Source: Microthyrium microscopicum (taxonomy: Eukaryota). From it: DNA of 64,000 bases. A program made the position numbers and the translations under genes. Location: contig MU004231.1 of assembly GCA_010405405.1 (NCBI GenBank), positions 1,929,784 through 1,993,783 on the forward strand. Reading direction: 5' to 3'. The notes below the pieces were generated by a model, which made no database searches, was not told the origin of the DNA, and saw only the letters and a list, made by a program, of their open reading frames with translations. This document shows, one piece after another, positions 1 through 64,000 of the stretch; the first letter of the stretch is position 1; every line of letters starts with the position of its first letter.

Positions 1-42
1 TGTTGCGACTGGCCAATTTGCGTTGGCATCTTGGATAGTATT

Positions 43-954
43 CTACGCCCAATCGACCATTTCGAAGCTGGTTATGACGCTAGGAGCTGGCTCTTGTAGG
101 AGGCTATCGATATCTGCTGGCATCCAGCTGTTAACAGCCATCTCGAGATCGTCTTCGCCAGCTTTTGTATCGTCATCCGCCGGCTGGCTGGTGTACGCTT
201 CGATGGCTGAAGCGATCCACGCCCACTCATCTTCCTCCGCCTCTACAGCCGGCACAGAAGTCTCCTTCTCTCTGTGTATCGCAGCAAGCTCCTCAAAATC
301 CCACGCATCCAGGACTTGTGGTATTCGCGGTAATCGACAAACAACTACACCTTCGACGTCCAGACTGTCCTCCCAGATTTCTTTGGTCTGCACGCTTTCC
401 GTTTCTGGCTGCACAGCGTCAAATCCGGGGAGCACAGCGTCAATCCTGGAGACATATGGAACCAGAGCCCAGGCCTTGGACTCTTCGCTGCCAGCAGTTC
501 CATTGGCAACATTGTCAGCAACGGCGGTATGGTTGACAGCAGTACCATCAATGGCCGGGGAATTGTCACGAACAGTAATAATCTCCTCCATAACTCTCTC
601 ATAAGTATTCCGCCACTTCAGCCTATCACCTCTCGGCTTCCCATAAAGCTGCGTGACCAAGCCAGCAATCACCCTCGACAGCGAAGCATCAGCCTCTCTC
701 ACACGTTCATCGCCAACTCCACGGCGTGGCCGGTGTTTGTGGCGGCGATGACGATGGCGTTGGGGGTGGTTGATAGCGTCCTGTTTCCGTTGATTGTGGC
801 AGGGGCGAGGAGGCCAGGGTTTAGGTGACTGGTGAGCGTAGTTCGGGATGGAACTTCGATGACTTGAAGCCTGGGATCGTGGAGGAGAAGAGATGGTGAC
901 GGAGGAGCGGTTAGATTGACGGAGATTAGGGAGTGGAAAGTGCGTCATTGGCAT
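43..954 (-). CDS. Hypothetical protein, low-complexity basic N-terminus and acidic C-terminus
   Basis: Open frame of ~300 codons from the ATG at 954 in GC-normal DNA; no recognisable domain. Confidence 0.35.
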   Translation of the reverse strand: MPMTHFPLPNLRQSNRSSVTISSPPRSQASSHRSSIPNYAHQSPKPWPPRPCHNQRKQDAINHPQRHRHRRHKHRPRRGVGDERVREADASLSRVIAGLVTQLYGKPRGDRLKWRNTYERVMEEIITVRDNSPAIDGTAVNHTAVADNVANGTAGSEESKAWALVPYVSRIDAVLPGFDAVQPETESVQTKEIWEDSLDVEGVVVCRLPRIPQVLDAWDFEELAAIHREKETSVPAVEAEEDEWAWIASAIEAYTSQPADDDTKAGEDDLEMAVNSWMPADIDSLLQEPAPSVITSFEMVDWA

Positions 955-1363
955 GATGGCGGATTGTTGATGGGATTTGTAGGAGTTTTGTGTATGTTGA
1001 TATAGGGATTGAGGGTGTTCTAACACGTAAAAGTAGCAATGATGAGGTTTTTGTCTAGGAAAGGCGTGTCAGAGCATAAAGGATGTTTGATTGTAGATGG
1101 ATGAAGAAGAGCATGGAGTACAGATGCTGATCTAGATCGCTGCCATGTTGGATGTCAGTAGTAAATATGGAAGGCGATATCGAAAGGCGAGGAAACTAAA
1201 GGGTACTGTTCCTGGTAGGTTAGTAGATGAAGCACTTGCTTGACCAAGAAAAGAGGAAAGTGTAAAGAATAATTGAGGTAATCTCAACTCAATTATTTCA
1301 TTGGAAGACGCGCTGAACCCTTTTTCCGCTCCGCAATGCTATTGCCGTGTACCTGGTAGGACC

Positions 1364-2059
1364 CTATTCCTCGTCCGACGATAAAAGTGAGATGTACTCT
1401 GGTTCAACCTGCATCTGCACATTTTGAACCTGAGCAATACTCGTGGCCTGAGTTACACCACCATGAGTAGTCTGCATGGGAGTCTCAGCGACATGGATAG
1501 CAGTAATATCGGCTTCATCTCCATCCTCTTCACCACTGCCATCGCTGGACTCTTCTTCGTCGGAAGATGACTCAACCTGGATTGCGTTTTGATAGCCCGC
1601 CATCCTGGCATCTTCCTGTTCTTCTTCACCATCCTGCTCATCGTGTTCTTCATCATACACCTCTTCTTCTTCGCCATACACCTCTTCTTCTTCGTCATAC
1701 ACCTCTTCTTCTTCGTCATACAACTCTTCTTCATATACCTCCTCTTCCTCATAGTAATACACCTGCTCATCCTCCTGTCCAGATCCCGGTTCTTCCTCAT
1801 AGTAATACTCCTGCTCATCCTCGTGCGCCAGCTCGTCCTCATTGACCTCTTCCGGTGCTGCTTCATAAGCAAAGTTCTGGACGACAAGTAGGGCGGCTTG
1901 AGGAGCTTGAGGAGCTTGAGGAGCTTGAGGAGCTTGAGGAGCTTGAGGAGCTTGAGGAGCTTGAGGAGCTTGAGGAGCTTGAGGGCCTTCAAAGGGGTGT
2001 CCTGGTGCCTCTTCGACGTGAAGAGAGGAGGCGATTCTAATGGGTTCGATGGAGTCATG
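1364..2059 (-). other. Open frame continuing in frame after the NUP133 TAG: 231 aa, (PQA)10, very acidic, ends ...YISLLSSDEE
   Basis: Manual translation from 2059 (HDSIEPIRIASS...) shows no stop until 1364-1366; same frame as ORF 1364..1762. Confidence 0.45.
1896..1984. repeat. 9-bp tandem repeat (CTTGAGGAG) x~10
   Basis: Directly visible; encodes PQA repeats on the minus strand. Confidence 0.95.
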
Positions 2060-5000
2060 CTATCCCTCCATCTCGACATCTTCGTCCTCATACCCAGATT
2101 GAGATTCAATGCCCTGGACAACATCGCCATCCATAACATCTTCATCCTCCTCTTTGATGTAATCGAGCTCCACACCTTCATCCTCCTCTTCATCATATTC
2201 CTCCTCCTCCTCTTCAGCACGAGGCGAGCCTTGACGCCAATCCATCTGCCAATCATGATATCGCTGCTCACGATTCATCTTCTCTGTACCATCAGCTTCT
2301 GCCGCATCCACAGCTTTTTCTCGGATTGAGCCCCACATATCGTCCAGATTCACTTTATTGATGTATTCCTGCAGTTGATTGTCGTCGTGCACATTATCCT
2401 TGGCGATTGGCGCGCGCAGGTCATCAGTGGGAAATCGGTGTTCAAAGTCATTCAAACTAGATCCAGCACCAAGAACAGTCGAAGGATATGGGATTGATGC
2501 GTCCAGTGGAGGAGAGAAGAAGCCTATAGATGTATTAGCCAACTTAGACAGGGGACCAGTCAATTGTGTGTGGGATAACATGCCTTCGGCCACGCCGTAT
2601 TTGATGGTGTGGAACACTGACGTCTGGGAGATTACGGCGGCCCATTGTTCGTCACTCATACCATCAGTTTTGCCATAATCATTCCAGTCCTGGGCGACGA
2701 TACATCGCTTCCAGATCAGGTTGCGCACAGTATCAACGGTATGTGATTCCATGTCGGCTGAAGCTGCTTCAAGAACTTGAAGAGCGAGGTAGAAGTCTTT
2801 TCGATAAATCGGAGAATCAGCCTGTATCTCGTTGTTATCAAATAGAGTTAACAGATCGATGAGTGACTCCGGCGCCATGACTCTATGAGACAATAGATCC
2901 GAGAATCCAAGTTTGAGCAGTTGTGTCAAAGCAGGCTGTTCCTCCTCAATATGAGAGGCAAAAATTGTGACGATGTTCTGTAGTTTAGCCTCCTCATCTG
3001 TAGCATCAATAGTGAATGGTTGCACAGCTTCGTAAAGTTGAGCCTGTATTCGGGAAATGACAGTATCACGCTGATTCTGAGCAGTCAACTCCTCAATAGC
3101 CAGAGCTGTACTGTCTGTTGCAGAGTTCTCAAATGTAGCATCGGCTTGCACTTGTTGCGGTAGACACAAGAGCGCCAGTTTGGCCATGGAAAGTTCTATT
3201 TTCCGAGACCAAGCATTCGACTCTCGAGAGTGAGCAACGTCTGTCAAGTTCTTTGCAGCATAGAGCATGTTGCCTTCCTTGCTAACCTCGTTGATCCATG
3301 AGATTTTTGCATAAGCAGGGTCCGAACGTAGAAATTCTGTCCGCGACTCCTTTGTCCCAAGATCTCGATCGATCAAGTCAGCAAGGCGCTGTGATGAGAC
3401 CTGTCCCTCGTAGAAAGGTTGCGCGAATTGTTGACCAAATTTCCGGAAGTAGTGCTTGATTTTTGCTTCAATCTTGTCAAGAGAGGATTCGGGTTGTGGT
3501 CGTCCAGCCTTGGGCTTGGGGATTTGACGCTGCAGTGTGTTCTGGCGGTCCAGTTCTTGCAGAGCCAGCTCGACTAAAGCTGGAATGTCTGCAAACTCTT
3601 CTGCCAGCGCTAACGCGCCATCAAAATGGCCCATTTCGTAGAGGAAAACGATTTGATGTTGTCTAATGGTTGCTTCGAATCGCTTTTTGGTTTCGGCTCC
3701 TTTGTGTTTGAGCTCCTCATCGCTCTGCGAGGTGAGCCAGCTGTAGCTTTCGACATATCCTTTGCAGCTAAGCCGAATGACAGCTTCCATATCCTGAGTT
3801 ATGGAATCAACAACCTCCATTGTCGCTTCAGAGTGAGTAGAGCTGTTTGAGATGAAATACTCCATGGTGAGATCGTGTGTGAGCTTGATGCTCCAGCTCA
3901 GTGCCTTGATAACATCATCAGAAGAAGTCCAGAATCTATGCAAGTCCTCAAACCCAGCCAGAAGAACACCTCCGTCGAGCTCTTCATTTCCTAGACCGTA
4001 TTGAGATGCATTGCGTTGACGAAAGTCATATGCTGTGCCTAATCCAACAGTAAATAACTCGTTCATTTGAGGAACAAGACGCAAAAAGTCGGCAGAATGT
4101 AATGTTTCGTTTCTGTTTTGTTCCTTAATGATGTGAAAGCATATAGGAAATATGCGTTCGAGGTTGTCCAGCTTTTTCGAGAACCAGTATCGAAGTGAGT
4201 CAGTCGTTTCGGTGTGGCCATTAGCCTCATCCGAAAAGGTGTTCAAAGCAGCATCGATGCCTTCGTCCAATAAAGTGATCTGCTCACGGGAGTTGCTCAA
4301 TCGGCGGTCTTGGGTTTTCCAAATAGCGCGAGCAGTTGCTAATCGTTCGGCGTCGCTCAAGAGCTTCCATTTGGCTGAGCGAGACAGGGGCGAGCAGTGT
4401 TTCTTGAGAAAATCGGCCAGGTCCTGAAGAGCTTTCATGCGGATGACAAGGTGTTGCTCCATGGAACCTGCGCCCTCTTGGAGATAGTCGGTTCTTGTGG
4501 TCAGGATTCTGGTGCTTGTAGCCAAGGCGGCAGTCTCAATATCGGCTCCAGAGTATTTGAATGAAGAAAGATCATATAGATCAACGACGTTGTTGGGTAT
4601 GGTTCCAAAGAATACCGCTTGCTCTATCTTGCTAAGGGGTAATGGTAGTCGGAAGCGACCTTGAGATGCTTCGCCATTGTAGGCATCTGCCGAGATTCGG
4701 ATTTCGCCTGCAGTCTTGGTAAACAGTAGGAGGTTAGAGTGATGGGGTTGAAATTTCTTGTTGCCAAATTCAGCACTTGAGGCGATGATTTGGCCTCCTC
4801 GCTCTGTCTTGAAATGGATGACATCGTGATAGAATGCAGGGACAGCAGCTGCTGCGTCCTCATCATCCTCGTCATCCTCCACTGCGGCGCGAGGAGGATA
4901 TGAAACGACAACCACAGTCTTCTCGTCGACAATGAAGGCGGTATGATCTGGTGTGGGTATGATGAGCTTGACAGAAGTGTCAGCTGGCTGAGATGGCTTC

Positions 5001-6402
5001 CATGAGGTAATTGGGAATATTCGATGAACATGTGCTTTCGCACCACCCAAGGTTATGTCGAGAATGATGAATTGGTTTTCGGAGGCGGTGTTCAATTGGA
5101 CGAGCAACGCGGCTTCAATGGGGACGTGACTAGCATCTCCATTACGCGCAAGCTGATTTCCATAGCCGCTTGAAATAGCCAGATCCACGAATTGTAGACC
5201 AATTTTGGCTGAAGAGTCCAGCAAGCCAGCTCTTGATAGTTCATCTCGAACTTCCTCTGACGATTCAATTTCTCCAATATAGGCACTTTGACCGGCTTCT
5301 CGTACTTCCCAGATTTTGAAGACCCCTTCTACCGTGAGAGCAATGACTTCGACTTTGGATTTGGCCAATGGTCGAGTCTTCACAGCACTAAGCTTGTTTC
5401 GCGAAATTCCTTGGAAGACTTGAACGATATCGCCAAAGAAACTGCTCTTGCTTGTGGTTTTAAGGAATTCCATCTCAATTTGAGGGTGTCCATAAGTGTC
5501 CTGTAGTGTCAAATGGGCAAGTCGGCCAGAAGAGGTGACAATAATAAGGCCCGCTGATTCAACATCCACCAACTCTTCGACACTCTCGCCGGAGTATAGT
5601 TTGATGACACCTTCAACCCCATGCCGACGTTGTTCGAAAAGTTTGAGCGTTTCGGCACTATCGATATCCTCCCAGTAGGTGATTTTTCCAGTAGTTGGGT
5701 AAACAACAACCAAGCCCAAGTTCTTCGACGCGTTGCTAACAAGAGTGGCCAACGGTAATTGTTCGGAAGACTTTACGGGATACGGCAAGCTTAGCGACTT
5801 GGTGTGAGGAGATGATGTAGGAAGTGTACAGTCCCAGATGAGGATGGATTCGTGTGTGACGGCAATGGCAAGTGTGGAGGCAGGACGCGATCGGAAGAAG
5901 GCCTTGAAAGATGCTAGAAAAATATTAGCTATCTCGACAAACCGCTATCAACATACCAAAGACATACCATGTGGATTCTTTTTCAGCTTGTCGGGTACAG
6001 CAGGAACAGAAGTTGCCGTAAACTTTTTATTTCGCGTCTTGAACAGGGTTATTTATCACTCAACAACAAAATAGACCAGTTAGAGCATACCAGAGTAGTG
6101 TTTGTATCCTTGATTGAACGAGGAGTTCCTGTACTGACGACTCTTGAATCTCTCATAACCAGTTCAGTGCCGTTGGCATGTCCATTCATCGCGCTTCCGT
6201 TAACTCCGTTTGTATTTGTTCCATTGGCGCCGCTGGATCGCGTTGACACGGTGCGTCCATTTGTGCTAGCGGTGAAGCTATCAGAAGCGATTCGACTACG
6301 CTTTCGGGGCTGGCGTAGGGTAGAATCGACATCGTTGCGGCGGCGACGACGAGGGTTGTTTCGCAGCGACGCGGGTTCGGTAACAGGTTCTGGAGAGAAC
6401 AT
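2060..6402 (-). CDS. NUP133: Nucleoporin Nup133 (N-terminal beta-propeller plus alpha-solenoid)
   Basis: MFSPEP...RNNPRRRRR N-terminus, GLVVVYPTTGKITYWEDI, YAKISWINEV, KIELSMAKLALL motifs. Introns 6090-6038 and 5967-5914 join the ORFs in frame; probable GC-AG intron 2583-2524. Confidence 0.9.
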
Positions 6403-7071
6403 GTTGACGGGGCGAAGAGTTTGTTGATGGAAATCAATACGCGCCCACGGTATTGAGATGGATATGGGGAGGAGAGAAGAATGAGAATGGAGATGAGCGG
6501 AGTTGAAGGTTTGGGATTGTTGGCAGAGAAATGGGATGGTGGATGTGTTGTTCTTGCTAAGTTAGTGAGTCGCAGCTGCAGGATGCACTTCTCCCGTTTA
6601 CCACTCAACCACTCGTCAACTTTTCAGGAAGTCGCGCTAGCCTCTTGGTCTGTGGCCTAACCTATTTGGTCACTTTGCGCCAGTCGTGACTTCTTCTTTT
6701 GGTCGTTTCTTTGGTCGTTCCTTCCCTTTTACCATTTACGAGTATTTTCAAGGGCAACATGTCAGATTCATTGACCAACTGACAGTACTCAGCACGATTA
6801 GACATCCTAAACAGTATCCTCACTTCACTAACAGGTACGACATACGGATACCTCTCAACACAAATCAGGTTCAAGTAAATATGTAATTTTGAGGCTTCAA
6901 TTATTTATCAGTTGCGTTCCAAACAGGTCATTTCATCCTTCCACCCATTTCACTTCGCGTCCTATACTCGAGTTCCAGCATCCTGTACTCGACTTTGCCC
7001 ATTCCAATTGCTGTTCATTCATCCAACCAGCCATATACATGGTATATACATCCCCAGTAACCAATTGCTGT

Positions 7072-9139
7072 TTACTTGCGTCCCTTAGACAGTCCACTAG
7101 AATTGGTATTACCATTCAAGTCACTGAATGAATTTTCGATCGCGCGTTTGATATCCTTGAACGTCACAATAAATGCCGTCTCCCCATCTCTGCTCGTCAA
7201 CTGTATCGTCTCATTGCTCCCAGCATCAAGACGATTTAGACATCCCAGTATATGGCTCAAATCAACAAGTGCTCGTCCTTGCGCATCCACCGCGTGGAAC
7301 ACGTAGTCGCGAAACATTTTGATATAATACCGTTCTCCAGTCTCGCTCCAGGAGTGATTGTGTTCGTTCTCAGGGCGTTCCAGGATCAGGTTCATTTTCA
7401 ATAGTATGCGGGCGATTCGCCCGTCTTCGAGGGAGGTTGCTAGAGCGCTTTCAAATGTGTCGAAAGCGTGTAACTGGTTGTCCAGGACCGTGATGATATT
7501 ACCAGAGATCTCGGACAGCAAGATGTCGATGCTCTTAGTCTGCTCCTGTGGCGGAGATAGCAGCCAGGAAATGCAATCTCGTAGTCGGCCAGTATACGCT
7601 CGCGATAGGCCGTCCAGAGCTTTATGCGGTGCTAAGTAGACGGAAGCATTCCCTGCGGCGATGCATAGAATTAATCGGCCTAGTTGGACCAGATCTTCTT
7701 GTTGTTCCAGTTTAAAAGAGCGCTGCATACCCACTTGCGATGCGTCAAATTTGACAACGTCGAGAATACCGCATGCGTTAAGCCGAATGCGATTCTTCCC
7801 AGTAAGCAGAATTTTGGATGGGTGAATGACTTGCGCAGCCAAGCCGCCGGCGTGTATGATTTTGAGAGCAGATGCCAGTTGCGCCATGTATGCCCATAGT
7901 GTTTGTTCGGAAACATATTGTGGATTGTAAGCGCGTACAGGATTTCCAAAGCGATCCATATTTCTACCTTGGGCGCTTTGTGGAAAGTGATGCTCTGCTA
8001 GGGTGCTTGAGCATGGGTGGTAATCCATCACAAAAATGAGAGACGAATCGCCAAATGCTCTTGTTGTAAAGACATCGTGCACTGTCACCATGCTTCCATT
8101 ATCTATCCGTTTCCATGGTTGAAGTGCTCTGATAGCATGCTCATTGGTCAGCCGGTATCCTATTTCTGTTAGCTGAAAGGATGGCATAAGGTTATGCGCA
8201 ATTACCTTCCAAGCGTCGCAAAGCATAAGTCTTGCCATCTTTGCTTGAGACCGCCTTGTATATCCAGGTCGGGTAGCCAAAAATGTTACTATTCTTCTGG
8301 CTTAGCGTATCCAGCGGTACCAAGGAATGGAAGTGATCGAGATGTGGGAGCACCGTCGAGTTTGGCAACACTTGTAAACTTGCTTCATTGCGCCGTTGAA
8401 ACTCTCTTCTTAAGTCTTCAGAGATAAAAAAGTCGTGAGAAGTCCTTTGGTATGCCAAGAGATTATCTCGGTGTGGAGCCAGAGGAGAGTATAGGTGATA
8501 TTGGAGTGGTTGGGTGAAAGCGCCAGAATTTTGGTAGTAGGTAGCCCCAGAAAGTCCACCAGACGGGTCTTGTAGGTAGGGATTATTTATTTGCGGTTGA
8601 GGAGTACCAGCCATCGATTGTAGCGCAGAATGAAGGGTGTAGGCATCAAAGCCGCTTCCTAGACCTGTCGCATTCTGCGTGTCCGGCTGGAGAAGTCCCT
8701 GATTTGGGTCAAATCCTTGAGGAACAAATTCTGCAACCTCCTGAGGTGTCCATTCTGTGGCTGTTGGTTTGGGCCTCGCATGACTGACAAGCGGACTATT
8801 GCTTGATTTCGGTGTAAATGGGGCCGCGTTCGCGGATCGAGGGGAGATAGCGGACGGTCGCAACCCATTCGTTTGCGGTTGGAGAGGCGTAAAAGAAGGA
8901 GAGTCGACATTGAACCTGCTTGTATTGGTGCTCTCCGAAGAGGCCGTACTATGGCTCTGTGGTTTGGTCTTCATTGATGCGTCGTGATTATATGCGCATC
9001 CATCCTTTTCATACTTGCAAAATCCAAAGATTCCTATATTACGACATGGTGTATTCTTAAGATTCTCCCGTCCTTTCGGCCTTGGGGATGCCATGGTCCT
9101 CCGTATCTCAGAAGCAATGCCTCCGATGGGTGTGTCCAT
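7072..9139 (-). CDS. PAN3: PAN2-PAN3 deadenylase subunit Pan3 (CCCH finger, PAM2-like motif, pseudokinase, knob)
   Basis: CRNIGIFGFCKYEKDGCAYNH zinc finger, FNVDSPSFTP, FHSLVPLD, WSETGERYYIKMFRDYVFH. Intron 8205-8160 (GTAATT...GCTAAC...TAG) joins the two ORFs. Start could be 9094. Confidence 0.95.
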
Positions 9140-9701
9140 CAACTTCCTCACACAAGTTTTCGATTCGAGTTGTATTGATCATTCGGTAAGTTGGGAATCA
9201 GTTAGGTGTATTATATCGCGAATAGATGGTAGGAGCGTAAGAAGCCGAGTTCTCGGAAAGACAGTCGAGAGAAGTAGCTTGCGCAGCCTAGATGCGAGAT
9301 GAATTAAGGTCCGTATTGGATAGGTGAATTAAGGCTTAGTGAGAAAGGAAACTCGGACGCTAATATGCCAAATCGAGCTGGGACGACGCAAGACTTGTGG
9401 GCATCCAAGCAAAAGATGCTTGCAATCTATCGCTCGGCCAGATTCAGGGTCTTAGACAGCCTGATCACCAAACAGTGGTCAGCCGTGGAGGCGGTATCAT
9501 CGCAGAAAGGTTATGATGGGAATCTGGAGGTAAGTGAGAGACTTTCATTCGTAGTATAGGGTCCAAGTGAAGGACAGGAATGGCGATAATGGACCTAGCG
9601 GACCAGAATAGACTGCAGGAAGAAAGAATGGGCTGGAGATGTTGTAGCGAGAGCCTCTAACCAAGCGCCCGCCCTGATGGATGAAGTTGAGAACAACACT
9701 T

Positions 9702-9709
9702 GGCTCAAG
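9702..9709. repeat. Left target-site duplication GGCTCAAG
   Basis: Identical 8-mer at 39613-39620; each copy directly abuts the inverted terminus. Confidence 0.85.
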
Positions 9710-9808
9710 TTATCTCAGCCAATCAGATCGCGCCAAGTCTCCACTGGCTACAACGTAGTCGCGTCTAAGGACAACTAGGAAAATTTTATAGCAACTTACT
9801 TCATAATT
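9710..9808 (+). repeat. Left terminal inverted repeat (imperfect)
   Basis: TTATCTCAG terminus; 9763-9808 matches the reverse complement of 39511-39556 ungapped at 33/46 positions, and 5 of the 13 mismatches are G>A or C>T transitions. Confidence 0.8.
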
Positions 9809-10330
9809 TTGCTATTTTTATAAATAACTTAACACTATTACGTTTATAGCCCTATAGCTTAAATTTAATACTATTTAATCCCTATAGTTAGAAATTAGCT
9901 TTCTAATAAATCTATTTTTATTTAGAATTAATATAAAACTATAATATTAAAGTGTTTCTCTCTATATACCTAAAAATATCTAACGTATTTATATTTTAGT
10001 AAGCATATCTTTAACTATTAATTACTAAATAACTACTATAGTATATATAATTTTATATATATAGATATATTTAAAACTAATATTTATTTTAATCTAGTAT
10101 ATTATTTTTAGGTTATTATTATTAGTAGTAGTATATTCTCTCTTTTTATTCTACTAACTACTATATTATTACTTACCTAGTTAATTATTTCCTTATTATA
10201 GAATATATATATAAACTATTAAATAGTTATAGTTAATAAATATTAAGAGTCTTCTAGTATTATATATTAATTAAGGTCTATAAGACGTTAGTAAAATCTT
10301 TAATAAGCCTAATAAAGTTACTACTTCTTA

Positions 10331-10428
10331 TAAGATCTAGATAATGTTAGAAGATCTATAAAGATATTAGAAGATCTATTAAGATATTAAAAGATTTATT
10401 AAGATATTAGAAAATCTATTAAGATATT
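10331..10428. repeat. 20-bp-period array (AAGATATTAGAAGATCTATT-like), ~5 units
   Basis: Directly visible; lies upstream of the helicase relic. Confidence 0.8.
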
Positions 10429-10799
10429 TTATTACTTTATTTATATCTCACTACTAAACTATTATGCTTATTATATATTCTAGGTCTAAACTATTTTAAC
10501 TAAGTTAGTAATACTATTTATAAAGATAAAAAGAATACTAAAAATCTCTTAAGGATTCTAAAAGAAGCTAGTAAATAGGTAAACTAATAATAGGGAACGT
10601 TTTCTTAATTATTATAAAAGCTAAGAGATATAGTATCTTCTATTACTATATAATCTAAATAAGATAAAGCTAAAAGAACTTAATAAATATACTAAGAAAA
10701 TACTTAGGATAAAACTAGAAACTATTTAGAAGATAATTAATATCTTAACTTAGAGTAAAAGTTATTTAGAGAAATAGCCTAGCGTATTAAGAAGTACTT

Positions 10800-12200
10800 T
10801 AAAATAATTCTATTTAGACATTAAGCCTAAAAAAGCCTAGATTTAAGCTCTTTATATATTAATCTATAGTAGTAGAGATATACTTTTAATAGCTAAAACT
10901 AGGTTTAGTAAAAGCTTAATCCTATACGCTTATAATACTCTTACTAGCAAGATTATACTCTAGATTATTCCTTTTAATAAACTTAAAGAAAATTAGTATA
11001 ATAGTATTAAAAACGTAGTAAAATATACTCTTTATCTACTAATAAAGGATTCTAAAGAGAAAATTTAATATTTTACTTATAGAATAAGGAAAAGAGACTT
11101 TAGTTATATTTTCTTATTACTAGAGCTAGTATTATCCCTAAACTTTTAAAAACTTCTAAAGAACGTAGAGTTTTAGCAAAGAATTAGATATATTACTATT
11201 AATAAGTATTATTTTATCTATTAGTAGCGTAACTTTTAAATAAAGTTTACTATAATTAGTAAGCTTAGAGCAATACTACTATAGGATATTATCTAGTTTA
11301 GATATACTAGTACCTTAAGTTAACTAATATAAGAAATAGTTCTTTAGCTTAGTAGCTTTTAATAATTAGGTTAATATTAGTAGTAAACTACTTTATTAAG
11401 AATAAGTATTAATTATTTAGATCTTTCTATTATTATACGCTTTATTAAGAAAGGTAAGCTTACTTTTTTTAATAATTTTTATAATATTCTATAGTATATA
11501 TTTTAGTAAATATATAAAACTACTACCTTAGTAGATAAGAATTACTATAAAGTAACTACTAGCTAAGAAGAAGTTTAACGCTAGGATATATAGTCTAATA
11601 ATAGATATAGTATTAGTATAGATATAGTAAGTCCTAAATCTAATCTTTATTCTATAAAGAACAAGAATAATACTAATAGTAAACCTTTAGGTAAAGAAAG
11701 TATTAATATTAATAGTTCTAGCTAATATCCTAAACTTAAGTATAAGTATATATATAAATGCTCTAACTATAAGATTAAAGTTAGTAGTCTATCTAAAATA
11801 CTAAAAATAATTATCTTTATTAATAGTATCTTTAGTATTTAAACTATACTTATATACCTTTATTATTTACTAATTATACTTACTTTTTATCTTTCTAATA
11901 GTTACCTTAAGAAATACTTACGCAATCTAAAAACTAAAGCATTTTATATTAATAAGATTATTAAGAAGTATACGTCTTAGTTATCTAAGTATAATTAAAA
12001 TTACTACTATACTACTTTTTATAAACCTAACTTTAAGATTTAAATTATAGTAGTAACTACTTATCTTAGGCTTAGCTACTATATTCTTAGTATTATACTT
12101 ATTATTATTTAGAAAATACTAATTAGTTATAATATACTAGATCTTTAATAGCGCGCTAGTTATAGTACGTAAAGTAAAAGTAACTATAGTATAGTCAAAA
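10800..12200 (+). pseudogene. RIP-degraded RecQ-like SF2 helicase (ORF probably extends further on both sides)
   Basis: After reversing transitions, one frame gives AKTGFGKSLI (10892-10921), IAIDECH (11192-11212), IxVATTCLGLG (12044-12076) and QRAGRGAR (12149-12172). Many TAA/TAG stops. Confidence 0.85.
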
Positions 12201-15200
12201 TTTAGCTTCTATATTACTTATATAATAAATATATAAAAGAATAATCTATTTAGGATATATCTAAGCCTAGTATAGCTATAACGCGCTAGTAGAAAACTAC
12301 TATACGTTATATACTTTTATTATATTATACTATATAATAATAATATTAGTCTTAATAAGCTCTTTTCTAGTAAGCTTTATTATATTCTCTATTATAAGTA
12401 TAGATACTAAGTAATATATTAGATATTAGTAAAAATAGCCTTACTAATATAGAATAAGAATCTACTAAACTAGAATCTCTTATAGCTAGTTTATCTTAGG
12501 CTAAACCTTTAACTTAGAATATAATAAGGAAGTAAAAAAAGTTAAAGAAGATAGAGTTCTTTTCTAAACTTAAGACTAAATAATAAGTAAAAACTCTCTA
12601 AGAGTTTTATAATTTAGTAAATACTAATTATATTTATATTATAATCTAGAAGTTTCTTAGTAAAGATTAGATACTATTTTTACTAGCTTAAAATTTACTA
12701 CTTTACTATAATAAATATAACCTAGTTCTATTACTTTTAAAGATTACTTCTTATAAAGATAAATTAGCTAAATTAAAACCTTTAGCTTTTAATAGTTATA
12801 GCTAGTTTACTTTAGAAGAAATTATAGCTTAGGCATAAAATTAAATATAAAGATTATATCTACTCTCTACTATATTTAAGTATAATATATTATTTTTTAT
12901 AGTGCTAAGCTATTATACTTAATAGTAGTTAGCCTATATTTTTTCTAGTGCTACTAAGCTTAGTAACCTACTATCCCTAATAGAATAGAATTAGTTAAAG
13001 AGTTAAGTAACTCTTCCTTATAACTAAGATAAATATAATAATTATAGTATAGACTTACTTAAAAAGCTTAAGGTGTTAGCTATTCTAGTACTTATAAGGT
13101 TTACTAAACTTAAGTAATAAAGGTAAGAACGCAAGAAATAAAAAGAGGTAATAAGAAACTAAAGCGTATTTTAATCTACTAATTAATAAATAATTAAGAT
13201 TAACTTAGCTAAAGATACTAATAAGGCTATTAGATAGTAATAAGAAGCTAACTATACTAATATTAAGGCTTATTTTAAAGCTATAGCGTATAAATAAGAT
13301 AAAAAATAGCGTTACTAAAGTAGCTTACTATTTTAGGTAATAGGTATATCTAGTACTATGCTAATATTTAGTTTAGCTCTAAGACTATTAGCCTTTTCTT
13401 TAACTCTTAAGCCTTCTTATTATTATACATCGTAAGCTATAGTTAATATTATAATTCTTAAGGATTCTAAGCTAAGTAGTCTTATATTTCTACTTACTAG
13501 TAGAACTATACATTATAGTACTTTTATAAAGTTACCTATTAGCTTAACCTAGGCTAGAGCTAATAAGTAAGTAAGAAATACTTTAAGTATACTATTTAGT
13601 TATAAAAGAGCTACTTAGTTACTAAGTATTACTAGTATTAAATAAGTAGAGAAGAAAGCTTAATAAAGAACTATTAGGTTAAGTTATATCTAAAAAACGC
13701 ATATTAAGTATTTATTAATTCTTATAAAAAAGAGAAAGCATAATACTACTTTTTCTAACTAATTATTACTTTAGCTTAATATATTTTTTAATACTAGTAC
13801 GTAAAGTTCTATACTCCTAGTAGGCTATCTACTTTATATCTAATATTAGTAAAATACTACTCTCTAATTAGTTAATATTAACTAAGATTATTTAAGATTA
13901 AATTAGATAATTCTATAAATTTAAATATATTATAATAATACTAAACTTCTACTACTTAGGTATATTATTTTTAATAGAGTTAGATAAGGTAGTATATAGC
14001 TATAGGCTTATTAATAATAAGACTATATTCTATTATTATGCTATTAATAAAAGCTATATATACTAATAATCCTTACTATATTTTTAGTAAAAGTATAATT
14101 ATATAATAAGTTATATTATATACTTCTCTTATTAAAGCTTTTAGTTAATATACTATTTATTAGTATAGCTATTCCTTAGTATAACGCTATTATTTTATAG
14201 CGTTTAAAATACGTAAGAAAATATATTTACTTCTTTCTTAAAAGGCCTTACTATAATATTAATAGCCTTCTATCTATTATAGTATATTACTTTTAGTATT
14301 ATATCTTACTATGTCTAAGTAAAGATTAGATTTCTATATAAGGTAATAGCTTAAGATAGTAAGCTAAGTATAATTACTACTAGCTTAACTTAATTCTTAT
14401 AATATATAGAAAAAACTAATTACTACGTAGTAATATTATTAATATTAGTACTTATAGAAAGAGAGTTAGTAAGCTAAAAGATAAGAAGTAAATATAGCCT
14501 ATTATAGTATCTACTTAAACTAGTTAAGACTAGAGCCTAATAAGTATTTAACTATATTTACTACTCTAGATCCTTTATATTTCTTTATTATACCTTTACT
14601 CTATATTTAAGCTTTATAAAGCTTTACTTTATAAAGATATTTAGTAAATTTAACGTTAATATTAATATTATATACTATATTATTTATACGCTTTTCTATA
14701 TATAGTTTTAAGTTCCTTTATTTACTTAATAACTTTTAGTTAGCGTGCATATAAGGCTATTTAGGTTTATTTCTAAGTTTAACTCTTAGACTAATTCTTA
14801 TATTTCTTTAGGTCTAATTATTATCTTTATAGTACTAATATTAAATCTTTAGTTACTACTTCTAAGTTTATAATACTAGATTTAAAATTATATTTACTAC
14901 TTCTTAATAGCTTAGTAGCCTAAGAAATTAGGTCCTTATTTATATATATTTAGTCTAATATTCCTTACTTATTTATTAAGCCTTATACTAAGAGAGTTTC
15001 TTAAGTTAATCTATATTTACTTAATAAGCCTTAAGTAGACTATTATCTTAAATACTACCTATTCTAAGCCTATTATAGCTTATCTTTATAGGCTTATAAG
15101 TAGCTAGTAAATAGTTAATATTTAATAGATAATACTATATAAATCCTATTAACTTACTTATAGATAAGCGACGATATAGTTACTAATCTTATAGGTTTAA

Positions 15201-18200
15201 TCCTAGTTTTATAACATAAAATTTTAGTTATTAAGTCTAAATAACTTTAGTTTATATAGTAGAGACTATCTTTTAAAATTTATATTATATATTATTAGAC
15301 TAGGTTAGACTTCTCTTATTCTAAGGCCTAGAAGTAGACTACGTAGTAGCTATTTATTCTACGCCTTATAGTAGTAGTATTATTATAGCTTTTAGTAAGT
15401 TAATCTTATTCTATAATATCTAATTCTAAGATTAATAGTAAGTACTCTAAATTTTTATAATATTTTTAATACTTAAAGAATAGACTTATAGATTTCTTAT
15501 ATCTTTAAGAGATCTATCCTATTATAAGGCTATTATAATTAGGCTACCTTATAATATCTACTATCTTACGTTATTAATATTTTTATAGTAAATAAGCTTC
15601 TATGAAAATATTCTAGTATATAATTAGCTAATATCTTTATAAAACTTTATATAATTTACTAGAACTTTATACTTTAGGAAAGAATAATAAGATATTATTC
15701 TTAAGGATAGCTTTAATAGGGAATAATAGCCTAAACTAATTAGGCTTTATTTCTATAAGAGTATAAGTTAGATAGAAGTATTACTATAATAAAACCTCCC
15801 CTTACCCTATATTTTAAAGCTCTTTAATAATATATATATTAGCTTTATATACTCTTTATAAACATTAGCTTTTTATTAGACTTTTAAAGATACCTTAATA
15901 TTATTAGCCTTTAGTATATTTAGTATACTATAATATGCTATATATTTATATTAACTTATTTAAATATAATTTTAAAAGTAAAAAAAAGATATATAGCCTA
16001 AAAGTCTACGTAGCAATTATTAAGGAATTTAAAATAATCTATTAATAAGAGATATATTTACGCTATAATAAGTATATAGACCTTCTAAACGTTCTTCTTA
16101 ATGCTAATAAGTATATTTCTTTACTTTTAAATTATAAATAATAATATTAATAATATTATAGTAATAATAATTAAGAAGAATAAGTAGTAGTCTAAGGCTT
16201 ACTACCTTTAAATCTATCTACTTCTCTCTTCTCTCTTCTACTACTATTATTACTACTATAATAGTCTTCTTATATGGTTATGCCTTTAGGTATAATTTAA
16301 TAATTATTATTATCTAAGCCTAAGCTCTTAGATAAGTATAAATACCTTACTTTACCTACTTTCTTATGTTCTTCTAAGTAAGAGTCCTTAGTATTACCTA
16401 CTAATTTTAATAGTAATTTACCTACCTTATAAAAGAAGGATTTATTTATCTTTAAAAAGGCTCCTTCTATTATAAAAAAGAAGAATTTATATATATAGGA
16501 TAGAGATAAAGATAATATACTAGTCTATAATAATAATTATAATAATAATAATAGTTATAATTTATTTATACCTTCTTAGTCTTCTTTTTCTCTCTACTCT
16601 TAAGAGAGCTTTATTACTCTTTCTATTAAGATATCTTAGAGCTCTCTTTCTCTCTCTTTTTCTTTTTTTTAGTTAGCTAGCGTACTATATTTTAGTAAAG
16701 TTTTTTCTTATGCTATGAACTTCTTTACTATATATATTATTATACTATTTTCTTTTAACTTACTATTTTTTATTACTTTAATTTCTTTTACTAATACTTA
16801 TAATAGTACTACCTATATAAACTTTAATAAGGAAGTTAAAGCTATAAAAGCCTTACTTATAGCTTATATAGTAGCTATTATTATAAAGGCCTTTTCTTTA
16901 GGCCTAGTTAGGTCTTTTAACTTAAAGGCTATAGCTATTATTAAGGCCTATAGTTTAGTTAAGAAAATTCCTTAGTATTTTTATAAGAGTAGTAATATTT
17001 TAAGTTATTTTCTTATACTAAATTATTTCTAGTTAGTAATTATTAACTAGTAAGAAGCTATATTACCTAACTAGAAGCATAAGATAACTTATATTAGTTA
17101 TATAGAAGAGATAGATACTAGTAAAACTCTAACTAGTAATAATACTTATAAGTATTATTAGCTTAGGAGTTATATATACTAAGTATATATTTTAGAAGTA
17201 AGAAATATTCTTAAAAAACCTAGGTTTTAGTATTTATAGTGCTATATAGTAGGGCTACTAAAGAATAGTTATAGTATAGTTAGACTTATAAATATACTAA
17301 CTAGAAAGAAGAGGGTATTAAGAAGATTATTAAAGGAATATAAAGAGTTTATAGTAATTTTGCTTATTAATAGAGATTTAGCTAGTATATTAACTTAAGT
17401 AGTAATAAGTATAGTATAATAAAGGATAGCATTTTAATATACTTTATACGTAATAATAATAACTACCCTAGCGTATTTTATTCTTTATAATTAATAGTTT
17501 AATTTAGTTCTATAAGTTTATAAAACTCTACTAAATAACTATAAATATTTAATATAGCTTAATATTACAAGATATATCTTAATATACTTTATCTTTATAA
17601 GATAAAGTTTAACCTAGCTTTATAAGCTTAGTTTAGCTTCTTTTAAATAGCTATAAGTTTTAAGGTAGCTTTAATTATAAGACTTTATATTCTATATAAT
17701 TATAATAAATAAAACTATTATAATTATATAAACTTAGTTCTTATTTTTATTATAATTATTTAACTATAACTATTAGTATTTAACACTATATATAGATTAA
17801 TTTAGGAAGTAAAGTAGCTATACTTTATTATAGTTAAGAAAGTTATTATATACTTAAAGTTAAGGAATATAATATAATTAAAGTACTAATATAAAAATTT
17901 AATAAAGTTAATATAAATTTAATAAAATAAAGTTAAGGAAAAAAGCTATAAATACTAATTAATTAGATATATACTTTTCTATTAGTTAATATTTTTTAAT
18001 ATATTCTAAGAAAATTAATTTAGTATTCTTAGCTTTAATTATATAGCCCCTACTCTTAATAATTTAGCTTTAGAAGAGCTACTATTATATTTACTACGTA
18101 TCTTCTATAATACTAATACTATTATTCTTATTTACTAAACTTTAGCTAAGTCTTTCTATTATAAAAATAGCACTTTTAATACTAATTTAGTTTATTTATT

Positions 18201-21200
18201 ACTAGCTACTTATTATTATTAACTAGAAGACTATTAGATAGGCTCTATATACTTGCTATATATTAATATTAAATTATAGAATTAGATAAGTAAGTTCTTT
18301 AATATCTATTAAATTATTACTTATATTAAATATTTATATTTATTATCTTACTTTCTCTAAAACTCTTACTCTTACTATACCTTACTTTATATTAGTAAAA
18401 AGTAACTTCTTCTTATAGAGATTACTATCTATTAGAACTATAATTTCTTTACCTTTTTTTATATATTTAGTTACTATAATAACTAATATTAATGCTCTAG
18501 CTATAATTATTAATTATTATTATTTTTAGCTATTTTAGTCTATGTTCTTCTATTAATATTATAAGTTTCTAGCTTCTATATATTCTTTTAATATTACTAA
18601 TACTTATACTTACTACTATTACTATAAAAAAATAACTATTTTTATAGATATTATTACTATTTATAGTATATTAATTATAAAGTTTCTTTAGAATATTACG
18701 CTAGTAAAAGCTATTACGTTATATAATAATAGTTATATAATTATTTACTACTTTAGCTTAGGTTATATTATAATCTATAGCTATACTAATTACTCTTACT
18801 TATTCTTTATTAAGTAGGTAGCTATTTAATTAGGTTATTATCTATAAAACTCTTCTACTTATCTATATCTTTATTACTTTTTTATACTACTCTTTAACTC
18901 TCTATTAAAGTTCCTTACTTTCTTTAAAAGTAAGGATTTCTTTATCTTTATTTACTTTAATTACTTATGCTACCTACTATATACTATAATAGTATTTTAT
19001 ATTTAGCCTTATATTAAAAGACTATAAGTTTTACTATACTATATTTATTTAAGAACTAACTTTATTTATTTAGTACTATTAACGTAAACTCTTATTTACT
19101 AACTTTTAAAGTAAAAATCTTTTATCTTTTATAATTTACTATTACCTAGCGCTTCTTTTTATTACTTATACTAAGAAAGATAATTCTATTTTAGTCTTTA
19201 GCTATCTATTAGCTTAATAATAAGAAAGCTATAAGTTCTATTCTATAATTACGTTCTAATAATTTATACTTCTATTTAGCTCTATAGATATATACTTATG
19301 CGTATTTATACTTTTCTAGCTACTTAAACTATTTAATAAATTAGTCTTTAGTCTTTATAATTTTAGAAAGGAAGCTATTAATATTATTAGTTTATAGTTA
19401 TTATCTAATTACGCTACTTAGGTAATAATATAAGACCTACTAAAAACTTCTTAACCTTTAAATCCTAATATAACTCTAAACTATAATAATAACTTTAAGT
19501 ACTATACTCTTAATAACTAACCTATAATTTAAACTATATCTATTATTAGTACTATACTTAGCCTCTACTTTTAGGTTTACTTCTATACGTCCTTTATTAT
19601 TTAGAGTATTTAGTAGTTCTATAAGTAGAACTTTTTTCTCTACGTAGTATAGTCTAAGTCTTAAACTAAAGCTAATTTTAATTAGCGTAGTTTTATTTCT
19701 ATAGTACTTATATTATACTATTATACTATCTTTATATTAGGCTAAGAGAGAAAGTATTAAGAAATACTTATATATATATAATATTAAGCTAATATTAATA
19801 CGTAACGTCCTTTTAGTTAGATTAGCCTACTTTTTTAGCTCTTTACTATAATAGCTATTTATATTATGCTTAAATTAAAGGATAATAGCTTACTTCCTAC
19901 TTAGTAATAAGTAATAGTACAAAATCTAAGTAGATAGTTAATTTACTAGGAACTAAATAATAGCTAGTATACTTAAATTAATTTCTACTATTCTTTAACC
20001 TATTATATCTTTTAAGTCTTAGTCTAGATTATAAATATAAGTATATATTCTTCTAATTATAAATTATTTTACTAACTTTTAGTTAGGACCTAAGCTTATA
20101 GCAACTCTAAATAGTTCCTCCTTATTTAAATAATTTTCTTATAAGAAGTAGTAACTTATTTTATATATATATAATTAAAAAGTCTAGTATCCTATACCTA
20201 ATAGTAAACTTATTTTCTTAAATCTTTTAGTAGTCTAGTACTAAGATTACTAGTATCTTTATTAAAGCTATAGTCTTATATAGTTATAAAAAATACTATA
20301 TAGCTAATTAAAAATATACCTAATACTTATTCTATTATTTAGTAGTAGTTCTTTATTCTTAGTCCTAAATTAACTAGCTAGTAATAATAAAATATATTAA
20401 CTTCCCTAGATATTAAAATAGTTAATATACATACTATATATAAAATAGCGTATACTATAGTTTTAAAGACGTTATTCCTTATCTACTTACCTTAGAAGAT
20501 AAAAAATAGGTTTATAATACTACGCTATTTAGATTAGTTTTAATAATTAATACTAGCCTTCTATTGCTAATATTTTATGCTCCTTTCCTTAATATAGCTA
20601 ATCTTCTAGCTATACTTAATCTATAAAGAAGTATATAGTTATAATTATTAGACATAATTATAGTTAAATAATATCTACTAGCTCTAACTACTATTAATAT
20701 CTAGTAGCTCTAGATTTAGCTTTAGTTTAGTTACTAAGGATAATATAAATAGAAGGTAATAACTAACAAGATCCTATATAGTAGTACTTTAAAAGCTTTA
20801 TTTACTTATTAGTTATAGCTAAGGAAGATAATACTAGCTTATAAACTTAAATCTTTCTAATATTATTTTTTATAATTATAATATTATTAAATATATTAAA
20901 TCTCTATATTATTATCTAATATAATTATATAGTTTTAGACTTTAATAAAGTACTATATCTTATATAATAATATAAAGTAAATAGTAATAAGACTATATAT
21001 AGTTTATACGTAAAAATATACTATAAAATATCTTTATTTAAAGAAAGCTAAGATTTCTATAATTTATAGCTACTAAACTATAAAAGATATTATTAACTTA
21101 ATAAAGATAAATAATATATTAACTAGAGTAAAGAATAAGCTTTATAAATTATACTCTTTAATTCTATTATCTAGTTATTATAAATAATTACTAAAAGTAA

Positions 21201-22731
21201 TTTTAACTAATATAGCTCTTTTACTAAGAAGTACTACTTAAAAAAAGATTCTATATAATTACTATTAATATTAGTTAGATAAGATATTCTTTATAGTAAT
21301 AATTCTAAATAGTAAGTAATACTAAGTATAGATTCTATATTATTATTCTTAATATTTAAAAGTTAACATAGTATATAAACTATAGCTTCTAATAAAAGGT
21401 ATTACTACTTTTATATTTTATATTATTACCTCTAATATTTAATAACTAATAAAGAATTTAACGATTAGGCTTTTAATAAGCATATTACTAGTAGCGTATT
21501 TTATAAAATTATTACTAGTATTAAGACATTAATAAGATATTTAATAAAGAAACTTTGCATAGAAGTACTACTAAATATATATTTTATATAATTATTACTA
21601 ACTTCTAGAAATTAATAAAATATTTAGTAAGTAGTTTAAAAGAGGTAATAAGCTAGCTAATAATTAAACGTAATTAGTATTAATATAAGAAATAATAGTT
21701 AACTTAATAGTTAATTTTATATATAGCTAGTAGCTAGCTAGTAGTTAAAAGTAGCACCTATTATAAATTTATTATTTTACTAATAGAGATATATAAATTA
21801 ATACTATAATAAGCTTATTATATATAATATAGTAATACTAATTATCTAGATAATAAAGCTCTTATTTTAGGGTATAAGGTATTCCTAAATTAGATATATA
21901 GTAGGTTAAAGAAATATATAGTAGGCTAAAGAAAGGAGATAATTTATTTCTATTTAATTAATCTATAAAAAGAGTTAGTAGAGCAATCTAGTCCTTTTAT
22001 AGTAAAGATATTCTACGTCGTAATTATACTAATAGTAAATTAAATAAGGAGTTATTTATAATTAAAAATATTTCTATAAGATAGTAGTTCTATCTAGTAA
22101 GCTTATCTATTATAGTATAATAGCTAATAAGGATATAGTATATAAAATAAATATAGATATTTTATATTATATAAATGCTAATATAAGAATTAAGAAGTAG
22201 TAATTACTAGAATTTAAAAGGTTATAGTAAAAGATCTATATACTAATATTAATTTTACTAAATCTAGTTAGATAAATAGAGTTATATAATAATCTTTTAA
22301 GATCTTAAATAATATTATTACTTTTAAGCTAATTATTTATCTTAGTTCTAATTATATAGTTTATATCTTATCTAGTTTCTAACCTATTAATTTTTAATAC
22401 TATATTAACTTCTAATCTTTATTAGTCTTTACTTCTATATCTTCTATTCTCTATCTTATAAACTATCTCTCTTATTTCTTACGCTAATATTTAAATTCTT
22501 TACCCTTACTAGTACTTCTACTATTCTTTTTACGTCCTTAAAACATCTATTTAATCTAAGTACTACTACTCTCTATACTATCTTTTTCTTAGCTAATAGA
22601 AATTATTAACTAACCTATAATAATTATTATAAGTATATTTAGTAAGCTAATAACTATAATAGTATATCGTTATAAAAATATAAACTCTATATAGCTTTAG
22701 AAAAAATTATAAGGCGTCTCCTACCCTCTAA

Positions 22732-23065
22732 AATAAGTATATTATACTTCTTATTATCTATTTTATTAATAATATAATACTCTTTACGTTATAGAAATAT
22801 TTATTAGATATCTTACTCTTTAAAATAAGTGTATTATACTCCTTATTACTTATCTTACTAATAAAGTAATACTCTTTATATTATAAAAATATTTATTATA
22901 TATTCTACTTTTTAAAAGAAGTATATTATACTACTTATTACCTATCCTACTAATAAAGTAATATTCTTTATATTTATAAAATATCTACTATATCTCTTAT
23001 TCTTTATAATAAGTATATTATTCTCTTTATTACCTATTCTAATAATAAAATAATATTCTTTATGC
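22732..23065. repeat. 92-bp-period tandem array, ~4 units
   Basis: AAGT(A/G)TATTAT anchor at 22735, 22827, 22919 and 23011. Confidence 0.8.
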
Positions 23066-26000
23066 TAATAGTTATAGTACTTATAAAACTAAAACTATAT
23101 AATCTAAAAAGGCTTAGATATTATTAGCGCTAGCTACTTAGAATACTATTAGATATTAACTATATATTTAGGCGTCTTTATTCCTTTAGGATATACTTAT
23201 TATAATATAGTAGTTAGTAATTTACTAATAGAGTAGGTAAAATAATAATAATTATAAAATACGTCTATATATAGTAAGGAAAGACTAAACTAGCTAAGCG
23301 CTTTAAAGCTCTAAGGCCTTAAAGGCTAAAGCTTTAGTAATTAAGTAAAGTAGTAACTTCTTATAATAGAGTAGTTTTAGGCTTAATAGTAGGAGCCTAT
23401 AATTATAGTCTATTTAATTTCTTAATCTATTAACTTCTCTACTTCTTCTTCTTTTTTATACTTCTATATCTAAAGAATACTTTAAATAACTATAAGATAT
23501 AATTTCTTTTACTAAAACTTATAATAATAGCTTTAAAGCGTATATCTATAAGCTTTAATATTAAGTATACTATAATTATTTTAAGTATACTAAAAATACT
23601 TAGAAGCTTTACTAAAAACTTAATTACCCTAAACTTAAATAAATCCTTATTACTAAAATCTATCTAATAAGCTACTCTAATTAAGTAGTCTATAAATCTA
23701 AACTAAGTACGTTTAGTAAGCTATTAAACTACTCTAATCTAATTACTATAGATATTTCTACCTTCTACTAATTCCTAATTTTATAATGAAAAATATCCTT
23801 ATTAAGAAATATTAGTATAATTACTATAAACTCTTTAAAAGTCTAAGTAGGCCTAGCTAGCTATAGTTACTTTTACTAATAAAATAATAAATTAACTTGC
23901 TATGTTATCTATATAAAGTAATAAAAACTAGGCTTCTACTTCTATTAAATAATTAGTTAAAAAGGATAAGAGCTATTATAATTATAATTATTTATTAATA
24001 CTAGTTTATAGTAAAAAGGATACTACTATAATAGAAAAAGGTTTTAAATATAGATTTATTCTTTCTCTAAAAGAAGAAGAAGTATAGCTAACTTTAGATT
24101 ATAAAGAATTATTAGTAACTATAGCAACTTACTACTATAATAATATAATGCTTCTATATAGCGCCTATAAAGGAAATTTATAGATTTAATAAAAGAGGTA
24201 CTATATAGCTAGTAGTAAAGTAGAAATAGCAAAATAATAGAAAGAAATATACTAAAAACGCTAAGTAAGTAACTTAGAATCTATTATAGAAGAGGCTACT
24301 TATAGTTAAGTATATATATATTAAAATACCTAAGGTAATATAACTAATATAGGCTCTATAACTTTATTACAAAATAATATAAAGACTATAGTATTACTTA
24401 AAAGTTTAATAATTTCTTTAACTTAAGTTATAGTTAAGAAGCTATTACTATCTTCTAAATTATCTATAAGTAAGAAGTTAACGCTAAAAGTAAACCTTTA
24501 AGTCCTAGTTCTATAGTTCTTAAAGAAGTAATATATATTTAGTAATATAAAAGTGTCTATTTTTAATAACTACGTTAAAACTACTAATATTTAAGTTATA
24601 TAACTACTCTTCTACTTACTCTAAAAATAGATCCTTAATAATACTAATTTAATAATACTTTAAGTACTTCTTAAATACTAACTAGTATAAGGTCTATAAT
24701 AGTATAAATATTCTATTTCTTAGCTTATAAATATTCTTAAGATACTATTTTTATTATATACTATAATAGTATATTACCTTATTATAGATTAGGTTAAATA
24801 CTCTTATTAGTATTACTCTAAAATTTAAAGTCTTAGTCTATTCTAAATAAAGAATAATAAAGAATTAATATTAGTATATACTACTTATATAATTATAAAA
24901 ATTAAGAATAAAAGCGTTCTATTTAAGAATACTTATATAAATTATATTATAGAAAGATATTATAAAACTTACTCTTTTTATAAGGATAATAAGTAATTAG
25001 TGCCTAAGCTATATCTTAATATTATAAAGACTAAAAAAGCTAAAGAGGACTTTAGTAAATTTATATCTTAGTAAATTGCTTACTTTATTATTAGTAAAGA
25101 AAAATAGAAGTTATAAAAGACTAAGTAATATAAGATAGTAATTAAAGAAGTAGAAACTTAAGATATAGCTATTTAAAAGGGTTTAATTTAATTAACGACT
25201 ATAATAATAATTTCTTATAGAATATATATTATTTGCCTAAAGATAAATAAATAATAATTCTTATTTAATCTTTTAAGACTAGACTTAGAGAATTTCTATT
25301 ATTTTTAATACTATGTTACTACTTACTAGTAGGCTTATATACTTATAAGCTATTACTAAATTCTATAACTCTACTTATACTCTTAGAGTATAAGTAATAA
25401 TATACTTCTTAACTATAAATAAAATAGGTAATTTATAACTAACTATACTATACTTATAAATTTAGATTAGATAATTTCTATTTTTAGCTTATTTCGTCTT
25501 AATTTATAGAGCCTAATTAGCATAGTAGCATATAAGCTATATTAGTAGATTATATCCTAGTTAAATATTTCTTATTTTAGCTAACTATATTTAGTAGTAA
25601 TAGAGCTAAGCTATAGATTATATTTTAAATAATATAATAGATATAAGCTATTTAATAATATAGTAAAGTCCCTTACTAGCTTATTATTAGAATATCTTAA
25701 ATTACTACTAAGTAGTAATACTTTTAAAAGTTAACGTTATAAAGTTAAAAAGAGATTTCTAAAATCTCTTTCCTTTAGAATAGGATAATAGTAGGTTATA
25801 TATCTAAATACTAGCTAGTTTATATTAGTCTATAAGTTAAACTATTTTATAGATTTGCTCTAATTATAATTGCTTAGAGCCTTGTACTAGAAACTAGTAG
25901 TACTATTACTCTTATTAGTATATTAATAGCTTACTTTAGCTTAATAAGTAACTTAATATTTAAAGATATACTCTAAAGCTTATTATTAACTTTACCTTAT

Positions 26001-26761
26001 AATTATTATGTCTATAATAAAAGAGAAGATAATTCTAAGTATTTATATATTATCTATAGAATAAAACTAGATTATAAAGGCAAAAAGTATAGCAATAAGT
26101 TATAAAGCTAGTAGTATTTAAGCAAAGCTAGATTTAAGGTTCTACTCTAAATAGGTAAACTAAGATATACTTAACTACTTTTAAATAATATAAGACGTTC
26201 TTAAATAATATTTTAAGTTATATAAAAATACTAGTTTAATTAAATAGCTCTTAGTAAGACTTAATTATTAGCGTATAATACCTAATATTATATTATAACT
26301 TTAAAGTCTTTTTAACTTTATGTTAATATATTTAACTTTAATATTTATATTTTCTATTATAATATAATTTACCTTAATAACTATAGTTTAAAACTAGGTA
26401 TAATTAGCGTTATTTATATCTATAGCTTATATATAACTTCTTTATTATCTATACTATAATTTCTTTAGCTATTAGCATTTCTATATTCTTTATTTTATAA
26501 AGCTAGCTAATATTAATATTTTCTATATCTAAAGTAATAACTAATTTATATTATAACGTATATTCTTACCTATTATAAGATAGTATTAATATTTTCTTAA
26601 AAGCTAAAGGCAAAGTTATAAAGCTAATTTTATTATATACTAGTATACTAGATTTAAGTATATAGTATAATCTTTTCTAAAGCCTTATATGTACTTAAAA
26701 GTTTTATTATAATATTAGCTATTAAGTAGTATTCTTAATTTAGTATAAGTATTCTCTTTCT

Positions 26762-27791
26762 TAAAGTCTACTTACTAGCTTTATTCTAAGAGTATAATTT
26801 ATATACTAAATACTATATATTCCTTCTTAAAGACTACTACTAAAAATCTACTTACTAACTTTATTCTAAGAATATAATTTACGTACTAAATACTATATAT
26901 TTCTCTCTAAAGACTATTACTAAAAATCTACTTACTAGCTTTATTCTAAGAATATAATTTACGTACTAAATACTATATATTCCTCCCTAAAGACTATTAC
27001 TAAAAATCTACTTACTAGCTTTATTCTAAGAATATAATTTATGCACTAAATACTATACATCTCTCTTTAAAGACTATTACTAAAAATCTGCTTACTAGCT
27101 TTATTTTAAGAATATAATTTGCTATGCTAAATACTATTATATTTCTCTCTAAAGACTATTACTAAAATTTGCTTACTAGCTTTATTCTAAGCGTATAATT
27201 TATAGCGTTAAATACTATTATATTCCTTCCTAAAGACTATTACTAAAATCTACTTACTAGCTTTATTTTAAGAATATAATTTACTATACTAAATACTATT
27301 ATATTCCTTTCTAAAGACTATTACTAAAATCTACTTGCTAGCTTTATTCTAAGAATATAATTTACTATGCTAAATACTATTATATCCTTCCCTAAAGACT
27401 ATTACTAAATATCTACTTACTAGCCTTCTTTTAATAGTATTATTTATATAATATAAGAATATATCTTACTTCCTAAAGATTGTTACTAAAAGTCTACTTG
27501 CTAGCCTTTTTCTAATAGTATTATTTATATAATATAAGACTATATCTTACTCTCTAAAGATTACTACTAAAAGTCTACTTGCTAGCGTTCTTCTAATAGT
27601 ATTATTTATATAATATAAAACTATATTTTACTTCCTAAAGACTACTACTAAAAGTCTACTTGCTAGCCTTTTTCTAATAGCATTATTTATATAATATAAG
27701 AATATATCTTACTTCTTAAAGATTACTACTAAAAGTCTACTTACTAGCGTTCTTTTAATAGTATTATTTATATAATATAAGACTATATTTT
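26762..27791. repeat. 80/81-bp-period tandem array, 13 units in three subtypes, runs into an assembly gap
   Basis: CTACTTACTAGC-like anchor at 26768, 26848, 26928, 27008, 27088, 27169, 27250, 27331, 27413, 27494, 27575, 27656 and 27737. Confidence 0.9.
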
Positions 27792-28694
27792 NNNNNNNNN
27801 NNNNNNNNNNNNNNNNNNNNNNNNNNNNNNNNNNNNNNNNNNNNNNNNNNNNNNNNNNNNNNNNNNNNNNNNNNNNNNNNNNNNNNNNNNNNNNNNNNNN
27901 NNNNNNNNNNNNNNNNNNNNNNNNNNNNNNNNNNNNNNNNNNNNNNNNNNNNNNNNNNNNNNNNNNNNNNNNNNNNNNNNNNNNNNNNNNNNNNNNNNNN
28001 NNNNNNNNNNNNNNNNNNNNNNNNNNNNNNNNNNNNNNNNNNNNNNNNNNNNNNNNNNNNNNNNNNNNNNNNNNNNNNNNNNNNNNNNNNNNNNNNNNNN
28101 NNNNNNNNNNNNNNNNNNNNNNNNNNNNNNNNNNNNNNNNNNNNNNNNNNNNNNNNNNNNNNNNNNNNNNNNNNNNNNNNNNNNNNNNNNNNNNNNNNNN
28201 NNNNNNNNNNNNNNNNNNNNNNNNNNNNNNNNNNNNNNNNNNNNNNNNNNNNNNNNNNNNNNNNNNNNNNNNNNNNNNNNNNNNNNNNNNNNNNNNNNNN
28301 NNNNNNNNNNNNNNNNNNNNNNNNNNNNNNNNNNNNNNNNNNNNNNNNNNNNNNNNNNNNNNNNNNNNNNNNNNNNNNNNNNNNNNNNNNNNNNNNNNNN
28401 NNNNNNNNNNNNNNNNNNNNNNNNNNNNNNNNNNNNNNNNNNNNNNNNNNNNNNNNNNNNNNNNNNNNNNNNNNNNNNNNNNNNNNNNNNNNNNNNNNNN
28501 NNNNNNNNNNNNNNNNNNNNNNNNNNNNNNNNNNNNNNNNNNNNNNNNNNNNNNNNNNNNNNNNNNNNNNNNNNNNNNNNNNNNNNNNNNNNNNNNNNNN
28601 NNNNNNNNNNNNNNNNNNNNNNNNNNNNNNNNNNNNNNNNNNNNNNNNNNNNNNNNNNNNNNNNNNNNNNNNNNNNNNNNNNNNNNNNNNNNNN
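27792..28694. other. Assembly gap (903 N)
   Basis: Run of N. Confidence 1.
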
Positions 28695-30650
28695 TTATAA
28701 TATTTAAGGTTTAGAGTTTAACGTAAGTATTATCCTTCTAATATATTAAACGTAGTCTTTCTATATACTAACTCTATTATAATTTAGAAACTTAGAAATA
28801 TTAAGTCTTTATACTAAACTAATATTACTTATAGCATAATAGCTAAAGATAAGATCTTTATAGTTAAATTTAATTATTATAGTATATTTATTAAAGTCTT
28901 ATTTAATCTTATACGCTATAAACTAAGTAATAGCTAATAGTATACTTATCCTTTTCTTCTTAATAATTTTAAATATAGTAAAGTAAAGTATATATACTAT
29001 AATGTATTCTTTAACTTAGCTAATAATAATTAAAGATATATTTATTATTATTAGTTTATAAAAAGAAGTTCTATAATCTATTATAGAATTAGTTTTTAGA
29101 TACTAGCTCTTTTAGTATAGTTGTTCTTAAAACTATAGCTAATAATATTATAATATAGTAAGTACTTTATATATAGATAGAGTCTTAGGATTATAGCGTC
29201 TAGAACGTAATACTATTTATAATACTTATATATAGATTAAGGTATAGAGATATTCTTAGAATATTCTATAAGTCCTTAATTCTAATACTAAAATAATATA
29301 ACTAATAGAAACTACCTCTAGTATTTATAAGACAAAATAATAGGTAGCTTACGCTAATATTCTCTTATAAGCTTATTAAATCTAATTGCTATACTAATAC
29401 CTAGTTAAATTTCTAACGAGCTTATAGCCTTTATTAATAACCTTTTAAGCTTATTAATAGATCTTATTCTAAGACTTAGTAAGAGCTTTTATAGAAGGAC
29501 TATACTATAATTAAGTTCTAAGGGGTTTTCTATAGTACTTAAATAAAGTATTAAAGCCTAAATACTACTTAAATGAATTACTTAGTAAATATATATACTC
29601 TATATTAGATTATTATAATAAGTTAATATACTACTTTTTAGTATATTTTTAAACTTATTATAATAAGTTAAAGAGAGTATAAAGCTTAATATTAAGGCTA
29701 AAAAATATAAAGATAACTTATTTTATAATATAAAAGTATTTAGTAAAGTATATTAATTATTTATTAACTCTTCTACTAATATTCTATATAAATATATATT
29801 AAAGAAGAAGAAGTAGAAGAAGTTAAATATTAAAAAGACTAAGTAATTAAATATATATAATTTATTAGCTTCCTTTTATTAAATATAAAGTTAGGCTAAG
29901 CTTTAATATTACTTTTAATAATTTAGCCTTTTAAACCTTAAAAGTTTAAATATATTATCTACTACTCTATTAAGAAATATCTTAGTCTCTACTTAGATAT
30001 AGCTATACTTCTACTAAAAGTAATAGTAGTATATAGACTAATTAAAGTTATATTTACTTAATATAATCTAGTAGACTCTAGTTTTAACGCCTTAATTTAC
30101 TATAATAACTAAGGTCTAAATAAAAGACTTAGAGCTACTTAGATATAGTATACTATATTTAAATAAAGTACTAATAGTTAGAGTAGTAAAGATTAGTATA
30201 TTTAACTTATATTAAGAAGTTAGAAAAGTATAGTTTAAGGAAGTTATTACTATTTAATTATAAATCTTTTATATTTTAATAAGATATTAAAAGATATTTA
30301 AAGATATAAACTAATAGGATACCTTTAAACTTAAGGGTTACTATATAAGATAACTTTTATAGACTACTCTAAACGTTACTTTTAATATTAAAGTTCTAAC
30401 CTTTCTCTATAAGAAAAAGATACTAATTCTATATTATCTTTAGCTTTACTATAACTTATCTAACTATAAGCTTTAAGTAATTAGAAGTCTTTATATAAGT
30501 AGTACCTCCTTAGCTAACTATCTTAATTTATAACTAATAATATACTAGGCCTTTATTTCTAGTAGTATAGTAATAGCTAATATATTCTTACTAATTAGTA
30601 ATTAGTATAAACTTACTATATTTACTCCTTTTAATAGCTTTATAACGTGC

Positions 30651-31516
30651 TTTAACGTAATAGTTGTCTATTAAGGCTTTACTAGCAACGTAATGTTTAA
30701 CTACTAGAGCCTTAATAAATAGACCTAGAATAACTATAGCTATAGTACTTTAACATAATAGCTATCTATTAAGGCTTTACTAGTAATATAACGTTTAACT
30801 ACTAGAGCCTTAATAGATAAACCTAAAATAACTATAGCTATAGTACTTTAATATAATAGCTATCTATTAAAGCTTTATTAGTAACGTAACGTTTAACTAC
30901 TAGAGTAAGAGTAATAAGCTTAAAATAAATTATAGCTATAGTACTTTAACGTAATAGCTATTTATTAAGGCTTTATTAGTAATATAACGTTTAACTACTA
31001 GAGTAAGAGTAATAGGCTTAGAATAAACTATAGCTATAGTACTTTAACGTAATAGCTATCTATTAAGGCTTTACTAGTAATATAGTAAATTAACTACTAG
31101 AGTAAGAGTAATAGGCTTAGAATAAGCTATTACTATTATACTAGCTACTTACTTAATTATAGTAGCTTTACTAGCTATATAGTCTTCTACTACTAGGATA
31201 AGAATAATAAGCTTAGAGTAAACTATTTCTAGCCTAGCTAAGTATACTAACTTCGTAAGCTTATAATCTTTTACTATTAGAGTAAAAATAATAGGCTTAG
31301 AGTAAACTATTTCTAGCCTAGCTAAGTATACTAACTTTATAAGTTTATAATCTTCTACTACTAAAGTAAGAATAATAGGCTTAGAGTAAACTATTTTTAG
31401 CTTAATTAAGTATACTAACTTTATAAGCTTATAATCTTTTATTATTAGAATAAGAATAATAAGCTTAAAGCAAACTATTCCTAGCTTAGCTAAGTATACT
31501 AACTTTATAAGCTATG
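30651..31516. repeat. Composite tandem array: five 98-bp units then four 84-bp units sharing an ACTAGAGTAAGAGTAATAGGCTTAGA-like core
   Basis: TTTAAC-like anchors at 30651, 30749, 30847, 30945, 31043; GCTTAG-like anchors at 31211, 31295, 31379, 31463. Confidence 0.85.
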
Positions 31517-33285
31517 TAATATTTAACTACTAGAGCTAGTATATTAAATATTAGCCTTAATTATTCTAATAAGCTATGCTAGTTGTATAATAATTAATTA
31601 CTAAAATAAGATTAATAGGCTAGAAGTATAGTAGACTTAAATATTATAATAACTAAGTAATATATAAGTATTTATAACTTATTTAGCTTACGTAAATAAG
31701 CTTAAAACTAAAATCTAAAGAAGAATATATAGCTATAAGATATATATCTATATCTAGTACTAGCTTAATAATATATTCTTTTCTAGTATAATAATAAGTT
31801 AAGTATAAATTAAAGAATAGCTTTAACGCTTTAATTATAAGTTAGGATTTCTTTTATTACTTTATTATTCTTTATTAACTCTAAGCTTTAGATAGCTATA
31901 TATAAAATAATTATAATAGAATCTCTAATATTATATATACTAAATTATCTATTAACTTATATCTACTTATACTTATTTTAGTTATTATTAGATAGTCCTA
32001 CCTTAGTTAAGTTAATATTCTATAATAAACTCTATAAAAGAGTAAATTAAAATCTTTATATTACGTACTATTAAGGTAAAGAACTATTCTTAGTATTTTA
32101 TTAGCTAAGATCTTCTAATAAGTTTTAATATTAAATTGTATTATATTAGACGAAAATAAAACTAACCTTATTACTAACTTAACTAATTAATAGTCTATTA
32201 ATAATAATAATTTATAATTACTAATAACTTATACTTACTAATAACCTATAATTATAATTCCTATTTATTCTAGACGCTAAGAAATAGCTTCCTAAAAAGT
32301 ATATTTCCTACTAGGTAAGATAAACTTAAATTACGCGTAAAGTCTTTATTATATAATCTTACTAAGTACTTACTAAAATCCTAGGTACCTAATACGTATT
32401 TATATTATAACCTATATTTATTTTATACTTCTTTATAACCTCTATTATTCTAGCATTAGTCCTTTTCTTATCTATATCTTATATAATATATTAAAACTAT
32501 CTATAAAAAAGATAGTTACTATCTAATATTAGCTCTATTATCTTTTTGCTTAATATAGATTATATATTATATAATAATATAGAAGTAGAGTATAAGATAT
32601 ACTTAAACTAGGACTTTAGCTTTAATTAACGTAATTTAACTAAAAAATAATAATAATATATGTAGGTAGGAAGTAATAGTAAATACTAAAGTAATAGAAG
32701 AAGTAAAATATAAGTAATATTAAAAGGTATATAGAATAAGTATAAAAAAACGTTAAGATTATATTTACTACTTTAAATAATCTATACTAACTATAGTTTT
32801 ATAAGAAGTAAATTAATATCTTATCTAGGTAGGCTACTACTATAATTTTTCTTATATAGAGTAAGCTAAAGTACTTAGTAGTTCTTTTATTAATACTTAT
32901 ACTAAATATATTACTTCTAAACTTATAAATATATTTTCTACTTCTATCTCTTTTCTAGGAAGTACTTCTAAATAAGCTAAGATAAGATAGAAAATATATC
33001 TAAGGCTAAAAGTACTCTTATATAGGCTAACTCTTCTAAAGAGACCTATAGAGATAGATAATATATTTACGTTAGGAAGATTATATATATATCTTAAGTA
33101 TAGATCTTTACTATAGCCTTATCCTTCTTTAATTTTATCTAAACTATAACTACTATAAGGAGTAAGTCTACTTAAGAGGTAAGTAAAGAATATTCTATAT
33201 AAATAGTAGTATAAAAGAATATACAAACTATTATAATTACCTTTTCCTTTTTATAGTAAATATATACTACCTAATTCTTTAGTAA

Positions 33286-33295
33286 NNNNNNNNNN
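33286..33295. other. Assembly gap (10 N)
   Basis: Run of N. Confidence 1.
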
Positions 33296-33494
33296 AATAT
33301 CCTATTAGATATAGAAGAAACTATAATTATTAAACCTGCCTTAATTCCTTACTTATATTATATTATGAAGTAGTATATAAGCTATAGCTACTAGATCTAG
33401 CATTATTAGAATTTAAATCTATATAAATATTTACTAGTTAGTTTCCTTTCCTATTTATTAATTAATATAAATAGTTATATTAATAGCCTAGATT

Positions 33495-33700
33495 TAGACC
33501 TACGTATACTCTTTCTTACTAATTAATTATAAATATATAAATAGTATACTTATTAAACTCTACTTTAGTAAGATTTTCTCTATCTCCTATTATAATTATT
33601 TATATTAATACTTATAATTAGACCTATATATAGTCTTTCTTACTAATTAATGTAAATATATATAAATAGTATACTTATTAACCTTTACTTTAGTAAGATT
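33495..33700. repeat. ~80-bp direct duplication at 124-bp spacing
   Basis: TAGACCTA...CTTTCTTACTAATTAA...TACTTTAGTAAGATT at 33495 and 33619. Confidence 0.75.
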
Positions 33701-34427
33701 CTAGAGTTATTACCTTACTACGTAGGTAATCTTTAAATAGATACCTTAATTAGTATATATATCTTCTAAGTTTATCTATTATAAAAAATAATAAACTTTA
33801 AAACTACCTATTAATTATTTAGAGATAGTAATACCTAAGAGAGCTAGCTAGTATCTTACTTTAATAATAACTTTAGTAAGAAGTAAATATTTAATGTTTA
33901 ATAGGCTTACTAGATCTACTCTACTATCTACCTATATGCTACTATAGCTCTCTTCCTTAGTAATATATATATATATATATATAAATGTTACTAATAACTC
34001 TTTAGTAATTAGAGAGAACTACTACTAAGTTAGGAGTAATACGTAAGATAATTAGTAGTTATAGTTTAGGTTATACTAATATGTAGTATTTAAATATTAG
34101 GAAGGTAAAGATCTTACTAAATAAATAAGATAAGTAAGCTAGTAAGTATATTATTTAGTTATAACTTTCTATTTACTTTACTTATATTACTCTTCTTACT
34201 TATCCTCTTTTCTTCTTAAATAATACTTAGAATACTTTTAAACTTTATTATATTTACTTCTCTAAGAGTACTTTTCTTACTACTTCTAGCTACTATAGCT
34301 TCTTACTTAATATTTATATAATAAGAAGTTAAAAGAATTAGTATAGAGGCTAGTAGAATAACTTTAATAATTAAGAGAACTAAAGATACTTAATTATACT
34401 TTTTACCTACTCTATAATAGAGTTAAG

Positions 34428-34645
34428 ATATAGCTAATTAACCTTATAAAACTAGTATTAATAGCTATTATAGCACGCTAGCTATGTTATTTACCTATTT
34501 TATAATAAAGCTAATATATAGCTAATTAACCTAATAAAACTAGTATTAATAACTAGTATAGTATACTAGCTATGCTATCTATTTATAAATTAATAACTTT
34601 AATACCTAAGTAATTAATCCTACTAAGTTAGTATTAATAGCTAGC
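34428..34645. repeat. 88-bp-period degenerate array, ~3 units
   Basis: TAGCTAATTAACC...AGTATTAATA at 34431, 34519 and ~34607. Confidence 0.65.
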
Positions 34646-36199
34646 GTAAAGTGTAATATATAGTACTATTAATACCTACTATGTAATTACCTAGTAGATT
34701 ATATAAAAGAAGTAATAAAAGTACTTTAAAATAATCTAATAAATAGAAAGAGTAATTAGACTACGCTTATAATATTACTAGAGTAAATAAAGCAAATCTA
34801 CCTATTATAAGTCTTAGAAGTCTTAAATATAGTAATAAGTATATACTTCTTAATAAAATTACTAAACTCTAAAAGCTTACTAGACTATTAAGAGTATAAT
34901 ATATTATTACTATTTATAAATATATACTACTTCTTCTTTCTCTTCCTTTTCCTTAACGTTTATAGATATATACTACTTCTTTTTCTTCTTCCTTTTCCTT
35001 AATAACTACTTTCCTTAGGTTTCTATATAGTAGAGCTATTATTACTATTCTAATAATAATAGGTAATAGTAGCTAATTGAAAACTCTCTAAGACGTTTAT
35101 TACTACCTAATAGTAGTTATAACTACTACTAGACTAAATAGTTAATAAATCTCTTACTATACTCTATTAACCTATACTAATATTAATATCCTTATTGCCT
35201 TAAATATTATAGCTAATACTAGAGTAGAAAGTTAGGAACTACTTCCTTAAAACTAATCTATACTTCTATTAATTTTCTTACTATTTTAGATATATATATA
35301 GTATATCTTACTATACTATAACTCTATTAGATAATATATTAACTTCTTCTTAAGATAAGGCTATATTAATGCTAAAGAAGGCTACTACTCTATTTATAAT
35401 AAAAGAACTTTAAGTACTAACTATCTTTAGATAAAACTTAAAATATTATAGAACTAATATAAGATAAAATATAATTATCTATTATTTTATATATTACTTT
35501 ATAAAGAATCCTATATTATAATAAGTAAAGCTAAGACGTTAATTTAAACTATTAATATAGATAATATTAGTTTGCCTAGTAACGTAAAATTACTCTTATC
35601 TTTATACTTTAAGCTAACTTAGAATAAGTCTAAACTAATAAATAGATATAACTAATACTTAAATAGGAAATTATAGTAACTTTAAACTCCTCTATATTTA
35701 ATATATAATAAAGGTTAATATACTATCCTATATCTAGGACGTGCTTAGAGTTGTCTATTAAATTAATCTTATTATAGAAATAAGAAAGTATTTATTAGTA
35801 AGGCTAAATTAAATAGTATAATCCTATTAGCTAATATTATCTTATATTATTTTATATTATCTAATATTTTCTAATATTAATTAGATTATATTATAATAGA
35901 TAAGATCCTATTATATCTTACTATAAATTTAACCTTATATAGATTATAACTAAAATAGAAACCTTAGATAAATATATATTTATAAATTAACTTCTATAGC
36001 TTTAAATACGCTAGGATTATCTCTATTAAATAATATATTGCCTATAGTCTCTTCTATTATAACCTTTTCTTATATATCTAAGTTATTACTATTAACGTCT
36101 TAGTTAAGAATATTAATAGGCCTAGTTATAATATTATTTCCTATATAATCTTACTTAATAGTAGTTTTATAATTAAAAAACTTAGCTTTAATATTAAGC

Positions 36200-38160
36200 T
36201 TATTAAGTCTTATCCTTTTTATATCTAGTAAGTTATAATATAAGCTATAGTTCTTAATTATAGACTAGGGTTAAGACTTTATAAGGCTATCTTTAATTAG
36301 ATTCTAGCATAATAAGAATATATTATACTCTATACTAGTATTAGTATACTTATTACTAGCCTTATATATAAACGTATATATAAATACGTCTTATAAATAA
36401 CGTATATATATATTATAAAGGTAGACTCTATTAAATATTACCTTAACGTTATAAGTTAAGTTATTAAATAATTTTATATCTCTACTATAGTTACTATTTA
36501 AATACTTTAGTCCTAGATCTATAAGCTTAAAAGAGTTCTTATAGCCTTTCTAATTAACTAAGCTTAAGGCTAGAATAAACCTTTAAAGTTTAAGAGTATT
36601 TATATTAGATAAGTTTTACTTAAGCTATAGTATCTTATCTCTATAGTTATTCTAACTAGTGCTATAAAAGTAAATAGTTAGGAAATTAATTAGAAGGCGT
36701 AAAAGTCTAATATTGCTATACCTAAGGGTATATTATATAATTAAGAGTAACTTAATTTCTTATAAGTACTAATATATAGTTTAGAACTTAATATTATTAG
36801 TTCTATTTAGGCGCTTATTCTATACTTTTCTTATAAAGGCTATTTAATAAATATCTTTAATAATCTTATTAAATTATTTTAAGGATAATTTATTAATATA
36901 GGATTTAAGTAGTTCTAGGATAGTAAAGAATAAATTATTAATATGTCTAAGATAATAATCTTTCTAATTTATACTCTATAAAAATAACGTTAAGACTTTA
37001 CTACTAAATCTTTATATTAAGATAAGAATAACCTAGTAGGTTTAGGTATTATTACGCTTTTTATAGCTTTATCCTTATATATTAACATTATATATAATAA
37101 AATATAGAGCTAGTATATTAACCTTAAAGAAATCCTAATAGGTTTAAATAATATAGAAGAAGTAGTTTATATATATATAGAACTACCTAGGAACTAGATA
37201 AAGGAACTTCCTTAAATTATATAGTTATATTTTATTAAATGTCTTAGCCTTAATAGAGTAGTTAATCTTTATACTTAACTAATTACTATAAGTAAGAAAT
37301 AATCTCTTTTTAAAGATTCTAGTACTTAGATCTAATGCTTATAAACTATTAGTAGAGTTTTTATTATTAACTATACCTAAGATGCTAGATAATAATACTA
37401 GCATAGAATCTACTAGAAAAATACTATATCTAAGATTAGGAGATATACTTATATTACTAATAAACTTAATATCTATACTACCTTCTTTATTAGACGCCTC
37501 TCTAATTTTACTATTATTAAGCTTACTTACGTTATTATTTTTAATATTAATCTACTTATTATTATAGTTATTATCTTTAAGGCTACTACTAGAAGGGGAT
37601 AGATTCTTAGATATATCTATATTAAATCCATCCTAGTTAGAGATATAATAGACTAATAAACTCTTACTATATATTTAGCTAAAAAATAAATAGGCTATAC
37701 TAAATAAAGAGGCGTCTAGTCTAGAGTTAGGTAGAGAAAATAGAATAGACGCTATAATATTTAATAATAAGGCTATGTCTTCTATATTATTAATTAGAGG
37801 TTTTAGGAAGCTAAAATAGCGTAAGAAGATTTTATTATATACTTAGTAAGTACTATCTATTATTTCTTTATTCTTTATAATAGCGCTAAGCTAATTAAAC
37901 TCTATCTTATATAGTATAAGTATATTAATATTTAGTATACTAAACTAGTATTTATCTTTTTTATACTTTGTAATCTAAGGTTTAATAATATCTAGAATAC
38001 TACGTTTTAAAGTATCTATAATAAGGTACTAGCTAATAGTTTTAATATATTTACTTCCTTAGCTATTAGCCTTTACTAATAGGCCTTCCTATATTAATTT
38101 CTAGTTAAACTCCTTTATTAAATTGTATATATCTTATATTAGTCCTTTTAGAGGTAAGGA
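36200..38160 (-). pseudogene. RIP-degraded DUF6589-type (Academ-like) transposase; ends approximate
   Basis: One minus-strand frame, after reversing transitions, gives HGDQLS (37290-37273), PGWFHxxMN (from 37191), GDIGLL (from 36717), AGQNNYGxEML, LVNWKG (from 36561) and DLGLEHLN (36519-36496), in the expected order. Confidence 0.8.
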
Positions 38161-38351
38161 TAGATAAATTATAATAATAGTAGTAGTAATAGCTACTATA
38201 CTTATAGTATTACTTACTATCTTATTACACTTATAAGATATAAAGTTTATATTATTATAATATAGGATAGCCTAATAATTTAGTATATATTATTTAATAT
38301 TTCTTTATATATTAGGCATTAGTAATATATAAGGTCTTTTAAAGTTATAAA

Positions 38352-38465
38352 CTTAAGATTTTTAAAGATCTTATAAGATATATAAAGATCTTATAATATA
38401 TATAAAGATATTATAAAATATATAAAGATTTTATAATATATTTAAAAATTTTATAAAATCTTATA
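38352..38465. repeat. 20-bp-period array (TATAAAGATCTTATAAGATA-like), ~5 units
   Basis: Directly visible; lies upstream of the transposase relic on the minus strand. Confidence 0.8.
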
Positions 38466-39510
38466 TTTAATACTAAGTATAGTATTATTATATACTAAAG
38501 CCTATCTTAAAACCTTCTTTATATATCTTAGTATAGTCTTATAACTAGTATATACTCTAAGAGCTACTAGTAAGTTAATAACCTATCTCTTTATATTTAA
38601 CTTAAGTAAATAGATACTAAGCGTTATTACTAAATAGTTATTTATCTCTCTACTTTACTAATAAAGAATAATTACTATAATTATATATATAAGCTTCTAT
38701 TTTAGCTTATTACTTTATTTATATATCTTATAGTTCTAATTACGTATAAGTTTATAAAGGAAGGCTATCTAGATAGGTATAGTATTTCTTATCTTCTTAA
38801 TAGCTTTCTTAAAGTTAATACTTATACTATCTACTTTACTATTAAAGTAGTTAAAGCTTATAAGTTTTATAAAGGCGTAAAACTCTACTTATAGTTTAGA
38901 ATCTATATAATACTTTAGTAAAATTTTATTACTTAATAACTTTTCTATAACGTTCTTTAAAAACTTATAGTAAGTAATAACGTTAGTATATAGATTACTA
39001 TTAAGAATAATATTACTATAAGTATCTTTTTAGCTAGCTTATAATAGAAGAAACGATTTTATAGTTATCTTCTAATCTTAGATATATTTTAGTATTAAAG
39101 TAAGCTTTTATTTAACTAAATTTAAGCTCTACTATAGTATTATTGTTACTACTAGTTATAAATAACCTAATAGTTTAGTATTATTAAGCTTATATTAGAT
39201 CCTACTTAAAGTATTTATAAGATCTATTATAGTTATTATATTGCTAGAGATATATAAATATAGACTCTTTATTATTATAGAGATAAATCTACCTTTACTA
39301 CTATTATTACTAAAGAGAGGTACGCCTAGCCTATATAGAAATTAGGTTATCTTTATAAGATTCTTCTCTATAATACGTACTTTTAATAGAAAGTATAATT
39401 TATAGAATTAATAAAGGAAAAGATAGTAATTATAATAATAGTAGAATTATTAAAAATATATATATATTAGTAATAAGGACACAATTATAATAATATAGGC
39501 ATTTACTAAT

Positions 39511-39612
39511 AACTACGAAGCGCGTCGCACTAAAAAGGTCCGAGTTGGCCTTAGACCCTCCTGCGGAGGGAGCCCGCGGACGGGCAGGGTTAGGGTTTGA
39601 GAACTGAGATAA
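39511..39612 (-). repeat. Right terminal inverted repeat (imperfect, largely un-RIPed)
   Basis: Reverse complement reads TTATCTCAG...TCCGCGGGCT...GTCTAAGGCCAACTCGGA versus left TTATCTCAG...TCCACTGGCT...GTCTAAGGACAACTAGGA. Confidence 0.8.
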
Positions 39613-39620
39613 GGCTCAAG
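39613..39620. repeat. Right target-site duplication GGCTCAAG
   Basis: Identical to 9702-9709. Confidence 0.85.
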
Positions 39621-39934
39621 CGTCTTCTTTGTTGGGGTCCTCCTTCGTTTCGCGCTTACTTCAGCTGGAAACAGTCTTCGGTTTCATCGGCAGCGACATC
39701 CCACCTTCTCGGTAACTCGGGTGTTTGAAACCCTGCATGTGCTGCACGTGTCGGAATTCCTCTCGGCATGCCGTTATGCATTGATCAATAGCCAAACCAC
39801 GGTTCGATACCGACCAAACTTTGGAAGAGACAGCGAGGCAGCTTTCTATGCGCTCATCCACTCTTTAAAAGTCTGCTCGCCGCCTCCCTCATCGATTATT
39901 GTCCGAGTCTCGTCTATCTGTTTCCATAGCCATT

Positions 39935-41517
39935 ATGGAATCAACAGACATCGATATCGGCGACCTCACACCTGTCCAACAGGCTGCGCTGGAACAATAC
40001 ACGGCAGTGACAGGTCAAGATGTCGAAGCTGCGATACCCCTTCTCCAACGAGCGCAGTGGAATACTCAGGTAAGGCTTACCCTATCTCATATTCTGGGCT
40101 CACAACTCATCTCTATTAGATTGCCATTACCCGTTTCTTTGACGGCGAACCCGAAGTAGACCCAGTTCAAGAAGCCTTGAGTGCTGCAGCTCCTCAAGAC
40201 ACTCGCCGGCAAGAGACATTGGCCGAATCACTACAGTTCTCACGTCACAGATCGAGAATACCTCCAGCGCCTCGAATAGTACCACCTCCAAATCCCGAAT
40301 TAAATTACCGTCCCGGGTTTCCCTTCAACATCATACTCGCCCCCTTCAGCCTTGCCTCATATATCCTTACTAGAGTCTTTCGCATTTTTGCTCCTCTAAT
40401 TCCGTTCCTCCCAACATTACTTGCTCGATTAAAGTCACAAGATAGCACACGCGTGTCCAACCGAAGATCCCTGAAACCGCGAGACACAGCAGCAAGATTC
40501 ATCCGAGAATTTGAAGAGCAATACGGCTCCAACCAGCTACCTTTCCGCGAGCTCGGTTATGCTCACTCCCTAGACGAGGCTAAGCGCGATCTTAAATACC
40601 TCCTCGTAGTCATCCTTTCCCCTGAACACGACGATAATGACTTATATGTACAAGAGACATTACTTGCCCCGGAGGTCATTGCCTTTGTGCAGAATAAAGA
40701 CAGCAATATAATTCTCTGGGGAGGTTCAATACAAGACTCGGAGGCATATCAGGTGGCCACTGCTTTTAATGTCACCAAATTTCCATATGCAGCTCTCATC
40801 GCAAGCACGCCTAATTCGAGCTCATCTAGCAGTTTCGCCACCTCAGGAACTGGTATGGGCATTATTGCGCCTCTATCTGGACTTTTACCTCCTGCAGAAT
40901 TTCTTTCCAAAATACGGCGCGCCATGGATTCACACATGCCCGAAATCAATCGCCTACGCTCGGAACAGGCGGAACGCAACGCAACTCGAAGCATTCGTGA
41001 ACAGCAGGACAGCGCATATGACCGGAGTCTAGCCAAGGACCGCGAACGTGCGAAGCAAAAGCGGGAGGAGGAAGAAAAGCGCAAACAAGAAGAAGAAAGT
41101 GAGCGCAAAGCCGAAGAACAACGCGAGCAAGCAGCGCACAAATCCGAAGGTTGGAAGATGTGGCGCGCAGTGCGAATCAAGCCAGAGCCCAGCACCAGCG
41201 ACCAGAATGCCGTGCGAGTCAGCTTACGGCTACCTGATGGCTCTCGCGCCATGCGGAAATTTGAAGGCAGTGCGGAGGTTGAAGAAATATACGCATTTGT
41301 TGAATGCGCCGAGCTGCTTGACAGCGCAGTGTTGAGTAAAGAAATAGCTAAACCTGAGGGCTATGATCATCAGTACCCATTCAAGCTGGTGAGTCCGATG
41401 CCCCGGACCGTGTACGATATCAACAGCCAAGGCACGATTCGAGAGGTCATTGGGCGGAGCGCAAATCTCATTGTCGAGCCTATTGATGTTGATGATGAGG
41501 ACGATGACGATGTATAA
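39935..41517 (+). CDS. UBX2: UBA-UAS-UBX domain Cdc48 adaptor (Ubx2/FAF2-like), ~510 aa
   Basis: UBA-like ALEQYTAVTGQD...AQWNTQIAITRFFDG, hydrophobic hairpin, UAS domain (WGGSIQDSEAYQVA), IREQQDSAYDRSLAKD coil, UBX (RLPDGSR...SPMPR). Intron 40070-40119. Confidence 0.85.
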
Positions 41518-41959
41518 ACTCCTTTTATGAGCATTTACCTCAGTTCATGGACATATTCTGTCTTGTCTTATTACCTAGAAGATTATTTGTGATCAGACAC
41601 GCCATTTGCAAACTTTAGACTGTTAGAAAGAGCACTAGCCGCTACTACTTGAATGTTGGCATATGAAGCATTGTATAATTATATTTCATTATTTTGCATG
41701 ATCTACATTCTGCTTCTAGGCATTGCTTCACCGAGTGAACGATCCTTGAATTTCTTCCTCAAAGCTCAAACTCTAGGGCGTGCTTGTACTGGCGTGGAGA
41801 CTACCCTACTCTAGGTAAGGAGGATGGTGACTCACTACTTGTCCACCAGTAGAGAACTTCTCGCCCATCTTCAATTGCGGACTTGAGTTCTATCACAAAC
41901 CCAATCCTCGGAGTACAATTACAAAATTCGTCTCAATTCGTCCCAGAACTACCCTCAAA

Positions 41960-42693
41960 ATGGCCTTTCGCATCGAGCCCCTGACCGATGCAGACAAGGA
42001 TGACTTTATGCGAATCCATTATGACGCATTTGAATCAATTTTCCAGGTTTTCTACCACAAACGACCATCCCCAGAGGGATTCAAAATCATGGCAGAGGAG
42101 CGCACCAAAGTCCTCGGGTCACCAGCCACTCGTGCGTTCAAGGCCGTAGATTCGGAAACTGGAAAGATCGTGGCTGCTTCGGTTTGGAAAAGATATCCAG
42201 AAGGAAGATCAAATGAAGAATTTCTGGCCGAATTGGACTCAACAAGCAATTTTGCACCAGAGCAGAACGTTGAAGCTTGGAAGGCGGTGTCAGCTCACCT
42301 TTTGCAATTGAGGATGAATATCATAGGCGCTAGACCACATTTGTTCTTGTCTGGGCTGATCGTTGATCCTGAGTACCAAGGAAAAGGCATTGGTAAACTT
42401 TTGATGCAATGGGGAGTTGAAGAGGCGGATAGGTGAGTAATGCTTACATTAAGATTTCAGTAAGCTGACTTAGCCAGGTATGGACTTTTTGGATACATCG
42501 AATCGAGCGAAGCAGGGAAGCCATTATACGCAAAATACGGATTTAAAGACCTTTGCGCCGTTGACTTTGATATTACCAGATGGGGCTATAGTGATTTCCA
42601 AGTTAATACCGTGAGTAAAGTTCTGGGTTCGTCAGTAAGGAGATCTAATCCGGATAGATCATGGTTCGGGAGCCGAAAGCAATTGGGGCGTAA
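41960..42693 (+). CDS. GNAT-family N-acetyltransferase
   Basis: Motif A VDPEYQGKGIGKLL and motif B ESSEAGKPLYAKYGF. Introns 42433-42477 and 42611-42657; ends IMVREPKAIGA*. Confidence 0.9.
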
Positions 42694-43593
42694 CATAACG
42701 GTTATAGATCCCCAAGTTCGTATTTCAGAATAGTAGCTTATCATTAGAATTTATTGGGAGTCAATTTACTTGCAGTCAACTGACAAGTCATCTCTACTAT
42801 TTATGGCGCTTGCCATATGTGCCAGAAATTTTAGGAAAGAGCACCTAAGAAGCCGGCACGCTAAGGGCGCCACGTTTTCGAGCCACGCGCGTTTGGCGGC
42901 CCAACCCAGTTAGCCGAAACTTTAAACCAACCTCTCAACTTCATGAAACATAACCTCAACTACAGTTCTTGACAGTCGTGAGACTTGAGCACATCTACAC
43001 ATCATTTCCCAATGGCATATCGAAAGCAGCTCATTGCACAGAGCTGCAGTTCAGAATTAGTTCAAAAGAGTCGGCCTCCGAGATGATCAATGCATCATCC
43101 CTGCTTGCATACATGCACACACTCAGCCGCAGCGGCAAAGCAATGCACGCAGGATTCTTTGGCGCTTAGGCAGGCACGTTGTCTATTTTCAAAAACCCGA
43201 CTTATTTTCTCTCTCTGTACCACATGAACACACCAATGACTGGCTTCAGCTGTTGATTAGCCGAGACCCTGACTGTTACGACTGACTAGAGTTCTGGCTC
43301 AAAATATGCATACCTACAAAGCCAGGTTATGGCTCAGTCAGTATACCTAATAGGCGCATGGTATGTTTCAGGTCATTTTCTGGGTCTACGCTAGTATAGT
43401 GCCAATCACTCTATCATATCTGGCGGCAAGCCTGAGCCCAAATACAATCATTTTGGGGTCTAACTAAATATGAATGGATCCAATACAACATTTCAGCTCG
43501 TTGAGTAGTAGCTCGCATGGCTTTATGATTGCAGAAAAATGCTTGCGGCGAGCCACATTGATTCCGCCATACCATCGAACAAAATTGACAATT

Positions 43594-45466
43594 ATGAATC
43601 GGAGCCCACCAGAGTTAAGGATATCCTGGAATCCTGCCTTGGCTCAAGAGGAAGAAGAACCCAAAGGCTTCTGGACAAGATGGTTTGTTGATTGGTGGGC
43701 CTTCGAGATACTGAGTTGGCTTTTCAGCGCAATTTGTGTTGTAATCATCATAAGCGTCTCTCTCAAGTACGATGGTAAACCGGTCCCACAATGGGCAGGG
43801 CTGTCATTCAATGGACTTCTTTCGACGCTATCGGCATTCTTCAAATCAGCTCTACTCCTTCCTACCGCTGAGGCTTTAGGACAGCTAAAGTGGGACTGGT
43901 TCAACAACAAACCCAAGGCTATGATAGATTTTGAGGTTCTTGACAAAGCCAGTCGAGGCGCCTGGGGCTCATTTATGTTGATATCCCGTTCAAAAGGGGT
44001 GTAAGTACTATGAACACCACGACTAGTCCTTCCGGATTGCTTAACTGATGCATCCAAGTAACCTCGCCACTTTCGGTGCAGCAATTATTCTGCTGTCTTT
44101 GCCGTTAGATTTTTTCTTTCAGCAATTTATACAATCTCCAGCTGTATGGGTTCAGACAAACAACGCCACATTGGCAAGATCAGTATATTACGATCCTAGC
44201 CCTAGTGTATATTTTCAGAATGGACAAATGATCATTGACCCAGATGTCTAGATGATTTCCGTTCTGTACTCGAATATGGGTCTCATTGACCCTCTGCCTG
44301 TTCAAGCAAATTATTCGTGTCCAACGAGCAAGTGTACGTGGGCTCCGTTTGATACGCTGGCAATTTGTAGCACCTGCAAACCAACACCCAGCATTCTGAC
44401 CTACAGCTGTCAAGAAACTGCAAATGACTGGATGTTCAAGTCAGAAGTCGTGCCCGGTACCTTTGGCAATGCTACTTCCTGTGGCTGGTTTCTGAATCCT
44501 CCAGCCGGCCCGCCAGTTCTGATGAGTGGAGTCGGTTTCAATCAGACAGTCGACAATACGTCACAGATACTTGTCTCCCGAGTCTTACCTTTAACTGACC
44601 CTTGGACTAGAGAGCATATATATCCCAACGGTACACTCAACTTTAGTGACCTTGATGTGCCTATTGGGGACTTCTTTGTAGCAGCTTCACCAGACGCCGC
44701 GGCCGTCCTTTTGCAACGGGAACCTGAACTGCACGAGTGCGCCATGTGGTGGTGCGTGCAAACAATGCATTCTGAGGTTGTAGGCGGTAGACTCTCCGAA
44801 GTAGTAATGGATAGTCGTCCTGTCCCCGCAACAAACCCTACGGGCCCATGGCTAACTCCAGCGGTTTTCAATACAGAGTATAACTTAACGCTCCAAGACT
44901 CCCACTCGCGAAGTAATCTTTCGATCTTCGGTACCGGCAACTGGACAGGAAGGGAGACCTTGGATGTTATTCAGACTTTTGCCCCCTCAACATGGGTTTC
45001 AGAAGATCCTGATGTTAATTCGACCTGGGGCAAGTTTGCTTGGAGAGGAGGAACCACTAATTCACAATTGGTGCCTGATGACACAAATCCCTGGCTTTCT
45101 ACCACCAATGTTAGTGCAACTATTGATCGATTTGCAAAGCTGTTCTCAACAACTCTGCGAAGGACAGCTCATGGCACTACACATCAATTTGAGACGGTGT
45201 CCGGAAGGGCATACGAGCAAATAGAGCATGTGAGGATTGTATGGGCGTGGATCACTTTGCCTTTAGTTTTGCTTGCGTTCAGTCTTGGTTTTCTGTCCGT
45301 CACAATATGGAGAAGCTCCAATGCAGAAAATACTGGTGTTTGGAAAACTTCAGCGCTTGCTGTCCTGTTCAAGGGGCCCAGTGAGCGCATTCAAAATGCA
45401 ACGGATTCGGCGAGCAGAATGAGACGCCATGCTACAAAAGTCCGCGGCAAGCTCGAAGATGTATGA
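43594..45466 (+). pseudogene. DUF3176 membrane protein copy 1 with in-frame TAG at 44249-44251
   Basis: LGQLKWDWF, DKASRGAWG, CPTSKCTWAPFDTLAICSTC, ECAMWWCVQT, WKTSALAVL. Phase-2 intron 44001-44058. Start uncertain (43474 possible). Confidence 0.8.
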
Positions 45467-46430
45467 TAATATAATCTCACGATTTATGTTACACAAAACT
45501 TTTGGTCCAGATAGCTGGTCTCACTTACCTACATAAGCTCTATCGCCGAAGTAGCTATAATTTGCTGTCATCTGACACACCTCACTTCTCATTGTGCACC
45601 CGTGAAATCTGAGTTCTTTTGTCTCTGCCGCAAAGACCCTCCGTCATCAAGCTATTATAAATTATCATGTAATCATCCCGATTTCACCCAACAACAAATA
45701 ATGCTGTTCTAGCCATCATAACGAAGAACCGACTTGAAGTCCCCCTTTAGGCGTGTTACTTACCTGAGGTAGGTGCAACCCAAATAGTGTCCAAAGTCGG
45801 CTTTATAGTGGGATCCTGAAACAAGCTTGGTAAACGTTTAATTAGCTAGATCATGTATGTTCAGCAATACTACTCTAATTAGATGTAGTGTGTCCTCTCT
45901 TCTATATGTGATCAATTTTCTTCGCTGCTACTTGGAAACAATGCTTCAAATTTCTATTATAGAACAAAAGCACTATGTGTATAAACCTTAACTGAAATTT
46001 AAGGCAAGGCAGCTTAAACTTTTATACTTTATTAATTCAAAAGCTGACTCAAAAAAGTCACGCCACTTGAAGGCTCTTTAACCCTGTAATTTGGACGCAC
46101 TTTTTGCATGCCCTTGTGCACGCCCTTAGACAAAACGGACTATTTTGGGGGAAATTATTGGCTAAACTGCGAATATGTCATAAGAGATATACGGTATCTC
46201 TCAAATCGCATCGAGTCCAAATCCTTACCGCCTCTAAACCTGTCGCGGCGGGGAGTAATGACAGCGGCTGTTGATACATTATCAGAGAACCCAATCCAGT
46301 AGATTAAGGGCTGACTTGCGCACTTCAATGCAAGAGTCAGGTCACATTAGTCGGTTATGTGATTCGAAGTACTTAAGATGTGCCGCTATAGCTTTAACCT
46401 GGACAAAGAACCTGCATCAATTCCCCCAAC

Positions 46431-46631
46431 ATGTACAGACCCACTCTTGTCTTCGTTATTATATCCACCTTGGTATTCAGCGCCATATCAGCTCCAACCA
46501 ACAAACCAAATGCTCAAGAATCTGGAATCGGCATGACCAATGCGGCTTCGCAACAAGATAATCTGAAAAAGAGAGATGGCTTCACCGATGTAGCTTCACA
46601 GAACAACAATATGCTCGGACCGCCGATGTGA
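46431..46631 (+). CDS. Small secreted peptide precursor (66 aa) with KKR Kex2 site and two related motifs
   Basis: Signal peptide MYRPTLVFVIISTLVFSAISA|AP-like cleavage; GMTNAASQQDNL-KKR-DGFTDVASQNNNM. Confidence 0.65.
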   Translation: MYRPTLVFVIISTLVFSAISAPTNKPNAQESGIGMTNAASQQDNLKKRDGFTDVASQNNNMLGPPM

Positions 46632-47058
46632 TGTAAGCCGCATAACACTCAACTGCTGTAAGTTGTTGACGGTCACTCTCATTCTGCCGTAACTGATTAA
46701 CAAATTGATCATAGTGGGTGTTAATATCAATTCAACGATGTTTCCTTGCCAACTTCCCAAAGCAGAAAGCTCTCATAGGCGCACCAGATTATTGACTTAC
46801 ATATCCATCTACAGCTTGATAAAACCAATTCTATCATATTCATTTCCTAGTTCTTGTATCTCTGACGTTTTGAAGCTGAAGAAAGTTCTCGAACTGACAA
46901 GTCGGTTTATGATAGAGCACAGTGACCAATGTTAATCCTACACATAAGCATGATCCTGTAATGTTATTATAAGATATTCAAGAGATTGAGCTACGCTGAT
47001 TCCAGGTAATCATTTACTTCAAGACTACTCAGATTCTTATCCTATATGTATAATTTAG

Positions 47059-49810
47059 CTACCTCACAGCCCATAACTTGATAGTTTTATCTCCAGATGC
47101 GGATGCAAGAACAAAGCCATCTGGCGAAAAAGCCACACTCCTGACTATCTTGCTATGACCACTGAATGTCTGTCTAGGAGTCTCTCCCCGCCTCAAGTCC
47201 CAAACTTTGACGGTTGTATCAGCTGAAGCAGAGGCTACCAGATAGCCATTGGCAGAGAAGGCTATACCACGGATCGAGTCAGTATGACCATTGAGTGTTT
47301 GTTGTGCGTACTTTAGCCGGCTATCCCACAACTTGATGGTACCATCCGCAGATCCCGAGGCCAAAAGCCCGCTTGCTGAAAAGGCCACACCATAAACATA
47401 GTCACAGTGACCTTCTAGTGTTTGCTGCAAGTCTCCTCGTAGTGTGTCCCAAAGCTTTATAGTCTTATCACCCGATCCAGACGCTAAAATAGTCCCGTCT
47501 CGAGAGAAGGACACATCTCGCACCACATTGTCATGCCCCTTTAGAGTATGACTTTTGGTACCTGACCGTAAATTCCACAGCTTCACAGTTTGATCTGTTG
47601 ATGCGGAAGCCAGTCTCGATCCATCAGGTGAAAACTCAAGTCCCCACACTGAGTCATTGTGTCCGTTTAGTGTCTGTTGTTCGACTCCCAACTGCGCGTT
47701 CCAGATTTTAATGGTCCTATCCATCGACGCTGACGCCATTGTTAAGCCATCAGGTGAAAATTTCACATCTCGAACCGCGTTCTCGTGTGACTCAAGAGTA
47801 TACCGCTCCGCTCCTAGGCGCAAGTCCCACAGCTTTACACTTCTATCGGCTGAACCGGATGCGACGAACAAGCCGTTTGGAGAGAAGGCCACGCTCCACG
47901 TAGAGTCAAGATGGCCTTTGAGGGTTTGCTGTTTTTGCGCCGGTATGCTTCTCCACCAACCCGCCTTTTTGCTTTTGAGTAATGGCTTTGTTGCGATGAC
48001 ACATTTCTCGCCGAGCAGATTGCTTGATATTCTACACGCTAGACTTTTTGAAGAAGCGTTTGGTAGACCCTTTTTGAATAGGGTGAAAGACTCCTCGTTG
48101 ATATATGAGTCATCGTAACCATCGTGACTATCGTGACGAGTTCTTGATGATTGATGAATTGCTATTGTTTGAACTTGTGCCCGGGAGCCGGTAAGCATTC
48201 TGTTATCTGGTTGCTTTGCGGATTGTTCCAGGGACTCCTCAGGCCCATCATTTCCATCCCCTGGCCTTGCTTCGACTTCCATGGCCTTTAGGCAATACAA
48301 CTGTATGGGACTGGTTTCTGACTGGGAAAGCTGGCACAGAATGGCATGATATATCCCTGCATCGTTGTCTCTACCGCACAGCTGAAGTATACGAATGAGA
48401 TTTCGCAGAGCCTGTAAGCAGCAATCTAGCTGGCGGGGATATTGCTTTCTGAATCCCTTATAGGCTCGCCGAGCATAGAGAAGAGCTTCTGTCAAATGGC
48501 TTTTCTCCACCAAGATTTCTGAAAGCATCAAAGTATCTTGAAGATGAGGAGCGCAGCTTTCAAGAACATCGGAGGAGGCCACAAAAGCAATCTTCTCCCT
48601 CAGCAGCTTTTCCGCTTCGTCCCACTTTCGTTGTGCTTTAAAGGCGAGAATCAAGCATGACAAGACCTCAATATGTAGAAAATGGAGGTCTTCATTGTTT
48701 CTCCTTCTTTTTTTCTTCTTAAGCCACTTGACACAACTTTTTAGATCCGCTTCAGCCTCGCTGGATTTGCTTGCGTGAAGTTTGGCTTTGCCTTGCTGAA
48801 ATAGTGCGAGAATAAGTTCCGATTCTTCCTCGTCAGCTGGATCTCCATCGCTTGCTACCTCCGTTTGTTCATCGCCATGTCGATCTCTTTTCATGAAGGC
48901 ATTGGAGGAATGATCAGAAGCGTCATCAATAGAAGTTCGTTCATGTGATTTGATCCAGTCAATCATCAAGGTGTTCGGTCGGGGAAGAAAAGCTTCTCCA
49001 AAATCTGACAAGCAGAGAGTGTTTCGTTGACCATCATTGCCGTTACTGACTACAGTTGACGCCGAAGAAACCACACTGGCTGCAGAATTCAAACAGGTGC
49101 GTAGGTGATCCAATTGTTTGAATTGTGCGGATTGTTTCTTTGATGTACGCTCCTTGTTTCCAAGCTGGGTGTTTGATTTCATCTTTTCTTCCATGGAGGC
49201 TAGTCGATAGTTCATGTCAATAGCCAGCTCCTGTATCGTTGAATTTACTTGATTCAAAGTTGGGAGCCCAACCTGAAGAGCTTCGCTAGTAGAAGCTTGG
49301 TGCCATCTAGTGATTGTTTGGTCAGCAATAGATTCTGGGGTCACTGATATCTGTGTCAAGGACTTACAACAATGTCGTTTGTAAGGAAACCTGAATTGTA
49401 TCTTTGTAGGAGCGTATCTGCTGCTGATATACAGCAATTTCATGGGTGGCCGCATGGAGTCTAATGTGCTTTCGCGTAGAGTCTAAGAGATTCACATGCT
49501 TGTTGACGCGTACAATTGTGGTCTGAAGCGACTTGAGCGTTCCTTCCGCATCATCCAAAGACGTTTGAAGATGGCGCCAATGTGAGGTTAGACTTCCCTC
49601 AGATCTTAGAGAACTCTTTACTTTCGGTTCATCGATTATGTCTGTAACTTGGTCCAATATCTTCTCGAAGGCCGTGACTTCTTGCAGAAGCCCATTAATT
49701 GCTGTCCCAACTAATTTCGTGCCGCTAATAAATTTCTTCAACTCCCAGCCGAGCCCGCTGCAGAGGCTTGCAATGGTGAGCGACGAGACGACAATTGATA
49801 AGGGATCCAT
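47059..49810 (-). CDS. Fungal N-terminal (HeLo-like/STAND N-term) domain, TPR-like helices and 7 HET-type WD40 repeats, ~896 aa
   Basis: MDPLSIVVSSLTIA N-terminus; phase-2 intron 49367-49307 joins the ORFs; seven ~42-aa TLxGH...VAFSPDG..LASxSxDxTxKxW repeats. Confidence 0.85.
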
Positions 49811-50520
49811 GAGTTGGTAAGTTTATCAAAAATTCCATTGCAAACAGATCATTCCAAGTGATGAAAGCTGGACTACACTTGATGAACAAGAACGTTTGAC
49901 GCAAGAATCAGATTTAGTTGAACTTCTCCTTAGCTCAAAAGTTAATGATCATCTCGAAGATAGTGGAGCCGCTACTCGAGGCGCTATAGATAGCGCGTAA
50001 AGGCTGGATGGCGGCCCGCGCCTCGATCTAGGCTGTTTTGGGATGTTTATGTTTCAGATTGCTGCATGTCGAGCGTTCAGCGCTTGTTTAAGCTCTGCCA
50101 TTTGCGCTTGGCTTTGCGGCGCCTTGGGTCCTGCGAGGCGATCATTCACTCACTCATTCCTAATGGGCCAAAATGCCATCAGCCGACTTGCTTTCAAGCT
50201 TTACTGCAAGCCTACCCAGAACAGAATTGTGTACTTGGTGCTAATGGCGATCGCTTAGAAAGTAGAAGTACTTCCTAGTAAGATGTCTTAGATATGGTCT
50301 TTATTGGCCAGTCAGACAGGTGCCGTGCTTATACAGACTCTAACAAAACTAAAGTTTTTCTCTATCACCTATTAGTGCCTGTTTATGCAGCTTTATCATG
50401 TGCTGTGGTTGACCTCCAGAGTTCCTCGTCTTTCGCAACATACTTCAGCTCTGGCAGAAGCGCAACAGTGTAACTTATACATCTAGACAAAACCGGATCG
50501 CAAAAGCTCAGAAAACGAAA

Positions 50521-52619
50521 ATGGCTGGCCAGCCTTCTATCTCTGAGCAAGCAAGCCCACAATCTCCTACCAGTCCAATACCTGAGCCGGATACTCAATC
50601 AATAACCTCAACTCGTCAATACTCTGATAATGGTCTCAGCATAAACAACGACACATATTATGCAGAAACAAAATCTTCAGGCTCTTTTCAGACTTTCTAT
50701 ATCGCCTCGCAGCAACGAAAGTCTATAGGATCAAAACCTTCCGAATCATCTGCACAAAACCATGAACACTTGGAGATGGACCAACCCGGCTTCTGGAGAA
50801 AATGGTTCCTAGAATGGTGGGGAATTGAGCTTCTGAGCTTAGGCTTCAGCGCACTATCTATGGTTATTATCCTGATAGTACTTGCGCAATATGATGGCAA
50901 AGGACTACCTCAATGGAAACTCGGCATTTCAATAAATGCTTTTATATCCATCTTTGCTGGATTTACCAAATCGGCTCTTTTACTCCCCACTGCACAGGCT
51001 CTTGGCCAGTTGAAATGGAATTGGTTTACCAAATCTCGCCCTATGCACGATTTTGAGCTCTTGGACAGTGCTAGTCGAGGGCCTTGGGGCGCTCTACTCC
51101 TCCTTGGTCGCATGAAAGGAATGTGAGTTACATCTTTGTTAGGTTCGTTCTTTAAAGAGTTGACTAATTCCTTCAAAGTACACTGGCGTCCATTGGGGCT
51201 GCTATAATTCTGCTTTCTGTACCGCTTGATCTTTTCTTTCAACAAATAGTGCAGTTTCCTACGGTCTGGATTGTATCTGGGGATGCAACCCTCGCTCGGA
51301 CAATCTATTACAACCCGGTTCCAAATGAATACTATGTACAGGACGATACTGTTTACTCGCCAGATCCTACTACTGATTCTGCGGTTGAACCACTTATTTG
51401 GTCAACGGGCAATCCTCAGCAAGTTCGTTCCAGCTGCCCCTCTAGAAGATGTACGTTTGAACCGTTTGAGAGCCTTGGGGTGTGTAGTTCATGTATCGAA
51501 CTACCCGACTTACTCAAATTTGGTGTTCGAAATGTTGTTGACAATTGGTCTGCGGATTCGGTGGCTAACCCAAACTTGGATAATCTCACAAACACGCCAT
51601 CTGTCGGATGGTATTTGGAAGCACCTGGTCAAGATCCGATCCTGATGGCAGGATATTCTTATCAGTCGAATGATACCTTAACTCCCAAGTCCATCCTCAG
51701 AGGAAGGATTGAACCCATGCGGGAAATGTTCACCAGACAAGCAAGATTCCCCGGTGGGACCATCAACTTTCACAACATTACAAATCCATTGGCAGACTTC
51801 CTCATTGCATTCAATCTGGGAATTTTAGGTAGCTCGGATAGTGGGATATTTAATCAGACGCCCGTTGTTCACGAATGCGCTCTGTATTGGTGTGTACAAA
51901 CCATACAGGCTCGCTTGGAGGGCGGGATCATTGCTGAAAACATCACTGCCACCCGCCAGCTTGTTTCAAGCCACGCTGATGATCCGTGGGACCCGGATAC
52001 TAAGACGTTTCTGACAAATTTCACACTCACAAAGCCTGACTTACAGAACCCGAAGGGAGCGCTATTAAACTTCGGAGTCAGCAATATCACAACTCGCACA
52101 ACGATCCAGGTTTCAGAAATATTCTCTCCTTCTAGCTGGACAGAGTTCAATGGTGACACTACGATGGCGAAAGTGAATTGGAGAGGCAACCCATTCTACA
52201 ATCGTCCCGTTGCAAATTCAGCGAACCCATGGAGCAGTCACAACGATCCAGTCGCGCATGTTGCAGCGATTGCTGAAGAGATGAGCAAGGCAATGCGGAA
52301 CACTCCCCAAGGAGCGACTGATACATACGATCTTGTGATTGGAAAAGCATGGGAAGAACAGATCCGAGTGCATATTATATGGGCTTGGATCGTACTGCCA
52401 GCGGTGCTAATGGCTATAAGTTTTGTTTTTCTGGCAGCGACAATGGCTCGAAGTTCAAGAGATGATTTCATTGGAATTTGGAAGACTTCGGCGTTAGCAA
52501 TCTTGTTCAACGGTTTTGGGGATGATGTACAGAGGAAGATAGGAGGCTCTTCTACGGAACGTTTAGGACAAGCCAAAAGAACGGCTAAAGATTTGACCGT
52601 CAGATTAGAAGAGGACTAG
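50521..52619 (+). CDS. DUF3176 membrane protein copy 2, ~680 aa
   Basis: LGQLKWNWF, DSASRGPWG, CPSRRCTFEPFESLGVCSSC, ECALYWCVQT, WKTSALAIL. Phase-2 intron 51123-51178. Confidence 0.85.
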
Positions 52620-53183
52620 TGAGAAAACGCAATATCTTCAGTCTGAGTAGCTTAACAAAAACCATTTCAGCAGACATGTCTGATTTGCTAAAGTTGGCCA
52701 AGTGGCATTGAAAATCATGCAGATGTCCAGTTCTGTTTTGGGAACGTGGATGAGGCTGACTGCGGCGATGTAGGCGCTTAGCCAGAAATTCCATCTGAGG
52801 GGCCGCTTTGGAGGCGTCTGCAGGATGCAGCTGCATTAGTCCTCTGTAAAGTAGTACTTACAAGGTATAGGTTCCTTCAGGTAGACCGCTTGAACCAGGC
52901 GGCTATGCATCTATAAACTCCAATGCGGCTACAAGGCAATGTTGCGATGGAATGAATAATAGTGTAGAGATTCTTTCTTGTTTATGCGTAAGACTCCTAG
53001 AGCAATGTTCTATAGCATACTGTGCAGATTGCAAAGAAAGGAAGTGGTTGACCTCGCTGCTTTCTGATTTGCTTTAGTATAGACTGGTCTATTGGATCTT
53101 GCATTTCTTCCATCATTGTCTTTTCACTCCTTATGCTGGTATACTACAATCTGATCATTGTGCTTTGATCTCTATTCCAGAAC

Positions 53184-55346
53184 ATGGCCCACCTTTCTGT
53201 TCAGAGTCAGACTGTTCTAGATGAGCATCTCTCCTTATCCCCAAGGACACCAGATTTAGGTCAATTCCCTTCGCCAGTCAATTACGGATCAGTCACACCC
53301 ACGTCAGAACATCATCCTTTTTCAGAAAGGAGTTCGACCCAATTCCAAAAATCCTTCGTGGAGAAGTTCCAGAATACGTCGGCAAACTTCACCTTCAACT
53401 CCAAAGGAGACGAACAATTATCACAAAGTTCGGCAAGCCATACCGTCGGAAGTCGACTTCAGCGAGAAATTGAGGATGGTTGGCTATGGGAAGCTCTCAG
53501 CTGGGTGATAAGTGCGGGCTGTATGCTAGCACTAACTGTTCTTCTGGGGCTTTATAACAACAAGCCTTTACCGGCAAGGTGGCCTTCTGGCATCAGCCTG
53601 AACGCCGCTATATCTGTACTTTCTAGTATCGGAAAATATGCTCTCTCAGTCCCACTGGAGAACTCGCTTGGCCAGCTGAAGTGGATCTGGTTTCGAAGCA
53701 AAAAGACAAAAAAATTGATCGATCTAGAAAGATTTGACGAAGCAAGTAGAGGACCATGGGGTGCTTTTCTTCTACTGTGGCACATCAAAGGAAAGTAAGT
53801 GTTGAGCGATTCAACGATCCTTATACTTGTTGCTAAAACGAGGAACAGAAAACTTGCCTCGTTCGCCGCCGTAATAACCATCTTATCTCTGGCAATGGAT
53901 CCCTTTTTCCAACAAATTGTTGCATATCCGCAAAGGCCAGGCGAATTCGGTAAAAGCACGATTACGAGAGCCGTAAAGTTCTTCACTCACGAAAACCTCG
54001 AGTACGCCAATGGAGGAAACTATAGTATTTCAGATGAGAGTATGTGGAGTGCTATGGAAAGCGCATACTTCGGTGACGGTAAAGAGTCAAAAATTGACGC
54101 ATTCTGCCCTACATCAAACTGCCAATGGCCAGAATTCCAGACTTTGGGAGTTTGCAGCAAATGCCATGACGCCTCCGAGCTGCTTCAATTTGGATGCATG
54201 CCAGAACGAGGGGAGTGGTTGACCCAGAGAAGCACAGCAATGCTGGGAATCAATCAAACAATCAGTACTGCACCAGTCCTATCTTGCGGATGGTTCTTCA
54301 ATGCCAGCTCTGAAGATCGTATGCTGATGAGTGGATATGTCTTGGATAATACCACATCGCCCCCAAGTCCTGGAGAGGCTCTTTTCATACGCTCTTTAGC
54401 TACTGCTACACCTGCAGATGCTGACAACGTCACTTACTGGGATCGATCCTACTATTACAAGAATGAGTCAAATGCCTTGCCATTTTGGGACTTTCTGGTT
54501 GTGATGAACAAAAACGTATCTTCGGTGTATCTACATGAACGCCCAGAGGCTGCTGAATGTGTTCTGCAATGGTGCGTCAAAAACATCACTGCGTCGGTCA
54601 TCAACGGAGAGTACAAAGAGGAGATTGTCTCGACATTCATCAACGAGACTCAGGTTGGCTATCCAGCTCGCCACGAATCCAAATGGAGGCCGCCTGGAAC
54701 TTCATACATGCATGGTGTAGCAGATGTTATCATCGAGCCCCCAGGACAGGATGAGCAATTCTTCGTCCCAGACTATACGGTGTTCCAGACGGTCAACCCT
54801 TTCTACTGTTTTATTCCATCATATATGACAGTGGCAAATATCACAGCAAATCCACTTATGCGAGTTGATAACAAGAATACAGGTGGAATGGACAATTCCT
54901 ACATACTGAACTTCAATCTCACTGAATGGTCAAAACCAAGCAACATATCCGTCTGGTCGGACATAATGGCAACTGCAGTTACAAACACTATTCGAAGTTT
55001 TCCAAACAGTTCTGAGCCAGTTCCCGGTTTCGGAGGACTGGAGACTTATATTCACATTCAGTGGGCTTGGATATCACTGCCGGTGATCATATTATTTGGC
55101 ACGGCTATGTTACTAATCTGTGTCATTATCACCGGACCAACAAAACAAGAAGGAGGAGTGTGGAAAACCTCTCCGCTTCCAATGTTACTTCATGGACCCA
55201 GTTCACAGCTGCGAGCAGATTTTGGAGATGCATGGAGTATGTACGATATGAGAAGGAAGGCCAGGCAGGTGGATGTCGTCCTCAGGGAAGAAGTAGATGG
55301 ATTAAGGTTTCATCCTGATAAGAATGGAAGTTATGCTGAGAAATGA
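53184..55346 (+). CDS. DUF3176 membrane protein copy 3 (most divergent), ~702 aa
   Basis: LGQLKWIWF, DEASRGPWG, CPTSNCQWPEFQTLGVCSKC, ECVLQWCVKN, WKTSPLPML. Phase-2 intron 53795-53848. Confidence 0.85.
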
Positions 55347-56628
55347 ACGGGTTGTGTACTAACCAAGATAACAAGATCTGTACATAGGTAGTTCATTATT
55401 CTTTCTGTTCGCTTGATGTGCACATGATGAAGCAGGTCTACATTACAATATCCAAGATGAAGCGACTTCTGGAGTTTTTCATCAACGGTCATTCGCTTCA
55501 AGATTTTGGTCAGCTGCAAGCGAAGTGGAAGTCGTAGGGATTGGCCAGCACTTAGAACTGACTGCAAGCATAATGCAAGTTCTTGTGATCAGTGGCCAAC
55601 TGGATCAAAAGGCGATGTTCCTGCATTGCAGGCTGCAGTATTTCTGCCATGCGATGTGTGAGAATATTATGAGTAGAGTGCAGGCTCCTCACTGCCAGCC
55701 TCTGAAGTTAGAAAGGACGGTTTGGTGCAAAGTCCTTACAATTGAGCTCAACGATGGCGAAAAAGGGTAGGTGTTTACCAGCATAACAGGTAGCATCGAC
55801 TTCTCCAAGTGAGGTGGGCCGAAAGCTTGAGCCAATGGCAAACATCGCGTTATCCGCCGAGTGAAGGTTCCAAAAATTCCTCAAACACTTCCCTCTCTCT
55901 GGGCGTAAAAAGGCCGCTGAAGGGGCCGCTGGAAATCATGCGAAGGCGGGGTTTCTTAAGGAAAAAGAAGCAGACAAGCAGGTTTTTAACCAGGCGGATA
56001 AAAATATCTCAAGGGCGACCGTCGAATCCGGGGGTTGGGCTGTGCGAGAAGAGCTGCCAGTACTGGGAACCTATCAAAGCGCGTTGGCCGGCGCGTACGT
56101 GCATATGCAAAGCCACTCTGTTTGCCGTGATTGGCGATGTCTCGTTTAAGCTCATCGAATAACAAAGTCTGCGTCTAGAAATCCAAGTTGATTTGCTCTT
56201 ACAGCTCCAACTCTACCGAGAAGCAGGACTCATGATCCAAGAAGTGTCCGAGCAGACTGCCCGCGATGTACATATTTTACCGCTTCGAATGCAACTCCGC
56301 CCCACGCGATGCCTGTTACGGATGTCAGATAGGCCGCGGATGTTGACCACCTGCAACATTGAACCTACAGAGACTATCCTCGCCGCAGGATCCTAAATGC
56401 AACCAATTTGCAAGATGCGGGCTGGACCTCATAGGCATATCTAACTGCATGTCTACCCCTCCCACCCTGTTGTTGGTGTTGTACTCGGGTCCACACTTGC
56501 AATCGTGATCTTCAGTAACCTGTTGTAGCACCAAATTAGCTTCAAGAGGTCGATATTCATCTGTTTTGTTCTTTGCCATACCCATCTCTATCACTGATCC
56601 ACATCACCCTGAGTGGTGTTGCTCTACC

Positions 56629-59330
56629 ATGGTCGATTCTCAATCAAGCAACATTAAACAGTTTATTCGAAGTGGAAAGTTCTCAAAACGTCTCAACCTG
56701 AACCGACCAAGAGCACCAGAGCCATCCCTTTCCACCATTCACTCCGCGGGGTCAGACGAAGAAGATGGCAATTCCACTGACATTGAGGATTTTCCGGAGG
56801 AGAAGAATGGAGTAGTGAAGGCGGTAGCAAGGGAGGACAATGCAGCCGATGGCTCTGAGTCTACGAACAATCCACAAGGTGGAAGGTTAGTCACTGGTCA
56901 AAGACCACTTCTATCTGGTGTTCTTTCCAATATCGCCAACCTCGCCAACCGGAGGTCAAATACCAGTCGGACCTCTACAGCAAGCCGGTCAAGTCGGACA
57001 TCAATGTCCACACGTTCTTCAATTGCTTCTTCTACTGGCGGGCTGCCAACCATAACAGAAATCCCTCCTCTGCCCGGGCTTGTTTCCGATCACGGTTCAT
57101 TGCCGCCAACATCAGAACCACCCTCAACTCCGCCTTTAGAAGACCACATTATGCCGGTAATACCTCCCCATCCAGGTTTCACCCCAGTCCAGCAATGCGA
57201 TAACAGCGACACTCATTCCCAAGGTTCAACACTTGTGGGATCTCCACCTCGTCACAACGGAAACTCTCAGATACCTCCATATTCTATTTCTGATGTATTT
57301 GCAAACTCACCACCTCCTCCTATGCCCTCATGGCCATTGCCATCAGATACAATGAGCGAAAAGAGTGGCAAGAGCTCTCTACCTTTAACAGCTTCGCCTC
57401 ACTCTTCGCACTCCTTTGCCTCAACTCCAGCCTATAGCCCACCCTCATATTGTCAGCCTTTTGGGGATAGTAATGCCCCTGGCTCAAGATTCTCATGGCA
57501 TGTTACACCAGTCGATCGGGCTCGAAACTGGTTTACTATTTGGTTCGTAGAATGGTGGGCCTTTGAAATCATTAGCTGGCTGTTTAGTGCAGTTTGCATG
57601 GCGATTATCTTGGGCGTTTTGTTCCGTTATAACAACAAAGAAATACCCCATTGGAGAATCGGCTTTACTCTTAATGCTTTCATTTCAATACTCTCGGGGT
57701 TCGCCAAATCTGCTCTTCTTCTTCCGACGGCAGAAGCGCTCGGACAACTCAAATGGAATTGGTTTACCAAGAAATCTAAAGCCATGCTAGATTTCGAAGT
57801 CCTTGACAGTGCTAGTCGCGGACCTTGGGGCTCTATGGTGTTGCTCGCACGAACTAAGGGAGTGTAAGTCTGACATGGTTGACAACCTACCGCCGATATG
57901 CTAATGTACTTTACAGAACCCTTGCCTCAGTTGGTGCAGCCATTATCCTGCTCTCATTACCGCTTGATCTATTCTTCCAACAGATTGTCCAGTATCCCAA
58001 CGTAATGGTCGCACTGGGAAATTCAACTCTCACAAGATCGGTGTATTATGACCCTATTCCAGAAACAGTCTTGCAAAGCGGCTCTACGATCACGAACCCG
58101 AACGCGCAAATGGTCGCCAACCTGTGGGAGATGATAACTGCCAAGCAGCCTTTGCTCACGTCGCCTAACTTCACTTGCCCAACCAGCCAATGCAATTTTC
58201 AACCATTTGATACCCTTGCGATATGTAGCTCATGCACAGCGGTACCGGGCCTTCTTGAGTACGGCTGCAAGAATGCTACCAATGAGTGGATGGCTGACGC
58301 ATCTACTGACCCCGACGACTTTACTAATACAACTGCCTGCGGATGGTATCTCAATCCTCCAGGACAAACTCCCATCTTGATGAATGGATATGCCTACAAC
58401 GCTTCTACTCAAACGCCTGGAGAAATCCTTGTTTCAAGAATCGTGCCATTGAGAGACATTTGGACTCGAAAACCCGTCCTTCCCAATGCCACTATCAACT
58501 ATGGGGACATTATCAATCCGTTGGGCGATTTCATTATTGCGTCATCTCCGGATGCCAAGTCTGTTCTTTCAAACAAGCCTCCTGAAGTTATCGAATGTGC
58601 AATGTGGTTTTGCGCGCAAACACTCAGGTCTCAGATTAAAAATGGACAGCTCTCAGAGCAGATTCTGAAGACTCAAGTAGTACCTCCAACGAATACTGGT
58701 AATCCTTGGAAGACATCTGCTTGGTACGACAACTCTTTCAACCTTACTCTTCCAGACTCCCGCAGCTCAAGTGGCTCATCTGTGTATGGAACTGGGAATT
58801 GGACGGGCCGAACCACTTTGGACATAGTACAAGATTTCGCTCCTTCGACCTGGACCAGCCAATCCAGCCAGGATTCAACAATCGCAGGGAAATTCAATTG
58901 GAGATCAGGTACGCCAGACGTGAAAACGATTCCTTTGGAGACCAGTCCCTGGATCACGACTTCGAATGTTACCCATAGCGTGACAACAATGGCAGAAAGC
59001 ATGTCCGCTGTCTTGAGACGAACTTCACATGGCTACTCAAATCAATTTGAGTTTATCCAAGGAATAGCCTACGACGTCAGGACTCACGTTCAGATACGAT
59101 ATTTCTGGATCATCCTACCTGCATGTTTGCTACTCTTCAGTTTTGTTTTTTTAATGGCGACAGTCCTCAAGAGCTCGAAAGATGATAAGAAGATTGGCGT
59201 TTGGAAGAATTCGGCACTCGCGGTTCTGTTCAATGGTCCATCTGATGACGTTCAAGACCGAATGGGCAGTCAGCTCAAGTTAGGCTCTGCAAGGGAGAAG
59301 GCACGGAATATTCGAGTGACGTTGGATTGA
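56629..59330 (+). CDS. DUF3176 membrane protein copy 4 with long Ser/Pro-rich N-terminus, ~882 aa
   Basis: LGQLKWNWF, DSASRGPWG, CPTSQCNFQPFDTLAICSSC, ECAMWFCAQT, WKNSALAVL. Phase-2 intron 57864-57916. Confidence 0.85.
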
Positions 59331-59880
59331 TAAACCAATGGCTGCTTGCTTTCATCCGAAATTATGTAATACCCATGAGACATGTTTATACGTTCAAATA
59401 TTATACTTCACCTTTCTTAATTACGGAGTACATCATGAGACCATATTGACCTAGGCGAGTCCTCGGTTTACGGAATGTCTTGCAACGTCGAGGTTCCGAT
59501 TATGGACTCAATTCTATTAACAATTAGTAGAAACACATTGACACACCTTGACCGCCGAGGAAATAGGTAACCGTCTGAAAGTCAGGAAAAAGGCCAGGCT
59601 TGCTTTTCTACCAATAAAATCTGCCAAGCGTACGGTCATCGAATACGGCAAGTCAATCTGCACCGGCACCAGCAGCAAATCACTACGGTCATGCTAAGAG
59701 AGGGCTGAGGTGTTCAAGATATCTCGACCTGGTACGCCAGGCCGAAATGTAGCATATAATTGAAGTAATGAGTTGCCTCGTTCCATTCCTAATTTGAGAC
59801 CAGTCCACTATGACAGAAGAAATTTTTGAGCTAAAAGATGTATCCCAACCAAAAGTATATACAGAAATTTGTTGACATGA

Positions 59881-59940
59881 AAGAATCGAAGAGTCGAAGA
59901 ATTGAAAAGTCGAAGAATTGAAAAGTCGAAGAGTTAAAGA
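59881..59940. repeat. 8/16-bp degenerate repeat (GTCGAAGA/ATTGAAAA) downstream of the repeat-peptide gene
   Basis: Directly visible. Confidence 0.7.
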
Positions 59941-60081
59941 TGTGTACAGTGAACGGAGGTTGGTCGAAAATGCTGGACTCGAGGAGCTCCTGGCTCTTAA
60001 GTCTGAATGTATAAGCTGCTGACACGATTAGCTCAATCAATGGTTGACAAGGCAGTATCATCTGAAAACTCACGATCGTCC

Positions 60082-60515
60082 TCAGTATCCGCTTTGCATG
60101 GCATCTTTACGCTTCTCCTTGTAGCCACTTTGCATGGCATCTTTACGCTTCTCCTTGTAGCCACTTTGCATGGCATCTTTGCGCTTCTCTTTGTAGCCAC
60201 TTTGCATGGCATCTTTGCGCTTCTCTTTGTAACCACTTTGCATAGCATCCTTGCGCTTCTCCTTATAGCCACTTTGCATGGCGTCTTTGCGCTTCTCTTT
60301 GTAGCCGCTTTGCATGGCATCTTTGCGCTTTTCCTTTACAAAGTGCTCTGTCTGCATATATGTCAGTATGCATGGTTCGTATGTCTGGACTTTCAACTTA
60401 CGCCTTCACTTCTGACAGCCATCGGAGCTATTGTACTGATCGAAGAGACAGGGGCGGCACTAGCTGTCCAGGCTAGAGCAGCGGACAATACCAGAAGAAG
60501 ATTGACTTGAACCAT
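60082..60515 (-). CDS. Kex2-processed repeat protein (KEP; RiPP- or pheromone-like precursor), 127 aa, 7x KR-KDAMQSGY(KE)
   Basis: Exon 1 60515-60402 encodes signal peptide MVQVNLLLVLSAALAWTASA|APV...SEG. 50-nt phase-0 intron 60401-60352 (GTAAGT...CTGAC...CAG). Exon 2 has seven 36-bp repeats. Confidence 0.9.
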
Positions 60516-62022
60516 AATGAATCTGACTTAAAAATGGAATGAATAGTTTGTGGAATACCAAGATAAATACTGAATGAAATGTACAAGGCTGAAGGCGGTT
60601 GATGTCAATTAGTTCAAGAACATGGAGTCCGAGGATCTTAAGTAGGTACAAGTAGCACGCTATGGCACATGGGACAAGGCCAGCTGCTTGGTGACAGGAC
60701 CACCGATAAGTCCACTAGATATCACATCCACAGCGGTTAGAGAGTTCACATACGAGGCAGTAATCAATCAATCGGAATGAAAATGAACAATGGCGTCATG
60801 CGGTACCAACGGCTAACCAGACTACCGCCTTGAAGTGTGATATCAAGAGTTGAATCGCAGCCAAGGTCCCAAGTTCATGACTACCTATTGCACAGATCAA
60901 GAAACGCAGCAGAAAATTACTTTGGACTCTAAAGATGTGTCTCAAGAGACGCCGTGATTGTCTTGTTCTGCATGAAGAACTCGAAATAATTGGTGCAATA
61001 CGAACGCGATTCGTGAATGATGGACTAGAATGTTGCCACAAGACCAGGCTCAAGGTGATATCGAGCCAGGCACAGCATGGCTTGCAGAGGATCGCACGTT
61101 GAATTCGTGGACTCTACAAATCAGGGCGTTCCATTGGCCTGACTGGCCTACAAAATTGCTCCATGTCAAAGAAAAGTGTACATTTCCACGCACCTTCCAA
61201 GGAGCTTTGGCCAGATATCAAGCATCGCGGAAGCCGGAAGGCCAATGCGTGCGCCCTGACCTGATGTTAGCCGAGGTGGCCGAATTGTGATTCGTTACCA
61301 GCCTTCAAAAAGTCGAGAAACTACGAAATTTGCTTAGAAAAAGATGGAGAGTGGTGATCAAATGGACAATGTGGCGGCAGGGAGGTTGTGAAGAAGCTGG
61401 AAGCATCACAGCCAAAGCGCAACAAGGCTGCATGTGTTCCCTAACCATCAACAAGTCGCAAGCTCCCATGGCCAGCCTCACAGCAGTCCGATTTGCGGTC
61501 TTGAAACTCTGACTGGTGGACAGATCCTGGAATCGGGTCATCATTGGCCATGTCATGAATGTCAAATCTTAGCGTCCTGCAGGCTAGACCTGTGCCTTGC
61601 CGCGACTTGGATGCGTTCGCATACAGGCTCTGAAAGTAGAGCCTCCCTGAACACGCGCACATGCAGTCTTTCATTGATTTCGTGATTGCCGATGTGCATC
61701 GTGAGTATGCATACGCGCTTACTCATCATCAGGTGAATGTCGTGAAAATGATCACAATCACATCCAGGATTCTTGGATGCGCTCGCCTTCCAGCCACGGA
61801 GACACTAGGGAAAGATGTGGATGAGCAAGCCATTTTTTACGCCGGAAGACGGCCACCAATTTCCACCAAGTGGGCCACGATGGCAGCTGGTAATCGGCCC
61901 GCGACGACGGGACATGCCTTCAGCCTACGGGAGCTCGAGTTGCAAAGGAGCTTTGACGAAGGCAAACGTCAACTTAGAGAGTGCTCGCCGATCAAAGCTC
62001 GAGGTCAGCCTTGCGTTCATCA

Positions 62023-64000
62023 CAGTGTTGGCACTCGAGTTAGTATAGTCGAGTACTAGTACTAGTACGGCTAGTATAGAATTATTTTAATACTTACTCA
62101 ACTAGACTAGTCCAATCAAGATCCAGGACTAGTACTAGTACTATACTAGTCTAGAAATATATAATAAATACTCTACTAGTACTCAAATACTAGTACTAGT
62201 ATTACTAGTATACTAGTACTAGTTTTATATATAGATTAGGGTTAATATTATAGGGTTATTTTTATATTATTTAATTCGGAATTTTACGTAGATTACAATG
62301 GTATTATTAGTTTTTTAATAGCTAGTCTTATTCTATAGTTATTATACTTTAAACATAAAGTTATTTAATTATATTATATTTTTAAAGGTTATTTAGTTAT
62401 ATAGTACTTAATATTATAAATTACTTAATAATATTTTAGATTTAGGGTTCTAGATTTATAATACATACGAAACTATAAAAATTAGACCTAAATATACTAA
62501 TAATTAGTTTAAATACTAATAATTAGAAGTTAAGAGTATAAAACAATTAAGAAAAAGAGATAAATCTTAAAAATTTATATAAATAACTTAATAGTAGTAG
62601 ATTTTAAGATAAATATATAAATTATTATATATTTAGATTCATTAAAGTATAAGGAAAACAGCCCTAGAGTTAGTTTTTTAATAAGTCGCTTATATACTAA
62701 TATATAGTAGTATTTAAGAGTTTTTAATAAATATATTAATAAAAGTTTAAGGTTTATATTTTAATACTAGATAAATAAGGAGTATTATAGGTTATTAAAG
62801 ATCTTATATATATATTAGTATTATATATATACTATAATCTAGATTTAAGATCTTATCTAAGCTTAATAAAGATAAAAAATAATAATAAAGATAATAATTA
62901 ATAATAATAATATTCTAAAAAGAAATTATATTTAAGACTTTAAACCTATATTATAGTAAAGACCTTAGTAGTAAGTATATATTAGTCTCAACTATATTAT
63001 ATAAATATACTAAAATAGCTATATAATCTTAAATCTAAGATTATATTTAAGATTTATAAAATAAGAATTTAAAATATATATCTTTTAAATAATTATTTTA
63101 TAACTTAAATATAAGTAGCTACATAGTAGTAATATATATAAATATATATACTAAAATATTCTAGATTTTACGATCTATCTAATGCTATAGGTCTCAAAGC
63201 TTATTCAAGTCTAGTTTTAATACTATTACTAATAATACTATTTTATTTTTAATAATTATAATTTACTTAATAAGCTAGAATAAGGGTTTTGCTATAGTAT
63301 ACCTAAAGTAAAAGGTATAACTATTATAATTATCTATATTTTAATTTATTTTATAGTATACTAACTACTAATACCTATATTTAAGTAATAAAATTCTATA
63401 TATTCTTAAAATCTTTATTTATTTATATTATATTTAATTCTTTTATTCTACTCTTTATAATATACTATTAACGTCTAATTTCTATATAAATTCTAATGCT
63501 ACTAACCTTATATCCTATAAACTACTATCTAACCCTTTATTCTAATTTAAATAGTCTACTTTCATTTAATACAAATACTTATTTTAAGTTAAAACAACAT
63601 TTTTTTATTTCTTTTATTTAAATACAATCCTAACTCTACTAACGCCTAAATAACAAATATAAACAATTTAACTCCTCTAATAATTACTTTCCTCCTCGCT
63701 ATCACTATCACTATCACTACTATCCTCTTCTAGTAAATATAATAAAGACTTTTATAGCTCTTTAATACTAGGCATTTGCCAGTTTTTTAACTAAATAATC
63801 CATTTAGAAGTTTCAGCTAAAAGCTTATTTCTATCATTAGAAATAATATTACCGCCAATACTAAATATACTTTCAGCACTAGCTAAAGTAACAGGTATTA
63901 TTAAGTATTTCTTAGCTAAGTAAAATAAAACAAGAAATTCTATTTGTTTTATATTCCAGTATTTTAAAAGAGATATTTTAGGATCAGTAACGTGTACTTC
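62023..64000 (-). mobile_element. hAT-superfamily DNA transposon, RIP-affected, continues beyond the window
   Basis: Starts CAGTGTTG (hAT-type YARNG terminus) at the GC-to-AT switch, has clustered ACTAGT/ACTCGAGT subterminal motifs, and contains a transposase C-terminus. Confidence 0.75.
63680..64000 (-). pseudogene. hAT transposase C-terminal dimerisation domain relic
   Basis: LLKYWNIKQIEFLVLFYLAKKYLIIPVTLASAESIFSIGGNIISNDRNKLLAETSKWII*LKNW followed by an acidic DSDSDSEE tail; internal stops. Confidence 0.85.

Follow-up and report, generated by a model that had tools for sequence, protein, structure and literature searches.

We identified a 29,903-bp block (positions 9710-39612, with two N gaps inside it) in the window, the 64,000-nucleotide stretch of Microthyrium microscopicum DNA that was analyzed. 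It is probably a single dead copy of a cut-and-paste DNA transposon, 29.9 kb long, that belongs to the Academ superfamily and carries a helicase gene (AcademH-like). The block is a giant variant of an already known kind of transposon, about three times the usual size, and its interior seems to have multiplied along with it.

Boundaries of the block

The perfect 9-bp inverted termini and the 8-bp TSD reported in a preliminary description were found at both block ends: TTATCTCAG is present at 9710-9718 on the forward strand and as its reverse complement at 39604-39612, and a copy of GGCTCAAG abuts each end (Table 1). The 9-mer alone provides weak support, since the two occurrences found in the whole window are equaled or exceeded in 17 of 100 shuffles. 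Both 9-mers lie exactly on the GC/AT boundary, the GC content being 0.205 within the block compared to 0.46-0.48 outside. Local alignment of arm positions 10-120 gave a score of 22.5 (shuffles: mean 7.8, maximum 13.5), which was equaled in none of 1000 shuffles. Because this alignment extends past the nine bases and includes GTCTAAGGNCAACTNGGA, common to both arms, the imperfect TIRs of approximately 100 bp proposed earlier are real. The first 70 bp or so of the left TIR and approximately 110 bp of the right TIR are free of RIP mutation.

Table 1. Features of the block and its immediate flanks, in window coordinates.
Feature	Position	Strand	Remarks
TSD, left copy	9702-9709	.	8 bp, GGCTCAAG; identical to 39613-39620
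Left TIR	9710-9810	+	TTATCTCAG, 9 perfect bases, then imperfect up to ~100 bp
20-bp tandem array	10347-10428	.	x4.1; upstream of helicase gene; resembles array at 38354-38456
RecQ-like SF2 helicase relic	10511-13762	+	single exon; RIP-inactivated; 106 in-frame stops
Interior	13763-35979	.	22.2 kb between convergent genes; RIP-saturated; five tandem arrays and both N gaps
Candidate third gene relic	16200-17700	+	sole interior coding-like stretch outside tandem arrays
92-bp tandem array	22722-23063		
81-bp tandem array	26762-27788	.	x12.7; runs into 903-N gap
N gap	27792-28694		903 N
98-bp tandem array	30650-31113		
84-bp tandem array	31154-31535		
N gap	33286-33295		10 N
88-bp tandem array	34395-34644		
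DUF6589 (Academ-type DDE) transposase relic, putative, whole gene	35980-39396	-	RIP-inactivated
Transposase, last exon	35980-38304	-	P0001 residues 285-1062 plus stop
Transposase, putative intron	38305-38495	-	gap between two tblastn segments; 20-bp tandem array x5.2 at 38354-38456
Transposase, 5' part	38496-39396	-	P0001 residues 35-284 at 39245-38496; residues 5-28 weakly at 39384-39313
Right TIR	39510-39612	-	ends ...CTGAGATAA
TSD, right copy	39613-39620	.	8 bp, GGCTCAAG; identical to 9702-9709

Two genes inactivated by RIP

RIP-type C>T/G>A changes pervade the block, the (CpA+TpG)/(ApC+GpT) ratio being 0.08 in the block compared to 1.36-1.39 in the flanks, and both of its dead genes are 98-99.6% accounted for as RIP-mutated copies of intact M. 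microscopicum proteins. For the helicase relic, a word-index search gave no match, and an exhaustive HMMER search then recovered KAF2669323.1 (here P0002) with an E-value of 3.9e-276. Residues 5-1083 of P0002 align without a gap to 10523-13759, and the start of the gene at 10511 was extrapolated from residue 5 at 10523. Among the 1079 aligned codons, 523 are identical, 552 can be derived by C>T/G>A alone, and 4 cannot, so that 1075 of 1079 are explained. The intact P0002 contains DEAD and Helicase_C domains (Pfam), and its PDB sequence matches were to the RecQ family in 35 of 35 cases. The transposase relic matched KAF2669316.1 (here P0001), for which DUF6589 is the only Pfam match, with an E-value of 1.5e-214. 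Of its 1024 codons 522 are identical, 482 are RIP-derivable and 20 are not; the fraction explained is 98.0%, compared to 18.6% in 200 shuffles. The start codon (39396-39394) now reads ATA. The DUF6589 gene of the relatives described below likewise has two exons.

The preliminary description had placed a helicase relic about 1 kb inside the left end on the forward strand and a DUF6589 relic about 1.5 kb inside the right end on the reverse strand. Both relics are present, but the distances required correction: the helicase coding sequence starts about 0.8 kb in and that of the transposase 216 bp in, at 39396, the motifs first noted for DUF6589 being situated 2.7-3.1 kb inside the right end. With the ends and both relics found, the block is upheld as one TIR/TSD-bounded insertion in which a RecQ-like helicase gene and a DUF6589 transposase gene face inward.

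The interior of the block

A potential concern with domain searches of this DNA is the loss of signal to RIP, which took approximately 90% of the score from known domains (Pfam). The helicase relic gave no Pfam match at E ≤ 1, against scores of 47.7 and 32.3 bits for P0002 itself, so little weight attaches to a negative Pfam result on RIP-mutated DNA. This applies to the interior, in which no Pfam family was detected in six frames. We also examined the interior in R/Y coding, which is transition-proof and unaffected by RIP, and found no LTR pairs and no long internal TIR pairs. The candidate third gene relic was the top window by codon log-odds, a model by which 3% of interior windows fall within one standard deviation of the true-frame mean, and gave R/Y 3-periodicity chi2 values of 11, 23 and 10, the 99.9% level of the null being 13.7. 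No Pfam match and no PDB sequence match was found for it. Of the internal cargo of about 20 kb that had been proposed, the DNA between the genes is present (22.2 kb), but cargo genes are unproven because the interior lacks LTR and TIR pairs and any recognizable domain.

Relatives and other copies

To place the block among its relatives we used 53 metagenome loci containing a DUF6589 gene. A convergent helicase gene was located downstream of the DUF6589 gene in 14 of the 18 loci with at least 6 kb of downstream sequence, and in 18 of the 22 with at least 4 kb; at no locus was it upstream or on the same strand. Sharp boundaries were apparent for two families, A with 8 copies of 8.6 kb and B with 5 copies of approximately 10 kb, with the termini TTATCTCAT... 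/ TTATCTCAG..., and the relatives share TTATCTCA termini with the window block. The TSD was 8 bp in all 12 complete relatives, perfect in 7, matching at 7/8 positions in 2 and at 6/8 in 3, and had no fixed sequence. The relatives are 8.6-12.3 kb in length, compared to 29.9 kb for the window block. In other fungi, this combination of gene pair, terminal motif and 8-bp TSD marks out a family of elements 8.6-12 kb long; relatives with the same ends and TSD length, as anticipated, do exist.

Contigs from four runs of one sample, probably the assembly's own, were aligned to positions 20100-40000. In run X1, 2153 contig pieces aligned to this span at 80% identity or more, and transitions made up 3116 of the 3274 variant places. 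Contig depth, which is not copy number, was even over the interior (20.1-36 kb) and the transposase gene. Contigs of other insertions stop at about 39612-39614 and then run into other flanks, which agrees with the expectation of other copies with the same end. The source genome contains many RIP-diverged copies, including the interior from 20.1 to 36 kb, as well as further insertions that share the right terminus. Neither N gap was bridged by any contig among the matches listed.

The genes for P0001 and P0002 are found on one contig of 2,506,003 bp, and their accessions are 7 apart. By accession numbering, about six annotated CDS separate this intact pair, which suggests that a large interior is present in an un-RIPed copy; on the same numbering, M. 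microscopicum may have an intact copy with the same 22-kb interior as the window block. Among the matches listed for literature on M. microscopicum, none concerned its transposons.

Probable assignment of the transposase to Academ

We compared DUF6589 with the RNase_H_Academ profile (PMC5751038, Supplementary File1) over the profile positions contained in 4 of about 21 parts of that file (1-23, 178-202 and 407-457); the comparison was made by eye, without a statistic. The profile consensus motifs D-N-x-D, G-D-Q and D-x-x-L-E-x-L agree by eye with the invariant DUF6589 motifs in order and spacing. In the profile the three motifs read f-D-N-w-D-i-k, t-g-D-Q-p-l and l-D-e-a-l-E-q-l, and in DUF6589 they read Y-D-N-x-N-F-K, H-G-D-Q-L-T and I-D-L-x-L-E-H-L. 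The spacing in the profile is 188 and 263 positions; in 10 of 13 DUF6589 proteins, the first aspartate is 166-178 residues from the GDQ aspartate (203 in one) and 419-438 from the glutamate (462 in one). Nothing recognizable was seen at positions 407-432 in this part of the profile. D301, D629 and E888 (P0001 numbering) are a candidate catalytic triad. These motifs and their spacing, as judged by eye, fit the earlier guess that DUF6589 is the Academ transposase, which is the most likely assignment from the sequence comparison.

The AF2 model of P0001 indicates that DUF6589 has a DDE/RNase-H fold. When the model was compared with 48,161 PDB chains by VIA-align, DDE transposases and integrases dominated. 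The best matches were Hermes (8edg; Z 8.9, 293 aligned, rmsd 7.6) and the P element (6p5a; Z 8.4, 286 aligned, rmsd 5.0), although Z values of 8-9 are close to those common for unmatched models; ISCth4, Tn5, retroviral integrases, RAG1 and Mu came next. Foldseek gave no match for the model in the PDB at E ≤ 0.001.

Comparison with known elements

AcademH (Kojima 2020, Mob DNA 11:15, as represented in portions of PMC10045372, PMC10799480 and PMC9587614) has a TSD given as 9 or 10 bp in the available part of PMC10045372. DUF6589, PF20231 and Academ are all absent from the supplements of PMC10799480. The block resembles AcademH in having a DDE transposase with Academ-profile motifs and a separately encoded RecQ-like helicase, an Ascomycota host, a low copy number, and a length that is long for a DNA transposon. 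It differs in its 8-bp TSD and in its size: the element measures 29.9 kb and its genes lie 22 kb apart, the relatives described here being no longer than 12.3 kb. The AcademH identity suggested at the outset holds for the RecQ-like helicase and the Academ-like motifs but not for TSD length, the window block and the 12 relatives all having 8 bp.

AcademX and classic Academ elements encode an XPG nuclease instead of a helicase. By the motif comparison they share the transposase superfamily with the block, and they differ in having no helicase and a TSD of 3-4 bp (in the part of PMC10045372 that covers them). For bivalves, the curated consensus sequences of Academ elements have a mean length of 5.6 kb (excerpt of PMC10294476). 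Zisupton/KDZ elements have a KDZ-type transposase domain and an 8-bp TSD (excerpt of PMC12730594); the TSD length fits, but no KDZ family is found in P0001 by Pfam. With hAT (Hermes) and the P element the block shares an 8-bp TSD and, by the P0001 model, a DDE core of the RNase-H fold into which a large helical segment is inserted; it differs in its terminal motif, its helicase partner and the lack of their Pfam domains in P0001, and hAT was set aside because P0001 has no hAT transposase/dimerisation domain. The Kolobok TSD is TTAA. [quoted passage not shown] It was set aside because of the separate convergent genes and the 8-bp TSDs of varied sequence. Starships carry a tyrosine-recombinase "captain" (DUF3435) near one end. 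Like the block, they are mobile elements of tens of kb in ascomycetes with a large non-core interior, but the block has a DDE transposase, TIRs of approximately 100 bp and an 8-bp TSD, and its cargo is unproven. Both terminal genes are accounted for as helicase and DDE transposase, and Starship was tentatively set aside. Pfam gave no tyrosine recombinase in six frames of the whole element, a weak negative given the loss of approximately 90% of domain score to RIP. No giant or cargo-carrying Academ element was found in the literature searched.

Proposed mechanism and alternative explanations

In the proposed mechanism, the transposase would bind the TIRs, excise the element and insert it where the target has been cut with an 8-bp stagger. 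The helicase may be an accessory that the element cannot do without, perhaps one that unwinds or processes DNA while the element is excised or integrated or during repair. The stretch of 22 kb that separates the genes at their 3' ends would be passenger DNA that travelled with the element, which would have multiplied as a 30-kb unit with RIP silencing afterwards.

An alternative that we consider unlikely is that an element of normal size (8-12 kb) grew to 30 kb after landing here, through nested insertion of unrelated repeats, and that the 30-kb unit never moved. Such inflation would fit the size of the relatives, of which L020 has its two genes only about 0.3 kb apart, and family members do gain insertions, L043 measuring 12,261 bp compared to approximately 10,000 bp; the interior is without recognizable genes, and any repeat draws multi-copy contig cover. 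Nested repeats are, however, not what R/Y coding revealed, LTR pairs and long internal TIR pairs being absent. Different repeat families would also give steps in depth, but summed depth was similar over 20.1-39.4 kb, and the intact M. microscopicum pair is likewise separated by about six CDS according to accession numbering. Less probable still is an assembly artefact, in which the left part of one copy and the right part of another were joined across the N gaps and the 29.9-kb length and interior order are unreal. The family is multi-copy in the source genome, the 903-N gap adjoins the 81-bp tandem array, and with the gaps unbridged among the contigs listed the interior could be mis-scaffolded or collapsed. 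Against this, the same 8-bp duplication is found on both flanks, as expected only if the two ends belong to one insertion; we estimate the chance of an 8/8 match at about 1.5e-5, and flank composition is continuous on both sides.

The class assignment has its own competitor, that elements with DUF6589 and a helicase lie outside Academ, in a superfamily of their own that is undescribed and closer to hAT or P. The 8-bp TSD is that of hAT and P, Hermes and the P element were the best structural matches, the AcademH TSD is 9-10 bp in the part of PMC10045372 concerned, and the rust pan-genome preprint, in its available part, describes DUF6589 as a possible virulence/epigenetic factor and assigns it no function. 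We regard this as improbable, since the Academ profile consensus is matched, by eye, at three catalytic motifs and in the distances between them, and P0001 has no hAT, P or KDZ domain by Pfam; moreover, Academ is most abundant in rust fungi (table 1 in the available part of PMC5751038), and that same preprint reports DUF6589 as enriched in pathogenic fungi.

Implications

Returning to the interpretation as a helicase-bearing Academ transposon, it is conceivable, though in our view doubtful, that a Dothideomycete lineage of such elements is able to carry and move over 20 kb of passenger DNA within a single TIR-bounded unit, with an apparently intact master copy in M. microscopicum. Such elements may move very long DNA, given that the block is about three times the size of its relatives. 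If so, they would represent a second class of giant cargo-capable fungal transposon, mechanistically unrelated to the tyrosine-recombinase Starships, and the RecQ-like helicase may be what lets long substrates work. An intact M. microscopicum copy of the same structure could be tested directly as a candidate giant DDE transposon, and could also show what the helicase does in transposition. DUF6589, an uncharacterized Pfam family, can now be given a function, that of DDE transposase in TIR-bounded elements, most likely Academ. The helicase-bearing lineage is defined here by the TTATCTCA terminal motif and the 8-bp TSD, unlike the 9-10 bp of AcademH.

Termini and RIP signature of the element

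The AT-rich block is 29,903 bp long and has a GC content of 20.5%, compared with 46–48% in its flanks. Its first nine bases are TTATCTCAG, its last nine are the perfect reverse complement of these, and the eight bases beyond either end are identical (GGCTCAAG); the perfect 9-bp inverted termini and 8-bp TSD of the preliminary description can thus be read directly at the ends. The 9-mer occurs at only two sites in the window, both at element ends, but this count alone is weak evidence because 17 of 100 shuffles also gave two matches. Past the nine perfect bases, the arms align with a score of 22.5, above the maximum of 13.5 found in 1000 shuffled trials, and many of their mismatches are C/T or G/A. 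These data indicate that the imperfect TIR of about 100 bp noted previously is real and has been partly eroded by mutation. TpA/ApT is 1.64 in the element and 0.61–0.68 in the flanks, with (CpA+TpG)/(ApC+GpT) being 0.08 and 1.36–1.39, respectively. RIP saturates the interior but breaks off abruptly some 70 bp inside the left terminus and some 110 bp inside the right.

Features of the element and its surroundings (window positions)
Feature	Position	Strand	Remarks
Element	9710-39612		
RIP-spared ends	9710-9780; 39500-39612		
20-bp tandem array	10347-10428		upstream of helicase gene
Helicase relic	10523-13759	+	
Interior	13763-35979		between the convergent genes
N run	27792-28694		in element
N run	33286-33295		in element
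Transposase relic, P0001 match	39245-38496 and 38304-35983	-	intron-like gap between segments; weak N-terminal segment reaching 39384
20-bp tandem array	38354-38456		within transposase intron
Transposase start codon site	39396-39394	-	
Direct repeat pair	60075-60359		right flank
Second AT-rich block	61900-64000		continues past window end

Relics of a convergent gene pair

A Pfam search with stops read as X gave a minus-strand match to DUF6589 that was slightly below the curated cut-off (E 7.8e-6). A 700-residue piece of this frame matched one protein (E 1.5e-214, 51% identity): P0001 (KAF2669316.1), a DUF6589 protein of 1062 aa from the annotation of Microthyrium microscopicum. Among 1024 aligned codons, 522 specify the same residue, 482 are RIP-derivable (reachable from a codon for the intact residue through C>T/G>A changes only), and 20 are neither, so that 98.0% are the same or RIP-derivable compared to 18.6% in shuffles. 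The start codon site, now ATA, lies 216 bp from the terminus. Neither Pfam nor a word-index search found a match for the helicase relic. With an E of 3.9e-276, an exhaustive HMMER search of this relic recovered the 1083-aa M. microscopicum helicase P0002 (KAF2669323.1), which aligns without gaps; 1075 of 1079 codons are identical or RIP-derivable, and the relic has 106 stops. Intact P0002 contains DEAD and Helicase_C domains, and its PDB sequence matches are all RecQ-family helicases (35/35). Both relics recognized in the preliminary description, a DUF6589-type gene inside the right end and a RecQ-like helicase near the left, are therefore confirmed. The two 20-bp tandem arrays are alike, and may serve as binding sites or be AT-rich microsatellites that arose by chance.

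P0001 and P0002 are recorded on one 2,506,003-bp contig with accession numbers seven apart, from which we infer the existence of an un-mutated copy in which roughly six annotated genes separate the two. This apparently intact copy could be used for direct tests.

Relatives in metagenomes

An alignment of P0001 and 12 homologues retrieved 53 metagenome loci. A P0002 relative was downstream of and convergent with the DUF6589 gene in 14 of the 18 loci having at least 6 kb downstream, and was never found upstream or co-directional. The transposase and helicase matches are 0.1–7.2 kb apart among the loci; in L020, about 0.3 kb separates the two ORFs. Homology stops sharply at the boundaries of two multi-copy families that lie on long contigs; their termini are TTATCTCAT... 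and TTATCTCAG..., and complete relatives are 8.6–12.3 kb long. Their 8-bp flank repeats are perfect at L021, L023, L025, L026, L030, L032, and L043, match at 7/8 positions at L022 and L033, and at 6/8 at L029, L035, and L041. The same TIR termini with 8-bp TSDs, whose recurrence in this and related genomes had been suggested as a check, were thus found in 12 complete relatives, seven with perfect TSDs. The terminal motif is also present in ten more loci from other samples, 0.2–1 kb (mostly 0.4–0.7 kb) upstream of the transposase match. The window element agrees with these relatives in its ends, the length of its TSD, and the content and order of its genes. It is therefore a true member of the family, but at about three times their length.

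The families of L021–L043 (8.6 kb and approximately 10 kb) come from one metagenome sample, with at least 13 copies on contigs of up to 97 kb. These copies are 80–92% alike, have 36–44% GC, and are without long ORFs, so they too seem to have decayed, perhaps through RIP. L043 has about 2.3 kb more than the rest of its family. At L007 (3700–9800), about 6 kb with ORFs of 125–253 aa lies between the gene pair, two of the ORFs having no Pfam match and the 125-aa ORF only short, weak matches taken as spurious. Across members of the family, interior length therefore ranges between 0.3 and 22 kb.

DUF6589 and the Academ transposase

The AlphaFold model of P0001 has a mean pLDDT of 57.5 with a confident core at about residues 290–450 and 615–1005. 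Foldseek gave no PDB match for the model with E ≤ 0.001. Hermes (Z 8.9, 293 aligned, rmsd 7.6) ranked first in a structural search against PDB representatives. Second came the P element transposase (Z 8.4, 286 aligned, rmsd 5.0), ahead of ISCth4, Tn5, retroviral integrases, RAG1, and Mu. With these DDE enzymes as the top matches, the DUF6589 protein is predicted to be a DDE enzyme whose RNase-H fold contains a large helical insertion, the Z values being modest.

According to PMC5751038, the Academ RNase-H-like domain was without any Pfam match in 2017; its supplement provides a profile of 465 positions. We compared four stretches of the profile consensus by eye, without a statistic. The profile reads q-f-D-N-w-D-i-k-P at its start, v-v-l-t-g-D-Q-p-l-y at positions 186–195, and h-l-D-e-a-l-E-q-l-i at 448–457, and the counterparts in the alignment of DUF6589 proteins are V-Y-D-N-x-N-F-K, L-V-H-G-D-Q-L-T, and P-I-D-L-x-L-E-H-L-N; positions 407–432 have no recognizable likeness. 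From the first D, the GDQ aspartate is 188 profile positions away, compared with 166–178 residues in DUF6589 proteins (one 203), and the E is 451 positions away, compared with 419–438 residues (one 462). By this comparison, three motifs and their spacing support the earlier guess that DUF6589 is the Academ transposase.

Like the element, AcademH combines an Academ transposase with a RecQ-like helicase, an architecture reported in Ascomycota (PMC10799480). AcademH TSDs are given as 9–10 bp in PMC10045372, in contrast to 8 bp here; Zisupton shares the 8-bp TSD (PMC12730594) but differs in protein family. For bivalves, the mean length of curated Academ consensuses is 5.6 kb (PMC10294476). The literature search found no giant or cargo-carrying Academ; the primary AcademH paper, outside this search, may bear on TSD, terminus, and size. 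We conclude that the element is real: one transposon, bounded by TIRs and killed by RIP, from a helicase-bearing family of Academ type. As a variant it is new in its 8-bp TSD, conserved TTATCTCA terminus, and 30 kb length.

The interior

In purine/pyrimidine (R/Y) coding, which is unaffected by RIP, tandem arrays were the only repeats in the interior, with no LTR pairs or long internal inverted repeats. The bounding TIRs and TSD, with the convergent gene pair, uphold the earlier view of the block as one insertion. With stops as X, Pfam found a family in none of the six interior frames; in positive controls RIP strips most Pfam score, the 209.7 bits of DUF6589 shrinking to 25.3 and the helicase domains being lost. 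Three-base periodicity in R/Y coding recovers the transposase relic (chi2 14–30) and the helicase core (chi2 13–33); its only interior peaks are at 16.2–17.7 kb (chi2 up to 23) and the tandem-array region at about 30.3–31.2 kb. The 16.2–17.7 kb stretch is also the top match of a codon-usage model, and has neither a Pfam nor a PDB match. The additional 22 kb is real and seems to form part of the repeated unit, any cargo in it being putative.

Other copies in the source sample

Contigs from four sequencing runs (X1–X4) of one sample, the only one found to contain this DNA, were aligned to 20100–40000 at ≥80% identity. X1 gave 2153 pieces: 500 at ≥99%, 593 at 95–99%, 731 at 90–95%, and 329 below 90%. 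Transitions make up 3116 of 3274 variant places. Summed depth, which is not copy number, was 356–800 per bin across 20.1–39.4 kb, interior and transposase gene alike, and 82 for a unique flank contig. Among the contig pieces listed, none bridges the N runs. Two contig pairs in X3 track the element to 39612/39613 and then enter other sequence, indicating that other insertions have the same terminus. The last 80 bp or so seem to recur more often across the genome than the rest of the element, the last-bin depth being much higher in X3 and X4. This greater depth, and three contigs per run that match only 39533–39612, hint at short derivatives with the element's ends.

Surrounding sequence

An empty site rebuilt from 8700–9709 and 39621–40620 has one frame open across the junction (176 codons), and R/Y periodicity is low on either side of the insertion site. 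The second AT-rich block is of RIP type (GC 0.22, (CpA+TpG)/(ApC+GpT) 0.33), without similarity to the element in R/Y coding or tblastn matches to P0001 and P0002. The direct repeats of the right flank are about 105 bp long and 85% alike in R/Y coding.

What the first reader, a model, noticed from the sequence alone, without database searches (positions are those of the whole stretch)
41960..60515. Four DUF3176 membrane proteins clustered with two secreted Kex2 peptide precursors, a HeLo-like/WD40 protein and a GNAT: candidate peptide signalling or RiPP locus
Seen: four same-strand paralogues share one phase-2 intron position (after KG), conserved TM and cytosolic motifs, and divergent Cys-scaffolded, NxS/T-rich ectodomains of ~350 aa. 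One precursor gene lies ~1 kb after copy 1 and the other ~750 bp after copy 4. Known: characterised KEP-derived RiPPs (ustiloxin, phomopsin, asperipin-2a) rely on neighbouring DUF3328/UstYa oxidases, and I see none here; I know of no assigned function for DUF3176. Inference: DUF3176 proteins may be receptors, channels, immunity factors or secretory-pathway maturases for the linked peptides, with the HeLo-like protein as a possible cell-death output. The association could also be coincidental in an accessory island.
Basis: partly seen in the sequence, partly recalled or inferred. Interest (0 to 1): 0.75.

Follow-up and report, generated by a model that had tools for sequence, protein, structure and literature searches.

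The report
Fungal peptide–membrane sensor gene pairs
A fungal family of membrane proteins of unknown function repeatedly sits tail-to-tail with small genes for secreted, rapidly changing peptides, which suggests an undescribed peptide signal and its sensor.

Summary
The anatomy is real.

The link to peptides is conserved. D1, D2 and D4 belong to one DUF3176 clade. In 4 of 5 informative metagenome loci of that clade, a small secreted Kex2-type precursor lies convergently 218–478 bp downstream, each with a different core. Background was 0 repeat precursors in 400 kb of this genome. Verruconis gallopava shows the same adjacency by accession, but 10 of 11 annotated loci missed a published KEP list.

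No DUF3328 oxidase was found within about 1.3 Mb, and no conserved metal motif, so this is not a ustiloxin-type cluster. The predicted fold is four membrane helices plus a glycosylated ectodomain with no PDB match. Its nearest look-alike is DUF3433, the family of the Neurospora allorecognition protein CWR-2 (predicted models only; no sequence homology).

Best reading (about 50%): linked peptide ligand and cell-surface sensor. Nothing ties in the HeLo or GNAT genes. This scan noted the same module in another genome (e1-7702245).

The parts
41960..42693 (+). GNAT acetyltransferase, two introns; neighbour, not shown to belong to the module
   Evidence: PF00583; joints 42430-42476 and 42610-42658
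43474..45466 (+). D1: DUF3176 paralogue, intron 44001-44058, premature TAG at 44249-44251, probable pseudogene; start codon uncertain (43474, 43525 or 43594); sister of D4
46431..46631 (+). KEP-A: 66-aa secreted precursor, two imperfect 12-mers around one KKR; 3' UTR intron 46658-46714
47059..49810 (-). HeLo-like (PF17111) N-terminus, helical middle, WD40 repeats; 896 aa, intron 49307-49367, no P-loop motif; link to module unsupported
   Evidence: 10 PF17111 matches genome-wide
50521..52619 (+). D2: intact DUF3176, 680 aa, intron 51123-51178; peptide-linked clade
   Evidence: identical to P0004; AF2 model; tree
53184..55346 (+). D3: intact DUF3176, 702 aa, intron 53795-53848; second clade (with V. 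gallopava KIW05859 and Trichodelitschia KAF2403482)
56629..59330 (+). D4: intact DUF3176, 882 aa, long Ser/Pro-rich cytosolic N-terminus, intron 57864-57916; convergent with KEP-B
   Evidence: (P0050)
60082..60515 (-). KEP-B: 127-aa precursor, signal peptide, intron 60352-60401, seven copies of core KDAMQSGY separated by KEKR; very deep RNA cover
   Evidence: single copy in the genome
62023..64000 (.). Start of a RIP-degenerate hAT-type DNA transposon bounding the locus (TIR and 8-bp target duplication; right end about 8.4 kb from its start, beyond the window, across an N gap)

Best explanation
A Dothideomycete clade of DUF3176 proteins and small secreted Kex2-processed precursors form linked ligand-sensor modules.

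Shown: gene structures, splicing, and a recurring tail-to-tail link with cores that differ from locus to locus.

Predicted: four membrane helices with a roughly 375-aa Cys-bridged, glycosylated ectodomain between helices 3 and 4. The conserved charged residues lie mostly in the membrane and cytosolic part.

Inferred from established Kex2/Kex1 biology: KEP-B is cut in the Golgi into about seven copies of a short, probably linear peptide and secreted.

Inferred: the variable ectodomain of D4 (perhaps with D3, as a pair equal to the two halves of an 8-TM CWR-2-like protein) binds the peptide at the cell surface. The conserved membrane/cytosolic part passes the signal on, for self/non-self recognition or colony-level signalling. 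D1 with KEP-A looks like a decaying duplicate of the module. The HeLo/WD40 and GNAT genes are probably bystanders.
For: Metagenome linkage: loci were chosen by receptor motifs, blind to neighbours. The 8 loci collapse to 6 places, 5 with usable downstream DNA. A convergent precursor lies 218-478 bp away in 4 of 5: repeat KEPs in L086, L088 and L085/L091, and a single-core one in L087.

Background: 0 repeat KEPs in 400 kb (327 kb genic) of evenly spaced stretches of this genome. P(at least 3 of 5) is about 1e-4 with lenient bounds.

Annotated genomes: V. gallopava KIW05857 is next to KEP KIW05856, listed without DUF3328. Near-consecutive accessions show DUF3176 pairs in 6 genera.

Clade specificity: the window copies score 264-668 bits with the clade profile; the other DUF3176 loci fetched score 92 or less.

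Ligand variability: L087-type precursors keep the leader and vary the C-terminal core.

Fold: AF2 pLDDT 85.6 for D2 and 95.9 for the D4 ectodomain. With DUF3176 and CLZ1_N left out, 22 of 30 nearest Atlas clusters are DUF3433 (score 0.95; TM 0.56 over 449 residues). CWR-2 has two DUF3433 domains, 8 TM and two large specificity-bearing ectodomains, and is linked to its secreted partner CWR-1 (PMC12135175).
Against: Accession test: only 1 of 11 testable loci lies next to a KEP in the published table (against 59, 60). About 0.03 were expected by chance. The table lists only annotated tandem-repeat proteins, so single-core partners are missed, but the link is clearly not universal. L089/L090 has no precursor within 2.6 kb.

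Independence: L085, L086 and L089 are close relatives, so 4 of 5 overstates independence. The background comes from a different genome.

Homology: no sequence-level homology to DUF3433 (hmmsearch at most 0.1 bits; hhalign probability at most 2.3%). Both sides of the Atlas match are predicted models.

Stoichiometry: D2 and D3 have no precursor of their own. Most DUF3176 genes here have none: 1 of 12 other loci has a KEP-like gene, and it has UstYa neighbours.

No localisation, phenotype or co-expression data.
Confidence: 0.5

Rival explanations
1. DUF3176 acts in the secretory pathway as a maturase, chaperone, exporter or cell-wall anchor for the linked peptide, making this a DUF3328-free RiPP-like cluster.
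For: Tight linkage resembles KEP-DUF3328 clusters, where the count peaks at the adjacent gene (PMC7329392 section 7). The ectodomain could face the lumen. KEP-B and the L088 core end in Gly-Tyr. An Atlas neighbour family, CLZ1_N, is by my recall named after a gene of a biosynthetic cluster.
Against: No HxxHC motif, and no His column above 43%. Conserved polar residues sit mostly in the TM/cytosolic part, and the ectodomain is the least conserved region (0.38 against 0.56 and 0.53). Cores share no residue to modify: the L086, L087 and L091 repeat or terminal cores lack Tyr.
Confidence: 0.17
2. The peptides are antagonistic (antifungal or antibacterial), and the DUF3176 proteins are linked immunity or decoy factors; or they are non-self sensors that fire only on foreign peptides.
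For: Hypervariable cores and ectodomains, very deep RNA cover of KEP-B (about 20,000 at its intron joint against 58-640 for D1-D4 contigs, contig depth only), and a locus bounded by RIP-degenerate repeats. CWR-1/CWR-2 act in trans between haplogroups.
Against: The cores are short, acidic or neutral and not amphipathic. No population data were available.
Confidence: 0.15
3. The HeLo-like/WD40 protein (and the GNAT) is the intracellular output of the module, for example cell death.
For: It lies between KEP-A and D2, is intact and spliced, and has a PF17111 N-terminus.
Against: There are 10 PF17111 matches in the genome, and only this one is near a DUF3176 match. It has no P-loop motif. I saw no such gene in the short metagenome loci, but did not scan them against Pfam.
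Confidence: 0.1
4. Coincidence: a large gene family and small secreted genes collecting in a repeat-bounded island.
For: The family is huge (7387 clusters at E up to 0.001). The island lies between RIP blocks. 10 of 11 accession tests were negative.
Against: Same orientation and a gap under 800 bp in the window and in 4 of 5 blind-chosen loci, plus V. gallopava adjacency, against 0 in 400 kb of background.
Confidence: 0.08

Closest known systems
Neurospora crassa cwr-1/cwr-2 allorecognition locus (CWR-2, DUF3433/PF11915)
   Same: A linked secreted gene and a multi-TM protein with large variable ectodomains. CWR-2 (8 TM, small ED1/ED3, large ED2/ED4) has the layout of two DUF3176 units. DUF3433 is the nearest Atlas family after DUF3176 and CLZ1_N.
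   Different: The partner is an AA11 monooxygenase, not a processed peptide. The Pfam family differs, no sequence homology was detected, and polymorphism and function were not tested here.
KEP plus DUF3328/UstYa RiPP clusters (ustiloxin, phomopsin, asperipin-2a, epichloecyclin)
   Same: Signal peptide plus Kex2-separated repeated cores; an adjacent partner gene; Tyr in the KEP-B core.
   Different: No DUF3328 found within about 1.3 Mb and no tyrosinase among 40 open frames to the right. The partner is a 4-TM protein without a metal motif.
Ascomycete alpha-pheromone and Ste2 GPCR
   Same: A multi-copy, Kex2/Kex1-released peptide, proposed to act on a surface receptor.
   Different: No XA/XP STE13 run after KR in KEP-B, no two-Cys or PYGXPXG core, and the putative sensor is not a 7-TM GPCR.
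Orphan KEPs without DUF3328 (6120 of 7878 in PMC7329392)
   Same: KEP-B fits the definition, and V. gallopava KIW05856 is one of them.
   Different: The passages read name no cognate membrane partner; DUF3176 does not occur in the main text or the three supplements held.

Membership tests
DUF3176 (PF11374) | Pfam match above the cut-off | tested here: met
   90-97 bits against a cut-off of 27 for all four exon-1 frames
KEP (Umemura 2020) | ER signal peptide | tested here: met
   Both precursors pass my crude hydrophobicity rule; SignalP was not available
KEP (Umemura 2020) | Highly repeated cores separated by Kex2 sites: KEP-B | tested here: met
   7 identical cores, each preceded by KR
KEP (Umemura 2020) | Highly repeated cores separated by Kex2 sites: KEP-A | tested here: inconclusive
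   Two imperfect copies and one KKR; the repeat is beyond chance (1 of 2000), but my detector missed it
Ustiloxin-type (dikaritin) RiPP cluster | DUF3328/UstYa gene among the nearest 15 genes | tested here: not met
   22 genome matches, nearest on this contig at 671 kb against the window at 1.93-1.99 Mb (a lower-bound search); none in the 40 right-flank frames or the 19 window frames
Ustiloxin-type (dikaritin) RiPP cluster | Tyr in the core | tested here: met
   KEP-B core ends in GY; KEP-A repeats have no Tyr
Ustiloxin-type (dikaritin) RiPP cluster | Cyclised or modified product | not testable with these tools
   Needs mass spectrometry
CWR-2 / DUF3433 | PF11915 domain | tested here: not met
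   0 of 32 aligned members match PF11915 at E up to 10
CWR-2 / DUF3433 | Shared fold and topology (4-TM unit, large ectodomain before the last helix) | tested here: inconclusive
   Atlas TM 0.56/0.53 over 449 residues between predicted models; profile comparisons negative
CWR-2 / DUF3433 | Linked AA11 monooxygenase ligand | tested here: not met
   No such Pfam hit among the window frames scanned; the linked genes are peptide precursors
Allorecognition locus | Haplogroups under balancing selection; fusion block | not testable with these tools
   One genome, no relatives held
Alpha-pheromone precursor | STE13 XA/XP spacer and two-Cys or PYGXPXG core | tested here: not met
   Sequences against features read in PMC6339444
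Fungal NLR (STAND) | NACHT/NB-ARC domain with P-loop | tested here: not met
   No GxxxxGK[ST] in the spliced HeLo-like/WD40 protein; only the best 25 of 57 Pfam families were shown

The most novel reading that the evidence does not exclude
DUF3176 proteins are an unrecognised, non-GPCR class of fungal peptide receptors, distant structural kin of CWR-2. Tandem D3/D4-type pairs rebuild an 8-TM sensor and read the hypervariable peptide encoded next door as a self/non-self or quorum signal. This would give a function to a very large family and cognate receptors to part of the orphan KEPs.
Probability: 0.4. Interest if true: 0.9.

Novelty: categorically new. Interest (0 to 1): 0.74.

Why it matters
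PMC7329392 finds that 78% of fungal KEPs have no DUF3328 neighbour. PMC6339444 speculates that many are hormones with unknown receptors. A physically linked candidate sensor makes that question testable pair by pair, because ligand and receptor are named by the genome. It would also give a first function to DUF3176 (7387 clusters at 50% identity) and a first structure for an ectodomain with no PDB match. If the DUF3433 resemblance holds, it offers a simpler model for how CWR-2 senses its partner.

Tried and rejected
- Complex prediction of the D4 ectodomain with three KEP-B repeats: no answer (score 0.00 twice, alignment not used, peptides untested by the tool). Not used as evidence either way.
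- Fold searches: Foldseek found no match at E up to 0.001 for D2 or the D4 ectodomain. VIA-align gave only generic four-helix bundles for D2 (best Z 10.3, rmsd 3.1, 122 aligned) and best Z 3.3 (rmsd 5.8, 67 aligned) for the ectodomain. This does not prove a new fold.
- Sequence tests for DUF3433 homology: negative.
- Viral and prokaryote collections: no relatives.
- RNA: no holder on record as RNA was listed. The one run laid (X1) is RNA by its 11 spliced joints, but it is contigs, so levels cannot be ranked. GNAT and D1 share one contig, which does not show a single transcript.
- C9 locus (DUF3176 convergent with a His/Lys-rich repeat precursor): set aside as support, because two UstYa genes flank the precursor and that DUF3176 is remote from the clade.
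- Lepidopterella (absent from the table), TLD29628 (no TLD accession in the part read) and the KAE/KAF/KAH accessions (not testable against the table) were dropped before the 1-of-11 count.
- First tree run did not finish; the FastTree run was used. The WD40 repeat-identity calculation used the wrong frame and is not reported.
- The crude signal-peptide scan is noisy, and its background run stopped early, so it gives no rate.
- Literature searches: 'DUF3176' gave 1 listed paper with an unrelated passage; the DUF3433/PF11374 search and the KEP-receptor search showed no DUF3176-peptide link. Most subscription journals are not searched.
Full report
SETTING. The window is C2:1,929,784-1,993,783 of a 37-Mb fungal assembly. 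Protein P0004, labelled Microthyrium microscopicum, equals my D2 model letter for letter. The finding lies in a gene island of about 22 kb between a 30-kb RIP-type AT-rich block (about 10-39.5 kb) and a RIP-type element from 62,023. That element has terminal inverted repeats and an 8-bp target duplication, as a hAT does.

OBSERVATION. Four DUF3176 genes are present, each with a phase-2 intron after KG. Contigs of run X1 splice all four introns, and also those of the GNAT, KEP-A (3' UTR), the HeLo-like gene and KEP-B. D2, D3 and D4 are intact (680, 702 and 882 aa). D1 has a TAG at 44,249-44,251, with no other letter and no intron there in the RNA contigs. The aligned residue in D4 is Gln, so a RIP-type C-to-T change is plausible (inference). 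Identity among the paralogues is 46-68% in TM1-3 but 23-46% in the ectodomain. KEP-B has a signal peptide and seven copies of KDAMQSGY and is single-copy. KEP-A has two imperfect 12-mers around one KKR (1 of 2000 shuffles as good).

NOT A USTILOXIN-TYPE CLUSTER. UstYa has 22 matches in the genome; the nearest on this contig is about 1.3 Mb away (a lower-bound search). None of 40 open frames of at least 130 aa in the 50 kb from the window's right end matches UstYa or tyrosinase. As a positive control, my detector found repeat precursors at 4 of 11 UstYa stretches, plus one at C9. DUF3176 has no HxxHC motif and no His column above 43% in a 150-row alignment.

LINKAGE, EVIDENCE FOR. A metagenome scan with two receptor motifs examined 347 stretches and confirmed 8 loci. 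L085/L091 and L089/L090 overlap, giving 6 places; L084 ends 23 bp after the match, leaving 5. Four of the 5 carry a convergent secreted precursor 218-478 bp after the stop. L086 has about eight QEFFDNDVG-type cores. L088 has four GDLGNGGSDGGY-type cores. L085/L091 has imperfect acidic repeats. L087 has a single Cys-containing core after KR. The window gap is 751 bp. The same repeat detector found 0 hits in 40 evenly spaced 10-kb stretches of this genome (327 kb genic). With the upper bound on that rate, at least 3 of 5 has P of 1e-6 to 1e-4. Relatives of the L087 precursor (4 of 4 candidates) keep the leader and differ in the C-terminal core. In V. gallopava, DUF3176 KIW05857 is next to KEP KIW05856, with a second DUF3176 at KIW05859. 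Consecutive or near-consecutive accessions show DUF3176 pairs in six genera: Trichodelitschia, Aulographum, Eremomyces, Aaosphaeria, Dendryphion and Verruconis (accession order is taken as gene order). A FastTree tree of 70 rows puts D1, D2 and D4 with KIW05857 and all six metagenome rows (support 99), and D3 with KIW05859 and one Trichodelitschia copy (99). The other four pairs do not split this way. The window copies score 264-668 bits with the clade profile; the 12 other DUF3176 loci fetched score 92 or less.

LINKAGE, EVIDENCE AGAINST. Of 11 loci testable against the published KEP table, only the V. gallopava one is adjacent. The misses are KIW05149, KIW01028, KIW04791, QDS69498, QDS77460, QDS72551, TID18948, RDI81201, RDI77711 and OAL53943. 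Chance expectation is about 0.03, so one hit is only mildly significant. The table needs an annotated tandem-repeat protein and would probably miss L087- or KEP-A-type partners, but I could not check the DNA. L089/L090 has no precursor in 2.6 kb. L085, L086 and L089 are close relatives, and the background is from another genome. Of the 12 other DUF3176 loci in this genome (about 10 kb each side), only C9 has a repeat precursor, and it has two UstYa neighbours.

WHAT DUF3176 LOOKS LIKE. AF2 (pLDDT 85.6) gives a disordered N-terminus, membrane helices at 91-124, 138-168, 203-222 and 602-628, short juxtamembrane helices, and a beta-rich domain at about 226-600. The D4 ectodomain alone models at pLDDT 95.9 and has 9 NxS/T sites, so it is lumenal or extracellular (inference). 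Conservation is 0.56 in TM1-3, 0.53 in TM4 and tail, and 0.38 in the ectodomain, as expected for a variable sensor on a conserved transducer. In the ESM Atlas, with DUF3176 and CLZ1_N set aside, 22 of 30 nearest clusters are DUF3433; by structure TM is 0.56 over 449 residues (one source). CWR-2 of N. crassa has two DUF3433 domains, 8 TM and two large ectodomains that set allelic specificity, and it is linked to secreted CWR-1 (PMC12135175). One DUF3176 unit matches half that layout. Direct sequence tests with DUF3433 genes of this genome were negative. So 'works like CWR-2' is a lead, and membership is not met.

HELO-LIKE GENE AND GNAT. The 896-aa protein has a PF17111 N-terminus and WD40 repeats but no P-loop motif. 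PF17111 has 10 matches in the genome, and only this one is beside a DUF3176 match. Nothing links either gene to the module, though the metagenome contigs are too short to test this.

MECHANISM. Shown: genes, splicing, recurring linkage, no oxidase found nearby. From established knowledge: Kex2/Kex1 release of the cores (PMC6339444). Predicted: the fold. Inferred: surface binding and signalling (0.5). Rivals: secretory-pathway helper (0.17), immunity or antagonism (0.15), HeLo output (0.1, not exclusive), coincidence (0.08).

LITERATURE SEEN. PMC7329392: passages, section 7, supplement list, Table S2 parts 1 and 38, and term searches. PMC12135175: passages and Discussion. bioRxiv 10.1101/2022.06.26.497659: passages. 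PMC6339444: passages. bioRxiv 10.64898/2025.12.20.695554: one passage. Others: listings only. No DUF3176-peptide link was found in these searches. Figure 6 of PMC7329392 (domains near KEPs) is an image I could not see and may bear on novelty; so may supplements I did not open, closed bioRxiv supplements and subscription journals. The origin of the name CLZ1 and the HxxHC motif of UstYa are recalled, not from a call.

EARLIER SCAN NOTES. After my linkage result, one search showed an unchecked note of the same module in another genome (e1-7702245) and a note on this stretch (e1-7501882). They are not counted as support.

VERDICT. A real, conserved and apparently unpublished pairing of orphan secreted peptides with a structurally unassigned membrane family. 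The function is inferred. Interest 0.74.

Noticed in passing
L044:1199-9773 and L045:3-470 (G000:C9, about 1.829-1.838 Mb): TRI12-type transporter, two UstYa genes, a His/Lys-rich repeat precursor (DPHHAAAKGAKKGK units after EAR) and a convergent, remote DUF3176: a candidate RiPP cluster with an HH-type core.
   Followed up: partly
L075:2467-2742, L077:2243-2584, L082:6766-7665, L083:47-772: Four further repeat precursors beside UstYa genes, with Trp- or Tyr-rich cores.
   Followed up: no
window 41960-45466: The public annotation fuses GNAT and D1 into one 847-aa protein (P0240); the RNA joints do not support it.
   Followed up: yes
window 60016-60073 and 46658-46714: Both precursor genes have 3' UTR introns; KEP-B's has two alternative acceptors 3 bases apart.
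   Followed up: no
window about 10000-39500: A 30-kb AT-rich block (about 20% GC, RIP signature) with an N gap and a long simple repeat near 27.7-28.7 kb separates Nup133/Pan3 from the UBX gene.
   Followed up: no
L132-L137 (G000:C1, C11, C15): DUF3433 genes come in two forms: with large ectodomains (C11, C1 near 1.90 Mb; CWR-2-like) and with almost none (C15, C1 near 2.23 Mb). Neighbours were not examined.
   Followed up: partly
G000:C5:941722-944406: A second tandem pair of DUF3176 genes, from a remote subfamily, with no repeat precursor detected nearby.
   Followed up: partly
window 1364-2059 (-): An acidic low-complexity frame with PQA tandem repeats next to Nup133.
   Followed up: no
L070:1603-2703 and L070:6916-8946: Beyond the hAT element lie a ferritin-like secreted protein and a PIR-like cell-wall protein.
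   Followed up: no
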